In this document: positions 1-42,072 of the stretch, piece by piece
How positions within the stretch are numbered: the first letter of the stretch is position 1
How the letters are laid out: each line of letters begins with the position of its first letter
Virus record (IMG/VR): IMGVR_UViG_3300020231_000007
Direction: 5' to 3' (one strand)
From: a virus
DNA length: 42,072 nt
Notes under the pieces: generated by a model
The model's input: only the letters and a program-made list of their open reading frames with translations
What the model was told of the DNA's origin: nothing
Database searches by the model: none
Position numbers and translations under genes: made by a program

Positions 1-141
1 TCAGGTTGCCAGTGTCGGCCTGCCAGAAAAGAATGACCAGTTCTCATTGACTCGTAACTTTCGATGGCGCTCCAACGATACAATTTATGTTGCTGAGCGT
101 TACGCAATTAAGAAGAAGAAGAAAACAGCATTCATCTATGA
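1..141. repeat. Terminal overlap: nt 1-141 are identical to nt 41932-42072 (circular closure or terminal redundancy; unit length 41931 bp)
   Basis: Both ends were compared base by base and are identical over all 141 nt. The portal reading frame is continuous across the join. Confidence 0.95.
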
Positions 142-1549
142 CAATATCGAGACAGGTGAGCGTAAAGTAATCGTCAAAGATCAGGTCAAAGGGATTGAAG
201 ATGAGCTGCTAGATATGGGATTCAAAAAGGTTGGCGAAAGGAAGGTGATGGACCAGTGGGTTGAGAAAGCCATTTATTCTGGAACTCAAATGTTGGAGCC
301 ATCGACCAGAATTCCCGGCAAGTTTATCCCCATCATCGCTGTTTATGGCTACCGAACATTCGTTGACGATGCTGAATTCGTCACAGGCTTGATGGATAAC
401 TTCCGTGATGCTCAGCGCCTAGTCAACATGGTGCTGAGTAAGTATGCAGAAATCAGCAGCACCCAGCCTAAAGAGGTGCCGATTTTTACCACAGACCAAG
501 TGGAAGGATTGCAACAACAGTGGGCAACTCAGCATCAGGGTCAAAAACCCTATGCTGTTGTCAAACCAGTCAAGGGTCCAAATGGTGAGATCGCGCACTT
601 GGGTCCAGTTGGAAAACTCACACCACCAGCCGCAGACCAACATGGTCAGATGTTACTCCAATTCTCCAGTGATTTTATCAGGGAAGAAACAGCCGGAGCG
701 CCTCAAGATTTCTCGGATCCTGATGCAAGTGGTATCGCCATTGAGAAAATAATCGAACGAATAAACATGGACCAAAAGCCATTGTTTACCAATATCGAGC
801 GCTCATTAGTCAGATGTGGTGAGGTATATCGATCAATCCGTGCTGATATCGCCCTGACAGATGAAGATGTAACGCTGTTATCTGATGATTTGACAGAGTC
901 AAGAGCGAAAGTTAACGAAGTTATTATGGATGAGGAGTCAGGTAATCTAAAAGTCATCAATGATCTAAGCAAAGGTGAGTTTGAAGTCGTTGTTGACACA
1001 GGTGCCTCCTTCTCAACTCAGCGCAACGAAACTGTTGACAGATTAAGTCGAATGCTTGAAAGCTCCAAAGATCTTCCGGCTATGGCCCCTTACACCGACA
1101 TCATGGCGAACACTATCTTTAGGAACATGGACGGCATTGGTACTGAAGGATTGCAGAAACTAGCCCGAAGACTTGGACTAGAGGGTGGATTCATTGAGCC
1201 TGAAACCCCTGAAGATGAAGATATAGTCCAACAAGCACAGCAAGCCCAAAGCCAGCCTGATCCACAGCAAGAAGCTCAGAACGCATTGTTCACTGCCACT
1301 GCCAAGAAGGAAGAGGCTGAAGCTCAAGAGCGGCAGAGTAAAACGCTACTCAATACTAAAACAGCTGAGAAAACCCAAGCTCAAACAAGAGAGATCCTCG
1401 CAGGCATCGGCCTATCACAAGCACAGTTCGGACAGTCAACACGCGAGAATGCAGACAAGATGACAGCGGAGCGTGACAAGATACGCGCTCAATTTCTAAA
1501 TGAAAGGATTAAAGAAAATGCCCAAGCACCCAGGCAAAACTCAGCATAA
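1..1549 (+). CDS. Portal protein, C-terminal part (P22 gp1-like); same ORF as 41309..42072 across the junction
   Basis: The frame is open from nt 2, so the TTG at 47 in the ORF track is internal. It is in frame with 41309..42072 through the overlap, about 723 aa in total. Segments such as KKKTAFIYDN..TGE, IPIIAVYGYRTFVDD and PETPEDE..QQAQQ plus the Q/E/A-rich tail align by eye with P22 gp1. Confidence 0.9.
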   Translation, partial: QVASVGLPEKNDQFSLTRNFRWRSNDTIYVAERYAIKKKKKTAFIYDNIETGERKVIVKDQVKGIEDELLDMGFKKVGERKVMDQWVEKAIYSGTQMLEPSTRIPGKFIPIIAVYGYRTFVDDAEFVTGLMDNFRDAQRLVNMVLSKYAEISSTQPKEVPIFTTDQVEGLQQQWATQHQGQKPYAVVKPVKGPNGEIAHLGPVGKLTPPAADQHGQMLLQFSSDFIREETAGAPQDFSDPDASGIAIEKIIERINMDQKPLFTNIERSLVRCGEVYRSIRADIALTDEDVTLLSDDLTESRAKVNEVIMDEESGNLKVINDLSKGEFEVVVDTGASFSTQRNETVDRLSRMLESSKDLPAMAPYTDIMANTIFRNMDGIGTEGLQKLARRLGLEGGFIEPETPEDEDIVQQAQQAQSQPDPQQEAQNALFTATAKKEEAEAQERQSKTLLNTKTAEKTQAQTREILAGIGLSQAQFGQSTRENADKMTAERDKIRAQFLNERIKENAQAPRQNSA

Positions 1550-1646
1550 CGTCAGCAAAACAATCCGCAAAGAAAGAAAGGCGGGTGTTCCACAGAAGCA
1601 AGCTGTTGCCATCGCATTAAGCAAAGCTAGCAAGAGGAAGAAATAG
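1518..1646 (+). CDS. Hidden 42-aa lysine-rich protein (below ORF-track cutoff)
   Basis: Sequence MPKHPGKTQHNVSKTIRKERKAGVPQKQAVAIALSKASKRKK. AAGGA lies 9 nt upstream of the ATG. The KQAVAIALSKA tail resembles a widespread small basic protein family, and the ORF is paralogous to the next ORF. Confidence 0.5.
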   Translation: MPKHPGKTQHNVSKTIRKERKAGVPQKQAVAIALSKASKRKK

Positions 1647-1647
1647 C

Positions 1648-1779
1648 ATGTCAACTAAGACTACCAAGTTTAGTCAGCGATTAGCCTGGAATGTTAGAAA
1701 GCAAGTTAAGGCTGGCACTCCAAGAGGTCAGATTATGAAAGCTGCTTTGAATAAAACGAGAGGCAGAAAGGATAAATAG
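1648..1779 (+). CDS. Hidden 43-aa lysine-rich protein, paralog of 1518..1646
   Basis: Sequence MSTKTTKFSQRLAWNVRKQVKAGTPRGQIMKAALNKTRGRKDK. The ATG lies 1 nt after the previous stop. It shares RK..KAG.P..Q...A.L.K with the upstream mini-ORF. Confidence 0.5.
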   Translation: MSTKTTKFSQRLAWNVRKQVKAGTPRGQIMKAALNKTRGRKDK

Positions 1780-1787
1780 AATGCTAC

Positions 1788-1856
1788 GTGCTGCCCATTC
1801 ACTGCTAGCAACATCGGGTTTGGCCACATTCCCGTGAGTTGGCGAGTGGGCAGCAC
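1788..1856 (+). other. Long RNA hairpin between the portal/mini-ORFs and the scaffold gene
   Basis: GTGCTGCCCA (1788-1797) pairs perfectly with TGGGCAGCAC (1847-1856). Inner pairings TTCAC/GTGAG and CGGG/CCCG are possible. No ORF lies in the 153-nt gap 1780-1932. Confidence 0.5.
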
Positions 1857-1932
1857 CAAGAATTTTAAACCAGTGCTACCGACATGCACTTAATAAGATG
1901 TCGAGATCCCTATAAATATTAGGAGGTCCATT

Positions 1933-2811
1933 TTGGACAACGAACAGATAGAAGAAGTACAAGACCAGAGCGCAGTTTCTAGCGAATCAGTTGAGGGTGA
2001 AGGGGGTGGTTCCCCAGAGCTTGAAGGTGAGGCGCTAGAGAAGGCATTAGCTGGTCAAGAGGAATCATCTACCTCAGAACCAAACGAAGCTGATTTAAAA
2101 GCTCACAATCGGAACATGGCATTAGAGCGAATCGAGAATACTAACCGTACCAGACAGGCACAGTTAGCTCGCGAAACAGAACTGAAGTCATTGGAAGATC
2201 TCAAGGCAAAGAATCAGGAACTAGAAAAGCAGATTGCAGGTGATCAGGGTGTTGGTCCGGCTCCAACTATGGAACAAGCAGGACACGACACAGATAAATT
2301 CCAAAGAATGTATTCTGATTGGCATCAAAAACAATCGGAACATAATTTGGAGGCCAACAAGCAAGCTGTGAAGCATGAGATTTCTGAGCAGTTCAAAACA
2401 ATGAACAATCAGAAAACTGATGAACAATTGCAGAATGAGTACCAAGAGACTGTTAGTAAACATTACAAACGAGCTGACGAGATGAAGGTCAGTGACTATC
2501 AGGTGAAAGAAAAGGCTGCAATTGAAGTTCTTGGTGACGGTGTTGTCAATGAAATTATTAACAACTTTCCTGATTCCCAAAAGATTTTATATCACTTGGG
2601 AGCAAGCAAGAAACGAGCTAGTGATTTTGGCGACATATGCAAGAGGAATCCTAATCAAGCTTATGTTGAGCTTGGTAAGATAAGTGAGCGATTGAGTCGG
2701 CTAACAAATAGACCCAGGGCCGTTGAACCTGAAATCCAGATAAGCGGAGCCGGCACGAAAATGCATGGTGAAATGTCTTATAAGGAAATGAGGAAAGAAA
2801 AGGGCCTTTAA
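1933..2811 (+). CDS. Scaffolding protein (positional analog of P22 gp8)
   Basis: TTG start 6 nt after AGGAGG (1921-1926). The product is 292 aa with an acidic N-terminus and a Q/E/K-rich helical composition. It lies between portal and coat. Confidence 0.7.
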   Translation: MDNEQIEEVQDQSAVSSESVEGEGGGSPELEGEALEKALAGQEESSTSEPNEADLKAHNRNMALERIENTNRTRQAQLARETELKSLEDLKAKNQELEKQIAGDQGVGPAPTMEQAGHDTDKFQRMYSDWHQKQSEHNLEANKQAVKHEISEQFKTMNNQKTDEQLQNEYQETVSKHYKRADEMKVSDYQVKEKAAIEVLGDGVVNEIINNFPDSQKILYHLGASKKRASDFGDICKRNPNQAYVELGKISERLSRLTNRPRAVEPEIQISGAGTKMHGEMSYKEMRKEKGL

Positions 2812-2831
2812 TATATTTATAGGTGATTATC

Positions 2832-4136
2832 ATGGCTATTACAGCTGCTAAAGTTATTGACCGAATTTTTAAAGAAGAACTGTTGCGTTTTGAAACTGAC
2901 AACATGACTCTGCGTAATAATAAAATTGAGCGCATGGGTGGAATGGAGTCAAACAGAAATGAAGCTAAAGAGTGGGTTGACAAGCCTGCCATTGCGGTAG
3001 CGCAAGACGGCTTGGATATGACTGATAAGTTTCAGAACTTTACTCACTTGTCCGTTCCTCGCGTTGTCAACACTTATACTAACCATCCATTTGCGTTGCA
3101 GAACACCGATACTCTTGACGAGTATGAGCTGGCTCGTGAGTTACGAGCAGGTTTCCAAGCAATCGGTGCTCGTGTTAACCGTGCGATGGCTATCACTATC
3201 TACAATCAGGGTGCTATTGCAGTCGCAATCGATAATGGTGGCGCTGGCGGTACTCCAATCACGTTTAACGATGTCAACAAGATTAGAACTGCAATGATCG
3301 GCAATGACATTGACATCACTACGCCTAAAACGCTGATGATGAATGTTCGTGATGCCGGTCTGGCTGCTGATGATTTGGCGACTCGACAAACGTTGAACAA
3401 AGGTAGTATTGCAGAGAACGCATACGAGGAAGCTTTCATAGCTCGAATTTCTGGATTGAAGATCTTTGAGACTGGCTTCACTCCTCCTGTGCCTGCCAAT
3501 GGTGCCACTGTAACGGTAGCTGGAGCTGATCAGAACGTTGTTCCAGTATCTGCCACTATCGATGCGAACGGTGATCCTACCAACGTTGACAACCGCTCGC
3601 AAAATCTTGTGGTTGACTCAACTACTGGTGTGGTTGCGGGTGATAAGTTCACTCTTGCTTTAGTGTTCCAAGTCAGCATGATTAACAAAAAGGTTAGCAC
3701 ATCAGTGCTTCAGACTTTCACTGTTAAAAGTGTTGTTGATGCCACTAACCTTGAGATTAGCCCGCAGATCGTTGTTGATCCTGGCACTATTACGGATCAA
3801 GCAACTCAGGCCGAAGCTAACTACGCTAACTGTAGTGTGGCTCCAGCTAATGCTGCTGCTTTGACTTTCTTGAACTTGGTTGAAACTGAGTCCAATTTGT
3901 TTTGGGAAAATGGCGCGGCTGTTCTTAAGACTGCTCCTGTCGTAGGTAGCGAAGATAAGTTAGGGGGGATCATAATCTCTAACGAATCTACGGGTGATGA
4001 TGGTCTTGGATTGAACTTTGTGCTAGCTAAGCAAGGTGATATCAACGACTTCTCAGCCAAATGGCGTTTAACCACTAGGTTTGGTGCCAACTTGGATGAG
4101 CCGGAAAAAGCTGGTGTGTTATTGACTGACCAGTAA
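2832..4136 (+). CDS. Major capsid protein, P22 coat (gp5) type
   Basis: ATG at 2832 follows AGGTGA; the track start at 2823 is less likely. The C-terminal half aligns by eye with P22 gp5 (VDNR.., GDKF.., TF.V.SVVD...EI.P, NLFWEN vs NVFWAD, QGDI..FS). Confidence 0.9.
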   Translation: MAITAAKVIDRIFKEELLRFETDNMTLRNNKIERMGGMESNRNEAKEWVDKPAIAVAQDGLDMTDKFQNFTHLSVPRVVNTYTNHPFALQNTDTLDEYELARELRAGFQAIGARVNRAMAITIYNQGAIAVAIDNGGAGGTPITFNDVNKIRTAMIGNDIDITTPKTLMMNVRDAGLAADDLATRQTLNKGSIAENAYEEAFIARISGLKIFETGFTPPVPANGATVTVAGADQNVVPVSATIDANGDPTNVDNRSQNLVVDSTTGVVAGDKFTLALVFQVSMINKKVSTSVLQTFTVKSVVDATNLEISPQIVVDPGTITDQATQAEANYANCSVAPANAAALTFLNLVETESNLFWENGAAVLKTAPVVGSEDKLGGIIISNESTGDDGLGLNFVLAKQGDINDFSAKWRLTTRFGANLDEPEKAGVLLTDQ

Positions 4137-4146
4137 AACTAAAACC

Positions 4147-4164
4147 GGGGGTCTTCGGATCCCC
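4147..4164 (+). terminator. Stable UUCG-tetraloop hairpin just after the coat gene (attenuator or mRNA-stabiliser candidate)
   Basis: GGGGGTC-TTCG-GATCCCC forms 7 pairs including one G-U. The downstream tract is A-rich rather than T-rich, so this is not a classic intrinsic terminator. Confidence 0.4.
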
Positions 4165-4193
4165 ACCAATTAATTAAAAAAAGGTGGCACACA

Positions 4194-4619
4194 ATGGCCG
4201 ATACAAATGCGATGTTAAACTGGGGTGTTAGAAGTGAGCATAATAAACAGGGGTATGAATTTAAAGAATACCCAAAGATGATCGATGACTTGGATAATCC
4301 AGGCAAGAAATTCGCGATAGGCTCTTTAGAAGAAGAGTTTAAATATTACGATGAGATAACCCCTGAAGGTAGGAAGAAACTAGCAGACAAAGAAGCTGCT
4401 GACCAAGCTAAGAAGCTTGAAGAACTTGAGATGCGCAAAGAACTAGAGCGCAATAAAAACGCTCGTTTGGTTGAAGCTAAGCATGCGGCTGAAGTTACGG
4501 TTAATTCAAAACTAGAAGAAGCCAAGAAGAAAGCGAAGGGGATTATCGCTAAAGAAAAGCGAGAATCAAAGAAGGTTACCGACAACACAGAACTATTCGA
4601 GACCCAAGAGGCAGGTTAA
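4194..4619 (+). CDS. Hypothetical virion-module protein, K/E-rich coiled coil (141 aa)
   Basis: AAGGTGG RBS and tight packing in the structural operon. No family recognised. Confidence 0.65.
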   Translation: MADTNAMLNWGVRSEHNKQGYEFKEYPKMIDDLDNPGKKFAIGSLEEEFKYYDEITPEGRKKLADKEAADQAKKLEELEMRKELERNKNARLVEAKHAAEVTVNSKLEEAKKKAKGIIAKEKRESKKVTDNTELFETQEAG

Positions 4620-5093
4620 ATGTCAATAGCTAAGCAGATTATTCAGGGCGCGTTACGGTTTAGGGGGTCTGATTCGTCAGCCGCCCCTGCCGATACGACG
4701 CTATATGCAGATGCCTTTCCTTATCTGCTTGGCTTGATTGCGCGATTGGAAACCGAAGGCATTACCACAGGTTTGACAGTGCCCGTTACTATTGATGATG
4801 AGCTGGCTGAGAATGTCGATGTCACTCTTCCTTTGATTTCTAACTTAGCTGTCAGTCTTCTATTTATAAGAAAGCCGATTGATGCCGATCAGTACTCTGC
4901 TGCTAACATAGATAAAATTAACCTCAGCGCAACTTATGGAAACGCCGGCGTTATACCACAACAATTATTTCCAACGACTACGCCCAAGGGTGAAGGGAAT
5001 TTCACTAGCCCATGGCGTCCTGAATTCTTTTCGAATCCAGATGCGGTGCTTAATAATCAGAACGGCGTGATTACCATCGAAGGTGACTGTTAA
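4620..5093 (+). CDS. Head-tail adaptor, P22 gp4-like
   Basis: 157 aa. The N-terminal ..IIQGALRFRG.. and C-terminal P.G.GN.....FF motifs resemble P22 gp4 (166 aa), and the position after the coat module matches. Confidence 0.65.
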   Translation: MSIAKQIIQGALRFRGSDSSAAPADTTLYADAFPYLLGLIARLETEGITTGLTVPVTIDDELAENVDVTLPLISNLAVSLLFIRKPIDADQYSAANIDKINLSATYGNAGVIPQQLFPTTTPKGEGNFTSPWRPEFFSNPDAVLNNQNGVITIEGDC

Positions 5094-8000
5094 TGCCACG
5101 AATAAGTGATCTAAATAAAGTAACAGAGCTTAATGATACTGATCTGTTTTTGATTCAGTTGGGCAACGGTCCTAGTCGGGCTATCACCTTTGCCGATCTT
5201 CAGTTAGAGATATTGATGGGTGGCGGTGGCGGTGGCGGCAACATGACGTTTGTTGGCTCGACTCCTGTTACTGTTGGCTTCTTCCCTGTATTCCAAGACA
5301 CGAGCGGAAACAATTACGAATCTAGCGTTGTATCATCCAATCAGATAGTCACGAACGCGGGCGACATTGCTACCAATACATCTTTGATATCAAGCCTGCA
5401 AACACAGGTCGCACTCAAGCAGGACAAGTCACCTATCGATGGCATCAACTACGTGCTACTCAATGGTGACATTGATGCGTTAGTCATTGCGAGCACACCG
5501 GGCTTACAAGATGCATTGGATCTAAAAATTGAGGGCCCTGCTACTGCCACTGATTCAGCCATAGTCCAATACGATGGTACCACAGGAAAGCTTGCGAAAG
5601 ACGGTCCTGTATTTGGCTCTTCAACTGGCGATGCAATCCTGTTAGAAGATGTGAGCGGCAACCCTGGTCTACCGGCTGTTGATGGATCTCAGTTAACTAA
5701 TCTACTTCAAGAAGTACCATTATCTTATTCGTTCAATACGTCTGTATCTGCCTCAGATCCTGGCCTGGGTTTTGTATCGCTTAGTAGTGCTGATCCAGAT
5801 CTCGCTGACACAATGTTCATCTCTACGCAAGATCGTAGGGGTGCAGACATGTCGGAGTTGATAGATCAGCTCGATACAAACTCTAAAATATTCGTTGCTA
5901 ATGACAGTGATTCAACTTTTTCGGTGCTGTACAACGTCACTGGCAAGCCTGTATTGGCCGGTAATTTTTACACTATCAGTATCTTTTTTGTTGGCACTTC
6001 ATCTCCTGGTCAACCTTCATCAAATGACAGCATGTCTTTAACGATCGACAACAGCGAAGCTCTTAATCGTCGAATAAACGAGGAAGCAAGCAGCAAGATA
6101 ATTCCTGGCAGCGGTGGTGCGCTTAGCATTGATTCTCCCGGTGTTCCTCCCGGTGAATCTTTTAGTGTTACTGCGGGTAAAGCTAGAATAACCAACATTG
6201 ACACTACACAAACCGATGTTAACTTCGGTCCGTTCAATGGCGTAACGATAACGACAACTACTGACACAGCTTTATTATTTATTAATAGCTCTGGAATACT
6301 TGTTCAAAAAGAAGCGCCATCCCCTAACGATATGCGCACACTTGCCTTGCTGGGGTTTGCAACCAAGGATCCGACCACAGGATTATTAGTTTTAGTTGGA
6401 GAATTTCCCCCATCTGTTTATCAAACGTATGCCCATATATCCGATATTGGTTTTCTTATTTCTGGTGCTGCCGATTCAACTGCTAGGATCGATGATGCCG
6501 AAGTCGCCGATACTTCTTTCCAGAGATTTGCAGGCAAAGGTTATTCTTTCCTAGGGAATCTAACTACTGATGTAAACGCACCAAGCGAGATTGATATACC
6601 TGCGCTAAGCCCAACAACATTTCGAACTTATTTATTTGACGGCGTTGTTGAGAATGTTATCTACTCTGGTTTGGGCACTGATACTTTAATTGATCCAACT
6701 GTTTTTGATAACTTGTCAGGCGCACTGGTTACGATGCCAGGGAACAACAGTCAATCCCAGATAATAAGGGTGTTCTGGCAGCCGAACGCTCTCACAGGTC
6801 CAGAGATTAGGATCATCCATGGCCAGGAGTTGTTTGCTAATCTAGCCGAAGCGGTGAATGGCTTAGCGTCATACTTTCCAGTCATCCCAAGCCAGGTTGA
6901 ATTAAGCTCGATTGACTTGGGCGGAATTGTTGTCAGGAAAGGTGCTAGTGACTTCACTGACACAGGCCATGCGGTATTTTTTAGACGCTCGCAGATATCC
7001 GGCGGCGGTGGTGGATCCGTGCAACAGTCGATGCAAGACACCTATCAAAATTCTTTGCAGCCTCAGATCACAACAGCCGTTGGTGATGGAGCCATACAGT
7101 TCAAAGATGGGCAAGCAGATGATTCGCTAGCTATCTTTGAGATACTCGATGAGAATGACACGGTAGCGCTTAAGGTAACTGGAGCGGGTGTAACAACAGC
7201 TAGGGGTCTAGACAGTGTAAACACCGGCGTAATCTTTATGAGTGGCCCTGTTACCCTTGATACGGTGACCACTGTTGATATCCCGGCTATCGATGGGTTA
7301 ATAATTAATGGTTATGACGACTATTTAAATATACTAACAACAGAAGTTAAGTTTCCTGGTCAACTTGGTTTTACTATTCCCAATTTAGGAACCGAACAAG
7401 ATACCTATTTATTCATAGATAGCTCTAGCAATTTACAAACTCAGAATACATCACCAACGCCAGCGCAAAGACGTACCAACGTTTATTTCGCTAGCACTCT
7501 GAACAATACGAATACAGCAGAGATTCTAGCTGTTCTAAATGCTCCGGTGGTGGCTGGCAATGTTGCGGAATCTTTCAAAGATCGGGAAAATTTCCAAGGC
7601 ATATTAGGAGACGGTGGTGGTGTAGAGCAAACTTTTGATACTGGTACAAACGGCTTGCTGGCTATGGAAGTTGGCCAGCTAGACATCTACTTAGCAAATG
7701 TGAATTGGCATGCATCAAAGACTAACCCCAACACTACTGCTTTTATAGCCCAAGATCCTGTCGTATTTAATTACATGTTACAGGACGGTAGTCTATCGGG
7801 TGGTGCGGTCACCTTAATTGAGCCTGGCAGTTATGATGTCGGTGGGGTCAAGACGACTATTCCGGGCAACAATGCGCGGTCTACTATCCAGTACATTTGG
7901 AAGTTGATTGACGGATCTCACATAGTTCAATTTGGCCAAGACTTCTATACCGATTTCGATGATGCCTTAAACGCGGTAGCGCTCGATCGACAATTGCGAG

Positions 8001-10447
8001 TTACTCCCGACATACTATTAGCTTTTGGTATTGAGCTTGCCGCGATCGTTATTAACAAAGTAGCAACTGATCTAGCCGATCCGACTGAAGCAGCTATAGT
8101 GCAAATAGGCGGTGGTGGAGGCGGAAGCGGTGGTGGCGCTGGTTCTACTACCTACACTGGACTAACGGATACTTCATCTGTAGCGGGTACTACTGGCGCA
8201 GTAGTCTTGTGGGATAACCCTTCAGAGACTCTTCTAAACAGCGAGATAGTTTTCAACGGAACTGCTGATTTCTTCAGACTTCAAGATCTAACTTCGATCG
8301 TAACTGATTCGTTATATATCGGGGCAGACAACAATGCTCTCAACATTGCCAACGACAATAACTGTGTTCTCGGAAACGAGGCAGCGGACTCGATAACGAA
8401 TGTAGGGACTTTGACGGCTTCTGGTAATAGATCAGCAACCTCATTATCAACTGGCACGGGATTCACTGTCCTAGGCTATGAAGCTGCTCTAAACGTTGTT
8501 ACCGCAACTAATAGTGTTGCATTAGGTGTCGGTAGTTTTGGACTACCCAGCACGTTCAACACGTCCAATTCAGTTGGTGTTAATAATTTCAGCGCTATCA
8601 CTTCAGCCACTAATTGTGGAATATATGGAAATGCATTAGCGGGCCCAGCTGGCGCTATCACTGATTATCTTAATATCCATGGGATTATACAGGCTGAGTT
8701 AGTAGGGACTGGTACGGTAGTCATAGGTGGCGCTGTCAACACTAAACCTGCTGATACCCATTGGAGTTTACAGTTAGGATCGACTGATGGCGTGTTAGGT
8801 CTCAACTCATTGACGAACACACAAGAAGGAACCCTATCACCTAATTTTGTCGATGGGGATTTGTGGTACAACAATGAGATTGATGAATTTAAGTTTCGTC
8901 GAAATGGAGCAACTGAAGAACTATTGTCTATTAGTGGTAATGGTGTCACTGATTCTATCATGACGTGGGATGCCTCCGGCAACCTGCAAAATACTGATTT
9001 TAAATATACTGACGGTAATGGATTTACATTATTTGAAACTGGCGGATTAAATAACGAGTCTTTATATTTTGGTGTTAACAATAATCAAGGATTATCGACA
9101 GTTCCTAAGAATACAGCTTTTGGTCATCAAGCTTTGCAGTCTGTTACGGCTGCTAGTTCTCTGGTTACTGCGGTTGGTGGTAATGCTGCTGCGTCCTTAA
9201 CAGCTGGTTCAAGCGGGGTCTTTATTGGCGAGTTTGCTTTAAGAAACACCACAGATTCTAATCAATCTGTTGTTGTAGGTTCTACTATCTCATCAATGCC
9301 TGATCCGTTTGCTGACTCTATTTCAATCGGTTATCGGAACTTTTTTAGTGTAACTGATTCAACCAAAAATATTATCATAGGGCATAACATAGCGGGGCCC
9401 GTTGGGATTGTTTCAGATTATCTAAACATTCAGCAAACAATCCAAGCTGATACATCAAACGATTCGGTAACGATTGGCGATGCAATAAACGTAAAACCAA
9501 CTAATACACATAGATCATTAGCATTAGAGTCTAACACTCAAGTTCTTGGTCTTAACTCTCTAACGAATGCGCAAGAGTTAACAGCTAGCGCAAGCATTAC
9601 AGAAAGGGATATTTGGTATAACTCTGACCGGGATAAGTACAGAGTTAAAGAGGCGGGGATAATTAATGACTTGATTGCAGGTCTACCAACTAACTATATT
9701 CAATGGCAACGAGGGGTGACGTATCTATCAGGCACTACAATTAGATTACTTGCTAACACTACACCTATAATTTGTCGAGATGACACAGACATTTTTGATA
9801 TTATACTACCAGGAAATCAAACGGTTGATAGAACTAATATTGGAGTTAACGGTTTGGATGTTGGGCCAATCACTGGCGATACGATGTATGATTTTTATGT
9901 TATTGCAGATACAACGGGCGTGAAGGCAACGGGTTGCTTGATGGCGCAACGCGGCCTAGTCCCTGTTTTACCGACCGGTTACGATGTTAAAAGATTTCTA
10001 ATAGCACTTCCTACAAATGCTAGCAATAATTTCATACCGTTTGTGGCAACGTATATTGGTAATGCATATAATGTTACCTATAATGCAGCCGCTACTTCTC
10101 GGATTATTTTAGATGGTGGACAGGGGGTTACACCGACGGTAGTGAGCGCGGAATTCTCAACTGTTGGCGCTCCTATGATACCCACCGCCATTAACGTCAA
10201 GTTGCAAATGACAGCCGAATTTACAACGGCGGCGGCTGGCGACGAAGCATACCTATTGCGCGATGATTCAAACTTCTCTATTGGTACAAGTGGTAGTTTT
10301 ATTAAGCCGGGATTTGTAGGAACACAAGCAGTTGAGAAAATTATAAATATAACTAATGCCAATAATCCGACGTTTAAATATAATTTGAATAATTCTAGCG
10401 CTTCGTTAAATCTCTATTTTGATTCCTACGATTTTTCACTGAGGTAA
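5093..10447 (+). CDS. Giant modular tail fibre (1784 aa)
   Basis: TAATG overlap with the upstream gene. The N-terminus (MPRISDLNKVTEL..D.F......G....ITFADL) resembles phage fibre anchors. There are three poly-Gly linkers, two different internal tandem domain duplications, YadA-head-like N.[VA].G repeats, and a distinct C-terminal ~250-aa domain. Confidence 0.85.
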   Translation: MPRISDLNKVTELNDTDLFLIQLGNGPSRAITFADLQLEILMGGGGGGGNMTFVGSTPVTVGFFPVFQDTSGNNYESSVVSSNQIVTNAGDIATNTSLISSLQTQVALKQDKSPIDGINYVLLNGDIDALVIASTPGLQDALDLKIEGPATATDSAIVQYDGTTGKLAKDGPVFGSSTGDAILLEDVSGNPGLPAVDGSQLTNLLQEVPLSYSFNTSVSASDPGLGFVSLSSADPDLADTMFISTQDRRGADMSELIDQLDTNSKIFVANDSDSTFSVLYNVTGKPVLAGNFYTISIFFVGTSSPGQPSSNDSMSLTIDNSEALNRRINEEASSKIIPGSGGALSIDSPGVPPGESFSVTAGKARITNIDTTQTDVNFGPFNGVTITTTTDTALLFINSSGILVQKEAPSPNDMRTLALLGFATKDPTTGLLVLVGEFPPSVYQTYAHISDIGFLISGAADSTARIDDAEVADTSFQRFAGKGYSFLGNLTTDVNAPSEIDIPALSPTTFRTYLFDGVVENVIYSGLGTDTLIDPTVFDNLSGALVTMPGNNSQSQIIRVFWQPNALTGPEIRIIHGQELFANLAEAVNGLASYFPVIPSQVELSSIDLGGIVVRKGASDFTDTGHAVFFRRSQISGGGGGSVQQSMQDTYQNSLQPQITTAVGDGAIQFKDGQADDSLAIFEILDENDTVALKVTGAGVTTARGLDSVNTGVIFMSGPVTLDTVTTVDIPAIDGLIINGYDDYLNILTTEVKFPGQLGFTIPNLGTEQDTYLFIDSSSNLQTQNTSPTPAQRRTNVYFASTLNNTNTAEILAVLNAPVVAGNVAESFKDRENFQGILGDGGGVEQTFDTGTNGLLAMEVGQLDIYLANVNWHASKTNPNTTAFIAQDPVVFNYMLQDGSLSGGAVTLIEPGSYDVGGVKTTIPGNNARSTIQYIWKLIDGSHIVQFGQDFYTDFDDALNAVALDRQLRVTPDILLAFGIELAAIVINKVATDLADPTEAAIVQIGGGGGGSGGGAGSTTYTGLTDTSSVAGTTGAVVLWDNPSETLLNSEIVFNGTADFFRLQDLTSIVTDSLYIGADNNALNIANDNNCVLGNEAADSITNVGTLTASGNRSATSLSTGTGFTVLGYEAALNVVTATNSVALGVGSFGLPSTFNTSNSVGVNNFSAITSATNCGIYGNALAGPAGAITDYLNIHGIIQAELVGTGTVVIGGAVNTKPADTHWSLQLGSTDGVLGLNSLTNTQEGTLSPNFVDGDLWYNNEIDEFKFRRNGATEELLSISGNGVTDSIMTWDASGNLQNTDFKYTDGNGFTLFETGGLNNESLYFGVNNNQGLSTVPKNTAFGHQALQSVTAASSLVTAVGGNAAASLTAGSSGVFIGEFALRNTTDSNQSVVVGSTISSMPDPFADSISIGYRNFFSVTDSTKNIIIGHNIAGPVGIVSDYLNIQQTIQADTSNDSVTIGDAINVKPTNTHRSLALESNTQVLGLNSLTNAQELTASASITERDIWYNSDRDKYRVKEAGIINDLIAGLPTNYIQWQRGVTYLSGTTIRLLANTTPIICRDDTDIFDIILPGNQTVDRTNIGVNGLDVGPITGDTMYDFYVIADTTGVKATGCLMAQRGLVPVLPTGYDVKRFLIALPTNASNNFIPFVATYIGNAYNVTYNAAATSRIILDGGQGVTPTVVSAEFSTVGAPMIPTAINVKLQMTAEFTTAAAGDEAYLLRDDSNFSIGTSGSFIKPGFVGTQAVEKIINITNANNPTFKYNLNNSSASLNLYFDSYDFSLR

Positions 10448-10451
10448 TGAA

Positions 10452-11942
10452 ATGCCAGACTTTGATTTAGGCTTACAAGAGTTACCGAAGGGATTGAAAG
10501 GTCTGGATGATTTACCACGCCGTCAAGAAACCTTGGTTAATCTTTTCTTCAATGGTGAAGGGATTATTCGCAGGCATGGAATCAAGACTGCTGTTGACTC
10601 TTTAGATGCTGATATCGTTGGCGAAGGTATTTGTCGAGGTGCGGCAAAGTTCACGAATCCCAGCACACTACTTACAGAACTCTATCAAGTCAGTGGTACT
10701 GCATTTATCCGTATCGCATTGGATGGCACCAAGACTATTTTTCCTTTGGCTATCCCTGGAAACAATCGAGTCATATTTGCCAAGACTGTTGACTTCTTAG
10801 TATTCATAACAGTGGGCGGCTCAACTGCATTTTACTTCGACGGTACCACTCTAACGGCCAACACGACTGTTCCCCTTGGTGGCTATAGAGACATTGAAGT
10901 GGCGGAAAATAGATTCCTCTATGTTTTATTTAACGGCTCAGCGATTGAACTCTCAGACAATACAACGGGAGGCACAAACAATCCTGATGACATTGTTGAT
11001 GTGTTCAACGCTGAAGATCTGCCAGACTTGAACACCGGGATATTCAATAACAACGGTGACATTTTCATTGGAGGCACTGATTCATTTCAGCTGTTTCGAT
11101 TCAATCCTATCGAAGGGATATCAATACCATTTACAAAAGTGGATAGAGCTACTGACAATACGGGTTACGTTTCAGGCAAAGTGAGATACCAAGCAACCTT
11201 TGCCTTCCTTGGTCAGCCTGCGGGTGAATCCTACGGGTTTTTTGTCAAAGGCCAAGGCGCTTCCACAGAGATTTCAAACGATGCAGTGGCCAATATTTTA
11301 GCCCAGGAATATTCCCGCAACGAATTGGAAGCCTGTGTCGGTTATAGGGTAATCCAAGATAATAAAGAAATAATCTATTTCAACCTTGCTCGACATACTT
11401 TCGGCTTCCTTCAGGGCAATTGGTTTTTGGCACAAAGTGGCGTAGTGGCTCAAGAGTTAACGGCTAATTGGCGAGCAGCTTACCCCATTTTTATCTATGA
11501 CAGATATTTTGTGGGTGATCATCAGGACTCTCGGATTGGAACCTTGGATCCAGTTTTTAAAGAATACGATGGAACCGACATAACCGATAATTTGATTGAG
11601 TGGAAAATACGCACATTCGTTATCTATGGAATCAATGCTGAAGTTGAGCTTGAATCAATCGAACTTGATTGCCTTGTCGGCACTGGCCAGATTGATCTGA
11701 CTGTCCAGCCTGAAGAAATCATAGGAACCATTGGGCTTGTGCTCTCCCAAGACGGCGTTGTATTCGAACGTGATAACGAGATGACCAGATCGTTAGGTGC
11801 TGCTGGCAAGTACAGGCGAAGGGTGAATTTTACTGGAAGTGGTGGAATGGGAACCTATGAAATAATGACAGGCATCGAATTAAGAGGCACAGCGCCAGTG
11901 AATTTCTCCTTGTCTGCTTTGAAGCTGGGTAATTTCCAATGA
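10452..11942 (+). CDS. Tail hub / DNA-stabilisation protein, P22 gp10-like
   Basis: 496 aa versus 472 aa for gp10. Weak by-eye similarity to gp10 (the N-terminal MP....LP.G.K and the C-terminal RR.V.F.G....PV..S). It sits in the expected gene order, apart from the inserted fibre gene. Confidence 0.6.
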   Translation: MPDFDLGLQELPKGLKGLDDLPRRQETLVNLFFNGEGIIRRHGIKTAVDSLDADIVGEGICRGAAKFTNPSTLLTELYQVSGTAFIRIALDGTKTIFPLAIPGNNRVIFAKTVDFLVFITVGGSTAFYFDGTTLTANTTVPLGGYRDIEVAENRFLYVLFNGSAIELSDNTTGGTNNPDDIVDVFNAEDLPDLNTGIFNNNGDIFIGGTDSFQLFRFNPIEGISIPFTKVDRATDNTGYVSGKVRYQATFAFLGQPAGESYGFFVKGQGASTEISNDAVANILAQEYSRNELEACVGYRVIQDNKEIIYFNLARHTFGFLQGNWFLAQSGVVAQELTANWRAAYPIFIYDRYFVGDHQDSRIGTLDPVFKEYDGTDITDNLIEWKIRTFVIYGINAEVELESIELDCLVGTGQIDLTVQPEEIIGTIGLVLSQDGVVFERDNEMTRSLGAAGKYRRRVNFTGSGGMGTYEIMTGIELRGTAPVNFSLSALKLGNFQ

Positions 11943-12238
11943 CCATTACAAATGATATCAGATACGGTGATAATATAGCCGATGAGAAAGGAATAGCGTC
12001 AGAACCTTTTCGAGCGATGCTTGACGAAATAGTACAGCAAATAAACGCCCTTACTCCGCAGCTATTACCATTGACCACATCAGCCAATCTAGTTGACATC
12101 ACTGATCCGATTAACACAACAGCAAAGTTTTTCTACAAAATGAACTCAGACACAGGCAGGCCGGTCTTCCCAAGAGGACCAGCTGCAGCTGACCTCTGGA
12201 CAGAAGCCGATGGCATCACCACTTTTACACCAGTTTAG
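11939..12238 (+). CDS. Hypothetical virion protein (99 aa), in the position of the P22 needle gene
   Basis: ATGA overlap with the upstream gene. No similarity to gp26 noticed. Confidence 0.6.
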   Translation: MTITNDIRYGDNIADEKGIASEPFRAMLDEIVQQINALTPQLLPLTTSANLVDITDPINTTAKFFYKMNSDTGRPVFPRGPAAADLWTEADGITTFTPV

Positions 12239-12250
12239 GAGCAAAGAATC

Positions 12251-13210
12251 ATGGGACTAGGCTTAACGAATCCATTCTCAAGTAGCAGAGGAAGAAGGGC
12301 AGCTCGCAGGGCGGAAACCGCAAAATTGGCAGCTGCTGATGAAGCCATTGGCACTTTTCAGCAGGGTGACATCAAACGCTTTGAACAGCTCTCACCCCTT
12401 AGAGACGTTGGAACCGAACAGTTTGAAACTGGCAGGCAGTTGACCAGTGCTGGCGTTGACTTCCAATCTCGTGCCCCTGGTTTGTTTGACGAAGCCCAAG
12501 GCCAGTTTGGATTTGGCGGTGAACAGCAAGCGTTTGGCTCACAGTTGCAATCCCAGCTCCCAGCACTTTTACAGCAAATTCAACAGGGTTCTACAGCCGG
12601 CGGTTTTGCTTCAAACATTGAGGGGCTTAGGAGTGCCTTTGCTCCATTGATTGCACGTAGGCAGGCGGAGAGTGCTACCCAGCTTCAAAAATTGGGTCTT
12701 GGAAGATCATCCGATGTAATCAACAGAGCCGCTGATATCGACCTAGAAACTTTGATAGGGCTAGAGTCTGACTTATTTGGTAGGACTACGGATCTAACAA
12801 AACTGCAAGGTGATATCGCTGGCCAAGCTTTCGACTTTGGAGGGAACGCGTTTTCAACTGGCGGTGATCTTATTGGCCGTGGAACAAATATTTTTGGCGC
12901 AGGTACTGATGCGATTACAGGTGGATCAAATATTCGGACACAAGGTGCTGAGAGCTTTTTTACAGGCACACCACAAGATAGCACTTTTGATATCGCAGGC
13001 CTACAAGCACAAAAAGGCGGCATAAGAGCTGATAGCATACTTGCTCAGAATCAGGCAAGGAGTGGCGCTCTTGGTAATATTGTGAACGCTGCCACTGCAT
13101 TCGCAACAGGTGGTCTCAGCTTGCCATTCACTGGCGGCTTTGGTGGCGGTGGCGGTGGTAATGTAGGCGCTCCAATTTCTCTCAATGAAGAAATAAGCAG
13201 AACAGCGTAA
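12251..13210 (+). CDS. Internal virion / ejection-type protein (319 aa, G/Q/A-rich)
   Basis: Gly-rich tail GGLSLPFTGGFGGGGGGNVG. The position corresponds to the P22 gp14/gp7 region. Confidence 0.55.
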   Translation: MGLGLTNPFSSSRGRRAARRAETAKLAAADEAIGTFQQGDIKRFEQLSPLRDVGTEQFETGRQLTSAGVDFQSRAPGLFDEAQGQFGFGGEQQAFGSQLQSQLPALLQQIQQGSTAGGFASNIEGLRSAFAPLIARRQAESATQLQKLGLGRSSDVINRAADIDLETLIGLESDLFGRTTDLTKLQGDIAGQAFDFGGNAFSTGGDLIGRGTNIFGAGTDAITGGSNIRTQGAESFFTGTPQDSTFDIAGLQAQKGGIRADSILAQNQARSGALGNIVNAATAFATGGLSLPFTGGFGGGGGGNVGAPISLNEEISRTA

Positions 13211-13226
13211 TTTTAAGGAGATTCAA

Positions 13227-14552
13227 ATGGCGACTGTCCAAGTTGGCGGACCAAGCATACTCGGAAACATAGGCGGTGGTATCGATTTTACCCCCCTAGG
13301 TGAGGCGTTTAGACAAAACAGACTCGACAAACAAGACCTTGGCTTTGCTCAATCAAAACAAGATATTCTCCAGGCTGCTGAAGGTCGGGCAGTTGAGCAA
13401 GAAGCTCGAAAGGTTCAAGAGTTTCAACGACAACAAAAACAATTTGCTACTCAATTGCAGGATGAGCAGGACAAAAGAGAAGTCTTGCAAGAACTTCGAT
13501 CTGATATTGAAGAGCAAACTTATGTTGCGCCGATCCTTGCTGCTGTTAAGAGTACTGATAGCATTGAGAAAGTTAGAAGCGTGATGCAAGCGCAAATAAC
13601 TAGAGCCAATAATGATAAAAAACCTGAGATTGCCAAGCAGATATTTGAACTTATGAATGGCACTGAAGAACAAATCAGATCTAACATCAATGCTATTCCC
13701 GGTGAACGAAAAGCTCTGCGTGAAGAGGCTGCGATCCTTGGTATAAATGTTCCTGGTTTGACTGGTCGAACAGCTGAAGAAAAAACTTTCAATGCTTTAA
13801 TTAAAGATCTTTCGCCCGAAGATCAGAAAAAAGCTAAGCTTGTAAAAGCAGGTCTACGACCAAAAGCACTAACGGATCAAATAGTCGATGTTGGTGGAGT
13901 TCCTCATAGCTTCAATAGAAATACAGGACAATTGGAGCCAGTAAAGATTAAAGGGAAAGAAGTAACAACCCAGACAGTGGCAGATAGCAAAGCCAAAATA
14001 AAAGCCGATGTAAAACTGGCTGAGAAAAAAGCTATTGCTGAAGGTGAAACATTCACGGCAACGGCTAAGGCAAGGGCGGCTTTACCTGGAATAGAAGAGG
14101 TAGTTGGAAAGCTGAGAGTATTGGCTGATCAAGCTACCTTCACACTGAGCGGCAAAGCTTTCAACGAAGTAGCCAAACAATTTGGATTCGCAACCAAGGG
14201 CGATACTGCCAGGGCCTCAATGATTGCTCTGATAGATAATCAGGTTCTACCTTTGCTCAAACCAATTTTCGGGGCTGCATTTACCGAGAGAGAAGGAGAA
14301 AGCCTGAAGAAATCAATGGCTGATCCTAATTCAACTCCAGAATCAAGACAGGCGCAGCTCGATGCCTTCCTTGGCCAAATGCGGCGCAACATTGAAACGA
14401 GCGAAAGAGAACTTGATATTCTTGGCGCTGATCAACCAGGCGCTCAAGCCCAACCAGAAGCACAGCAAGAAACAGGTATCACAGCCGAGCAATTTAGATC
14501 TATGACACCAGAACAAAGAGCGGCAGCCCTTCAACAATTACAGGTAAGATAA
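13227..14552 (+). CDS. Internal virion / ejection-type protein (441 aa, coiled coil)
   Basis: AAGGAG RBS. Size and order resemble P22 gp20. No enzymatic motif seen. Confidence 0.55.
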   Translation: MATVQVGGPSILGNIGGGIDFTPLGEAFRQNRLDKQDLGFAQSKQDILQAAEGRAVEQEARKVQEFQRQQKQFATQLQDEQDKREVLQELRSDIEEQTYVAPILAAVKSTDSIEKVRSVMQAQITRANNDKKPEIAKQIFELMNGTEEQIRSNINAIPGERKALREEAAILGINVPGLTGRTAEEKTFNALIKDLSPEDQKKAKLVKAGLRPKALTDQIVDVGGVPHSFNRNTGQLEPVKIKGKEVTTQTVADSKAKIKADVKLAEKKAIAEGETFTATAKARAALPGIEEVVGKLRVLADQATFTLSGKAFNEVAKQFGFATKGDTARASMIALIDNQVLPLLKPIFGAAFTEREGESLKKSMADPNSTPESRQAQLDAFLGQMRRNIETSERELDILGADQPGAQAQPEAQQETGITAEQFRSMTPEQRAAALQQLQVR

Positions 14553-16651
14553 TGGCAACCTTACAAGAACTGTTAGCAATACAAAATGAATTGGATGCTC
14601 CTCAACAAGCGGCCTCTCTTGATGAGTTGTTGGCTATTCAGCAGGAATTGGATCAGCAAGAAGCGGATAGGGCAGACTTGCCAGGTGCGCCAGTGGATCC
14701 ATCACAAGCTCAACGAGTGCCGCAAGAACCCGGCTTCCTAGAGCAGGGTGTCAGCTTAGCGGGTGAAGTCGCGGCTGGTGCTAACAGGGCAATCCTCGGC
14801 TTAGGTGACATTGCTTTGAGTCCTGTTAACGTTGCACTGCAATTGGCTGGACAAGACAGAATACCGCCTCTGACTGGGATAGCCGGTCAACCTGGCGACA
14901 TTGCCGGGGAAGGTCTGCCGGCAGAGATAGCTAGCGCTGTTGGTGAACTCGGCACAGCCGGTTTAGGTGCTGGTGGTGCATTACGTGCAGGTGCTGCATT
15001 ATTACCAGAAACCATAGCCGGCAAAGGCGCAGTTAGTCAGGCACTCAGCAGAGTTGGCTTTGATTTACCAAAACAACAAGCATCACTAGCTGTCTCCAAG
15101 CAATTAGCAGCTTCAACCCCTGCCCTTGACGTGGCAGCTGGCGCGGGTGCTGGCGCTGGCCAAGAAATAGGGGAAGATATCGGCGGCGAAGTTGGTCAAA
15201 TTGTTGGAGCGTTGGCGGGTGGTTTGGCGGGTGCTGGCGTGGTCCAGGGTGCTCCGGCATTAGCTAGAACACTGGTCAATAAATTTGGCAAGAACATTGA
15301 CCTAATCGATGTTCAATCAGGCTTACCCACTCCCGAACTTCAAAAAGCTTTGGCAAAAAGAGACATGGATTTCGGGTCCATTATTAATGAAGCTGATTCT
15401 CTGCCAAGACTCTCCGGAAAAATGACTCCCGATGAAGTGGTTGACCAGATTGTTAAACGCAAATTAAAAACAGGTGCAACTGATAACGCACTGGCTACCA
15501 TCAAACTAGATCAAGGCCGAATAGTTGCTGATGAGCTTGGTGAAGAGGCTGTTAAGCAAGGCTTTAAAGCTGGCGATGTGGCCGGCGTCAAAGGTGCTAA
15601 TGCCCAAACAAAAAGAGAGATGGGAAGAATCCTAAACATGACTCGCGCAATATTGGCGGACTCTTCTAAGGTAAAAGACTTTCGACCAACTGACGTTGTT
15701 GGTGAAATAGTAATGTCAAGGTTTACAGGTATTAGAGATAGAGCTAATACGCTAAGAGACCAACTTAATGCAATGACCAAGAGAGACAGGATAGAGGACC
15801 CTACAAAAATAGAAGGTCCTGAATCCATTAGGAGTATTAAAGGTCTAAAGATTGATACCGATCCTGTGTCAGATAATTTCTCAAAAGAATTAGACGATCT
15901 TTTAATAACTTCTGAAGGTTCACCGCCTAAGCTTGATTTTACTAATTCTTTAATCTCAGAAGATCCAACATCCCAAAGAGTTATAGAAAGCACTTTACGA
16001 CTACTGAAAAAAGGTGAAGCTTCTGGTTCGGTTGATGCTGTTCAGGCGCATAACCTTAAAAAACAATTAGACAACATGCTGGACTTCAATAAGAAATCAG
16101 CTCCCGGCCTAACTGATGCCGGTAAGAAGTTCGCCAAGAGCATTAGAAGATCTTTGAATGAATCAATCAGAGATGTATCCCCACAGTATGCCAAGGTCAA
16201 TGACGAACTTAGTTTAGCTATTACAACTATGGACGACTTTCAAAAAGTACTAGGGACCTCTAAAGATCTTTTTGCCCCTGGCGCTAGTAAAGCAGTAGGG
16301 GATGAATTGAGAAGCTTGCTAAGTAATATCAAAAAAAGGACTAAGCTTGAAAACTCTCTAGATAACATTGATAGTACCTTCCGACAAATGGGCGGCAATA
16401 CTGATGTTGATGTTAAAGACTTGGTTAAGTTTGCAAATATCATGGATGACCAGTTCGGTGCTATAGCGGATACTTCTTTTAAAGGTCAGATTGCATCAGG
16501 TATAAAACAAGCTGGCAGAGGTGTTGATACTCCCAAGCAAGCTGTCAAAGAGTTTATATTTGAAAAAGGCGCTGAGTTAGTAGAGAAAGTAATAGGTGCC
16601 AATGATACTGGTGCATTAAATGCGATGCAAAGAATTCTAAGGAGAAATTGA
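14552..16651 (+). CDS. Internal virion / ejection-type protein (699 aa) with glycine-zipper-like A/G segments
   Basis: TAATG overlap. The N-terminal motif L[QD]ELLAIQ[NQ]ELD is duplicated. The A/G-rich hydrophobic region AGAGAGAGQ..GALAGGLAGAGVV is typical of membrane-inserting ejection proteins. Size and order resemble P22 gp16. Confidence 0.55.
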   Translation: MATLQELLAIQNELDAPQQAASLDELLAIQQELDQQEADRADLPGAPVDPSQAQRVPQEPGFLEQGVSLAGEVAAGANRAILGLGDIALSPVNVALQLAGQDRIPPLTGIAGQPGDIAGEGLPAEIASAVGELGTAGLGAGGALRAGAALLPETIAGKGAVSQALSRVGFDLPKQQASLAVSKQLAASTPALDVAAGAGAGAGQEIGEDIGGEVGQIVGALAGGLAGAGVVQGAPALARTLVNKFGKNIDLIDVQSGLPTPELQKALAKRDMDFGSIINEADSLPRLSGKMTPDEVVDQIVKRKLKTGATDNALATIKLDQGRIVADELGEEAVKQGFKAGDVAGVKGANAQTKREMGRILNMTRAILADSSKVKDFRPTDVVGEIVMSRFTGIRDRANTLRDQLNAMTKRDRIEDPTKIEGPESIRSIKGLKIDTDPVSDNFSKELDDLLITSEGSPPKLDFTNSLISEDPTSQRVIESTLRLLKKGEASGSVDAVQAHNLKKQLDNMLDFNKKSAPGLTDAGKKFAKSIRRSLNESIRDVSPQYAKVNDELSLAITTMDDFQKVLGTSKDLFAPGASKAVGDELRSLLSNIKKRTKLENSLDNIDSTFRQMGGNTDVDVKDLVKFANIMDDQFGAIADTSFKGQIASGIKQAGRGVDTPKQAVKEFIFEKGAELVEKVIGANDTGALNAMQRILRRN

Positions 16652-16652
16652 G

Positions 16653-18476
16653 ATGTCAATTGATGTAAGCGGAATTTACCAAGAGTTAGATGAAGAAGGA
16701 AAACCGGCTATTGGGTACTTCAGGTACTATGGTCAACCTGGCCTGATTGCTGAGAATAACCCTAAAACACCTTTCATTGATAACGATTTCAATGTTGCCG
16801 CATCAGCTGAGCAAGAGCTAAATACTTTCGGTAGAACTAACGTCCAACTCTTTTTACAGGGCCTTTACTCTATTGCTGTTTATGATAAGCAGAAAGATGA
16901 GATCGATGCTGTATTAGTTTATAGAGCCGATCAAGTTGGTATCTCAACAGCCGGCGGTGGTGGTGGAACAGAGAGAGTCTTTGACAACCTTGGCAACACT
17001 ACAATAGTTGATGAGTCTAGCACTAAAGGCATTGTCCTAAGTGCATCGGCTAACAGTACTCTAAACTATCTTGATTCTGAAACTATGCGATGGAATACAG
17101 TTGACCGCGAGATCACTGGCGGACTCAACGGCACTGGGAATATTGTTTTCGATGCTGATGCAGCTGAGCTAGTAACAAGAGGGCCAACAGGCAACGGTTT
17201 AATCCGCATCAGTGCGCCAGCTGCTGTCGATACTATTGAATTATTTAGCAACGGAACATTACCTACATCCACCTCAAGATTATTGCTTGGTAACAATAGC
17301 GCTGTACTAGGCACAATATTAGATACTAGCCTAGCATTAGGGTTCCAGTCTGCAATATTACAAGTAGACGGATCCAACAGGTTTATGGAACTTAGCAATG
17401 CAAATGGTTTTAATGTTGTCTTGGCACAAGGCGATGAACTGATAGAAATTGATTTTTCTCCTAATTTCTTTTTAATGGCTATCAATGGAAAGTCTTTGCA
17501 GTTCGATACTACAGAAAGTAGATTTTATGGGCCTGTCCTTTCTGCTGACCCCACTATCGTATCAACTACAACCGCCACAACAATAGAAGATAATGCTGTT
17601 AATATCCAGACAGCTTCAGGCAGCAACGGAGACATAACGATAGATGCGGACAGCGCTTTAATTCTTCGGGGTAATGCTAACGGTGGATTCAACACCATAA
17701 GACTAGAAACCCCAAACACAGGACAGATAAGCTTAATAGCCTCCGATGGCAGTATAAATATGCAATCCCAAGGAGGTGTTGGGAAAGATATTTCTTTAAA
17801 TGCTAACGCTGGCGGAATTGATATAGATGGCGCTACTATTGATATAGATGCAACAGTTGACGTGAATATCACTAGCGGTGGTGGTGCGGGTCAAGACATC
17901 ACATTAGACGCGGGAGCTGATGGAGCGGTTAGTTTAATTAGCGATGATGTCACAATGAATGTTGATACTTCGGTTACTGTCGATAGTGATTACACTGCGG
18001 GTACTGACGTGCCATTCACTATCAGAAAAAATAGTAACAATCTTGCAACTGATTCTTTTATAGAGTGCCTCAGGGTCGGTGATTCTGATGATGGTTTTAT
18101 AAACATGAATACTATCGGCACGTTAAGTTTTGGTGATGCAGCCTCCGATTATCGATTGAAGTCAGATTACACTAAATTAAGCGGAATTCTAGCCAAGATT
18201 AGCAATGTATCTGTTTATCATGGCACATTCAGCAAGCCAAAGAATTTAAGTTCTAAGCATCAAATGGATTATTGGATAGCTCACGAAATGAAACAAGAGT
18301 TTCCTGGATTAGTGTCTGGCGTAAAAGATGAGATGGATTTGGAAACTGGCAAACCTATCTATCAATCGATAGAATGGAGCACTGATAAAGAAAAGATTTT
18401 ATGGGCAGGCTTAGGAGAAGCCTGTGAATTAATAAAGGATTTGACTCAACGAGTAGTAGAATTAGAGAAGATTTAA
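16653..18476 (+). CDS. Tailspike with P22-type head-binding N-terminus and C-terminal intramolecular chaperone (peptidase S74) domain
   Basis: The N-terminus (G.FRYYG......NPKTPF.D......A....L..FGR..V.L.L.GLYSIAVYD...DEI) resembles the gp9 head-binding domain. The middle region has beta-helix-like repeats (GDITIDAD, GKDISLNANAGGIDIDGATIDIDA). The C-terminus ASDYRLKSD...VY....F..........GFIAhE-like ...FPGLV... ends in a coiled coil, matching the SD.R.K chaperone-of-endosialidase pattern. Confidence 0.85.
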   Translation: MSIDVSGIYQELDEEGKPAIGYFRYYGQPGLIAENNPKTPFIDNDFNVAASAEQELNTFGRTNVQLFLQGLYSIAVYDKQKDEIDAVLVYRADQVGISTAGGGGGTERVFDNLGNTTIVDESSTKGIVLSASANSTLNYLDSETMRWNTVDREITGGLNGTGNIVFDADAAELVTRGPTGNGLIRISAPAAVDTIELFSNGTLPTSTSRLLLGNNSAVLGTILDTSLALGFQSAILQVDGSNRFMELSNANGFNVVLAQGDELIEIDFSPNFFLMAINGKSLQFDTTESRFYGPVLSADPTIVSTTTATTIEDNAVNIQTASGSNGDITIDADSALILRGNANGGFNTIRLETPNTGQISLIASDGSINMQSQGGVGKDISLNANAGGIDIDGATIDIDATVDVNITSGGGAGQDITLDAGADGAVSLISDDVTMNVDTSVTVDSDYTAGTDVPFTIRKNSNNLATDSFIECLRVGDSDDGFINMNTIGTLSFGDAASDYRLKSDYTKLSGILAKISNVSVYHGTFSKPKNLSSKHQMDYWIAHEMKQEFPGLVSGVKDEMDLETGKPIYQSIEWSTDKEKILWAGLGEACELIKDLTQRVVELEKI

Positions 18477-18477
18477 C

Positions 18478-18669
18478 ATGGCGGGAATGGCGAAGAAATC
18501 AGCATCAGAAAAGGATAAGCGGGCTAAGGAGAAGGCTAAAAGTAAGGCGAAGGAATCGACGCTGAAGGTTACTAAAACTGGTAGCAACGGACGCAAGGAG
18601 CCGGTCAGGGAAAAGAGGGTATCAACTAAAAGAGTATCCACTGGAAGGAAGCCAAGAAAGAGAGCCTGA
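18478..18669 (+). CDS. Very basic 63-aa protein (K/R/S-rich)
   Basis: The ATG lies 2 nt after the tailspike stop. Composition suggests nucleic-acid binding. No family recognised. Confidence 0.55.
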   Translation: MAGMAKKSASEKDKRAKEKAKSKAKESTLKVTKTGSNGRKEPVREKRVSTKRVSTGRKPRKRA

Positions 18670-19040
18670 TGATTTTTATATACCTATCAATTATCTTTTT
18701 TTCAATCCTGATATTCAATCCAGAATACAGGCAGGTAGCTGTCATTCTGCTTTTATCCTCCGTGATATTTGCCCTGGTTGAGATGCCAATAGTTTTGATA
18801 AGCACGATTGACTGTATTGCAGGCTTCCTACTAGTCAATGTGCCACACGGATTTCGGCAAGTGCCACTATTATTAAGCGCAATTTTATGCAACGGACTGC
18901 TACAATATGATGTTTTAAACAGTACTGATTTGATTTATTCCCGGTATGAGTTTCTGATAGGTGCTATCATTGTAGGACAAATGATTTTATTATCAGATGG
19001 TATTAGAAATGGACTACTTAATATACCTCACAGAGTATAA
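18669..19040 (+). CDS. Polytopic membrane protein (123 aa, about 4 TM segments); holin or exclusion candidate
   Basis: TGATG overlap. Several hydrophobic stretches. Located at the end of the late operon. Confidence 0.5.
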   Translation: MIFIYLSIIFFSILIFNPEYRQVAVILLLSSVIFALVEMPIVLISTIDCIAGFLLVNVPHGFRQVPLLLSAILCNGLLQYDVLNSTDLIYSRYEFLIGAIIVGQMILLSDGIRNGLLNIPHRV

Positions 19041-19090
19041 AACACTGATCAGTATTTCTATCAACTTTATTTTCTTAGCAGCGTACGGTT

Positions 19091-19366
19091 ATGCAAAATA
19101 CAGATCCAGAAAAAATAGCCTCAACAATCGTAGTAACAACCGGGCTTGGAGCGCCAGCCCTAGGTATCATGACTGAATACGTGAGCGCTAATGCGGTCGC
19201 TATCGGGTTGACAATCACCGTTATATCTATTATTTGTCAGATCTATTTCAGCATTCGAAACTTAAATATTAACCAGCGCCGTTTTGATATCGAAGACAGG
19301 GAAAAGAAGGCCACTTTGCGAGAATCAGAGCTAGAAGAAAGAGAGCGGATACTTAACGAAAAGTAA
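19091..19366 (+). CDS. Membrane protein (91 aa, 2 TM plus charged C-terminal tail); class II holin-like topology
   Basis: TM segments at about residues 12-35 and 38-60, then RRFDIEDREKKATLRESELEERER. It is the last gene of the late operon. Confidence 0.5.
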   Translation: MQNTDPEKIASTIVVTTGLGAPALGIMTEYVSANAVAIGLTITVISIICQIYFSIRNLNINQRRFDIEDREKKATLRESELEERERILNEK

Positions 19367-19390
19367 CCGCTCAATGATATCGTTATGATA

Positions 19391-19780
19391 CTACTCTTCG
19401 GTTTTCTTTGGCTCTTCAGATTTAGGTTTTGGGTTCATGTACTGCTCTGCGATCATCCGATAAACATCATTTGCTTTTTCATTGTCTCCAACAATCGCTA
19501 GAATGTTTGCATGCAGCCCTTTCTTCATTGCAACCTCTTTGCAATACGCATCCGAATATTTCAAAGGATCATCATCAGCCGGAACCACAATACCAAGAGC
19601 GACGAGCATTTCGTTGTGGGCTTTTTTGTAAGCTCTAGCTATTTCAATAGATTCGTTTAGCATCTCGCTTTCTGCATCAATCCTACTTTGAAGGCTTAAC
19701 AGCGAACTCTGAAGCTGATCATTAGTCAGCGGTGGGCTTTCTGGTCTAATTCCTGGAATTGCCTTATCACTTGCATTCAT
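19391..19780 (-). CDS. Hypothetical protein (129 aa)
   Basis: Last ORF of the leftward operon, convergent with the late operon. GGAGAG RBS. Confidence 0.6.
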   Translation of the reverse strand: MNASDKAIPGIRPESPPLTNDQLQSSLLSLQSRIDAESEMLNESIEIARAYKKAHNEMLVALGIVVPADDDPLKYSDAYCKEVAMKKGLHANILAIVGDNEKANDVYRMIAEQYMNPKPKSEEPKKTEE

Positions 19781-19823
19781 ACTTACTCTCCGTAATTATA
19801 ATAACAGTATTGCTATTATTGAT

Positions 19824-19955
19824 TTAACTCTTTTTCATTAATCTTAGTGACCAATTACCAGTTTTTGATAACGTCTCTTTCACAACTTCGTAACCTGCAA
19901 ATTCTTTAGATCTAAACCAAGCCAAGGATAGATCTTTATTCCATATCATTATCAT
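19824..19955 (-). CDS. Possible hidden 43-aa ORF (MIMIWNKDLSLAWFRSKEFAGYEVVKETLSKTGNWSLRLMKKS)
   Basis: It would fill an otherwise 155-nt gap and overlaps the end of 19936..20154 in another frame. There is no other support. Confidence 0.25.
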   Translation of the reverse strand: MIMIWNKDLSLAWFRSKEFAGYEVVKETLSKTGNWSLRLMKKS

Positions 19956-20154
19956 TTTCAGATTCCTTATTAAATAAACACTTTTTTAGCTCTGCAACAG
20001 CCAACGCCTTTTCTGCATCTACTAAGACTTTGGTTGCTTCGAATATTTTTTGTTGAACTGTCATCAATTGCGCCCAAGCCTCTTCCTTTGAAACCCATGC
20101 AAATGTTACTTCATTATGTAGAAATGCTTTAGTCACCTCTTTATGCTCACCCAT
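19936..20154 (-). CDS. Hypothetical protein (72 aa)
   Basis: GGGGGTTAC then ATG; tight packing. Confidence 0.55.
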   Translation of the reverse strand: MGEHKEVTKAFLHNEVTFAWVSKEEAWAQLMTVQQKIFEATKVLVDAEKALAVAELKKCLFNKESENDNDME

Positions 20155-20163
20155 AGTAACCCC

Positions 20164-20424
20164 CTAACCCTTTTGTAAGTATTCTAGCATTGCATTCATT
20201 AGAAAAAATATAAAAAAAGTAACTACGGGGGTAAGAGCCAAGATACCAACAATAGATAATGCAATTTTAGCCGCAAACTTTAGATCCCCCATAAGCTCAG
20301 ATTCTTGGCGTTCTACCTTAATATAATCTCTAGGCCCTTTGTCGTGTTCCGTCCATAACTCGACAATCTTATCAATTTCTTCTCTGCTCATCTGGTTCTT
20401 AGGTATTAGCTCGCCTTCAGTCAT
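20164..20424 (-). CDS. Small membrane protein (86 aa, C-terminal TM)
   Basis: ATGA overlap with the upstream mini-ORF. TM segment FAAKIALSIVGILALTPVVTFFIFFLMNAML. Confidence 0.6.
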   Translation of the reverse strand: MTEGELIPKNQMSREEIDKIVELWTEHDKGPRDYIKVERQESELMGDLKFAAKIALSIVGILALTPVVTFFIFFLMNAMLEYLQKG

Positions 20425-20540
20425 ATCAAAACACCCTGCATCTTATCCAGGATGCTAATAGCTGCCACCAAAACAATCAGCACAACAACAGCAATAGTCA
20501 TTTTTACGATAGTGTCGATTTCATCTTTTCTGTCATTCAT
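20421..20540 (-). CDS. Hidden 39-aa single-TM protein
   Basis: Sequence MNDRKDEIDTIVKMTIAVVVLIVLVAAISILDKMQGVLI. Below the track cutoff. Translationally coupled on both sides. Confidence 0.5.
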   Translation of the reverse strand: MNDRKDEIDTIVKMTIAVVVLIVLVAAISILDKMQGVLI

Positions 20541-20541
20541 A

Positions 20542-20700
20542 TCAAAACACCTTATAAAGAATAACTAGCTCTAAAACAATAACGGCAGCAAACAAAATAA
20601 AGATCCAAGAAACCACATCTTTCAGATCTTTCACCGCAGCATTGAATAGCTCAACAGTATAGTTTCTTGCCCGCATCAAATCATCGATTAGTTTTTTCAT
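20542..20700 (-). CDS. Hidden 52-aa single-TM protein
   Basis: Sequence MKKLIDDLMRARNYTVELFNAAVKDLKDVVSWIFILFAAVIVLELVILYKVF. ATGA overlap with 20697..20960. Confidence 0.5.
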   Translation of the reverse strand: MKKLIDDLMRARNYTVELFNAAVKDLKDVVSWIFILFAAVIVLELVILYKVF

Positions 20701-20960
20701 GGGTTTTTAGCCTCGTATATTCCGATGATGGAATCTGCTGTAAATTTAATTGTATTGTGTAATAATTCATGTTCCTCAACTGTCATTTTTCTGTCAATGC
20801 CACCGACTCTTAGATGGTAATCATACGCTGCTTTAAGACCTTGACCAATCATGATACAGTGGCTAAACGGATAGCATTCAGTGCCATTGCCAACTAGTAT
20901 ACATCCCTCTTGATCTGTAATCATTTCCCCAGCATTTAGACCTACGTGCAAATTGTTCAT
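20697..20960 (-). CDS. Hypothetical protein (87 aa)
   Basis: GGGGGGTGA RBS before the ATG. Confidence 0.6.
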   Translation of the reverse strand: MNNLHVGLNAGEMITDQEGCILVGNGTECYPFSHCIMIGQGLKAAYDYHLRVGGIDRKMTVEEHELLHNTIKFTADSIIGIYEAKNP

Positions 20961-20969
20961 TCACCCCCC

Positions 20970-21293
20970 CTAGTAATGGATAACTACGTTTGGAACCTCA
21001 CCTTTAATTATCTTGGTTACTATCTTCTTTGCTGTATCTTCATCGACAACATCTAGCAAAGTCTTAACCGCAGCACTATTTATTTTAGCTCTGTGTTGTT
21101 TGTCAGCTTCACGCGCTTTTGTAGCGTCGTCATCAGCTTTCTTTGCATCAAGAACCCGTTGCTCTGCTTTCTGTCTAGCTTGCTTTTCATTATCCTCAGC
21201 TTGCTTGATTCGTTGCTGTGCTTGAGAGGCTTCACGCTTTAGTTTGCTCTCTCTCTTCAGCTTCAGCCTTTTCTTTTGCAGCCTTTTTCTCAA
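20970..21293 (-). CDS. K/E/A-rich ORF (107 aa from a TTG) overlapping the end of the DUF1351-like gene; possibly its frameshifted C-terminal continuation
   Basis: There is no ATG or GTG in frame downstream of the upstream stop. The 62-nt overlap is in the +1 frame inside low-complexity sequence. It ends in a globular tail ..TAKKIVTKIIKGEVPNVVIHY. Confidence 0.4.
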   Translation of the reverse strand: MRKRLQKKRLKLKRESKLKREASQAQQRIKQAEDNEKQARQKAEQRVLDAKKADDDATKAREADKQHRAKINSAAVKTLLDVVDEDTAKKIVTKIIKGEVPNVVIHY

Positions 21294-22212
21294 TTTCGAC
21301 CTTCACTCTTGCTGCGAGTGCTGCGAGTTCTTCAGCATTTCTATTTAGTTCATCCTCTCTTTCTTGAGCTTCTTTTTGTTGCTTAATCTGCTTTTCTTCG
21401 GCTTTGCGCTTTGCTTTCTCGGCCTCTTCTTTTATTGTTCTTTCTCTCTCTTCAGCTTCAAATTTTAGCCTGTACTCTCTGTCTTTGGCTTCAGTCTTTT
21501 CTTTCTCAGCAAGCTCCTTCTGTAAAGCAATCTTTCGGTTAGCTTCCCTCTCAGCTTCAAGCCTAGCCTTTTCAGCAGCTTCTTTCTTCCAAGCTTCCTC
21601 GCGTTCTTTGCGTTCCTTCTCTGCCTGCTCCTTTCGAAGTTGGGCCAATTCAGCCTGGTCAGATTCGTACCTTTGTCTACGTTCCAGAGCTACCGTCAAG
21701 GCTTCAACACACTCGTTTTTTGTGTTCATGGCATAGTGAATAAACTCACCGAAAGATTCATCCATAACGATAGCTTCAACTTCTTCGAGTCGGGATTTGA
21801 TATCAATAGCTGGCAGACCTTCACAGATCTTATTGCTAGCCATTTCATTGATTCGAAAGTGTATGGCATCCTCTCTAGCCTTCTTGGCGGTCTCCCATTC
21901 TGTTAGAGGCAGCCTTACTTCATCACGCCACGCATCCATCAAGTCCCTAGCACGTTTGCGCTCTGCATCGATCAGCTTGGGTTTTTTCTTCAAATCAGCG
22001 ACAAGGTTTTTTCCAACACTATCGAGAGCAGTTTTAGACTTGGAGACTTTAGCAGCCATGCTGGCGATTGCTTTGCGCCCTTTGTCAGTGGTCAGGTCTG
22101 GGATAAACGCGTCAATCTCAGCTCTCACTTCTTGCAGATATGGATCCAGCCCCTTTTCGGCAGTGAAAACTTCGAGGGCTGTCGATTGGTCAATTATTGC
22201 TAAGTCATTCAT
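21232..22212 (-). CDS. DUF1351-like recombination-module protein with long K/E/A coiled-coil tail
   Basis: The N-terminal 190 aa (..ALEVFT.EKGLDPYL..VR.EIDAF.PDLTTDKGRK.IAS.A.KV.KSK..LD..GK) match my memory of the DUF1351 family. It lies next to ssb and the exonuclease. Confidence 0.55.
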   Translation of the reverse strand: MNDLAIIDQSTALEVFTAEKGLDPYLQEVRAEIDAFIPDLTTDKGRKAIASMAAKVSKSKTALDSVGKNLVADLKKKPKLIDAERKRARDLMDAWRDEVRLPLTEWETAKKAREDAIHFRINEMASNKICEGLPAIDIKSRLEEVEAIVMDESFGEFIHYAMNTKNECVEALTVALERRQRYESDQAELAQLRKEQAEKERKEREEAWKKEAAEKARLEAEREANRKIALQKELAEKEKTEAKDREYRLKFEAEERERTIKEEAEKAKRKAEEKQIKQQKEAQEREDELNRNAEELAALAARVKVEIEKKAAKEKAEAEEREQTKA

Positions 22213-22259
22213 GTTGGTTGTCTCTTGGTTAGATGTTAGTCGTTAGCTACTGGTTAATT

Positions 22260-22727
22260 TTAGAACGGTATATCGTCGTTGAAGTCCTCATAACCCGCAG
22301 GCGCTGCTGGTGCCTGATTGGCATTACCTTGTGCTTGAGGTGCGCTTTGCTGCTGTACTGGAGCATGCCCGGCCCCTGATTGACTCTGGTCACCTCTAGA
22401 GTCAAGCATCTGCATTTCATTAGCGACAATCTCAGTAGACCATCGATCGTTCCCATCTTTATCCTGCCATTTTCTAGTTTGAAGCTTTCCTTCGACATAA
22501 ACTTTTGATCCCTTCTTCAGATACTGGCCAGCAATGTCAGCCAATTTGTTGAAGAAAATAATTTTGTGCCACTCAGTTTTTTCCTTCTTCTCGCCGGTCT
22601 GCTTATCCTTCCAGGTCTCGGAAGTTGCAATTGATATATTGGTCACTGCACCCCCACTAGGCATATACCTAGTTTCTGTATCCTTCCCCAAAACCCCCAC
22701 TAGTATTACTTTATTTACTCCCCTCAT
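22260..22727 (-). CDS. ssb: Single-stranded DNA-binding protein
   Basis: Canonical OB-fold N-terminus ([40 protein letters not shown]), a G/Q/P-rich linker, and an acidic tip DDIPF. Confidence 0.95.
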
Positions 22728-23368
22728 TTTACTACCTCTCCGACAAAATATTCGTTTCTTAAAATGTCTATTTTAGTTTTCTCTATAAGCCCCCTAAACA
22801 GAGCTACCCTGGAATCAATCATCTGATACTCTTCTTTGAAATCTTCGGCGTAACAACGGTGAATAAATAACTGTTTACCTTCTGGGAATTCAGGGCAGAA
22901 ACTAATGAAGTCTACCCACTCTCTATCTGTGATCTTCAGGTTACTAGATAGCTGCCACTTGTATTTGGGGTCGAATGCTTGCTTTCGTATTACGTCATAA
23001 TGGGTGGATGGTAGAACGGATTTAATCTCGATCAGTCCGTTATCACCAACCAGCCCATCAGGCGAGCAGCCAATATCACCAAATTCAAAAAAACCACCAT
23101 TACCAACATCACAAAACATTTGTTGCTCGTATGCCATTCGTGCAAGCGGCTCTTGTTCGTGACCGCGCTCCATGTGCTCGTTCGAATAGCCCGAAGAAAC
23201 CCCGTTGCCAGTAATCTGCTCGATAGCGATAGATACAGCGTACTTCTTAGCAGGCTCCCCAAATGCCTTGCCATAGTTCGCCATGATTTTAGAAAAAGCA
23301 CTCCCAGTCATCTTGCCCACTCTTAAAGCGAGCCATTCATCTGTGTTCTGCTCAACATCATGAAACAT
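22724..23368 (-). CDS. YqaJ-type (lambda Exo-like) recombination exonuclease
   Basis: Motifs Q.TDEWL.LR.GK.TGS, G...E, CSPDGLV....LIEIK and Y..Q.Q are typical of the PD-(D/E)XK YqaJ family. Confidence 0.85.
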
Positions 23369-23864
23369 TAGCTAGCTCCATTATTTCCGCCGCATGCTCT
23401 GTGCTGACTGTCATTCGTTCAGTTACTTTGTGTAAATTACCATCACGTTTGTAGGCTGCGATGGCATTATCCCAGGCCTTAGTATTTGGCGTCAGTTCGG
23501 GTTTGCTCATCTGAGGAGGTTGTGGGCTTATACGCAACCCTTCCACCGTGTCACGCCCAAATCTGACGTTACAATCGACATATACTGTAACTGGCTGCTG
23601 TTTCCAATCATCGATATAATGAGAGTTACAAAGATCCTTCATGACCTTGCTATTGTGGGCATTGAGTATCATGGGCTTTAACTTCTCTCCCTGCCTCAAT
23701 TCCTGCTCAACAAAATACGCGGTATTGAAAGAATCCTTTGTCTTCTTTGTTCTGTCCGCTTCTAGTGAGACATGACTGATAGTTAAAATTGTTGGCCCGA
23801 CGATATCAGCCGAGCTTAAGTATGGTGAATTAAATGCTTTTCTGTAATGCGTTTTATCGTTCAT
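23358..23864 (-). CDS. Conserved phage protein upstream of the exonuclease (168 aa); candidate annealing or ssDNA-binding partner
   Basis: I take the second ATG (MNDKTHY..), 2 nt after the upstream stop. The track's 23915 start would overlap the upstream gene. Pattern ..SPYLSSADI.G...LTI..V.......K....F.E.......KPMILN..N..... ..W....V.VY.D..V.F....V.GLRI. Confidence 0.55.
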   Translation of the reverse strand: MNDKTHYRKAFNSPYLSSADIVGPTILTISHVSLEADRTKKTKDSFNTAYFVEQELRQGEKLKPMILNAHNSKVMKDLCNSHYIDDWKQQPVTVYVDCNVRFGRDTVEGLRISPQPPQMSKPELTPNTKAWDNAIAAYKRDGNLHKVTERMTVSTEHAAEIMELANVS

Positions 23865-23868
23865 TAGC

Positions 23869-24096
23869 TTACCCCAGGTTCCGTGAAATGCAAAATATTC
23901 TACTTTTTTTCTCACAATCTAAACATGTTCCTATTCGCATAACTTTTACATCTTCAGGTTTTGCCCATTGAGAAAAATCATCGTCATATGACGGGTTTAT
24001 TAATATAGCTCTGGCGACTGATTCAGCCGAAACAACAGCGCTATTCATAGCTTGAAATTCTTCGTTAACATCTTGGCTTATCAAGTACAAATTCAT
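23869..24096 (-). CDS. Hypothetical protein (75 aa)
   Basis: ATGA-type overlap with the upstream ORF. The N-terminus MNLYLISQD......MNSAVVSAES...A resembles a common small phage family of unknown function. Confidence 0.55.
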   Translation of the reverse strand: MNLYLISQDVNEEFQAMNSAVVSAESVARAILINPSYDDDFSQWAKPEDVKVMRIGTCLDCEKKSRIFCISRNLG

Positions 24097-24245
24097 TCTA
24101 CAACCACCTCATGTTTTAATTCCAAAGATTCGATTTGTTTATGATGTTTATCCATTTCAAACATGCTTACTAAAAATAAAACAAGAAGCAAGACTGTAAT
24201 AAGTATGTTCACGTAGACCAGCTGATTTAAAGTACTAGCGTTCAT
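24093..24245 (-). CDS. Small single-TM protein (50 aa from the internal ATG; track version 24093..24287)
   Basis: Starts MNASTLNQLVYVNILITVLLLVLFLVSMF... The shorter start reduces the overlap with 24235..24672 to 11 nt. Confidence 0.5.
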   Translation of the reverse strand: MNASTLNQLVYVNILITVLLLVLFLVSMFEMDKHHKQIESLELKHEVVVE

Positions 24246-24672
24246 TGACAGAATCCTCGTATTCCTTAATCTCTCTCTCAACTGCAAGCTCTACCATTTT
24301 AGTTATGATCATGTCTTTCAGATCGCCGTCACCTTCAGTGTTGAATTCAGTTTTACCAAGAACCATCAGAATATAATCGCACAGCTCCTCATAAGGTGAG
24401 TATAATGTAAACCCGCCAACACCCACTTTTTGTTCTGGGAACTGAAGAATACAGTAATTTAGAAGGTCGCTAGTCTTATCGACCTCACCCTCAATACGCT
24501 TGACGTGCTGCTCTGTTATGATGCAGCCAGCATGAGTGCATGCAAAACAATCTCGGTCGTCCTCATATTTTACAGCGAAGGAGCAAGGGCCAGAATCCCC
24601 AGCTAGCCCTTGACAATGAAGTTGCTTCTCGTAAACAGCGTTCTCGACATCTATCATCTTAATCATATTCAT
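24235..24672 (-). CDS. Hypothetical Cys-rich protein (145 aa)
   Basis: First gene downstream of the internal promoter at 24697-24726. AAAGGGGA RBS. Confidence 0.65.
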   Translation of the reverse strand: MNMIKMIDVENAVYEKQLHCQGLAGDSGPCSFAVKYEDDRDCFACTHAGCIITEQHVKRIEGEVDKTSDLLNYCILQFPEQKVGVGGFTLYSPYEELCDYILMVLGKTEFNTEGDGDLKDMIITKMVELAVEREIKEYEDSVNER

Positions 24673-24696
24673 TCGTTATCCCCTTTAGTTGAGATA

Positions 24697-24726
24697 ACTA
24701 TACTATTGTATGAGTGATACAGTCAA
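24697..24726 (-). promoter_or_regulatory. Internal leftward promoter with 17-bp dyad operator (site 1)
   Basis: Minus-strand reading: TTGACT-18 nt-TATAGT. The dyad TTGTATGAGTGATACAG (24706-24722) fills the spacer. Confidence 0.6.
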
Positions 24727-25046
24727 GCATCTTTTATTAATTCTTTTGTATCGGCGTATAGCGCAACTAATGCACTATCAGGGTCATTGTATTTCTCCAA
24801 TTTCCCCCACCCTTTTCTGATCTCAGTTCGATACTTGTAGTTGAGCGTATACCATCCCCCGCCATCGAATGACGTGCACGTTATAATAGTGCCCTTCGGA
24901 TAGGGCTTTCTAAACTCCTCCAGAATTTCAGCAATAGTAGGGATCTTCCCCAACGCCTCTTCCTCCGGATCATCCTCAACTGTCAAGCTGAGCTTAACTT
25001 CCTCTTCGTCCAAAACTTCTTCATTGATATTTATTTCTTCAATCAT
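24723..25046 (-). CDS. Hypothetical protein with highly acidic N-terminus (107 aa from MIEEININ..)
   Basis: AAAGGA lies 8 nt before the ATG at 25046. The track start at 25088 would overlap the upstream ORF by 50 nt. Confidence 0.55.
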   Translation of the reverse strand: MIEEININEEVLDEEEVKLSLTVEDDPEEEALGKIPTIAEILEEFRKPYPKGTIITCTSFDGGGWYTLNYKYRTEIRKGWGKLEKYNDPDSALVALYADTKELIKDA

Positions 25047-25221
25047 TATTTGATCCTTTCGTGTTGGGTAAGGGAGTGATGGAAACAATCTCTAATTGAC
25101 AATCATGCGCTCTTTGGAACTCTACCCATGATTCCTCAATATCGTCAGTAGTGAAAAACTTGGTAGCGTTAGTATTATGCTTTAGACCATAAACTATATA
25201 CTTAACAAAATATTTAATCAT
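25039..25221 (-). CDS. Hypothetical protein (60 aa)
   Basis: ATGA overlap with the upstream gene. Confidence 0.5.
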   Translation of the reverse strand: MIKYFVKYIVYGLKHNTNATKFFTTDDIEESWVEFQRAHDCQLEIVSITPLPNTKGSNND

Positions 25222-25511
25222 AAACCCTCAGCTATAAAATAACATTCTGATCCAGAACCGGACCGTTTACGATAAGCGATTATTCGCCCCCATTGCCAGT
25301 ATTCAAATATAACACCTTTCGCCGATACGCCACTCAACTTATACTTATTCTGGTATCGATCAAAATAGTTGTTGGTAACTTCAATGCAATCTATATCCGC
25401 GCCGTGGATATCAACTTCGATTACCGGCTTCTTAGATAATATTAAATGATGCATGCAATATCCATGTTGATAATGCTTAGCTCCACAGTAGTAAACTTCA
25501 CATTCTTTCAC
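25218..25511 (-). CDS. Hypothetical protein with N-terminal C-x4-C...GYC-x2-H zinc motif (97 aa)
   Basis: The CEVYYCGAKHYQHGYCMHH motif resembles the zinc knuckle often found at the N-terminus of phage HNH-associated proteins. No nuclease core is visible. Confidence 0.55.
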   Translation of the reverse strand: MKECEVYYCGAKHYQHGYCMHHLILSKKPVIEVDIHGADIDCIEVTNNYFDRYQNKYKLSGVSAKGVIFEYWQWGRIIAYRKRSGSGSECYFIAEGL

Positions 25512-25526
25512 TGGTCAATCTTCCCC

Positions 25527-25745
25527 TCAATAACTAGGACCATAACTTAAGCCTAGTAACACTTGTACTTTCTTTGAATGTTGCTTATTTTTAAAAGCAC
25601 GACGTAGTATCCCGATATCCTCATAGCACTGATCCAAAGCTCTGATAGCGACTGTGCAAGGATGATCATGTAAATCCGAACCATCGCTCAAATCTTCTGA
25701 TGCTATCCCTTCTAGTAGTTCTTTTAATTCATCAATGTTCATCAA
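25527..25745 (-). CDS. Hypothetical protein (72 aa)
   Basis: Overlaps the end of the upstream gene; packed operon. Confidence 0.5.
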   Translation of the reverse strand: MMNIDELKELLEGIASEDLSDGSDLHDHPCTVAIRALDQCYEDIGILRRAFKNKQHSKKVQVLLGLSYGPSY

Positions 25746-26115
25746 TCTTCTCCTTTATTAGTAGTTCTGGGTTTTCGTAAATGCTGCCTATGACCTCAAC
25801 GGTACGCGGCCAGTCAGCAGTTTTAAAATTAAAATTATTCGACCATTCATTCATATCTCTAACAAACTCAGCATCAAAACTAGCGCTCGGCTCATGCCAG
25901 ACAACTTTACATATTCTCCCAGACGTATTAGCAAATAGTAATAGATCGCCTTCACAAATATCTTCACCATTCTTATCTTCTAGTCCTGTGTACTGTTCTG
26001 CTGTTAACCCGTTTCTAACTTGCTCCCAGAACCAATCTCCTCTAGTAACCGAATCCCAAGTGATAAACTCTTTATCCTGTGGTACCCAAGCCCGATATTT
26101 AGTTGTTCGCATCAA
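25732..26115 (-). CDS. YopX-family protein
   Basis: KYRAW...., QYTGLEDKNGEDICEGDLL and VIGSIYENPELL are hallmark YopX motifs. Confidence 0.85.
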   Translation of the reverse strand: MMRTTKYRAWVPQDKEFITWDSVTRGDWFWEQVRNGLTAEQYTGLEDKNGEDICEGDLLLFANTSGRICKVVWHEPSASFDAEFVRDMNEWSNNFNFKTADWPRTVEVIGSIYENPELLIKEKIDEH

Positions 26116-26791
26116 TCTTCCCCTTCATCTTCTTCATTGCCTGGTCTATAGTCTCACCTTTTTCTGGATGCCAGGAAACGCACCCATGCTCGTTATTGTA
26201 GATACTCCCACCCGCAGAGTCACCGAAAAATTGTATATCACAAGCAGGGCACTCTTCTCTAAACCTATCTACAAATGACTGCATGGTTGGCACTTCAGGT
26301 TTTTCACATTTCAGAAAACCATCAAGAATCGCAAGAATGTTGCATGTCCCTGCTGCGTATATTTTACGCTGTTTACGAATACATTTACCTTTTTTATTTA
26401 TGAATTCGATGTATTCTATTTTTATGTTTTCGTCATAGTGGTATTCATCCATGTACGGGTTTTCAAGATTGTCTTGGATGCCTACTAGAACCTCCGTTAG
26501 CTCATCATCTTCATCAGGCTCAAGAACTCCCTGCTCTATGGACACAACTTCAGAGTATTTCTTTTCAAGCTCTGTAATCTTTTCGGCTATAGCAGCATAG
26601 ATTTTATAATTGGTACGCTGGCCACACATGTATTGAATCGATACCGAATCAAACACATCATTTTTAAAAACTATTCTTACATCGGATTCCGTAAGACTGC
26701 TTTTAACCTTAACCTCTAACTCCTTATCCTGGTTGACCATGTATCCATAGATAGCAGTAGTCTTTTTATTCTCATCGATCAGTATTGTCAT
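26099..26791 (-). CDS. Hypothetical protein (230 aa)
   Basis: AAGGTGG RBS. No family recognised. Confidence 0.65.
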   Translation of the reverse strand: MTILIDENKKTTAIYGYMVNQDKELEVKVKSSLTESDVRIVFKNDVFDSVSIQYMCGQRTNYKIYAAIAEKITELEKKYSEVVSIEQGVLEPDEDDELTEVLVGIQDNLENPYMDEYHYDENIKIEYIEFINKKGKCIRKQRKIYAAGTCNILAILDGFLKCEKPEVPTMQSFVDRFREECPACDIQFFGDSAGGSIYNNEHGCVSWHPEKGETIDQAMKKMKGKIDANN

Positions 26792-26817
26792 TTGTTGCCA
26801 CCTTATTTAGTTTGTTT

Positions 26818-26855
26818 AATCCAGATACTTTTTAGGAATCCAGATACTTTTTGAG
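26818..26855. repeat. Perfect 16-nt unit AATCCAGATACTTTTT repeated in tandem with 19-nt period
   Basis: Copies at 26818-26833 and 26837-26852, in the 91-nt gap upstream (minus sense) of gene 26099..26791. Confidence 0.9.
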
Positions 26856-26882
26856 AATTTAGTTACTAACCCATTTGGTGTA

Positions 26883-27125
26883 TTAATTTTTATCTATTGC
26901 ATAACCGCCTTGAAACCATGTACTTTGATATTGGTTCTGGAATTTACCCGTACCGCAAAACATAACCCCCATAACCTCATAGTCGTTTCCTGATTTTGGA
27001 ACAGGCATTTTAGAGTTATTGATAGCCTCGTAACAAGTTTTCATGTCAGGCATAGCAGTTCTAAACCTTTCATTCTTGCTATTATCATCATGTAAAATTA
27101 TGTATAAAAATATTACTTCAAGCAT
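26883..27125 (-). CDS. Hypothetical protein with N-terminal hydrophobic segment (80 aa)
   Basis: ORF in the packed operon. MLEVIFLYIIL is anchor-like. Confidence 0.55.
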   Translation of the reverse strand: MLEVIFLYIILHDDNSKNERFRTAMPDMKTCYEAINNSKMPVPKSGNDYEVMGVMFCGTGKFQNQYQSTWFQGGYAIDKN

Positions 27126-27128
27126 TAC

Positions 27129-27320
27129 CTAACCCCTCTCGTTAATTAATTTACCAGCCGAATAAACCATAACCCTAAGCCTTCCATTAGCCGCTCTAAC
27201 CTGATTGACAGTGATTGGCAACTGATCCTCAGTCACTTCAGAAAACCACTCTTGGGCAGCCTTGAGCGTCTTAATATCGTGATTGGTTTCTGTGCATGAT
27301 GATCCTCTAGGGCATTGCAT
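27129..27320 (-). CDS. Hypothetical protein (63 aa from MQCPRGSSC..; track version extends to 27371)
   Basis: AAGGAG lies 10 nt upstream of the ATG at 27320. The longer version overlaps the hidden ORF 27322..27492 by 50 nt. Confidence 0.5.
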   Translation of the reverse strand: MQCPRGSSCTETNHDIKTLKAAQEWFSEVTEDQLPITVNQVRAANGRLRVMVYSAGKLINERG

Positions 27321-27321
27321 A

Positions 27322-27492
27322 TTATTTGGTCTCCTTAAACTTCTTCGGTTTAAAATATTTCTTCTGCTCAACTTCTATTCGAGCATTCAATTCTTTATTT
27401 ATACTAGACTTTAAAACAACCAACTCATCATTAGTACACCAGTTAATCAGTTGCTTACTCTTAGTCCAGAATGTTTTTCTTAATTTGTCCAT
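27322..27492 (-). CDS. Hidden 56-aa ORF (MDKLRKTFWTKSKQLINWCTNDELVVLKSSINKELNARIEVEQKKYFKPKKFKETK)
   Basis: Below the track cutoff. AAAGG RBS. Its stop lies 1 nt before the ATG at 27320. Confidence 0.45.
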   Translation of the reverse strand: MDKLRKTFWTKSKQLINWCTNDELVVLKSSINKELNARIEVEQKKYFKPKKFKETK

Positions 27493-27996
27493 TATTTACC
27501 TTTGGATCAGCCATAGTTCTGCCTTTACTCCCTTCTTGATATACCCACAGGCTTAGTTTATTTCTCTTAACTAGAACCGTGGATCAAGCATTATGGGATT
27601 CAACTCCAACCACACTATGTGGCTTCAATGTAGAGTGCCATGTTGCAAAGGCTAAACAGTTGCATGGACTTTCGCTGCCTTATATCCTCCGAGACAAGAC
27701 GTTTGCATTATGATGACTCTTGATGCCTATTCTCACCAAATCACCGTTACATGTTAAATAGGGGCTTGTAGCTCTTGCCTGATTGTTATTTTGAGAGCAT
27801 TAAGGCGAAAGTATCCATTGCTCTTAAATTCAGATAGTTCCAAAATGGAAACGACTGATTATCGAATAATGACTAGCAAGTTTTAGGAGGATTAATAGGA
27901 TTTGAAGCTGGAAGGATTTGTGGTATTATTTCCCACAGCTTGGTTGCTATTAACCTCGTAGGCTTGCCGGCCAATGATCGAGGTTTTTCTAATTTA
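27493..27996 (-). ncRNA. About 500-nt non-coding, hairpin-rich stretch inside the dense leftward operon (function unknown)
   Basis: All three minus-strand frames are full of stops, and only antisense artefact ORFs appear on the + strand. Hairpins, written as minus-strand sequence at + strand coordinates, include AGCCACA-TAG-TGTGGTT (27609-27625), CCATG...CATGG, TGTGG-GAAATAATA-CCACA (27918-27936) and ACCTCG..20 nt..CGAGGT (27953-27984). Confidence 0.4.
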
Positions 27997-28191
27997 TTAC
28001 TTTTTCTGATCTTTGTCTATTTGTTTGTATCCCCACTCAAACATATTAAATGCACACTCTTTGCAGTATTCCTCTTTCTGACTGTCATCCATCTGACCCC
28101 ACTCCTTCGCATCTACAGTTATTTCATCAGCACACATACTACCAACACAATCAGTTCTTACATAAACCTCAATTGTTATCTCCTCACCCAT
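27997..28191 (-). CDS. Cassette A small Cys-rich acidic protein (64 aa from MGEEITIEVY..; track start 28203)
   Basis: GGAGGA lies in the conserved leader. It ends ..KQIDKDQKK with a double stop TAATAA, shared with cassette B. Confidence 0.6.
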   Translation of the reverse strand: MGEEITIEVYVRTDCVGSMCADEITVDAKEWGQMDDSQKEEYCKECAFNMFEWGYKQIDKDQKK

Positions 28192-28192
28192 T

Positions 28193-28375
28193 TCATCCTC
28201 CATTGCCTGTATTGGCTACTTTTTTTTCAACTCTAAATAAAGACCATCGCCCATCTTTGAGCCAGAAATCACCAAAGCAATCAACATATAACTTTACTGT
28301 TTGGCCGCTCACTACATCAGTAAACCGAGTCTCGACAAAAGTGAGGCTAAAATAACTTTTCAATAACCGTTTCAT
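28193..28375 (-). CDS. Hypothetical protein (60 aa), preceded by leader copy C
   Basis: Leader TATACAGGCAATGGAGATTACGAAATG. The 3' end overlaps leader A. Confidence 0.55.
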   Translation of the reverse strand: MKRLLKSYFSLTFVETRFTDVVSGQTVKLYVDCFGDFWLKDGRWSLFRVEKKVANTGNGG

Positions 28376-28406
28376 TTCGTAATCTCCATTGCCTGTATAA
28401 AATCAG

Positions 28407-28619
28407 TTAATACCCTTCAAATTCTGGTATCTCGTCAAATTGCTCTTGAGTCATTAAAACAGGCTCTAGTACTGGCATACCCTCATCAGACTCAATATGT
28501 GAATCAAACCAGTGAGACATATCGTTTAATACGCCATCTAAAGTGTCTACGTAATATCTGTTTCCAGTAGATTCTTTATCTTGATAAACTTTATAAAACA
28601 CCTTCGTATGTTTGCTCAC
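28407..28619 (-). CDS. Hypothetical acidic protein (70 aa, GTG start)
   Basis: GAGGA lies 6 nt before the GTG. Confidence 0.5.
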   Translation of the reverse strand: MSKHTKVFYKVYQDKESTGNRYYVDTLDGVLNDMSHWFDSHIESDEGMPVLEPVLMTQEQFDEIPEFEGY

Positions 28620-28640
28620 AATTAATCCTCGCTGGTTAAA

Positions 28641-28886
28641 CTAATCTCTACCTTCATAATATTCGCAGCGGGTACACTCCCAAAGCTGCGCATGAGGGGG
28701 TTTATTTTGCTTCATATCATGCCCACCAACGCAATAAACGTCATAGTGATATGAGATGTTTGTGGTGAATTTGAAGGTCTTAAGGCAGCTCAAGCAGTCT
28801 TGTTCATTGTCATCTTCGTACCCTTGGCCGTCATCATGAATAATTTCGATCTCACATTTACAATATGGACAGTGCACGTCTGACAT
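28641..28886 (-). CDS. Double zinc-ribbon protein (81 aa from MSDVHCPYCK..)
   Basis: GGAGGGG lies 3 nt before the ATG at 28886. Cys pairs CPYC...CLSC and C..C. Confidence 0.6.
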   Translation of the reverse strand: MSDVHCPYCKCEIEIIHDDGQGYEDDNEQDCLSCLKTFKFTTNISYHYDVYCVGGHDMKQNKPPHAQLWECTRCEYYEGRD

Positions 28887-29064
28887 ATCCCCTCCGATTA
28901 AACAACAGCCACAGAAATCCATGACTAATTATTGAGCCGATTAGCTGGGAAACGATTTGAAATGTTAGGAAGGTTCTTGCTATACTTGCCGTAGGTCCGG
29001 CGGGGGTAGTACTTTCCTTTTGTTTTCAAACTGCTTCCGACGCAAACCGGACTTGACTAACTTA

Positions 29065-29214
29065 TTACTTTTTCTGATCTTTGTCTAGCTTGGCTTTAAT
29101 AATATCAGGCCAGCTGTTTAGCTTTATCTTAAGCCCGTCAGTGTATTGGACCTCTACGCCAACCAGCCCTAGACATATAATATAAAACCCTAAACAAAGT
29201 ATTACTCTCATCAT
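29065..29214 (-). CDS. Cassette B hidden 49-aa protein with N-terminal hydrophobic or signal-like segment
   Basis: Sequence MMRVILCLGFYIICLGLVGVEVQYTDGLKIKLNSWPDIIKAKLDKDQKK. It has the same 25-nt leader and the same 31-nt 3' block (DKDQKK, TAATAA) as cassette A. Confidence 0.55.
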   Translation of the reverse strand: MMRVILCLGFYIICLGLVGVEVQYTDGLKIKLNSWPDIIKAKLDKDQKK

Positions 29215-29238
29215 TTCATCCTCCATTGCCTGTATTAG

Positions 29239-29412
29239 TTAAACTATTGCTCTTTTAATGTCGTTATCTCTCTGAGCATCAGTCATTGATTCCCATCGAT
29301 CAAATTCAAAGTTATGCTGATCAAGCGTTTTTTGATTCTCTTCACAGCATTCTTTGCAGTAGCCTTCATATATCTCTTCAGATTCAAAACTACATTGAGG
29401 GCAATCAAACAT
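29239..29412 (-). CDS. Zinc-ribbon protein (57 aa from MFDCPQCSF..), preceded by leader copy D
   Basis: Leader AATAGAGCAATGGAGAATGAAATG. Cys motifs CPQC...CKECC. The track start at 29439 overlaps the upstream gene. Confidence 0.55.
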   Translation of the reverse strand: MFDCPQCSFESEEIYEGYCKECCEENQKTLDQHNFEFDRWESMTDAQRDNDIKRAIV

Positions 29413-29428
29413 TTCATTCTCCATTGCT

Positions 29429-29659
29429 CTATTCGTCAAACTTTAAAGAAGCAGGATAATTCAAAGCAAGCCAAGCAATGCACAATTCTTTGAACTTCAC
29501 TTTGTCTATTATTCCAATTTGATCGACGTACACAAAGACTTTATTTTTTCTGCTAACGAATTGAATATTACTTGATGAATCTCTAACACCAATAAATTTA
29601 TCATTAGTATCTGTGATGTACTCAAGAGTGTCTTTATGTATCTCTGTAACGTCACCCAT
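29429..29659 (-). CDS. Hypothetical protein (76 aa)
   Basis: AAGGTGAAAG then ATG, inside the upstream gene end. Confidence 0.55.
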   Translation of the reverse strand: MGDVTEIHKDTLEYITDTNDKFIGVRDSSSNIQFVSRKNKVFVYVDQIGIIDKVKFKELCIAWLALNYPASLKFDE

Positions 29660-29903
29660 CTTTCACCTTCTCAGCAAGTTGATCTATCTTAATACTCAGT
29701 GTTGCAATTATCCCCAATAAGGGTTGGTAGACTTCGCTAGCAATGTAAGAAGCTTGGTCAGCAGTAAAGGAAGCATTACATTCGAGATCATTAGCAAGCT
29801 CTCTAGGGTTCGGCATACATTCAAATACTTGCGCTGTACTACATATCTGGCAACCAACACCTAGCAAACTATCCTTCGTCGAGCAATCGCATCTAAACTT
29901 CAT
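29652..29903 (-). CDS. Hypothetical Cys-rich protein (83 aa)
   Basis: Packed operon ORF. Confidence 0.55.
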   Translation of the reverse strand: MKFRCDCSTKDSLLGVGCQICSTAQVFECMPNPRELANDLECNASFTADQASYIASEVYQPLLGIIATLSIKIDQLAEKVKDG

Positions 29904-29928
29904 CTTCAGTCATCCTGTTATCTTTTTG

Positions 29929-30324
29929 TTAAATGATATTATTTTCAACCCACGATCTCATCCTTACCCATCGACCTGACGGAGCTTCGTCGCGGTAGGG
30001 ACACCATTCGTCATTCAGATAAACAATTTCCATTGCCAAAGCTTCTGAAATATTAAAAGCTTTAGCAATGTCGGTAGATTCATCAGGGTCAAGATTTGAC
30101 ATATCAATACCGCGAGCATTGCCAACAACCCCAAGCGCGCAATATTCACCGTCAGCTTCAAGTGCATGAGCTATTAAGCTCTTTACCCGCATTTTATCCA
30201 TGCTGTCCGCTAACTCAGTCAGTAGAGCTTGCCCTCTTTTACCTCTGATTCCTGCCTTTACAGCTCCCCGCCAGCGAATCAGCTCCCAATTGTCTAACTC
30301 TTCACTGTATCCGCTTCTGCTCAT
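29929..30324 (-). CDS. Conserved phage protein of unknown function (131 aa)
   Basis: MSRSGYSEELDNWELIRWRGAV...IRGKRGQA.L.EL...D....K.LIAH.LE..GE.CA.G.VG.ARGIDMS..DP matches a widespread phage family I know only as hypothetical. Confidence 0.7.
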   Translation of the reverse strand: MSRSGYSEELDNWELIRWRGAVKAGIRGKRGQALLTELADSMDKMRVKSLIAHALEADGEYCALGVVGNARGIDMSNLDPDESTDIAKAFNISEALAMEIVYLNDEWCPYRDEAPSGRWVRMRSWVENNII

Positions 30325-30494
30325 GATTATCCTTTGTTTGGGTGACAGAGGCCCCGCGCTACTGGGGCAGTAGTATCGCTAGCGCTAACTGGCAATACTA
30401 TCAAAGCAATATAGGCTCATTTTCTTTTTCCAGCCCAAGGTGGTCGCGACTCTACCTTATAAATATTACTCACGCTTGCAACTCTGTCATTAAA

Positions 30495-30587
30495 TGGGGC
30501 GGTAGATGGGATTCGAACCCACCCGATATCATATTGCCCAGGGCCATCATATCGCTTGGACTATTAAGCTATTAAGCCACTACCGCC
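30495..30587 (-). tRNA. tRNA-like element: perfect acceptor stem, canonical T-arm and encoded CCA, but no canonical D or anticodon arms
   Basis: Minus strand: GGCGGTAGTGGCTTAATAGCTTAATAGTCCAAGCGATATGATGGCCCTGGGCAATATGATATCGGGTGGGTTCGAATCCCATCTACCGCCCCA. The acceptor is GCGGTAG/CTACCGC, with U8, T-arm GTGGG-TTCGAAT-CCCAT, discriminator C and CCA. The body contains the tandem GCTTAATA x2 and a 31-nt hairpin flanked by ATATGAT x2. I could not place a 5-bp/7-nt anticodon arm in any register. Confidence 0.5.
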
Positions 30588-30599
30588 ATTAAATCGTTA

Positions 30600-30845
30600 T
30601 TAGCCAACATCAACCCAATCATCTGCCAGCATGTCAGTCTGCGAGGCAAGCCAGGGCACTAGCGACTTGGGAGCCGCTTCGTTGTCTGTCTGCAAACCCG
30701 TAGTATCAATAAAAATATACGGGCTAGTCATCTTGCTGTTTTCGTCTGGCACCTGTAGCTCAATAAAAATACCTTTGCCGTTCCAGCCTTCTCTTGCTAC
30801 TTTTCGACCGGCCTTTAGTTCATGTATTGCTTCACCAAAATTCAT
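30600..30845 (-). CDS. DUF2829-family protein (the family that includes Thoeris anti-defence Tad2)
   Basis: MNFGEAIHELKAGRKVAREGWNGKGIFIELQ ... WLASQTDMLADDWVDV is the characteristic DUF2829 signature. AGAGGA RBS. Confidence 0.75.
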   Translation of the reverse strand: MNFGEAIHELKAGRKVAREGWNGKGIFIELQVPDENSKMTSPYIFIDTTGLQTDNEAAPKSLVPWLASQTDMLADDWVDVG

Positions 30846-31038
30846 ATGTACGTCCTCTTATTTCATTAAATGTTAAGTATTAATTTACCCCTCTGTCGCC
30901 ATCGTTGGGGCACCGACTGTAAGGGATCAAAAACCCTTGGCTTGATGATTATTCACATGCTCAGAGAAAACTCTACTACTCTCTAACACGCCTACTACAA
31001 AGTAAGGATTTACTTAGGTAGTGTTACATGCATTGCGA

Positions 31039-31224
31039 TCACCCGACGCGTTCTACGTAACCGTTTCTTCTATACTGAATACCCTTTTTTGCAATACTAC
31101 TTTTCAATTGAGAATGATAGGTCTTATCTTCAATGTCAGCAACGCGAGCCGGGGTAGCATCCAATCCAATTAAAATGATCAGTATTGCAAGCAGGGCCAA
31201 AACTATTTTAGTTGTCTTGCTCAT
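31039..31224 (-). CDS. Small membrane-anchored protein (61 aa)
   Basis: N-terminal TM segment IVLALLAILIILIGL. ATGA overlap with the upstream gene. Confidence 0.6.
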   Translation of the reverse strand: MSKTTKIVLALLAILIILIGLDATPARVADIEDKTYHSQLKSSIAKKGIQYRRNGYVERVG

Positions 31225-31766
31225 GATTCTAGATCCTGGTAGTAGGGCACATACTTGCCATTAGTCCTGAAACGATCCATATAGAAAAACTGATTCATTC
31301 CAATCTCAGTGGTTTCAATGTGAACATTTTCGGGGACTAAAAACTTCAAGGCTTGACTGTGGTATAAGGCGAGTATCTCTAACTCATGATGAGCTACTAG
31401 AAAAGTCCCATCATGATTAAAATCTTTCTCAACTATATGCGTTATTCTACGCTTGTTTCGATCCGTATCGGGGTCAATGTCGTCGAATGCAACAAAGCCG
31501 GTCAACCATTCCAAGTACTGTTCTTTGGTTACTAGATCGCAAAGTCTCATCAATCGCTGACGCAGCACTATAGCATGCCTCTTTTTAACCATAGCGTGTT
31601 CCTGGTTTAACTCATCCAGCAGCCGATTTTGTTCCTTCTCCTCTCTCTTTTCTTGTACCTGCACTCTCAAGCGATTAGTTGCCGATAATTTCTTACTTTC
31701 CATACCAAAAGAATCGCCCTTGTCTTTAAGTATTAGTGGGTGAAAACCGCTCATTAGATCGTTCAT
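31221..31766 (-). CDS. First gene of the leftward early operon, hypothetical (181 aa)
   Basis: AAAGGTGG RBS, about 35 nt downstream of the leftward promoter. Confidence 0.65.
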   Translation of the reverse strand: MNDLMSGFHPLILKDKGDSFGMESKKLSATNRLRVQVQEKREEKEQNRLLDELNQEHAMVKKRHAIVLRQRLMRLCDLVTKEQYLEWLTGFVAFDDIDPDTDRNKRRITHIVEKDFNHDGTFLVAHHELEILALYHSQALKFLVPENVHIETTEIGMNQFFYMDRFRTNGKYVPYYQDLES

Positions 31767-31806
31767 GCTTAGCCACCTTTTTTAGTTGTTTGTTTGCGAT
31801 GGGGTA

Positions 31807-31835
31807 AACTTAATGTATCACTCATACATAGTCAA
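31807..31835 (-). promoter_or_regulatory. Leftward early promoter with 17-bp dyad operator (site 2)
   Basis: Minus-strand reading: TTGACT-17 nt-TAAGTT. The spacer is exactly the dyad ATGTATGAGTGATACAT (31813-31829). Confidence 0.6.
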
Positions 31836-31858
31836 GAGATTATTATTATTTGTTTACC

Positions 31859-31887
31859 TTGACGGTTAGCTATATGAGTGATACGTT
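31859..31887 (+). promoter_or_regulatory. Rightward early promoter with 17-bp dyad operator (site 3)
   Basis: TTGACG-17 nt-TACGTT. The dyad CTATATGAGTGATACGT (31870-31886) overlaps the -10. Confidence 0.55.
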
Positions 31888-31903
31888 TAGTGAAGATTAA
31901 TTA

Positions 31904-32536
31904 ATGAGATTGTTAAACATGCCAGGCAAGAAGAAGACTAAAAGTAAAACTCCCGAAAATGTATTAGCTAATCAAGATGCGTATCTGGAAAGGCAGTCCG
32001 AGTCTAAGATCAATAGACGCCAGTATCTGATACCAGATAGGGATCATCCAATGATGGAAGATAAGGCTAAACAGTTGAGGGCAGATTACAGAGAGGAATT
32101 TAGCATAGCCCATCAGGAACAAACCAAAAAAGAACAGCAAACTTGTGGAACTATTAAAAGATGTGATTACTGTGGAGAAAAGAAGGCAGTTTCATTTTTT
32201 CGCAAAAGTAGATCCACGAAAGACGGCTATACTGATACGTGCAAACCTTGTAGGTATAGGGAAAGAAATAGACTAATTGAACCAATTAAAAATAGATCTA
32301 AGCCTAAGCCTAAGCCTAAACCTAAGCCCAAGTCTAAGCCCAAGTCTAAGCCTGTGCGGGATCGCTCTAAAACCAATAAAAGATGCGCTTTTTGTAATAC
32401 AACTAAGCCTGTTGCATCATTTTCGAGGAATGACAACTGTAAAGATGGCTATCTGTATAAGTGTAAGGCCTGTACTAATCAGCACAATACAGACAAACGT
32501 ACAGTAAAACATTTTAAAGAATACAAAGGTCAATAA
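31904..32536 (+). CDS. Basic protein with two CxxC...F...KDGY...CKxC zinc-ribbon modules joined by a (KP/KS)n linker (210 aa)
   Basis: The two modules are RCDYCGEKKAVSFFRKSRSTKDGYTDTCKPCRYR and RCAFCNTTKPVASFSRNDNCKDGYLYKCKACTNQ. It is the first gene of the rightward operon. Confidence 0.7.
   Translation: MRLLNMPGKKKTKSKTPENVLANQDAYLERQSESKINRRQYLIPDRDHPMMEDKAKQLRADYREEFSIAHQEQTKKEQQTCGTIKRCDYCGEKKAVSFFRKSRSTKDGYTDTCKPCRYRERNRLIEPIKNRSKPKPKPKPKPKSKPKSKPVRDRSKTNKRCAFCNTTKPVASFSRNDNCKDGYLYKCKACTNQHNTDKRTVKHFKEYKGQ
32300..32353 (+). repeat. Nine tandem hexanucleotide units (AAGCCT and variants) encoding KPKPKPKPKPKSKPKSKP
   Basis: Read directly; in frame within 31904..32536. Confidence 0.9.
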
Positions 32537-32555
32537 ATAAATGGAGGAATGAGCA

Positions 32556-32753
32556 ATGATTAATATAGTCGAAGAAGATGTGCCAGTGTTTGAAGCAAAT
32601 GGAACTCAATGCATGACTGTCGAGCATCATAACGTAGCTATGAATGCGCAGGTTTTACAGTTCGAAATAGCGTTGGAGTTAATTCTAAAACAGCATGGCA
32701 TAGCAGTGGAGCAGCCAGAGCAAACTAGCGAGTTCATCAGCACGATTCAATAA
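32556..32753 (+). CDS. Hypothetical protein (65 aa)
   Basis: ATGGAGGAATGAGCA then ATG, a strong GGAGGA RBS. Confidence 0.55.
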   Translation: MINIVEEDVPVFEANGTQCMTVEHHNVAMNAQVLQFEIALELILKQHGIAVEQPEQTSEFISTIQ

Positions 32754-32769
32754 AGGGAAGGGGAAAATT

Positions 32770-33030
32770 ATGGGGCAGCTTGACTGGTGTACTACAGAGT
32801 TCTTACCGAAAGACGACGCGGAAACGATTGAGCTTTTTGAAACACTCAAGGAGTTTAAATTGAAACCATATCATCACATTGATGGGGAAAAGTTTGTGAT
32901 CATGTTTGCCAATCCTTGGCAAGCAACTGACTACATCTGCAAATTCAATGAACTGTATGGGCGATTTCCAACGCAGTACGAAGACGTAGAAAACCCAGCA
33001 ATGGAAATGGAGATTCCAAATGATTCCTGA
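32770..33030 (+). CDS. Hypothetical protein (86 aa)
   Basis: GGGAAGGGGA RBS. Confidence 0.6.
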   Translation: MGQLDWCTTEFLPKDDAETIELFETLKEFKLKPYHHIDGEKFVIMFANPWQATDYICKFNELYGRFPTQYEDVENPAMEMEIPNDS

Positions 33031-33373
33031 CTGGATTGATCAAGAACTATGGGAAGGTTTTTTGGAGATCAGGAAAAAGAAAAAAGCTGTTGATTCAAAA
33101 CAAGCCATCCAGCTAATCATTAACAAGCTGATAGGGTTCAGAGAGCAGGGCTTTGATCCAAACGAGATCATTAAAGAATCAATCATGAACAGCTGGAAAA
33201 GTGTTTTTAAACCAAAAAATCAAGGGGGAAACTTTCCCACCAAATCACAAAACGTAGACGATTGGGTTAATAAAGGACCAAAAGATGCAAGATACGAGGA
33301 GGAACAGGTCAGTTTTGAAGGCTTTGCTCGATCAGATGATGGAAGTTTTGGCGAGTCCAAAACCAGTCACTGA
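33020..33373 (+). CDS. Replication-module protein (117 aa); conserved IPDWI...LW..F.E.R.KKK domain
   Basis: The N-terminal motif is common in phage replication and primosome-associated proteins. The exact function is not assignable by eye. Confidence 0.55.
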   Translation: MIPDWIDQELWEGFLEIRKKKKAVDSKQAIQLIINKLIGFREQGFDPNEIIKESIMNSWKSVFKPKNQGGNFPTKSQNVDDWVNKGPKDARYEEEQVSFEGFARSDDGSFGESKTSH

Positions 33374-33947
33374 GCTTTGGTGGAATGCTTTACAGCCATA
33401 CAACATGGAAGATATAGAAAAAGCCTGCACTATCCACCTGACAACTGAAACCTTCGCGCCAACGATAGCTCAATTGATCAAACTGATTACAAAGCACCCA
33501 ACAGCCGAGGAAGCTTGGAACGCTATTCCCAAAAATGAAGAAACCGGCGGGATGGTCAGTACTGAAATGATGGCTGCTTACATCGCTTGTGAAGACAGTA
33601 TGCTCAGGAACGACATGATAGCCGCTAGGATGGCTTTCCTTGAAGCCTACAAGCGAGCGGTAGCCCAAAGTATTGCGCAGCGTAACGAGCCTAATTTTAC
33701 CTACTCAGCGCCAAACCTTGGACCGCCAGATCATCGCGCCAGGCAAAAGCAAAACGCTATCGAATCAGCCAAGGCTTTAGGCTGGATAACAAACGATAGA
33801 GCGCAACTTATGCTTGAGCATACTGAGCAGCAAGATTTCTCTGTCCAGCGTTTGGAGTACGAAGGCACCCAAGGATCATCAGAAGTCAAAACCGAAGCAT
33901 TGAAAGAAATTAGAAATACATTAAAGGGGTTTAAAAGTGCAAATTGA
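33336..33947 (+). CDS. Helicase-loader-like protein (G39P-type N-terminal motif), 203 aa from MMEVLAS..
   Basis: LWWNALQPYNMEDIEKACTIHLTTETFAPTIAQLIKLI resembles the SPP1 G39P loader/inhibitor signature (W..L..Y....v..A.......fPP.iaei). The track start at 33285 overlaps the upstream gene by 89 nt. Confidence 0.5.
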   Translation: MMEVLASPKPVTELWWNALQPYNMEDIEKACTIHLTTETFAPTIAQLIKLITKHPTAEEAWNAIPKNEETGGMVSTEMMAAYIACEDSMLRNDMIAARMAFLEAYKRAVAQSIAQRNEPNFTYSAPNLGPPDHRARQKQNAIESAKALGWITNDRAQLMLEHTEQQDFSVQRLEYEGTQGSSEVKTEALKEIRNTLKGFKSAN

Positions 33948-34137
33948 AGATATCGGCAAAGAGCTGGAACAAATGAAAAAGGAAATAGAAAGGCTGACCG
34001 AGAAATGTGATCTTGGTGATAGGGCTTATAGTCGTGCAGTTAGGTTGCTGGATGAAGCAGACAAACTGATAAACAGTGAAGAGTTCCTAGATAAACTCGT
34101 AGCTAGAATCAGGAACAAACAATTATTTGGGGGTTAG
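33937..34137 (+). CDS. Hypothetical coiled-coil protein (66 aa, GTG start)
   Basis: AAAGGGG RBS. Confidence 0.5.
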   Translation: MQIEDIGKELEQMKKEIERLTEKCDLGDRAYSRAVRLLDEADKLINSEEFLDKLVARIRNKQLFGG

Positions 34138-34138
34138 G

Positions 34139-34324
34139 GTGGCTGATAACAAAGAAGATCTTGAAGAGCAACTGAAACAGCTAGCAATCAAGGTTTGTGA
34201 GCTAAATGGTATTGATCCGTTTGCAAAAATTGAAATCGAACAATGGCAATGGGTGGGGAATGAAGTTATACAATTCCTGGGAGCCGAACCACTAAACGAA
34301 ACACCACAAAAACTGGATAGTTAA
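34139..34324 (+). CDS. Small paralog 1 of the AIE[VL]CKIRG[IL]NP family (61 aa from GTG; track start 34127 TTG)
   Basis: Shares LKQLAIKVCELNGIDPFAKIE with the next two genes. Confidence 0.5.
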   Translation: MADNKEDLEEQLKQLAIKVCELNGIDPFAKIEIEQWQWVGNEVIQFLGAEPLNETPQKLDS

Positions 34325-34609
34325 ATGACTGAAGAACAGGAAATAAATATTGCTTTTGAAGTATGTGAGATTCAAAAACTCAACTGGGAAGAGGCGAAGA
34401 TCGCTATTGAAGTTTGCAAGATAAGAGGGCTAAACCCAAATGAGGACTTGCAACATAAAATAAATGGTACTGATGTTGGCATCCTATCAAGATGGGTATG
34501 GGTGCTCGATGAATGCAAGACAATCATTGAAGTAACTGATGCTATCAGAAGATTAGAAAAGAAAAGAAGTTTAATCCACAGGATAAAAAGGTTTTTTAGA
34601 AATGACTGA
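34325..34609 (+). CDS. Small paralog 2 (94 aa), motif present twice
   Basis: INIAFEVCEIQKLNWEEAKIAIEVCKIRGLNPNEDL. Confidence 0.6.
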   Translation: MTEEQEINIAFEVCEIQKLNWEEAKIAIEVCKIRGLNPNEDLQHKINGTDVGILSRWVWVLDECKTIIEVTDAIRRLEKKRSLIHRIKRFFRND

Positions 34610-34868
34610 AGAAGAACTGAAACAAGCTGCAATCGAACTTTGTAAGATCCGGGGGATTAACCCCTATGAGACATTACCTCACGACCCGTTAAGCGAAGAA
34701 TTGTTTATGCTTTGCAGGTCAAAATGGGAAGAAATGGTAGTTGAGATCAAAACCCACAACGAGATTCAAACTGCAATTAGAAGGGCGGATACTAAAGCCG
34801 TAGTAGGTTACGAAGAGTTCTTTAGTAAATTCGTAAGTGATGCTAGAGAAAAGGCTGAGAATGATTAA
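34602..34868 (+). CDS. Small paralog 3 (88 aa)
   Basis: MTEEELKQAAIELCKIRGINPYETL. It has the same MTEE start as paralog 2. Confidence 0.6.
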   Translation: MTEEELKQAAIELCKIRGINPYETLPHDPLSEELFMLCRSKWEEMVVEIKTHNEIQTAIRRADTKAVVGYEEFFSKFVSDAREKAEND

Positions 34869-34882
34869 TAGGGGGCGATAGG

Positions 34883-35299
34883 GTGGAAATCTTCCTAAAG
34901 AAGCTCAATCCCTCAATACTTCAAGTTTGTGATCCGGCCTCGCAAGAAGCCATCATGAAAATGAAGCTGGGTCAGACTTACAAAGCTAAGGTTACAAGGT
35001 CTCGCAATTATAAGTATCACAAGAAGTTCTTTGCTCTGCTTAACTATGCATTCCACAATCAAGACGTGTACGATAACTTTGATTCCTTCAGGTATGAGTT
35101 GATCATTCAAACAGGGCACTATAGCTGGCATGCAAGCCTTGACGGCAAGAGCTACAAAATAGCCGAGTCGATATCGTTTGATAAAATGGATGCAACCAAG
35201 TTTGAGGAATTGTTTAGTCGGTCGATAGATATTATAATTAAGCACTTTATGCCAACTGCTACCGAAGAAGAGATTCTAAACATTATAGGGTTTGATTAA
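34883..35299 (+). CDS. DUF1367 / NinB-position protein (138 aa, GTG start)
   Basis: The core RSRNYKYHKKFFALLNYAF is typical of the DUF1367 family of lambdoid nin regions. It lies directly upstream of ninG. Confidence 0.6.
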   Translation: MEIFLKKLNPSILQVCDPASQEAIMKMKLGQTYKAKVTRSRNYKYHKKFFALLNYAFHNQDVYDNFDSFRYELIIQTGHYSWHASLDGKSYKIAESISFDKMDATKFEELFSRSIDIIIKHFMPTATEEEILNIIGFD

Positions 35300-35884
35300 G
35301 TGAATAAGATCAAGCCCAAGAAGTGTAAAGTATGCAAGGGGGAATTCGTTCCCTCGAATACGCTGCAAAAAGTTTGTAGTCCGACCTGCGCATTACAGCA
35401 TGTTAGAAAAGAACAGCACAAAGTTCAAAAGAAGAAAGCCATCCAGCAAAGGAAAGAACTCAAGAAAAGGAAGGAAGCTCTTAAAACAAAGTCAGACTGG
35501 ACAAAGGAAGCACAAAAAGAATTCAATGGTTTCATTAAGGAAAGGGACAAAGATTACCACTGCATATCATGTGACAGGGAGCCAGATGGTAAGAAGCTAC
35601 TCAAGCGAGGGGCATACGATGCCGGCCATTATCTCAGCATAGGTGCCAGGTCTCACTTAAGATTCCACGAAGACAATTGTCACAAACAATGCGTATATTG
35701 TAACAGGGAGTTATCAGGAAACGCTGTCGAATACAGAATCAGGCTCATCATAAGAATAGGGCTGGAAAGAGTGGAAGCGCTGGAAAACAATTACACAATC
35801 AAACGGTTTACAATCGATGAATTGAAGGAGATAAAAATTGGATATAAAGAACGAAGAAGAGAAATCAACAAAGATATCACCTAA
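35300..35884 (+). CDS. ninG: NinG / Rap recombination endonuclease
   Basis: Aligns by eye with lambda NinG: C..C...F.P......CS..C, K/R-rich linker, W..EAQK.FN.FI.ERD.D..CISC, DAGHY, LRFHEDN.HKQCV.CN...SGN...YR..L..RIG...VE.LE. Confidence 0.9.
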   Translation: MNKIKPKKCKVCKGEFVPSNTLQKVCSPTCALQHVRKEQHKVQKKKAIQQRKELKKRKEALKTKSDWTKEAQKEFNGFIKERDKDYHCISCDREPDGKKLLKRGAYDAGHYLSIGARSHLRFHEDNCHKQCVYCNRELSGNAVEYRIRLIIRIGLERVEALENNYTIKRFTIDELKEIKIGYKERRREINKDIT

Positions 35885-35900
35885 CCCCAGGAATACAATA

Positions 35901-36047
35901 TTGTTTGAGGATCTCCGGCCTAATCAATTTGTAAGAGGGCACATAATTTGCGGGGGAATGATCCTTAATGTAAATGCATATTTCGATCCGCTTAGGGGTG
36001 TTCAGGTTACTTGCGAAGTCGATGAATTCTTTAACGGTGAGGGTTAA
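35901..36047 (+). CDS. Small hypothetical protein; start uncertain (TTG 35901 after AGGAA, or TTG 35838 as in the track)
   Basis: There is no ATG before residue 41 of the track ORF, and the long version overlaps ninG by 47 nt. Confidence 0.35.
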   Translation: MFEDLRPNQFVRGHIICGGMILNVNAYFDPLRGVQVTCEVDEFFNGEG

Positions 36048-36050
36048 ATC

Positions 36051-36239
36051 ATGATACAGGCTGCAATGTGGATAGCTAGCGTACTGTTCTTGCTGTGGGT
36101 CGCTTTGGTTGTGCTTTGTATGGCATGGCCTATCATAAAAATGCTATGGAACGGCATGACTAGGTGGATCACAAAAGAGGATTTTTACATCACTTTTGCA
36201 ACAATTGGCGTCATAGTGATCGCATCACTAATCTATTGA
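36051..36239 (+). CDS. Small 2-TM membrane protein (62 aa), last gene of the rightward early operon
   Basis: TM segments WIASVLFLLWVALVVLCMAW and ITFATIGVIVIASLIY. Confidence 0.6.
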   Translation: MIQAAMWIASVLFLLWVALVVLCMAWPIIKMLWNGMTRWITKEDFYITFATIGVIVIASLIY

Positions 36240-36266
36240 AATAATCCGCAAGTGTGGTATTGTCAA

Positions 36267-36300
36267 TACTCAACTTCCCCAAGTTGAGTACTGTCTTTGG
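36267..36300 (+). terminator. Intrinsic terminator between the convergent operons
   Basis: Perfect 10-bp stem TACTCAACTT / AAGTTGAGTA with a CCCC loop (36267-36290), followed by CTGTCTTTGGTT. Confidence 0.7.
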
Positions 36301-36353
36301 TTATATTTCTTAGGGCTAGCATCATCCCCCTTAATGGTGTTAGCCCCTTCCAT

Positions 36354-36683
36354 TTAATTACCTAGAATGCCGTGATGCTTCTCAAGTACCACTAACCTCG
36401 CAGATAACTTAGAATTATCTACTACCTGAATTTTACAGACCTCCGAAAGATACTTAAGATCCTCATCCAGTTTATCAAGACTAGCCCCCATTTTTGTTAA
36501 TACACTGCAAGTCGTATCAGTGAACTCAGCTACTTTGTTAGCCAGCTTAGTAATAGGGTTATCAGGATCAATTAAATTATCTCTAGCCTGGAACCAACTC
36601 TCAATATCGTGCGGAGAGCATCTATGGCAAAGACCATCAAGTAGATCCTTGTAATTATTCTTGCATTCTTTACACCTTAACAT
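36354..36683 (-). CDS. Hypothetical protein with N-terminal CxxC...CxxC zinc ribbon (109 aa)
   Basis: AAGGGGA RBS. Last gene of the minus-strand island. Confidence 0.6.
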   Translation of the reverse strand: MLRCKECKNNYKDLLDGLCHRCSPHDIESWFQARDNLIDPDNPITKLANKVAEFTDTTCSVLTKMGASLDKLDEDLKYLSEVCKIQVVDNSKLSARLVVLEKHHGILGN

Positions 36684-36865
36684 TTATATCCCCTTAAGCC
36701 ATTCGTTAGTATTACCAACAAAGCCCAAATTAATGGGCTTGTGTTAGGTTGTTGAACCCCTGCTTAGATTAATTAGTCCATAGTGGAATCCTCCCTGTTA
36801 GTTTATATTTCTCCTCTAATACCCACTTAACCCCCAATTAAGGAGGCTAAGTGGAAAGGTTAAAA

Positions 36866-37276
36866 TCAATCTAAACCACCATAGTAACGAACGCCATATC
36901 CTGACAATTTGAAGCTATCCATGTCATATATGGTGCAATGACCAAGATCTAGTATGACTATCTCCATACCTTCAGGGATAATAATTTTAACTGCATCTAC
37001 CCCACAAAGCCTGCCAAGAGAGAAGCCTTCTTTATTGACAGTGTAAAACCTGTCACCTTCAAAACCATCACTTTCACTAGTTACCTCCCCACCTGCATCG
37101 ATAAAAGGCCCTAACCAGGCATTGTATTCTTTGAGACTAGATGGCCTGCAATAAGCTCTGACATTCTTTAGATTTCTTTCGCTTTCAATGTCCATTTTAC
37201 GGTGTCTTGCCTCCATCTCGGCCCGTTCTTGATTGCGTTTTTTCCTAATCTTTTTCAACTGATCTTCTATACTCAT
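36866..37276 (-). CDS. Hypothetical protein (136 aa)
   Basis: AAGGGGAACAGAGTC then ATG. A 7-bp hairpin AAGCCCA/TGGGCTT lies downstream at about 36730-36749. Confidence 0.6.
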   Translation of the reverse strand: MSIEDQLKKIRKKRNQERAEMEARHRKMDIESERNLKNVRAYCRPSSLKEYNAWLGPFIDAGGEVTSESDGFEGDRFYTVNKEGFSLGRLCGVDAVKIIIPEGMEIVILDLGHCTIYDMDSFKLSGYGVRYYGGLD

Positions 37277-37344
37277 GACTCTGTTCCCCTTGTGTTATTG
37301 ATTGACCTTTTACTTGACGGCGCGAAAATGGTTTACTTGACGTA

Positions 37345-37608
37345 TTAAATATCAAGCCCATCGAAAACATGAAAAACACAATTCTCGGTCTGGTATGTGC
37401 CTATGTATACCCCTGTTTTTTCTGAAATCTTGTGTCCTGTACCATAGGTAAATATCCGATACTCAGTGTCAGCAAATTCAGGGTCAACCTTCAACCACAG
37501 GCACGGCTTGCCATTTTGTATTTGAACATCTAAATATTGAGAACCTGCGGGTGCCTTAATTACTTGAGAGTCAGTAATTTTAAGTTCTATTTTCCAGATT
37601 GTTTCCAT
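37345..37608 (-). CDS. Conserved phage protein of unknown function (87 aa from METIWKIEL..)
   Basis: The motifs W.......V...P.G...L.VQ.Q.G.P.LW..VDP....... F...GTGH.I.......YIGT.Q....VFHVF are a common phage family. The track start at 37683 overlaps the upstream gene. Confidence 0.6.
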   Translation of the reverse strand: METIWKIELKITDSQVIKAPAGSQYLDVQIQNGKPCLWLKVDPEFADTEYRIFTYGTGHKISEKTGVYIGTYQTENCVFHVFDGLDI

Positions 37609-37651
37609 CTTAATTTCCACTTTAGTTGTAAAGTATTGGTTTACTGCTGGC

Positions 37652-37840
37652 TCAATCCGCATAAGCATAAGTATTAATTTCACATCCGCTTATAACTAGA
37701 ATAGAATCATCAGCGAATGTCCATTTAGTGCTTTCGTTTTCAACATCCTGATCAATATCAATAGCTATATCATCAGCTTCATTCATCATTGCGTTAGTAT
37801 TGTCTTTATGAAAACTTACTATCATTTCTGCTTTGTTCAT
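37652..37840 (-). CDS. Highly acidic 62-aa protein
   Basis: By my count 14 D/E versus 3 K and no R. It is the first gene after the promoter at 37878-37906. Confidence 0.55.
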   Translation of the reverse strand: MNKAEMIVSFHKDNTNAMMNEADDIAIDIDQDVENESTKWTFADDSILVISGCEINTYAYAD

Positions 37841-37877
37841 TTTGTTTCCCCTTGCTTGTTTGCTTTAACTTGAAACC

Positions 37878-37906
37878 ATTATGTACTGTATCACTCATAC
37901 AGTCAA
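37878..37906 (-). promoter_or_regulatory. Promoter with 17-bp dyad operator (site 4)
   Basis: Minus-strand reading: TTGACT-17 nt-CATAAT. The dyad is CTGTATCACTCATACAG (37886-37902). Confidence 0.65.
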
Positions 37907-37936
37907 TGGTTTTAATTAATTACTGCTGGCTTAGTA

Positions 37937-38188
37937 TTACTTTACGCACTTGAAGCCATGCTGATTAAACAAAGATCTTACTGTTCCAACATCAGACTTA
38001 AGTTCACTAGTGTTAGTGTCAAAATAAGTTTTAGCTTTCTTCAAACTCTTCTCTTCCATTGCTGAGTAAGTAGCCTGCTTGATTATCGCCTTGCAAGATT
38101 CAACTGTTAAGTAAATCCGCTTCATGGCACCCTTCTCCCAAACCTTTCCGCCAACCTTTAAAACGCTTTCTGTAGTTAGGTTGCTCAT
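37937..38188 (-). CDS. Hypothetical protein (83 aa)
   Basis: AAAGGGAAAG RBS. It has its own promoter at 38227-38255. Confidence 0.6.
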   Translation of the reverse strand: MSNLTTESVLKVGGKVWEKGAMKRIYLTVESCKAIIKQATYSAMEEKSLKKAKTYFDTNTSELKSDVGTVRSLFNQHGFKCVK

Positions 38189-38226
38189 GATCTTTCCCTT
38201 TTGTTTGTTTGTCTTGATTGATATGA

Positions 38227-38255
38227 ATATTAGACTGTATCACTCATACAGTAAA
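38227..38255 (-). promoter_or_regulatory. Promoter with 17-bp dyad operator (site 5)
   Basis: Minus-strand reading: TTTACT-17 nt-TAATAT. The dyad is CTGTATCACTCATACAG (38235-38251). Confidence 0.65.
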
Positions 38256-38285
38256 TAGATTAGATGAGATAAATTAAAAGAGTTT

Positions 38286-38304
38286 TTAGTACTATCGTTC
38301 CAAT
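38286..38304 (+). repeat. Direct repeat R1 TTAGTACTATCGTTCCAAT
   Basis: One of three 19-nt repeats (consensus TTAGTAC-N-ATCGT-W-CCA) upstream of terS. Confidence 0.85.
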
Positions 38305-38353
38305 TAAATGATCCGTCTATAATTTAGACACATGAACACAAAAGAGGCCACTA

Positions 38354-38381
38354 TTGACTATCAATGAACAGTGCGTATACT
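38354..38381 (+). promoter_or_regulatory. Sigma70-like rightward promoter for the packaging and late operon
   Basis: TTGACT-16 nt-TATACT. Repeat R2 starts 3 nt after the -10. Confidence 0.55.
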
Positions 38382-38383
38382 AG

Positions 38384-38402
38384 TTAGTACGATCGTTCCA
38401 GA
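38384..38402 (+). repeat. Direct repeat R2 TTAGTACGATCGTTCCAGA
   Basis: See R1. It contains the palindrome ACGATCGT. Confidence 0.85.
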
Positions 38403-38452
38403 ACTACGCTTCGTTGCGGGTTCAACAAATGGAGCGGTCGTGACAATTCAAG

Positions 38453-38471
38453 TTAGTACCATCGTACCAAT
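38453..38471 (+). repeat. Direct repeat R3 TTAGTACCATCGTACCAAT
   Basis: See R1. It lies 32 nt upstream of the terS start. Confidence 0.85.
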
Positions 38472-38502
38472 CAATATAAACTGAACTGAGATTAAGCTAT
38501 CT

Positions 38503-38940
38503 ATGACTACTTTTCGTGAACTCAAGCCACTAGGACGGCCAGCTTTTGAGGTTACGGAAGAGATATTGGAGCAAGCTTTTAAGTTCAGATCTGAAGGATT
38601 CACCGTAGAACAAACCGCGCATAACATGGGAACCTGTAAAGCAACTCTCTGTAAATATCAAGCAATTAATACAGACTTGGCAGACGCTTTAAAAATGGGT
38701 AAGACGTTTGGCATACAGCCCGCTATTAACCAATTAAGAAAAAAAGTTGAAGAGGGTGACATTGCTGCAATTATTTATAATCTAAAATGTTTCGGTGGTG
38801 ATGAGTTTAGACCTGATAAACCAGTGTCAAACATAGAGATACATAACAACAGTGATATCTCAGATGTCGAATTGGCTACCAAAATAGAAAAGGCATTAAA
38901 TGGTAGAATAGAAAAAGAGAACAAGGAAGAAGATTCATAA
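38503..38940 (+). CDS. terS: Small terminase subunit candidate (HTH N-terminus)
   Basis: The pattern LGRP.F.......E.A...R.EG.T.EQ.A...G....TL.K is like many TerS N-terminal HTH domains. It is the first gene of the packaging operon. Confidence 0.55.
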   Translation: MTTFRELKPLGRPAFEVTEEILEQAFKFRSEGFTVEQTAHNMGTCKATLCKYQAINTDLADALKMGKTFGIQPAINQLRKKVEEGDIAAIIYNLKCFGGDEFRPDKPVSNIEIHNNSDISDVELATKIEKALNGRIEKENKEEDS

Positions 38941-38962
38941 ATGATAGCCAACGAGGTTTATC

Positions 38963-39166
38963 ATGAGAAACAAAGTAAGAAGAAAGATCAAAAACAAATT
39001 AAACACAATGCATATAGATGACTACACCAGAATTAAAATGATGCCACTTGCAAGAGCATTAAGAATGAGACAGAACATCGATCGAGATCATCCAACCAAC
39101 AAGCCCATCACCTCTATATTAGTTAACAGAAGATTAGGTCAATTTAATGGAGCTGGTCCACGATGA
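38963..39166 (+). CDS. Basic hypothetical protein (67 aa)
   Basis: GAGG RBS. Lies between terS and terL. Confidence 0.5.
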   Translation: MRNKVRRKIKNKLNTMHIDDYTRIKMMPLARALRMRQNIDRDHPTNKPITSILVNRRLGQFNGAGPR

Positions 39167-39354
39167 AAGATATAGCCCTCGAAGCCATCAAGAATATAAG
39201 AGATAAGTTTATACAAGACGATCAATTTGAAAGTGTTGATAGTCGAATGATTCAGATGGTTGGTATTGATGAAAACGGTAAGGACCGAACCGGGGAAATG
39301 TATCGAGTCTCTAAGGACGGCAGATCAGAGAGGCTGGACCAAGACGATGAATAA
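39163..39354 (+). CDS. Hypothetical protein (63 aa)
   Basis: ATGA overlap with the upstream gene. Confidence 0.5.
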   Translation: MKDIALEAIKNIRDKFIQDDQFESVDSRMIQMVGIDENGKDRTGEMYRVSKDGRSERLDQDDE

Positions 39355-39778
39355 CACCCCTATAGCCATATCACTAGATGTAAAAAATCAACTCATAGAA
39401 GATTGCATTAGGCATGGTAGATCAACCACCTTAATAGAACAAAAATACTCAATAGCGAAATTCCTACACGCTGAACAAAAGCTATTGGATGAATTCCCTG
39501 ATTACAAACCACCCTTAAAAGACATGCCTTTGGAATTCAGATGCCAAGTAGTTAATCATTATCCTAGCGCTGAAAACTCATTTCAATTCACGTTTCCAGA
39601 AAACACCCTGTCTGATATCAATAACGGTGTAATAGAGTCAGAAGATCAGTGCTCTTTACGTATCCCGATTACAACATCAAAAGAATTCACTCAAGAGAAA
39701 CTTGAAGCTTTGGATAAGGTATTCATTGGTGACTTAAAACTAGTGAGGGTCGTATCCAATGACGATGACCCTAAGTGA
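39347..39778 (+). CDS. Hypothetical protein (143 aa from MNNTPIAISL..)
   Basis: The ATG at 39347 overlaps the upstream ORF's end by 8 nt. The track start at 39260 lies inside the previous ORF. Confidence 0.55.
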   Translation: MNNTPIAISLDVKNQLIEDCIRHGRSTTLIEQKYSIAKFLHAEQKLLDEFPDYKPPLKDMPLEFRCQVVNHYPSAENSFQFTFPENTLSDINNGVIESEDQCSLRIPITTSKEFTQEKLEALDKVFIGDLKLVRVVSNDDDPK

Positions 39779-41312
39779 ACTCAAAGACTTTTGCACCCCT
39801 GAACGTTTAGCTCAAATCCCCCAAGACATGCGGGTTGAGATACTCCAATCCCTAGGCAATCTCAATAAGTGGGTTCCAACTGAAGGCCCTCAAGCTGATG
39901 CCTATCACTGCAAAGCTGATATCCTGTTTTTCGGAGGATCAGGTGGATGCGGTAAGACATCACTGATCTGTGGTACAGCCAGAGAGAAGCATCGCAAATC
40001 AATCATATTTAGAAAACAGTCAACTCAGCTTGTGGATATCATCGATGAAGTTAGAGGCATGTGCCCACCAGGCCACAAGTATAATGGTAAAGATCGAATA
40101 TTCCGCTTTGATGGAATACAGATAGAGTTTGGCTCTTTCAATAATAAAGGTGATGAAGAAGGGTACCGGGGCAGGCCGCATGACCTTAAATGTTTTGATG
40201 AAATCTGCACCATCCCCAAAAAGCAATTCATATTTCTGACCGCATGGCTTAGGACTACGGATCCCAAAGCTCCCAAGCCAAGAATCATATGCACTGGCAA
40301 TCCTCCATCCGATCCAGATGGGCAATGGGTCATCGAATATTGGGCTCCATGGCTTGATCCAAAACATCCTAATCCAGCCAAAGCTGGTGAGCTTCGATGG
40401 TTTACCACTATTGATGGCAAAGACGTGGAGTGCCCAAATGGCGATACTTTCAAGCATGGTAACGAAACTCTCACACCAAAAAGCCGTACCTTTATACCCG
40501 CATTGATTGATGACAATCCTTACCTCAAGGACACCGAGTATCGGGCTACCCTCCAAGCCATGCCTGAGCCGTTCAGAAGTCAGATGCTTTATGGTGATTT
40601 TTCCGCAGGTGTTGAAGACAATGCTATGCAAGTTATCCCCACCTCATGGATTGAGGCGGCAATGGATCGATGGGAACCCCGGAAGATCAAGGGTGTTCAA
40701 GATTCTCTTGGTGTTGACGTTGGCTGCGGTGGGCTTGACCAAACAGTCATCAGTGCAAGATACGGCAACTGGTTTGACGAATTAATAACTCATCCCGGCA
40801 AATCAACACCAGATGGACCCATAACAGCCGGTCTAGTACTGGCAGCCAGAAGAAACATGGCTCCAATCCATATCGACGTGATTGGATGGGGTAAGTCAGC
40901 AACAGATTTTTTGGTAAACGCTAAGGTTCAAACAATCCCCTGCAATGCTGCGAGCACGTTCGAATCAAAGCACCAGTCAACTGCCACTAAAGATGGGGCA
41001 GATGGCGTACTAAGATTCCACAATCATCGGGCAATGTGGTATTGGAGAATGCGCGAAGCCTTGGATCCAGAGAACGAATTAGCAATTGAATTACCAAATG
41101 ATCCAGAGCTCAAGTCTGAACTTGCTGCACCAATCTGGAAACTAACTCAACGTGGAATCCTGATTGAATCAAAAGACGACATCAAAGACAAGCTCGGCAG
41201 ATCCCCGGACAAAGCAGACGCAGTTGTGTTTGCCAACATTTGCACTGTTAAAGAAGAAGTCATCGATAACGAGAAATATGACATACCTGAAGAGGCCAGC
41301 TACTACTCATGA
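39759..41312 (+). CDS. terL: Large terminase subunit
   Basis: 517 aa. Walker A-like GGSGGCGKTS, Walker B-like LKCFDE, and a C-terminal nuclease-type region (..GVDVG.GG.D..V......).. It sits immediately upstream of the portal with an ATGA overlap. Confidence 0.85.
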   Translation: MTMTLSELKDFCTPERLAQIPQDMRVEILQSLGNLNKWVPTEGPQADAYHCKADILFFGGSGGCGKTSLICGTAREKHRKSIIFRKQSTQLVDIIDEVRGMCPPGHKYNGKDRIFRFDGIQIEFGSFNNKGDEEGYRGRPHDLKCFDEICTIPKKQFIFLTAWLRTTDPKAPKPRIICTGNPPSDPDGQWVIEYWAPWLDPKHPNPAKAGELRWFTTIDGKDVECPNGDTFKHGNETLTPKSRTFIPALIDDNPYLKDTEYRATLQAMPEPFRSQMLYGDFSAGVEDNAMQVIPTSWIEAAMDRWEPRKIKGVQDSLGVDVGCGGLDQTVISARYGNWFDELITHPGKSTPDGPITAGLVLAARRNMAPIHIDVIGWGKSATDFLVNAKVQTIPCNAASTFESKHQSTATKDGADGVLRFHNHRAMWYWRMREALDPENELAIELPNDPELKSELAAPIWKLTQRGILIESKDDIKDKLGRSPDKADAVVFANICTVKEEVIDNEKYDIPEEASYYS

Positions 41313-42072
41313 GCCAAGATAATGCCAACGTGGACATGAAGCCACCAGCCACAAGCGAAGAATCAAACGAGATCCAGCGTTGGGGTGAGCAGCTTGGCAA
41401 GGATTACTATGTGCTCGAAGGCCAAAGGGATCGAGGCGATAGGAATCTAAGATTTGCCCATATCCCCGGGGGTCAGTGGGAAGGCAGTGACGAGCAGCGA
41501 TGGCAGAATCGTATTCGAATGGAGTTCAACAAAGTTTCATCGGCTATTCACAAGTTCAATGGTGAATCCCAATCAAACAGAAAAACTGTCACATATAAGC
41601 CAGCCACCGATGAGGGCAAAGACACTGCACGAATACTGAACGGACTATTCCGCAAAGATTTCCGGCAATCAGGTGGCGTCGATGCCTATGATGATTCGAT
41701 AAACGAAATGGCAACGGCAACTGTTGGCGCCTATCGATTGACAACAGAGCGTTCTGATCCATCTGACATTGAAAGTGATAAGCAAAAAGTTGTTTGGAAG
41801 TTCATTCCCAATTCTTACAAGACTGTAGTTTGGGATTCAAACGCTCGGGAAATGTCAAAGAAGGATGCTCGTTGGGGAACTATTCTCACTCCTTACACTA
41901 ACGATGCATTCGAGGAAGAATTCCCAGGGTTTCAGGTTGCCAGTGTCGGCCTGCCAGAAAAGAATGACCAGTTCTCATTGACTCGTAACTTTCGATGGCG
42001 CTCCAACGATACAATTTATGTTGCTGAGCGTTACGCAATTAAGAAGAAGAAGAAAACAGCATTCATCTATGA
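41309..42072 (+). CDS. Portal protein, N-terminal part (continues at nt 1..1549)
   Basis: The ATG at 41309 overlaps the terL stop (ATGA). The frame stays open to the window end, which is why it is absent from the ORF track. It is in frame with 2..1549 through the 141-nt overlap. Confidence 0.9.
   Translation, partial: MSQDNANVDMKPPATSEESNEIQRWGEQLGKDYYVLEGQRDRGDRNLRFAHIPGGQWEGSDEQRWQNRIRMEFNKVSSAIHKFNGESQSNRKTVTYKPATDEGKDTARILNGLFRKDFRQSGGVDAYDDSINEMATATVGAYRLTTERSDPSDIESDKQKVVWKFIPNSYKTVVWDSNAREMSKKDARWGTILTPYTNDAFEEEFPGFQVASVGLPEKNDQFSLTRNFRWRSNDTIYVAERYAIKKKKKTAFIY
41932..42072. repeat. Second copy of the 141-nt terminal overlap
   Basis: Identical to nt 1-141. Confidence 0.95.

Follow-up and report, generated by a model that had tools for sequence, protein, structure and literature searches.

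What reads the five copies of a 17-bp dyad that lie over the early promoters of a phage in which profile searches detect no regulator? The window, by which we mean the whole stretch of DNA analysed (42,072 nucleotides), is a closed circular assembly and constitutes a complete 42-kb deep-sea P22-like phage genome. The P22-like label, proposed in a first-pass annotation made from the sequence alone, is borne out by the P22-type portal, coat and scaffold proteins that the phage encodes. Exo/SSB recombination genes lie to the left of the predicted early promoter PL, with a Tad2-like gene within the left operon, and genes for an O-like protein, a helicase loader, NinB and NinG lie to the right of PR. 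The host probably belongs to the Gammaproteobacteria, for the phage SSB shares about 65% identity with chromosomal SSBs from many members of that class.

A third, leftward group of small genes includes an AcrF2-like gene (37652-37840), whose match scores 26.2 bits and so falls just short of the threshold of 27, and a DUF7352 gene; these two suggest an anti-defence flavour for the island. It converges with the rightward early operon at the following feature:

36313..36346, no strand: terminator-like hairpin, bidirectional

Five intergenic copies of one site

The first-pass annotation reported five copies of the dyad, and all five coordinates and sequences proved exact; every copy is intergenic.

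24706..24722, minus strand: putative operator copy 1, CTGTATCACTCATACAA on the minus strand, 25.9 bits; core polarity opposite to that in the other four promoters
31813..31829, plus strand: putative operator copy 2, ATGTATCACTCATACAT, 25.2 bits; fills the PL spacer
31870..31886, minus strand: putative operator copy 3, ACGTATCACTCATATAG on the minus strand, 24.9 bits; over the PR spacer and -10
37886..37902, plus strand: putative operator copy 4, consensus CTGTATCACTCATACAG, 28.5 bits
38235..38251, plus strand: putative operator copy 5, consensus CTGTATCACTCATACAG, 28.5 bits

The core 15-mer TGTATCACTCATACA occurs exactly at 24707-24721 (minus strand) and at 31814-31828, 37887-37901 and 38236-38250 (all plus strand), and with two mismatches at 31871-31885 (minus strand). 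When up to three mismatches to TGTATCACTCATACA are allowed, nine strand-hits are obtained, every one from the five sites; shuffled genomes gave a mean of 1.46, and none of 100 shuffles reached nine. The genome-wide motif scan that the annotation had called for, run here with a weight matrix built from seven known sites, leaves the five standing alone, with scores of 24.9-28.5 bits against at most 9.1 at the next unrelated position and a maximum of 16.3 in shuffled genomes.

The dyad had been described as CTGTAT-N5-ATACAG. Its 17-bp length and the sites themselves are real, but the symmetry comprises more than the 6-bp arms: the site is an odd palindrome, CTGTATCA-C-TCATACAG, with seven of eight positions paired. 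The arm-only pattern matches 11 times against 7.7 expected, which is not significant alone; the significance of the dyad stems from its conserved centre. TATGAGTGATAC is identical in five of five sites, and the inner 12 bp are invariant. Across the seven sites, positions 3-5 and 7-12 do not vary, while the consensus is matched in four of seven at positions 1 and 2 and in five of seven at position 17. The PL site (ATGT..ACAT) and the PR site (CTAT..ACGT) are without CTG/CAG on either arm. The strictly invariant asymmetric centre (CACTC) speaks against a simple symmetric homodimer contacting the outer arms only.

Predicted promoters carrying the site

As the annotation had stated, each copy falls in the spacer or -10 region of a sigma70-like promoter, predicted by consensus match only, with 17- or 18-nt spacing and aimed at the adjacent gene. 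Its account of their coverage also holds, in that the dyad is present at PL and PR, which diverge from one another, at a single internal promoter pointing left, and at both promoters of the island of small genes next to the terS-like gene.

24697..24726, minus strand: predicted internal leftward promoter, TTGACT-18-TATAGT, 10/12 consensus matches; would drive 24235-24672 and the downstream recombination genes
31807..31835, minus strand: predicted leftward early promoter PL, TTGACT-17-TAAGTT; would drive 31221-31766 and the left operon
31859..31887, plus strand: predicted rightward early promoter PR, TTGACG-17-TACGTT; would drive 31904-32536 and the replication/nin operon
37878..37906, minus strand: predicted island promoter P4, TTGACT-17-CATAAT; would drive the AcrF2-like gene 37652-37840, DUF7352 and the 136-aa and 109-aa genes
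38227..38255, minus strand: predicted island promoter P5, TTTACT-17-TAATAT; would drive the 83-aa gene 37937-38188

Each promoter is followed, 30-40 nt further on, by the ribosome-binding site and ATG of the adjacent gene, and two of the five are among the seven top-scoring (10/12) matches of the 20-kb early region. The offset of the site from the -35 hexamer is 0, 0, 0, +2 and +7 bp, and the asymmetric core points in one direction in four promoters and in the opposite direction in the fifth. The site therefore behaves as an independently placed, operator-like sequence rather than as a fixed promoter element. The centres of copies 2 and 3, in PL and PR, are separated by 57 bp that contain no gene, and the late promoter at 38354-38381 is without the site.

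Conservation in a relative

Conservation in relatives, which had been named as a test of the dyad, can be followed in a single independent relative, L237/L242, which occurs in two samples. There the PL and PR copies of the site are both retained, together with the -35 and -10 hexamers. At PR, 15 of 17 positions of the site and both hexamers are identical, and the spacer outside the site differs (GTTAGC versus AATATC). At PL, three G-to-C changes convert GAGTG to CACTC in the relative, within a region that is elsewhere 86% identical. Because these changes invert the 13-bp core and yet preserve it, the reversed orientation argues for selection on the site. Conservation by itself is weak evidence, since there is only one independent relative and the whole PL-PR intergenic region is conserved in it. 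In the relative, too, no gene lies between PL and PR, so that this arrangement is not due to a recent deletion.

Search for a regulator

Searches of about 71 ORFs with Pfam, PHROGs and NCBIfam detected no HTH, CI/Cro, RHH, S24 peptidase, integrase or partition protein, in line with the annotation, which had found no CI/Cro-like HTH, integrase or partition gene. The same libraries returned no HTH, Cro/CI or S24 family for the genes flanking the sites or for any early ORF, profile searches found no HTH in any of the five island proteins, and a recognisable DNA-binding fold was found in no ORF. PHROGs and Pfam revealed no encoded recombinase and, across the early and structural genes, no C1 homologue, plasmid partition or lysogeny function; no gp7-like or LexA-like protein was detectable in the phage. 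The KSSINKEL stretch of a 56-aa ORF is weakly reminiscent of the recognition helix of Cro, but the likeness is without significance (E 0.63). None of 185,579 species genomes contained a prophage relative of the protein tested. The lack of known repressor, integrase and Par families, with that of prophage relatives, favours a self-contained shut-off circuit of the lytic type.

A proposed circuit and its candidate binders

On balance, we lean towards the view that a single sequence-specific DNA-binding protein, encoded by the phage and of a family unseen by current profile libraries, uses the 17-bp near-palindrome as its operator; we infer that the sites are bound by a protein, that the phage encodes it and that it represses. 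Such a repressor, most simply a dimer, would occupy or span the -35/-10 interval at the five sigma70-type promoters and, once bound, block RNA polymerase. All non-structural transcription, from PL, PR, the internal left promoter and the two promoters of the anti-defence-type island, would thereby come under one negative control, while the late promoter at 38354-38381, having no site, would escape it. The hairpin at 36313..36346 lies at the boundary of two of these units. The two perfect sites are on the island, whereas those of PL and PR each deviate at two or three outer positions. If, as we infer, affinity tracks the match to consensus, this difference would give an ordered shut-off, with the island first and PL/PR later, in the manner of lambda Cro or of the Aca repressors of anti-CRISPR operons.

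The annotation considered global control by one operator unusual, which was overstated. One repressor over every early promoter is the normal design in lambda, P22 and P1, and a single operator on all early promoters is thus ordinary phage logic; what is unusual is only the absence of a recognisable binder. A clean operator set in a complete genome with no recognisable DNA-binding regulator marks a well-defined place for a new repressor family, and it offers five target sites, a handful of small basic candidate proteins and a single natural variant whose core is inverted.

The most plausible candidate binders are two:

31904..32536, plus strand: candidate binder A, zinc-ribbon protein, 210 aa, pI 10.0; first PR gene
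37937..38188, minus strand: candidate binder B, 83-aa protein, pI 9.6; sole gene between promoters P5 and P4

Both are favoured because they are basic and would each be the first product of an operator-bearing promoter, and hence autoregulated. The zinc-ribbon protein consists of a unique N-terminal region, for which a homologue was found solely in the one relative, and two Stc1-type zinc ribbons with a (KP)n linker between them; its AF2 single-sequence model is poor (pLDDT 59). Stc1-type repeats form tandem arrays and are at times fused to HNH or endonuclease VII nucleases. The counterpart in the relative contains a single ribbon and is no more than 44% identical, and the operator is nonetheless the same. 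For the 83-aa protein, the model is a confident small alpha/beta fold (pLDDT 87.6) that matches no solved DNA-binding structure, and its homologues in other phages lie behind promoters without this dyad.

A more specific version, which we put forward tentatively and regard as rather unlikely, is that the operator is read by a fold new as a phage repressor, with the zinc-ribbon first product of PR as the best candidate and an analogue of Cro. Its Stc1-type ribbons, without a nuclease domain, would read the asymmetric 13-bp core and shut every early operon as well as the anti-defence island. If this were true, it would assign a function to a widespread module that is now mostly seen beside HNH nucleases.

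Comparison with known repressor systems

The CI-Cro systems of lambda and P22 resemble the present one in several respects. Their operators are 17-bp pseudo-palindromes with an odd centre that overlap divergent sigma70 PL and PR promoters, as is also found here; one protein lowers both early operons, as we propose, and the flanking gene content is lambdoid. The differences are equally clear. Each promoter has a single operator where those systems have three side by side, and no further site scores above 9.1 bits anywhere; PL and PR stand 57 bp apart with nothing between them, and three more copies lie elsewhere in the genome. No cI, cro or other HTH gene is detectable, and Pfam, PHROGs and NCBIfam detect no HTH repressor gene next to the operators. 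Furthermore, the invariant part is the outer TATCAC in lambda and the site centre here.

The Aca repressors may offer a second parallel, with a dyad in the core of the strong early promoter of a candidate anti-defence island (here on a sub-threshold AcrF2-like match and DUF7352) and an expected role in rapid negative feedback after a burst of expression. Unlike an Aca-controlled operon, this island has no HTH Aca gene in or near it, none of its five proteins containing an HTH, and the dyad is also present on the main early operons. Phage P1 C1 is similar in that one repressor serves many 17-bp operators of equal length dispersed at separate promoters of a non-integrating phage. P1 operators are, however, asymmetric and without dyad symmetry, whereas the present sites are near-palindromic, and PHROGs and Pfam found neither a C1-family repressor nor genes for plasmid-prophage maintenance or lysogeny.

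Alternative explanations

An unlikely alternative to a phage-encoded repressor is that a host transcription factor other than LexA recognises the 13-bp core GTATCACTCATAC and ties early expression to host physiology. It would suit a phage without a recognisable DNA-binding domain, and an invariant core of 12-13 bp is typical of a site matching a pre-existing host protein that does not co-evolve with it. We know of no host regulator whose motif fits the core, and a scan of 596 Gb of genomes with the 15-mer returned only scattered single hits, a chance pattern, with no recurrent promoter-associated site in Gammaproteobacteria. Moreover, host-run repression of all early genes would be costly to a phage that lacks lysogeny functions.

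We consider it quite unlikely that an RHH-type phage protein missed by the profiles reads the site centre through a beta-ribbon in the major groove. This reading is a sub-case of the phage-encoded repressor that specifies its fold. Reading through the central major groove would account for the centre being conserved most strongly, and in two related Oscillospiraceae loci (L014 and L050) a pair of small RHH-type genes flanks a TTGAyA-17-TATACT promoter with two inverted copies of GTGTATCACTCATACAC, in the promoter and directly behind it. The half-sites GTATGA/TCATAC are those of the operator of E. coli NikR, an RHH protein. The Oscillospiraceae match may be a coincidence, as about a thousand chance hits are expected in 596 Gb. 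A profile of the four L014/L050 RHH proteins gave a best E-value of 0.41 among all 449 window ORFs, and Pfam RHH families were absent at E up to 10 from eight small ORFs of the window, as well as from the N-terminal fragment of the zinc-ribbon protein and its L237 counterpart, although profile searches have low sensitivity for this fold and absence is not proof. The small element-encoded RHH protein that accompanies operators of the Arc, Mnt, CopG, omega or NikR type was thus not found.

Equally doubtful is binding by host LexA, alone or with a small phage co-factor, which would keep early transcription off until SOS induction. The arms of the two consensus copies, (T)ACTGTAT...ATACAGT(A), resemble the ends of gammaproteobacterial SOS boxes, the host probably belongs to that class judging from SSB, and these arms are essentially a one-base insertion away from the E. 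coli recA box. The annotation took this likeness as a functional clue, but it fails in spacing and in conservation. In the LexA-DNA complex, two DNA-binding domains pack together and so measure the spacing, and gammaproteobacterial SOS boxes have a fixed outer CTG/CAG around a loose, AT-rich centre. Here the sites follow the pattern CTGT-N9-ACAG, in part in degenerate form. An SOS box is conserved the other way round: in these sites the inner 12 bp do not change, whereas variation falls on the outer C, T and G, and CTG/CAG are lost from both arms at PL and PR. Gammaproteobacteria, among them a deep-sea Shewanella (PMC4471891), have CTGT-N8-ACAG as their box. This N8 form has zero occurrences in the window, and no mention of an N9 SOS box was found in the literature searched. 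Bacillus phage GIL01, whose early promoters are repressed by host LexA together with gp7, provides a precedent: it is non-integrating, lacks a CI-type repressor and has an SOS-box-like dyad in an early promoter, and gp7 enables LexA to stay on a non-canonical half-site (PMC4551915, PMC6182141). Its dinBox1 nearly matches the host consensus, whereas the present sites disagree with the gammaproteobacterial box in both respects, no gp7-like or LexA-like protein is detectable, and there is no lysogeny or plasmid-maintenance function for SOS control to serve. CTGT...ACAG arms alone should not be taken for SOS control.

Finally, it is very improbable that the sites have no present role in transcription, whether as operators left behind when an immunity region was lost or as asymmetric-core targets of recombination or of a nuclease. 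PL and PR do stand back to back and gene-less where lambdoid phages keep cI, and symmetric arms do flank a strictly identical asymmetric core as in a recombinase site. However, PHROGs and Pfam revealed no recombinase, and known tyrosine and serine recombinase sites are longer than 6-bp arms around a 5-bp core. A relic should have decayed, yet all five copies share the same inner 12 bp, and the relative, in which PL and PR likewise have no gene between them, retains the sites with a coordinated three-base flip. Moreover, five of five copies coincide with promoters.

A 17-bp site shared by five predicted early promoters

Our analysis revealed that the 17-bp dyad forms a set of exactly five copies in the window, without weak extras, and this set is real and robust. 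The coordinates and sequences in the first-pass annotation were all exact, and each copy does lie, as it had proposed, in a promoter-like -35/-10 pair with a 17- or 18-nt spacer that is directed towards the next gene. Each pair is followed, 30-40 nt on, by a ribosome-binding site and an ATG, and all five sites are intergenic.

Predicted promoters carrying the 17-bp site
Internal left promoter, minus strand: site 24706-24722; TTGACT-18-TATAGT; first gene 24235-24672
PL, minus strand: site 31813-31829; TTGACT-17-TAAGTT; first gene 31221-31766
PR, plus strand: site 31870-31886; TTGACG-17-TACGTT; first gene 31904-32536
P4, minus strand: site 37886-37902; TTGACT-17-CATAAT; first gene 37652-37840
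P5, minus strand: site 38235-38251; TTTACT-17-TAATAT; first gene 37937-38188

The arms alone gave 11 matches against 7.7 expected, and so are not significant by themselves. The full core TGTATCACTCATACA, with at most three mismatches allowed, is confined to the five sites, a count that none of 100 shuffles reached. When the genome was scanned with a weight matrix, the five sites scored 24.9-28.5 bits, and no unrelated position exceeded 9.1. The site is a 17-bp palindrome about its middle base, CTGTATCA-C-TCATACAG, with seven of the eight positions paired and the symmetry broken solely at positions 7 and 11 (C and C). The inner twelve bases, TATGAGTGATAC, are the same in all five copies, and variation is limited to positions 1-3 and 16-17.

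The placement of the site differs from promoter to promoter. Relative to one fixed -35 point the sites start at 0, 0, 0, +2 and +7 bp, and four of the promoters have the asymmetric core as GAGTG along transcription, whereas one has it as CACTC. A promoter element would fix both offset and polarity; the variation in both therefore fits an operator placed independently at each promoter. A generic promoter scan was uninformative overall (50 matches against 49.8 expected), with two site-bearing promoters among its seven top-scoring matches (10/12). A strong rightward promoter before the packaging genes (TTGACT-16-TATACT, 38354-38381) is without the site. The picture is one of five early units that share a single site and a late unit that is free of it.

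Exact scans for the 17-mer in IMG/VR and for a 15-mer in GTDB genomes returned scattered, chance-like matches only. The paired-site pattern, searched in IMG/VR and the JGI metagenomes, found mostly unrelated hairpins; it also caught a lambda-like immunity region, which shares TATCACTCATA in a different register. A literature search for the site sequence yielded nothing relevant.

Retention of the site in a relative

The only informative relative found through homologues of the promoter-proximal proteins is a 1.4-kb contig, L237, whose sequence was recovered identically from a second sample (L242); the samples behind L237 and L242 are SRR7467840 and JGI 3300022670. The contig encodes the single homologue of the 181-aa first PL product (61% identical) and has the same back-to-back layout, in which 137-151 bp of spacer separate a zinc-ribbon gene from the 181-aa gene. 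The dyad is conserved there at both PL and PR, as one independent lineage only, and the hexamers of both promoters are retained. At PR, 15 of the 17 operator positions are kept, and the remaining spacer changes from GTTAGC to AATATC. At PL, ATGTATGAGTGATACAT of the window corresponds to CCGTACCACTCATACAG in the relative, with C in place of all three central G. This change from GAGTG to CACTC rebuilds the same 13-bp core with its orientation reversed. Since the non-operator intergenic DNA is 86% identical, three coordinated complementary transversions are very unlikely to result from drift. Selection, or conversion from another copy, appears to preserve the core, and both orientations would be expected to work. 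On comparison of these sequences, the PL core flip is the strongest available sign of function, again from one independent lineage only.

The similarity to the relative is mosaic. The second PR gene (32556-32753, plus strand) encodes a very acidic 65-aa protein (pI 4.3, one basic residue) and aligns with positions 50-247 of L237 at 98% DNA identity, whereas for its neighbours protein identity is 44-61% (44% for the zinc-ribbon gene), which marks a sharp mosaic boundary.

LexA and ribbon-helix-helix proteins as possible alternative binders

The first-pass annotation had likened the arms to the SOS box and considered a host LexA-like protein as the binder. The consensus copies differ by about one inserted base from the E. 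coli recA box, and even the flanking TA...TA of that box is partly present at them. In SOS boxes, CTG and CAG are fixed and the AT-rich middle drifts; here the pattern is reversed, as agreement with the consensus at the first C, the adjacent T and the last G is limited to 4, 4 and 5 of the seven sites (five in the window and two in the relative) and the middle is constant. Neither arm of the PL or PR site has CTG or CAG. The spacing is also N9, against the gammaproteobacterial LexA consensus CTGT-N8-ACAG stated for a deep-sea Shewanella (PMC4471891). This N8 box occurs nowhere in the whole window, and none of the papers searched mentions an N9 form. A spacing survey of 80 gammaproteobacterial ssb loci was uninformative, with CTGT-N8-ACAG at chance level. 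The SOS-box reading is therefore unsupported, and binding by host LexA is improbable; we do not rate it lower because of the precedent of GIL01, where LexA can be brought onto a non-canonical site with the help of a phage co-factor (PMC4551915).

A ribbon-helix-helix protein is a minor rival: a beta-ribbon in the central major groove could explain the invariant centre, but a profile of the Oscillospiraceae proteins described below matches nothing in the window, and Pfam detects this fold neither in eight small window ORFs nor in the N-terminal fragment of the zinc-ribbon protein or its L237 counterpart. Those proteins come from two related loci in Oscillospiraceae MAGs, taken from the chance-level matches of the 15-mer scan (L014, 1893-1937; L050, about 2494-2545). 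In each locus GTGTATCACTCATACAC occurs as two copies in inverted orientation, which lie within and immediately past a TTGAyA-17-TATACT promoter, with a small ribbon-helix-helix gene on each side.

Candidate binders encoded by the phage

Scans of about 71 ORFs with Pfam, PHROGs and NCBIfam agree with the first-pass annotation in finding no CI/Cro-like HTH, integrase or partition gene, and they also found no ribbon-helix-helix, LexA/CI peptidase or protelomerase family. ORFs within the non-coding gaps are noise-like, and a few of the proteins of no known function are basic. Two such basic proteins are first products of operator-bearing promoters and would thus be autoregulated; neither is more than a candidate binder.

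31904-32536, plus strand: 210-aa zinc-ribbon protein, pI 10.0, first PR product
37937-38188, minus strand: 83-aa protein, pI 9.6, sole gene between P5 and P4

The 210-aa protein has two Stc1-type zinc ribbons joined by a lysine-proline linker. Such ribbons are a common repeat, with up to nine per protein in an exhaustive search; 30 of 38 sampled ribbon proteins gave an Stc1 match and six had HNH or endonuclease VII domains, and a nucleic-acid-binding role is plausible. The N-terminal 80 residues have a homologue in L237 only, whose zinc-ribbon protein has one ribbon instead of two. A single-sequence AF2 model (pLDDT 59) was too poor for a structure search. The model of the 83-aa protein was confident (pLDDT 87.6) and matched no solved structure, only uncharacterised phage proteins; the promoters of its four homologues are without the dyad. 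Sequence searches of solved structures gave nothing significant for this protein (one match, E 0.14) and zero matches for the 210-aa protein and a 56-aa ORF, and a tblastn search of isolated phages with the small basic ORFs was likewise empty.

That 56-aa basic ORF (27322-27492, minus strand) contains the segment LKSSINKEL, similar to YQSAINKAI, the recognition helix of lambda Cro. This resemblance does not reach significance in a pairwise comparison (E 0.63), and searches found no family, solved-structure or phage homologue of the ORF.

Proposed mechanism

The operator-in-promoter reading is supported. What is shown is the set of sites with its promoter context, its exclusivity and its retention in the relative; the mechanism most likely behind this anatomy, as an inference from it, is repression. 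A protein that the phage itself encodes, from a family not yet recognised, would bind the 17-bp site and occlude RNA polymerase at all five early promoters, placing early expression under negative feedback while the site-free late promoter runs. Both perfect sites lie on the island of small leftward genes that holds the AcrF2-like and DUF7352 genes, and those of PL and PR deviate slightly from the consensus; on this gradation the island would be shut off first, and PL and PR later.

Putative anti-defence-type genes under promoters predicted to be operator-controlled
30600-30845, minus strand: Tad2-like gene (Pfam E 1e-24)
37652-37840, minus strand: AcrF2-like gene (26.2 bits, below the Pfam cut-off of 27)
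37345-37683, minus strand: DUF7352 gene

The 65-aa protein has no prophage relatives and zero matches in 185,579 GTDB species genomes. This, together with the lack of lysogeny and plasmid-maintenance genes, favours a lytic shut-off over lysogeny maintenance. The proposed shut-off is comparable to that by Aca repressors in anti-CRISPR operons and by Cro at the lambda early genes. A set of repressor operators is a well-known kind of system; what would be new is a repressor that present family libraries fail to recognise, and the case would gain in interest should the binder have a new fold.

Genome, relatives and other features

The window ends with the 141 bases that it begins with, as is typical of a circular assembly at k=141; it is therefore a complete genome, 41,931 bp long. 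Two Mariana/hadal samples, JGI 3300009102 and SRA run SRR6057436, yielded this genome at 99.99-100% identity, and PMC11136905 lists the run among ocean-trench metagenomes. Three other contigs with these genes are the same genome (99.99-100%) and thus add no independent evidence.

The phage encodes P22-type portal, coat and scaffold proteins and a large terminase, lambdoid recombination functions in the left block (YqaJ exonuclease, SSB), and an O-like protein, a helicase loader, NinB and NinG in the right block. Its SSB, about 65% identical to the chromosomal SSBs of many Gammaproteobacteria, is the sole host clue. By sequence comparison the phage is an orphan: megablast found no close relative among isolated phages, TerL shares no more than 50% identity with any protein of the isolate-phage, IMG/VR and plasmid collections, and the 181-aa and zinc-ribbon proteins have no match in IMG/VR. 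Distant, high-GC terL relatives show no comparable repeated promoter dyad among their top repeat families.

The 181-aa protein (31221-31766, minus strand) and a 136-aa island protein (36866-37276, minus strand) are paralogues (24% over 134 residues, E 2e-09), neither of which received a family assignment. A 275-bp gap of the left operon holds a tRNA-like element (30498-30587, minus strand) whose acceptor stem is 8 bp long and ends in an encoded CCA, whose T-arm is canonical (GGTGGGTTCGAATCCCATC) and whose extra arm is long. ARAGORN makes no tRNA call here, and the element's Rfam tRNA-Sec score of 27.1 bits (E 0.022) is below the cut-off of 47. Elsewhere in the left operon, 504 bp without a called gene (27493-27996) contain a T-arm-like GGAGTTGAATCCC and have zero Rfam matches, even at E up to 1.

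Between P5 and the terS-like gene lie three direct repeats of TTAGTACNATCGTWCCA (38286-38302, 38384-38400 and 38453-38469, plus strand), among which the operator-free promoter sits. The third is itself nearly palindromic (GTAC-N4-GTAC). The repeats may act in control of the late promoter or constitute a pac/TerS-binding array. Two genes may encode the small terminase: 38503-38940 (plus strand), whose HTH-bearing 145-aa product matches the PHROGs terS family (E 5e-11), and 39347-39778 (plus strand), a 143-aa ORF of no known family that overlaps the terL start, at the position of gene 3 in P22.

Finally, a 30-nt block is repeated at three small left-operon genes (28189-28218, 29212-29241 and 29410-29439), where it spans the ribosome-binding site and the first codons (MEDEM.../MENEM...); recombination or duplication among DUF7167-type paralogues probably left this scar.

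Follow-up and report, generated by a model that had tools for sequence, protein, structure and literature searches.

How can two unrelated small genes come to share both their beginning and their end? In the window (the whole 42,072-nucleotide stretch of viral DNA analyzed here), genes A and B have different bodies, and each is enclosed by the same 5' leader and the same 3' tail. The source is a previously undescribed P22/lambda-like phage, and the locus is located in its accessory-gene region. The initial annotation saw in these shared ends a recombination-driven system of cassette swapping, comparable in logic to the PeSL-flanked cassettes of T4-like phages, or else a shared translational operator. 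One order of elements is seen twice, in the gene pairs D-B and C-A: a variant of the leader, a gene of about 60 aa, the leader itself, a second gene, the tail, and a spacer. The features of the locus, in order along the minus strand, are as follows.

29410..29433, minus strand: diverged leader AATAGAGCAATGGAGAATGAAATG, ahead of gene D
29239..29412, minus strand: gene D, 57 aa, containing CPQC…CKEC, no family match; diverged leader ahead and leader of gene B behind
29212..29236, minus strand: leader of gene B, 25/25 identical to the leader of gene A; intergenic, after the TAA stop of gene D
29065..29214, minus strand: gene B, 49 aa, an N-terminal transmembrane helix, then conserved YTDGL…GWP
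29057..29087, minus strand: tail of gene B, 30/31 identical to the tail of gene A
28887..29064, minus strand: noncoding stretch after gene B, 178 nt, with weak similarity to the initial ~150 nt behind gene A
28407..28886, minus strand: two intervening genes that lack the leader motif, of 81 aa (28641-28886, ribosome-binding site GGAGG) and 70 aa (28407-28619, GTG start)
28373..28399, minus strand: diverged leader TATACAGGCAATGGAGATTACGAAATG, ahead of gene C
28193..28375, minus strand: gene C, 60 aa, no family match; diverged leader ahead; ends inside the leader of gene A
28189..28213, minus strand: leader of gene A, AATACAGGCAATGGAGGATGAAATG, in which 5 nt separate the Shine-Dalgarno sequence GGAGG from the ATG of gene A
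27997..28191, minus strand: gene A, 64 aa, acidic, containing CxxxxC…CxxC; member of Pfam DUF7167 (aa 7-59)
27989..28019, minus strand: tail of gene A, TAGACAAAGATCAGAAAAAGTAATAAATTAG, with codons for (I)DKDQKK, the double stop TAATAA, and 5 nt more
27811..27824, minus strand: decayed leader copy AGAGCAATGGATAC, not followed by a usable ORF
27493..27996, minus strand: noncoding stretch after gene A, 504 nt, which holds the decayed leader

The flank repeats are real and lie far outside what chance would produce. When the whole window is compared with itself by BLASTN, a check that the initial annotation had proposed for 27.3-29.6 kb, the leader (E value 3.7e-6) and the tail (6.8e-8) come out as the two best internal repeats of the genome, and the sole better self-match is the 141-bp terminal overlap of the circular contig. 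That annotation had described the 25-nt leader repeat, the 31-nt tail repeat with one mismatch, the DKDQKK codons followed by TAATAA, the diverged leaders ahead of genes C and D, and the coordinates and sizes of ORFs A and B, all of which are borne out. The decayed leader that it reported also exists, although about 5 nt from the position given; it has an 11-nt exact match with the leader at 29410-29433 and lies ~170 nt past the stop of gene A, a position matching that of the ribosome-binding site of the 81-aa gene after gene B. A 9-nt leader core, GCAATGGAG, occurs exactly four times in the window, always on the minus strand, from 28198 to 29427; by our own arithmetic, about 0.3 occurrences would be expected by chance. 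Together with the decayed copy, these exact cores are confined to 1.6 kb of one strand. The tail is known in two copies only, its 24-nt core giving exactly two matches at three or fewer mismatches, versus none in 100 shuffles. An assembly artefact is ruled out as the origin of the repeats: four assemblies made independently are in agreement (100% and 99.985% identity), and assembly k-mers are longer than the repeats.

The bodies between these blocks are unrelated, as had been claimed: their local alignment has a z score of about 0 against 1000 dinucleotide shuffles. The 11 small proteins compared include no paralogues. A paralogy of A and D was considered on the strength of a shared YCKEC, but it involves 7 residues at an E value of 0.02 and is unsupported. 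Gene A encodes four Cys residues and 16 D+E versus 8 K+R, and three PHROG profiles that match it stop at aa 50-59. The tail block begins at codon 58 of this gene, and the tail peptide KDQKK falls outside the DUF7167 domain. Gene B belongs to a family of small phage membrane proteins with the pattern M-x-R…YTDGL…GWP, in which conservation stops short of the shared tail. Seven small homologues were found in a library of 1.8 billion proteins (E values 1.7e-6 to 3.8e-4), with a conserved core and variable C-termini. The initial description of ORF B as hidden does not hold, since it is called as a gene in ENA, Logan, and JGI alike. Gene B starts ATG-ATG-AGA, with the ATG of the leader directly preceding the second ATG; the family start M-(I/L)-R lines up with that second ATG, which is consistent with fusion of the leader ATG to a native start.

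Translated homology to the window was seen in four other phage contigs, where it is wholly contained within 29086-29217, the span from the ATG of gene B to the first base of the tail block. The relatives of B in these contigs have leaders and tails that differ from those in the window, and therefore flanks and bodies have separate, mosaic histories; the segments on either side of the joint differ in evolutionary history, as is expected of mosaic joints. Judged by their sequences, A and B represent two unrelated, independently conserved families, and the homology of each ends at the block edges. Mosaicism between flank and body is a prediction of the model in which cassettes occupy a slot.

Each leader consists of a Shine-Dalgarno sequence GGAG(G), a spacer of 5-7 nt, and ATG, which is canonical spacing. 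The sequence GCAATGGAG(G) is found 5-7 nt ahead of the ATG in four unrelated genes, and ATACAGGCAAT is also part of the leader. The leader of gene A has a second role, in that it encodes the C-terminus (NTGNGG*) and TGA stop of gene C. Predicted folding of the leader RNA is no better than that of shuffles and reveals no consensus pairs; an RNA element in the leader is ruled out by the lack of a consensus structure. A scan found no promoter-like site overlapping any leader copy, and neither complementarity between leader and tail nor an antisense partner in the spacers is present among the inverted repeats found. Very likely, the leader serves an ordinary role in translation initiation. A shared translational operator is not favored as a genome-wide device, because the 35 other gene starts of the same operon lack the motif. 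The restriction of the leader copies to this locus, with their absence from those 35 starts, points to local duplication.

The noncoding stretches behind the two tails offer a further comparison. The initial annotation held that the similarity of the cassettes continues into this downstream DNA, for which weak support was found: z scores are 2.2-2.9, and 16-37 of 1000 shuffles reach the observed score (p about 0.02-0.04). The weakness of this similarity is a counterpoint to duplication of a larger unit. Purifying selection on functional sites could equally well explain why near-perfect blocks adjoin a poorly conserved spacer. The 504-nt spacer has a predicted fold somewhat more stable than those of shuffles (z -2.8), and no Rfam family matches it. 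An origin of this spacer from decayed neighboring genes was also considered, but tblastn gave no significant match.

The explanation that we prefer, and to which we give somewhat better than an even chance, is that a local leader-to-tail slot was duplicated and then filled with different genes by recombination. The slot would comprise the leader (a strong, unstructured ribosome-binding site with its ATG), a short gene, the tail, and the downstream spacer, and it would have been duplicated locally within the early accessory operon of a lambdoid/P22-like phage. One copy would now be occupied by A, a DUF7167 gene, and the other by B, which encodes a small membrane protein; the bodies of these unrelated genes would not have diverged from a common gene. 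Instead, they may have been inserted between leader and tail by recombination with other phages or, alternatively, through illegitimate joints, one at the ATG and one close to the 3' end. The leader would act as the translation-initiation region for four neighboring genes, and the tail would provide the stop codons and the KDQKK C-terminus and might also contain a weak internal promoter. Recombination at the blocks could lead to replacement, or it could delete the 1.0-kb segment that separates the two copies.

Genes that might carry out such recombination are located 5 kb from the locus.

22724..23368, minus strand: YqaJ-family recombination exonuclease (E value 2.6e-18)
22260-22727: SSB gene, adjoining the exonuclease gene
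23358-23915: 185-aa gene, adjoining the exonuclease gene and co-conserved with it

These three genes probably constitute the phage's own recombination module, and we infer that the module can use short homologies. Phage Rad52-like recombinases are known to join short and diverged sequences and to drive lambdoid mosaicism (PMC3945230). Because the blocks are 25-31 nt long and near-identical, they are long enough to be substrates for phage exonuclease/annealing recombination. Slot duplication, recombinational replacement of the bodies, and use of the blocks by the phage's system are all inferred. The 185-aa protein has no family name and no PDB relative, and its single-sequence structure model, with a pLDDT of 41, is unusable; it is at most a candidate annealing protein. 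The P22-type coat, NinG, YqaJ exonuclease, and SSB genes are all present in the window's phage.

Public collections were searched for relatives of the locus. Neither megablast nor blastn matched 27200-30000 to any of 50,697 phage records, and tblastn of A against phage records was likewise negative. No related locus was found in IMG/VR by using A or the 326-aa gene as the query, and protein searches with A and with its 230-aa neighbor returned self-matches only. The 131-aa neighbor has many homologues, the closest of which (65%) is in an unrelated, integrase-bearing phage. Among 55 contigs fetched by means of NinG and the exonuclease, the genes in common are those for recombination, NinG, portal, and terminase only, and none of the 55 shares the segment from 24 to 32 kb of the window. 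The exact tail core has no match in IMG/VR viral contigs or GTDB genomes. The leader pattern has none in GTDB genomes, and it has two matches in viral (IMG/VR) and 11 in JGI metagenome sequences, all single-copy. These 13 matches were rejected as true relatives, because by tblastx they are unrelated to the window and several are inside coding sequence; they are attributed to chance.

The four assemblies that carry A or B have an identical arrangement, with no deletion or swap variant. Given these identical assemblies and the lack of any relative with either block, no actual exchange has ever been observed. Thus, the proposal of cassette swapping by recombination is upheld in that the flanks are real, the bodies are unrelated, and the histories are mosaic, but neither a partner genome nor a swap variant was found. 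A partner with the same boundaries around other DNA was not found in IMG/VR, in GTDB, or, by the leader pattern, in JGI metagenomes, although absence from databases does not equal nonexistence.

Among the alternatives, the one that fares best is nevertheless improbable on balance: the blocks might be regulatory elements kept identical by selection, in which case the shared ends would be uninformative about gene exchange. Under this reading, the leader might be a translation operator or enhancer that is recognized by a phage or host factor and co-regulates four neighbors, and the tail might be an internal sigma-70-type promoter that fires into the downstream spacer or the next gene. Besides its Shine-Dalgarno sequence GGAG(G) and AAATG, the leader contains 11-12 conserved upstream bases that pairing with 16S rRNA leaves unexplained, and it is similar to the start-associated sequences found ahead of genes of different families in Cluster K mycobacteriophages (PMC3203893). 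Also, the repeated leader of another phage small-gene array, L056, is a motif found in at least 120 viral stretches, and therefore repeated leaders can be functional consensus sites. However, the leader studied here is restricted to its 1.6-kb cluster, with none at the 35 other gene starts, is missing from the scanned public collections except for chance matches, and has no conserved RNA structure that could be found.

The tail spans the last seven codons, TAATAA, and a few further bases, and in gene A it also spans exactly a sigma-70-like -35/-10 geometry, TAGACA-17-TAAATT, with a score of 9/12. The promoter scan passes sites at 9/12 and requires A2 and T6 of the -10 hexamer; only 0.3% of 31-nt windows in the genome contain such a sigma-70-like site. 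The single difference between the two tails is at position 4 of the putative -10 hexamer (TAAGTT in the tail of gene B); A2 and T6 are intact in both. However, the tail of gene B scores 8/12, under the threshold, and the match in gene A was noticed post hoc. Furthermore, promoter-like sites are not enriched in the region (18 versus 18.2 in shuffles). No inverted repeats were found at the tails, and no conserved hairpin or terminator-like site is present downstream of them. Two other candidates, both judged by eye, were rejected: a -1/+1 frameshift at CAG-AAA-AAG, which has no supporting feature (a -1 shift there would add three residues and end at the TAG that closes the block), and an IHF or attC-like site, whose consensus is not matched. 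Selection on function also leaves unexplained why the family homologies end exactly at the block edges.

A more ambitious reading, which we regard as rather unlikely, is that leader and tail are dedicated boundaries of the slot. Host-takeover or anti-defence ORFs would then be swapped via 25- to 31-nt homologies with a second function, as ribosome-binding site (5' end) and promoter (3' end). With equally low probability, the phage's own exonuclease/annealing system would capture, swap, or drop such small ORFs. If true, the boundaries would be a translational-level equivalent of the T4 PeSL system and would operate next to a Tad2-like anti-defence gene.

It is less probable still that the shared ends matter as peptides, with the DKDQKK C-terminus and, if translation starts at an upstream in-frame ATG, a common MEDEM N-terminus being tags for targeting, degradation, or packaging. 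The arrangement could perhaps be likened, at similarly long odds, to T-even phages, in which unrelated internal proteins, whose loci have been cited as analogous polymorphic loci (PMC2839356), have a capsid-targeting leader in common. Genes A, B, and D each have such an ATG (giving MEDEM, MEDEM, and MENEM, respectively), the JGI caller starts there to give proteins of 68, 53, and 61 aa, and the tail is outside the conserved core of both families, as expected of an appended tag. However, this upstream ATG has no usable Shine-Dalgarno sequence, it is out of frame in the leader of gene C, where it opens a 5-codon mini-ORF, and the ENA and Logan callers choose the downstream ATG. The tail is present on two proteins only. 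Selection on six amino acids would permit synonymous changes, whereas all 21 coding bases are identical and the identity runs past the stops.

Finally, a single gene might have been duplicated in tandem, its two copies then diverging in the ordinary way without any body being replaced. This scenario would accommodate the restriction of every leader copy to one place and strand, the twofold occurrence of the two-gene architecture, and the weak likeness of the downstream spacers, but it is very improbable, because the bodies have no nucleotide or protein similarity, they fall into different conserved families (DUF7167 versus the YTDGL membrane family), and uniform divergence cannot leave blocks of 97-100% identity beside bodies that cannot be aligned. 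The initial annotation had named such a duplication with divergence as an outcome that would overturn its proposal; for the bodies it is contradicted by their families, and for the flanks it is probably true.

The mechanism by which phages shuffle small accessory genes, which often act in counter-defence, is still argued, with illegitimate recombination set against recombination at short homologies. In this debate the locus is a compact and statistically clean case: two unrelated conserved genes have a ribosome-binding leader and a gene end in common, and the joints are exactly where the homology of each family ends. As one genome with two copies, it is suggestive and not yet a system. If exchange at these blocks were shown, the idea of a regulatory element as a recombination handle would apply not only to T4-type myoviruses and promoter-terminator elements but also to lambdoid podoviruses and translation signals, and a simple design for inserting genes into such phages would be suggested.

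The likeness to PeSL elements that was originally proposed holds as logic only. A PeSL consists of a consensus sigma-70 promoter and a GC-rich stem-loop terminator, is intergenic, and is found in many dispersed copies; PeSLs were proposed as homology patches for insertion, deletion, and replacement by phage recombination, and their exchange was shown by comparison of sister phages and detection of mini-circles (Arbiol et al. 2010, PMC2839356; PMC4122927). In both cases, small accessory genes of the ORFan type, located in a hyperplastic region, are bordered by short, near-identical regulatory sequences (PMC2839356; PMC4122927). However, the 5' block in the window is a ribosome-binding site with neither promoter nor hairpin, and the 3' block is partly coding and promoter-like in one copy only. 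A consensus sigma-70 early promoter with an AT-rich upstream region is absent, as only the tail of gene A passes the 9/12 scan, and no GC-rich stem-loop terminator adjoins leaders or tails. The elements are present in two to five copies, all in 1.6 kb (four leader cores and two tails, with none elsewhere in the genome), and exchange has been observed for PeSLs but not here. Integron cassettes differ as well, since the tails have no attC-like inverted repeats and no integrase was found among the called genes or scanned proteins.

A second comparison is with the mosaicism of lambdoid phages. The phage type is the same (P22-type coat, NinG, YqaJ exonuclease, and SSB), joints are at or near gene boundaries, and phage recombinases use short homologous patches. 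Boundary or "linker" sequences are part of the lambdoid modular theory, as credited to Clark et al. 2001 in PMC3945230. However, lambdoid studies compare different genomes and mostly concern longer or diverged homology around segments of ~400-500 bp (De Paepe et al. 2014, PMC3945230), whereas the window has both copies of the boundary pair in one genome, bracketing genes of ~150-195 nt.

The start-associated sequences of Cluster K phages are 13 bp long, number ~15-20 per genome, are spread over the whole nonstructural arm, and are kept across subclusters (Pope et al. 2011, PMC3203893). They are asymmetric, have a Shine-Dalgarno core, lie 3-7 bp upstream of ATGs, and include conserved positions that cannot pair with 16S rRNA (PMC3203893). 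The leader in the window is likewise an asymmetric motif with a Shine-Dalgarno core just upstream of the ATGs of genes from different families. Many copies conserved in relatives were not found for it, given its absence from the 35 other starts and database matches due to chance only; it has four copies in 1.25 kb, and it is paired with a 3' block, which the Cluster K sequences lack.

In other phage accessory arrays, too, unrelated small ORFs are separated by short, near-identical junction repeats. In the arrays L056, L076, L062, L021, and L023, neighboring small ORFs share near-identical leaders of 17-50 nt. In L056, the leader of each gene fixes the C-terminus of the gene before it (NQNKDE*), as the leader of gene A does for gene C, and because the L056 motif is so widespread among viral stretches, it represents a lineage-wide initiation consensus. 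In contrast, the leader and tail in the window are unique to one genome, and the tail is a separate block that precedes noncoding DNA.

The two shared blocks flank small minus-strand genes with unrelated bodies, the body being the part of a gene between the blocks. The locus comprises the following features.

Features of the repeated locus in transcription order, all on the minus strand
First unit, leader D, a diverged copy of the leader
29239-29412, gene D
29212-29236, leader B, the shared 25-nt 5' block
29065-29214, gene B
29057-29087, tail B, the shared 31-nt 3' block
178-nt spacer
Between the units, an 81-aa gene, then a 70-aa gene
Second unit, leader C, a diverged copy of the leader
28193-28375, gene C
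28189-28213, leader A, the shared 25-nt 5' block
27997-28191, gene A
27989-28019, tail A, the shared 31-nt 3' block
27493-27996, 504-nt spacer holding a decayed leader

This gene order means that a two-gene layout (leader variant, gene of about 60 aa, leader, gene, tail, spacer) is present twice, 1023-1068 nt apart, its four bodies being unrelated. About 170 nt separate the gene A stop from the decayed leader downstream, and 178 nt separate the gene B stop from the ribosome binding site of the 81-aa gene.

Leaders A and B match at 25/25 positions and the tails at 30/31, and a whole-genome self-comparison ranks leader and tail as the top two internal repeats (E 3.7e-6 and 6.8e-8). With as many as three mismatches allowed, the 24-nt tail core is matched twice, versus no match in 100 shuffles. 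There are exactly four copies of the 9-nt leader core GCAATGGAG, each on the minus strand, within 28198-29427; about 0.3 copies of a 9-mer are expected by chance in 84 kb. Every element listed in the initial annotation is present in the sequence, including the decayed fifth leader AGAGCAATGGATAC, which is located at 27811-27824, about 5 nt from the position first assigned, in the noncoding stretch 3' of gene A. It has 11 consecutive bases in common with the gene D leader. The repeats are confirmed as neither chance nor artefact. Bodies A and B do not align, their local-alignment scores equalling those of dinucleotide shuffles (z about 0). The proposed continuation of similarity into downstream noncoding DNA is marginal (z 2.2-2.9, matched by 16-37 of 1000 shuffles).

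The genome carrying this locus has a G+C content of about 42%, and its bases 1-141 are exactly repeated at 41932-42072, a terminal overlap that implies a closed circle of 41,931 bp. Its products include a P22-type coat protein (about 30% identical to the closest phage records), portal, large terminase, NinG, DUF1367, a YqaJ-type exonuclease and a single-stranded DNA-binding protein (SSB), a gene content that indicates a lambdoid, P22-like podovirus. The structural module includes a 1784-aa ORF (5093-10447, plus strand) of unusual size for a 42-kb podovirus, with a partial, tail-fibre-like PHROG match confined to residues 770-1064. No close relative was found among 50,697 phage records. At least three samples (ENA ERZ27251160, Logan SRR6057436 and JGI 3300009102) yielded an assembly of this phage, and these assemblies are 100% and 99.985% identical over their shared parts.

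The locus sits in a long minus-strand operon of small accessory genes, extending from about 31.8 to 19.9 kb. Just upstream, the operon includes a gene with a Tad2-like anti-Thoeris domain (30600-30845, minus strand, E 1e-24). Together with a weak AcrF2 match in precomputed annotation (37652-37840, minus strand), this makes the accessory operons look like counter-defence gene arrays. The 275-nt gap from the Tad2-like gene to a 131-aa gene holds a tRNA-like sequence (30498-30587, minus strand) with a canonical T-arm, GGGTTCGAATCCC. Rfam matches it to tRNA-Sec below the gathering threshold (27 bits, E 0.024); ARAGORN reports it at relaxed settings only, and its anticodon loop is odd. Elsewhere, TTGACTGTATGAGTGATACAGT is found in three copies, at 38234-38256 and 37885-37907 on the minus strand and at 24707-24724 in the opposite orientation. 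It is an inverted repeat, ACTGTAT-N5-ATACAGT, overlapping a TTGACT -35-like hexamer, and the set looks like operators and promoters for a phage repressor. The repeat is near a LexA box, but has 9 central bases rather than 8.

The leader reads AATACAGGCAAT-GGAGG-ATGAA-ATG, with a strong Shine-Dalgarno sequence at canonical spacing from the start. The four leader copies lack a consensus structure, and none folds better than its shuffles, which suits an open initiation region. Leader A also encodes the last residues and stop of gene C; leader B is intergenic. The motif is absent from all other 35 gene starts in the operon, which use assorted AAGGGG, AAGGAG and GAGG sites, so the leader is a local feature and not a genome-wide signal. 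Other neighbouring genes have far shorter leader strings in common: GGGGAAGATTG precedes the start codons at 26112, 25742 and 25511, and GGTGTTTTGAT-ATGA is found at the starts at 20540 and 20424 (all minus strand). A leader-like CAGGCAATGAAGAAGATGAA at 26124-26143 lies inside a 230-aa gene.

The tail is unstructured and comprises (I/L)DKDQKK, TAATAA and five further bases. Tail A exactly fits a sigma-70-type geometry (TAGACA-17 nt-TAAATT, 9/12), as do only 0.3% of this genome's 31-nt windows. Tail B differs only in the fourth base of the putative -10 hexamer, which lowers its score to 8/12, under threshold. Promoter-like sites are not enriched in the region (18 versus 18.2 in shuffles), and the tail A match, which was unplanned and noticed after several ideas had been tried, is a putative promoter to be taken as a lead only.

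The 504-nt spacer beyond tail A is noncoding, whereas the rest of the operon is tightly packed. It is predicted to fold more stably than shuffles (z -2.8), matches nothing in Rfam and contains no remnant of the genes around it. It may represent decayed cassettes or an RNA. A weaker T-arm-like stretch occurs within it at 27593-27611.

Gene A encodes a 64-aa member of Pfam DUF7167 (E 4.8e-10, passing the cut-off). The match spans residues 7-59, and three PHROG profiles stop at residues 50-59; because the tail block starts at codon 58, KDQKK lies beyond the family core as an appendage. Proteins A and D have YCKEC in common in a seven-residue match (E 0.02), and no paralogy is detectable among 11 small proteins of the neighbourhood.

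Gene B, initially described as hidden, is called by three independent pipelines and is neither hidden nor doubtful. An exhaustive HMMER search against 1.84 billion representatives found seven small relatives (41-59 aa, E 1.7e-6 to 3.8e-4) of its 49-aa product. Members have a hydrophobic helix at the N-terminus and a D-G-L…W core that is invariant, and their C-termini all differ. Four relatives were placed on phage contigs (L020-L023), whose translated similarity to the window is confined to 29086-29217, that is, from the gene B ATG through the first base of the tail block. In these contigs, which lack both leader core and tail core, the 5' and 3' flanks are unlike those of the window and unlike one another. 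At the start of gene B (ATG-ATG-AGA), it is the second ATG that lines up with the M-(I/L)-R at which family members begin; in sequence, gene B looks like a case of the leader's ATG placed before a native start.

Local duplication of an expression slot, the unit from leader to tail, is the most likely origin of the flanks, as indicated by the grouping of the leaders in one place, the doubled layout and the weak similarity of the spacers. The bodies would have been put in place by recombination, not divergence, because they come from separate conserved families whose similarity stops at the edges of the blocks, and because relatives of gene B are flanked differently. Identity is 97-100% within the blocks, and the adjoining spacer is barely alignable. 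The near-identical blocks could be crossover zones of recent events, functional sites under selection, or both. If selected, the leader would be a translation-initiation region, and the tail a gene end with a possible promoter.

Phage exonuclease/annealing systems recombine short, diverged homologies and drive lambdoid mosaicism (PMC3945230). Besides the YqaJ exonuclease and SSB, this phage encodes a 185-aa protein whose gene is conserved together with that of the exonuclease in other contigs. Blocks of 25-31 nt might be used by such a system, with the 185-aa protein as a possible annealing protein. The repeats are in direct orientation, so recombining them would remove about 1.0 kb and leave D-A or D-B; neither deletion variant is on record. 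Neither block was found in IMG/VR contigs or 185,579 GTDB genomes. The leader pattern has only single, chance-level matches in IMG/VR and JGI metagenome contigs, which are unrelated to the window, and 0/55 lambdoid-type contigs, fetched via NinG and exonuclease, share anything with 24-32 kb of the window. Of the cassette swapping originally proposed, the mosaic of flanks and bodies is established at the sequence level, with family homology ending at the blocks; an active swapping system is an unproven candidate. That the locus is a dedicated slot, used by recombination functions of the phage itself, is rather unlikely.

Among the 55 comparison contigs, it is not rare for small accessory ORFs to be joined by short, near-identical repeats. 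In L056 (IMGVR_UViG_3300025879_000154, 6004-6830), and likewise in L057, the module AAACCAAAACAAAGATGAGTAA links a run of six small genes that lie upstream of NinG; in it, gene n ends NQNKDE-stop and gene n+1 starts MSKE. Thus, the C-terminus of one gene can be set by the conserved leader of the next, as it is for gene C by leader A. The 17-nt core of this motif occurs in at least 120 IMG/VR viral stretches, often in 3-7 copies per stretch, and therefore is probably a lineage-wide initiation consensus that lacks a Shine-Dalgarno sequence. Repeated leaders can accordingly be plain functional signals. In L076 (IMGVR_UViG_3300002225_000011), a phage that has the exonuclease module in common with the window, a leader repeat of about 50 nt, TAATATTCACTACGAACACGACATAAACCAAC…GG…ATG, precedes four successive small genes (6006, 6664, 6925 and 7288) and is a possible promoter-plus-leader cassette boundary. 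Two-copy junction repeats are found in L062, L021 and L023. Those of L021, which also carries a gene B homologue, are the first 31 nt of adjacent minus-strand genes (29-59 and 190-220, 30/31).

The PeSLs of T4-type phages are promoter-plus-stem-loop elements that flank ORFans and act as recombination handles (PMC2839356). The resemblance first noted holds in logic, in that short elements at accessory ORFs would serve as recombination handles, but membership fails on each testable feature, as the leader has no promoter, no stem-loop and no dispersed multicopy distribution. Start-associated sequences of Cluster K mycobacteriophages (PMC3203893) are like the leader in position and composition, but are genome-wide and conserved in related phages, and the leader is neither. 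Lambdoid mosaic joints are the best conceptual fit, but here without a partner genome. The locus is of a known kind, in which short regulatory boundary repeats surround accessory ORFs, and represents a variant, in a lambdoid podovirus, that pairs a translation signal with a gene end.
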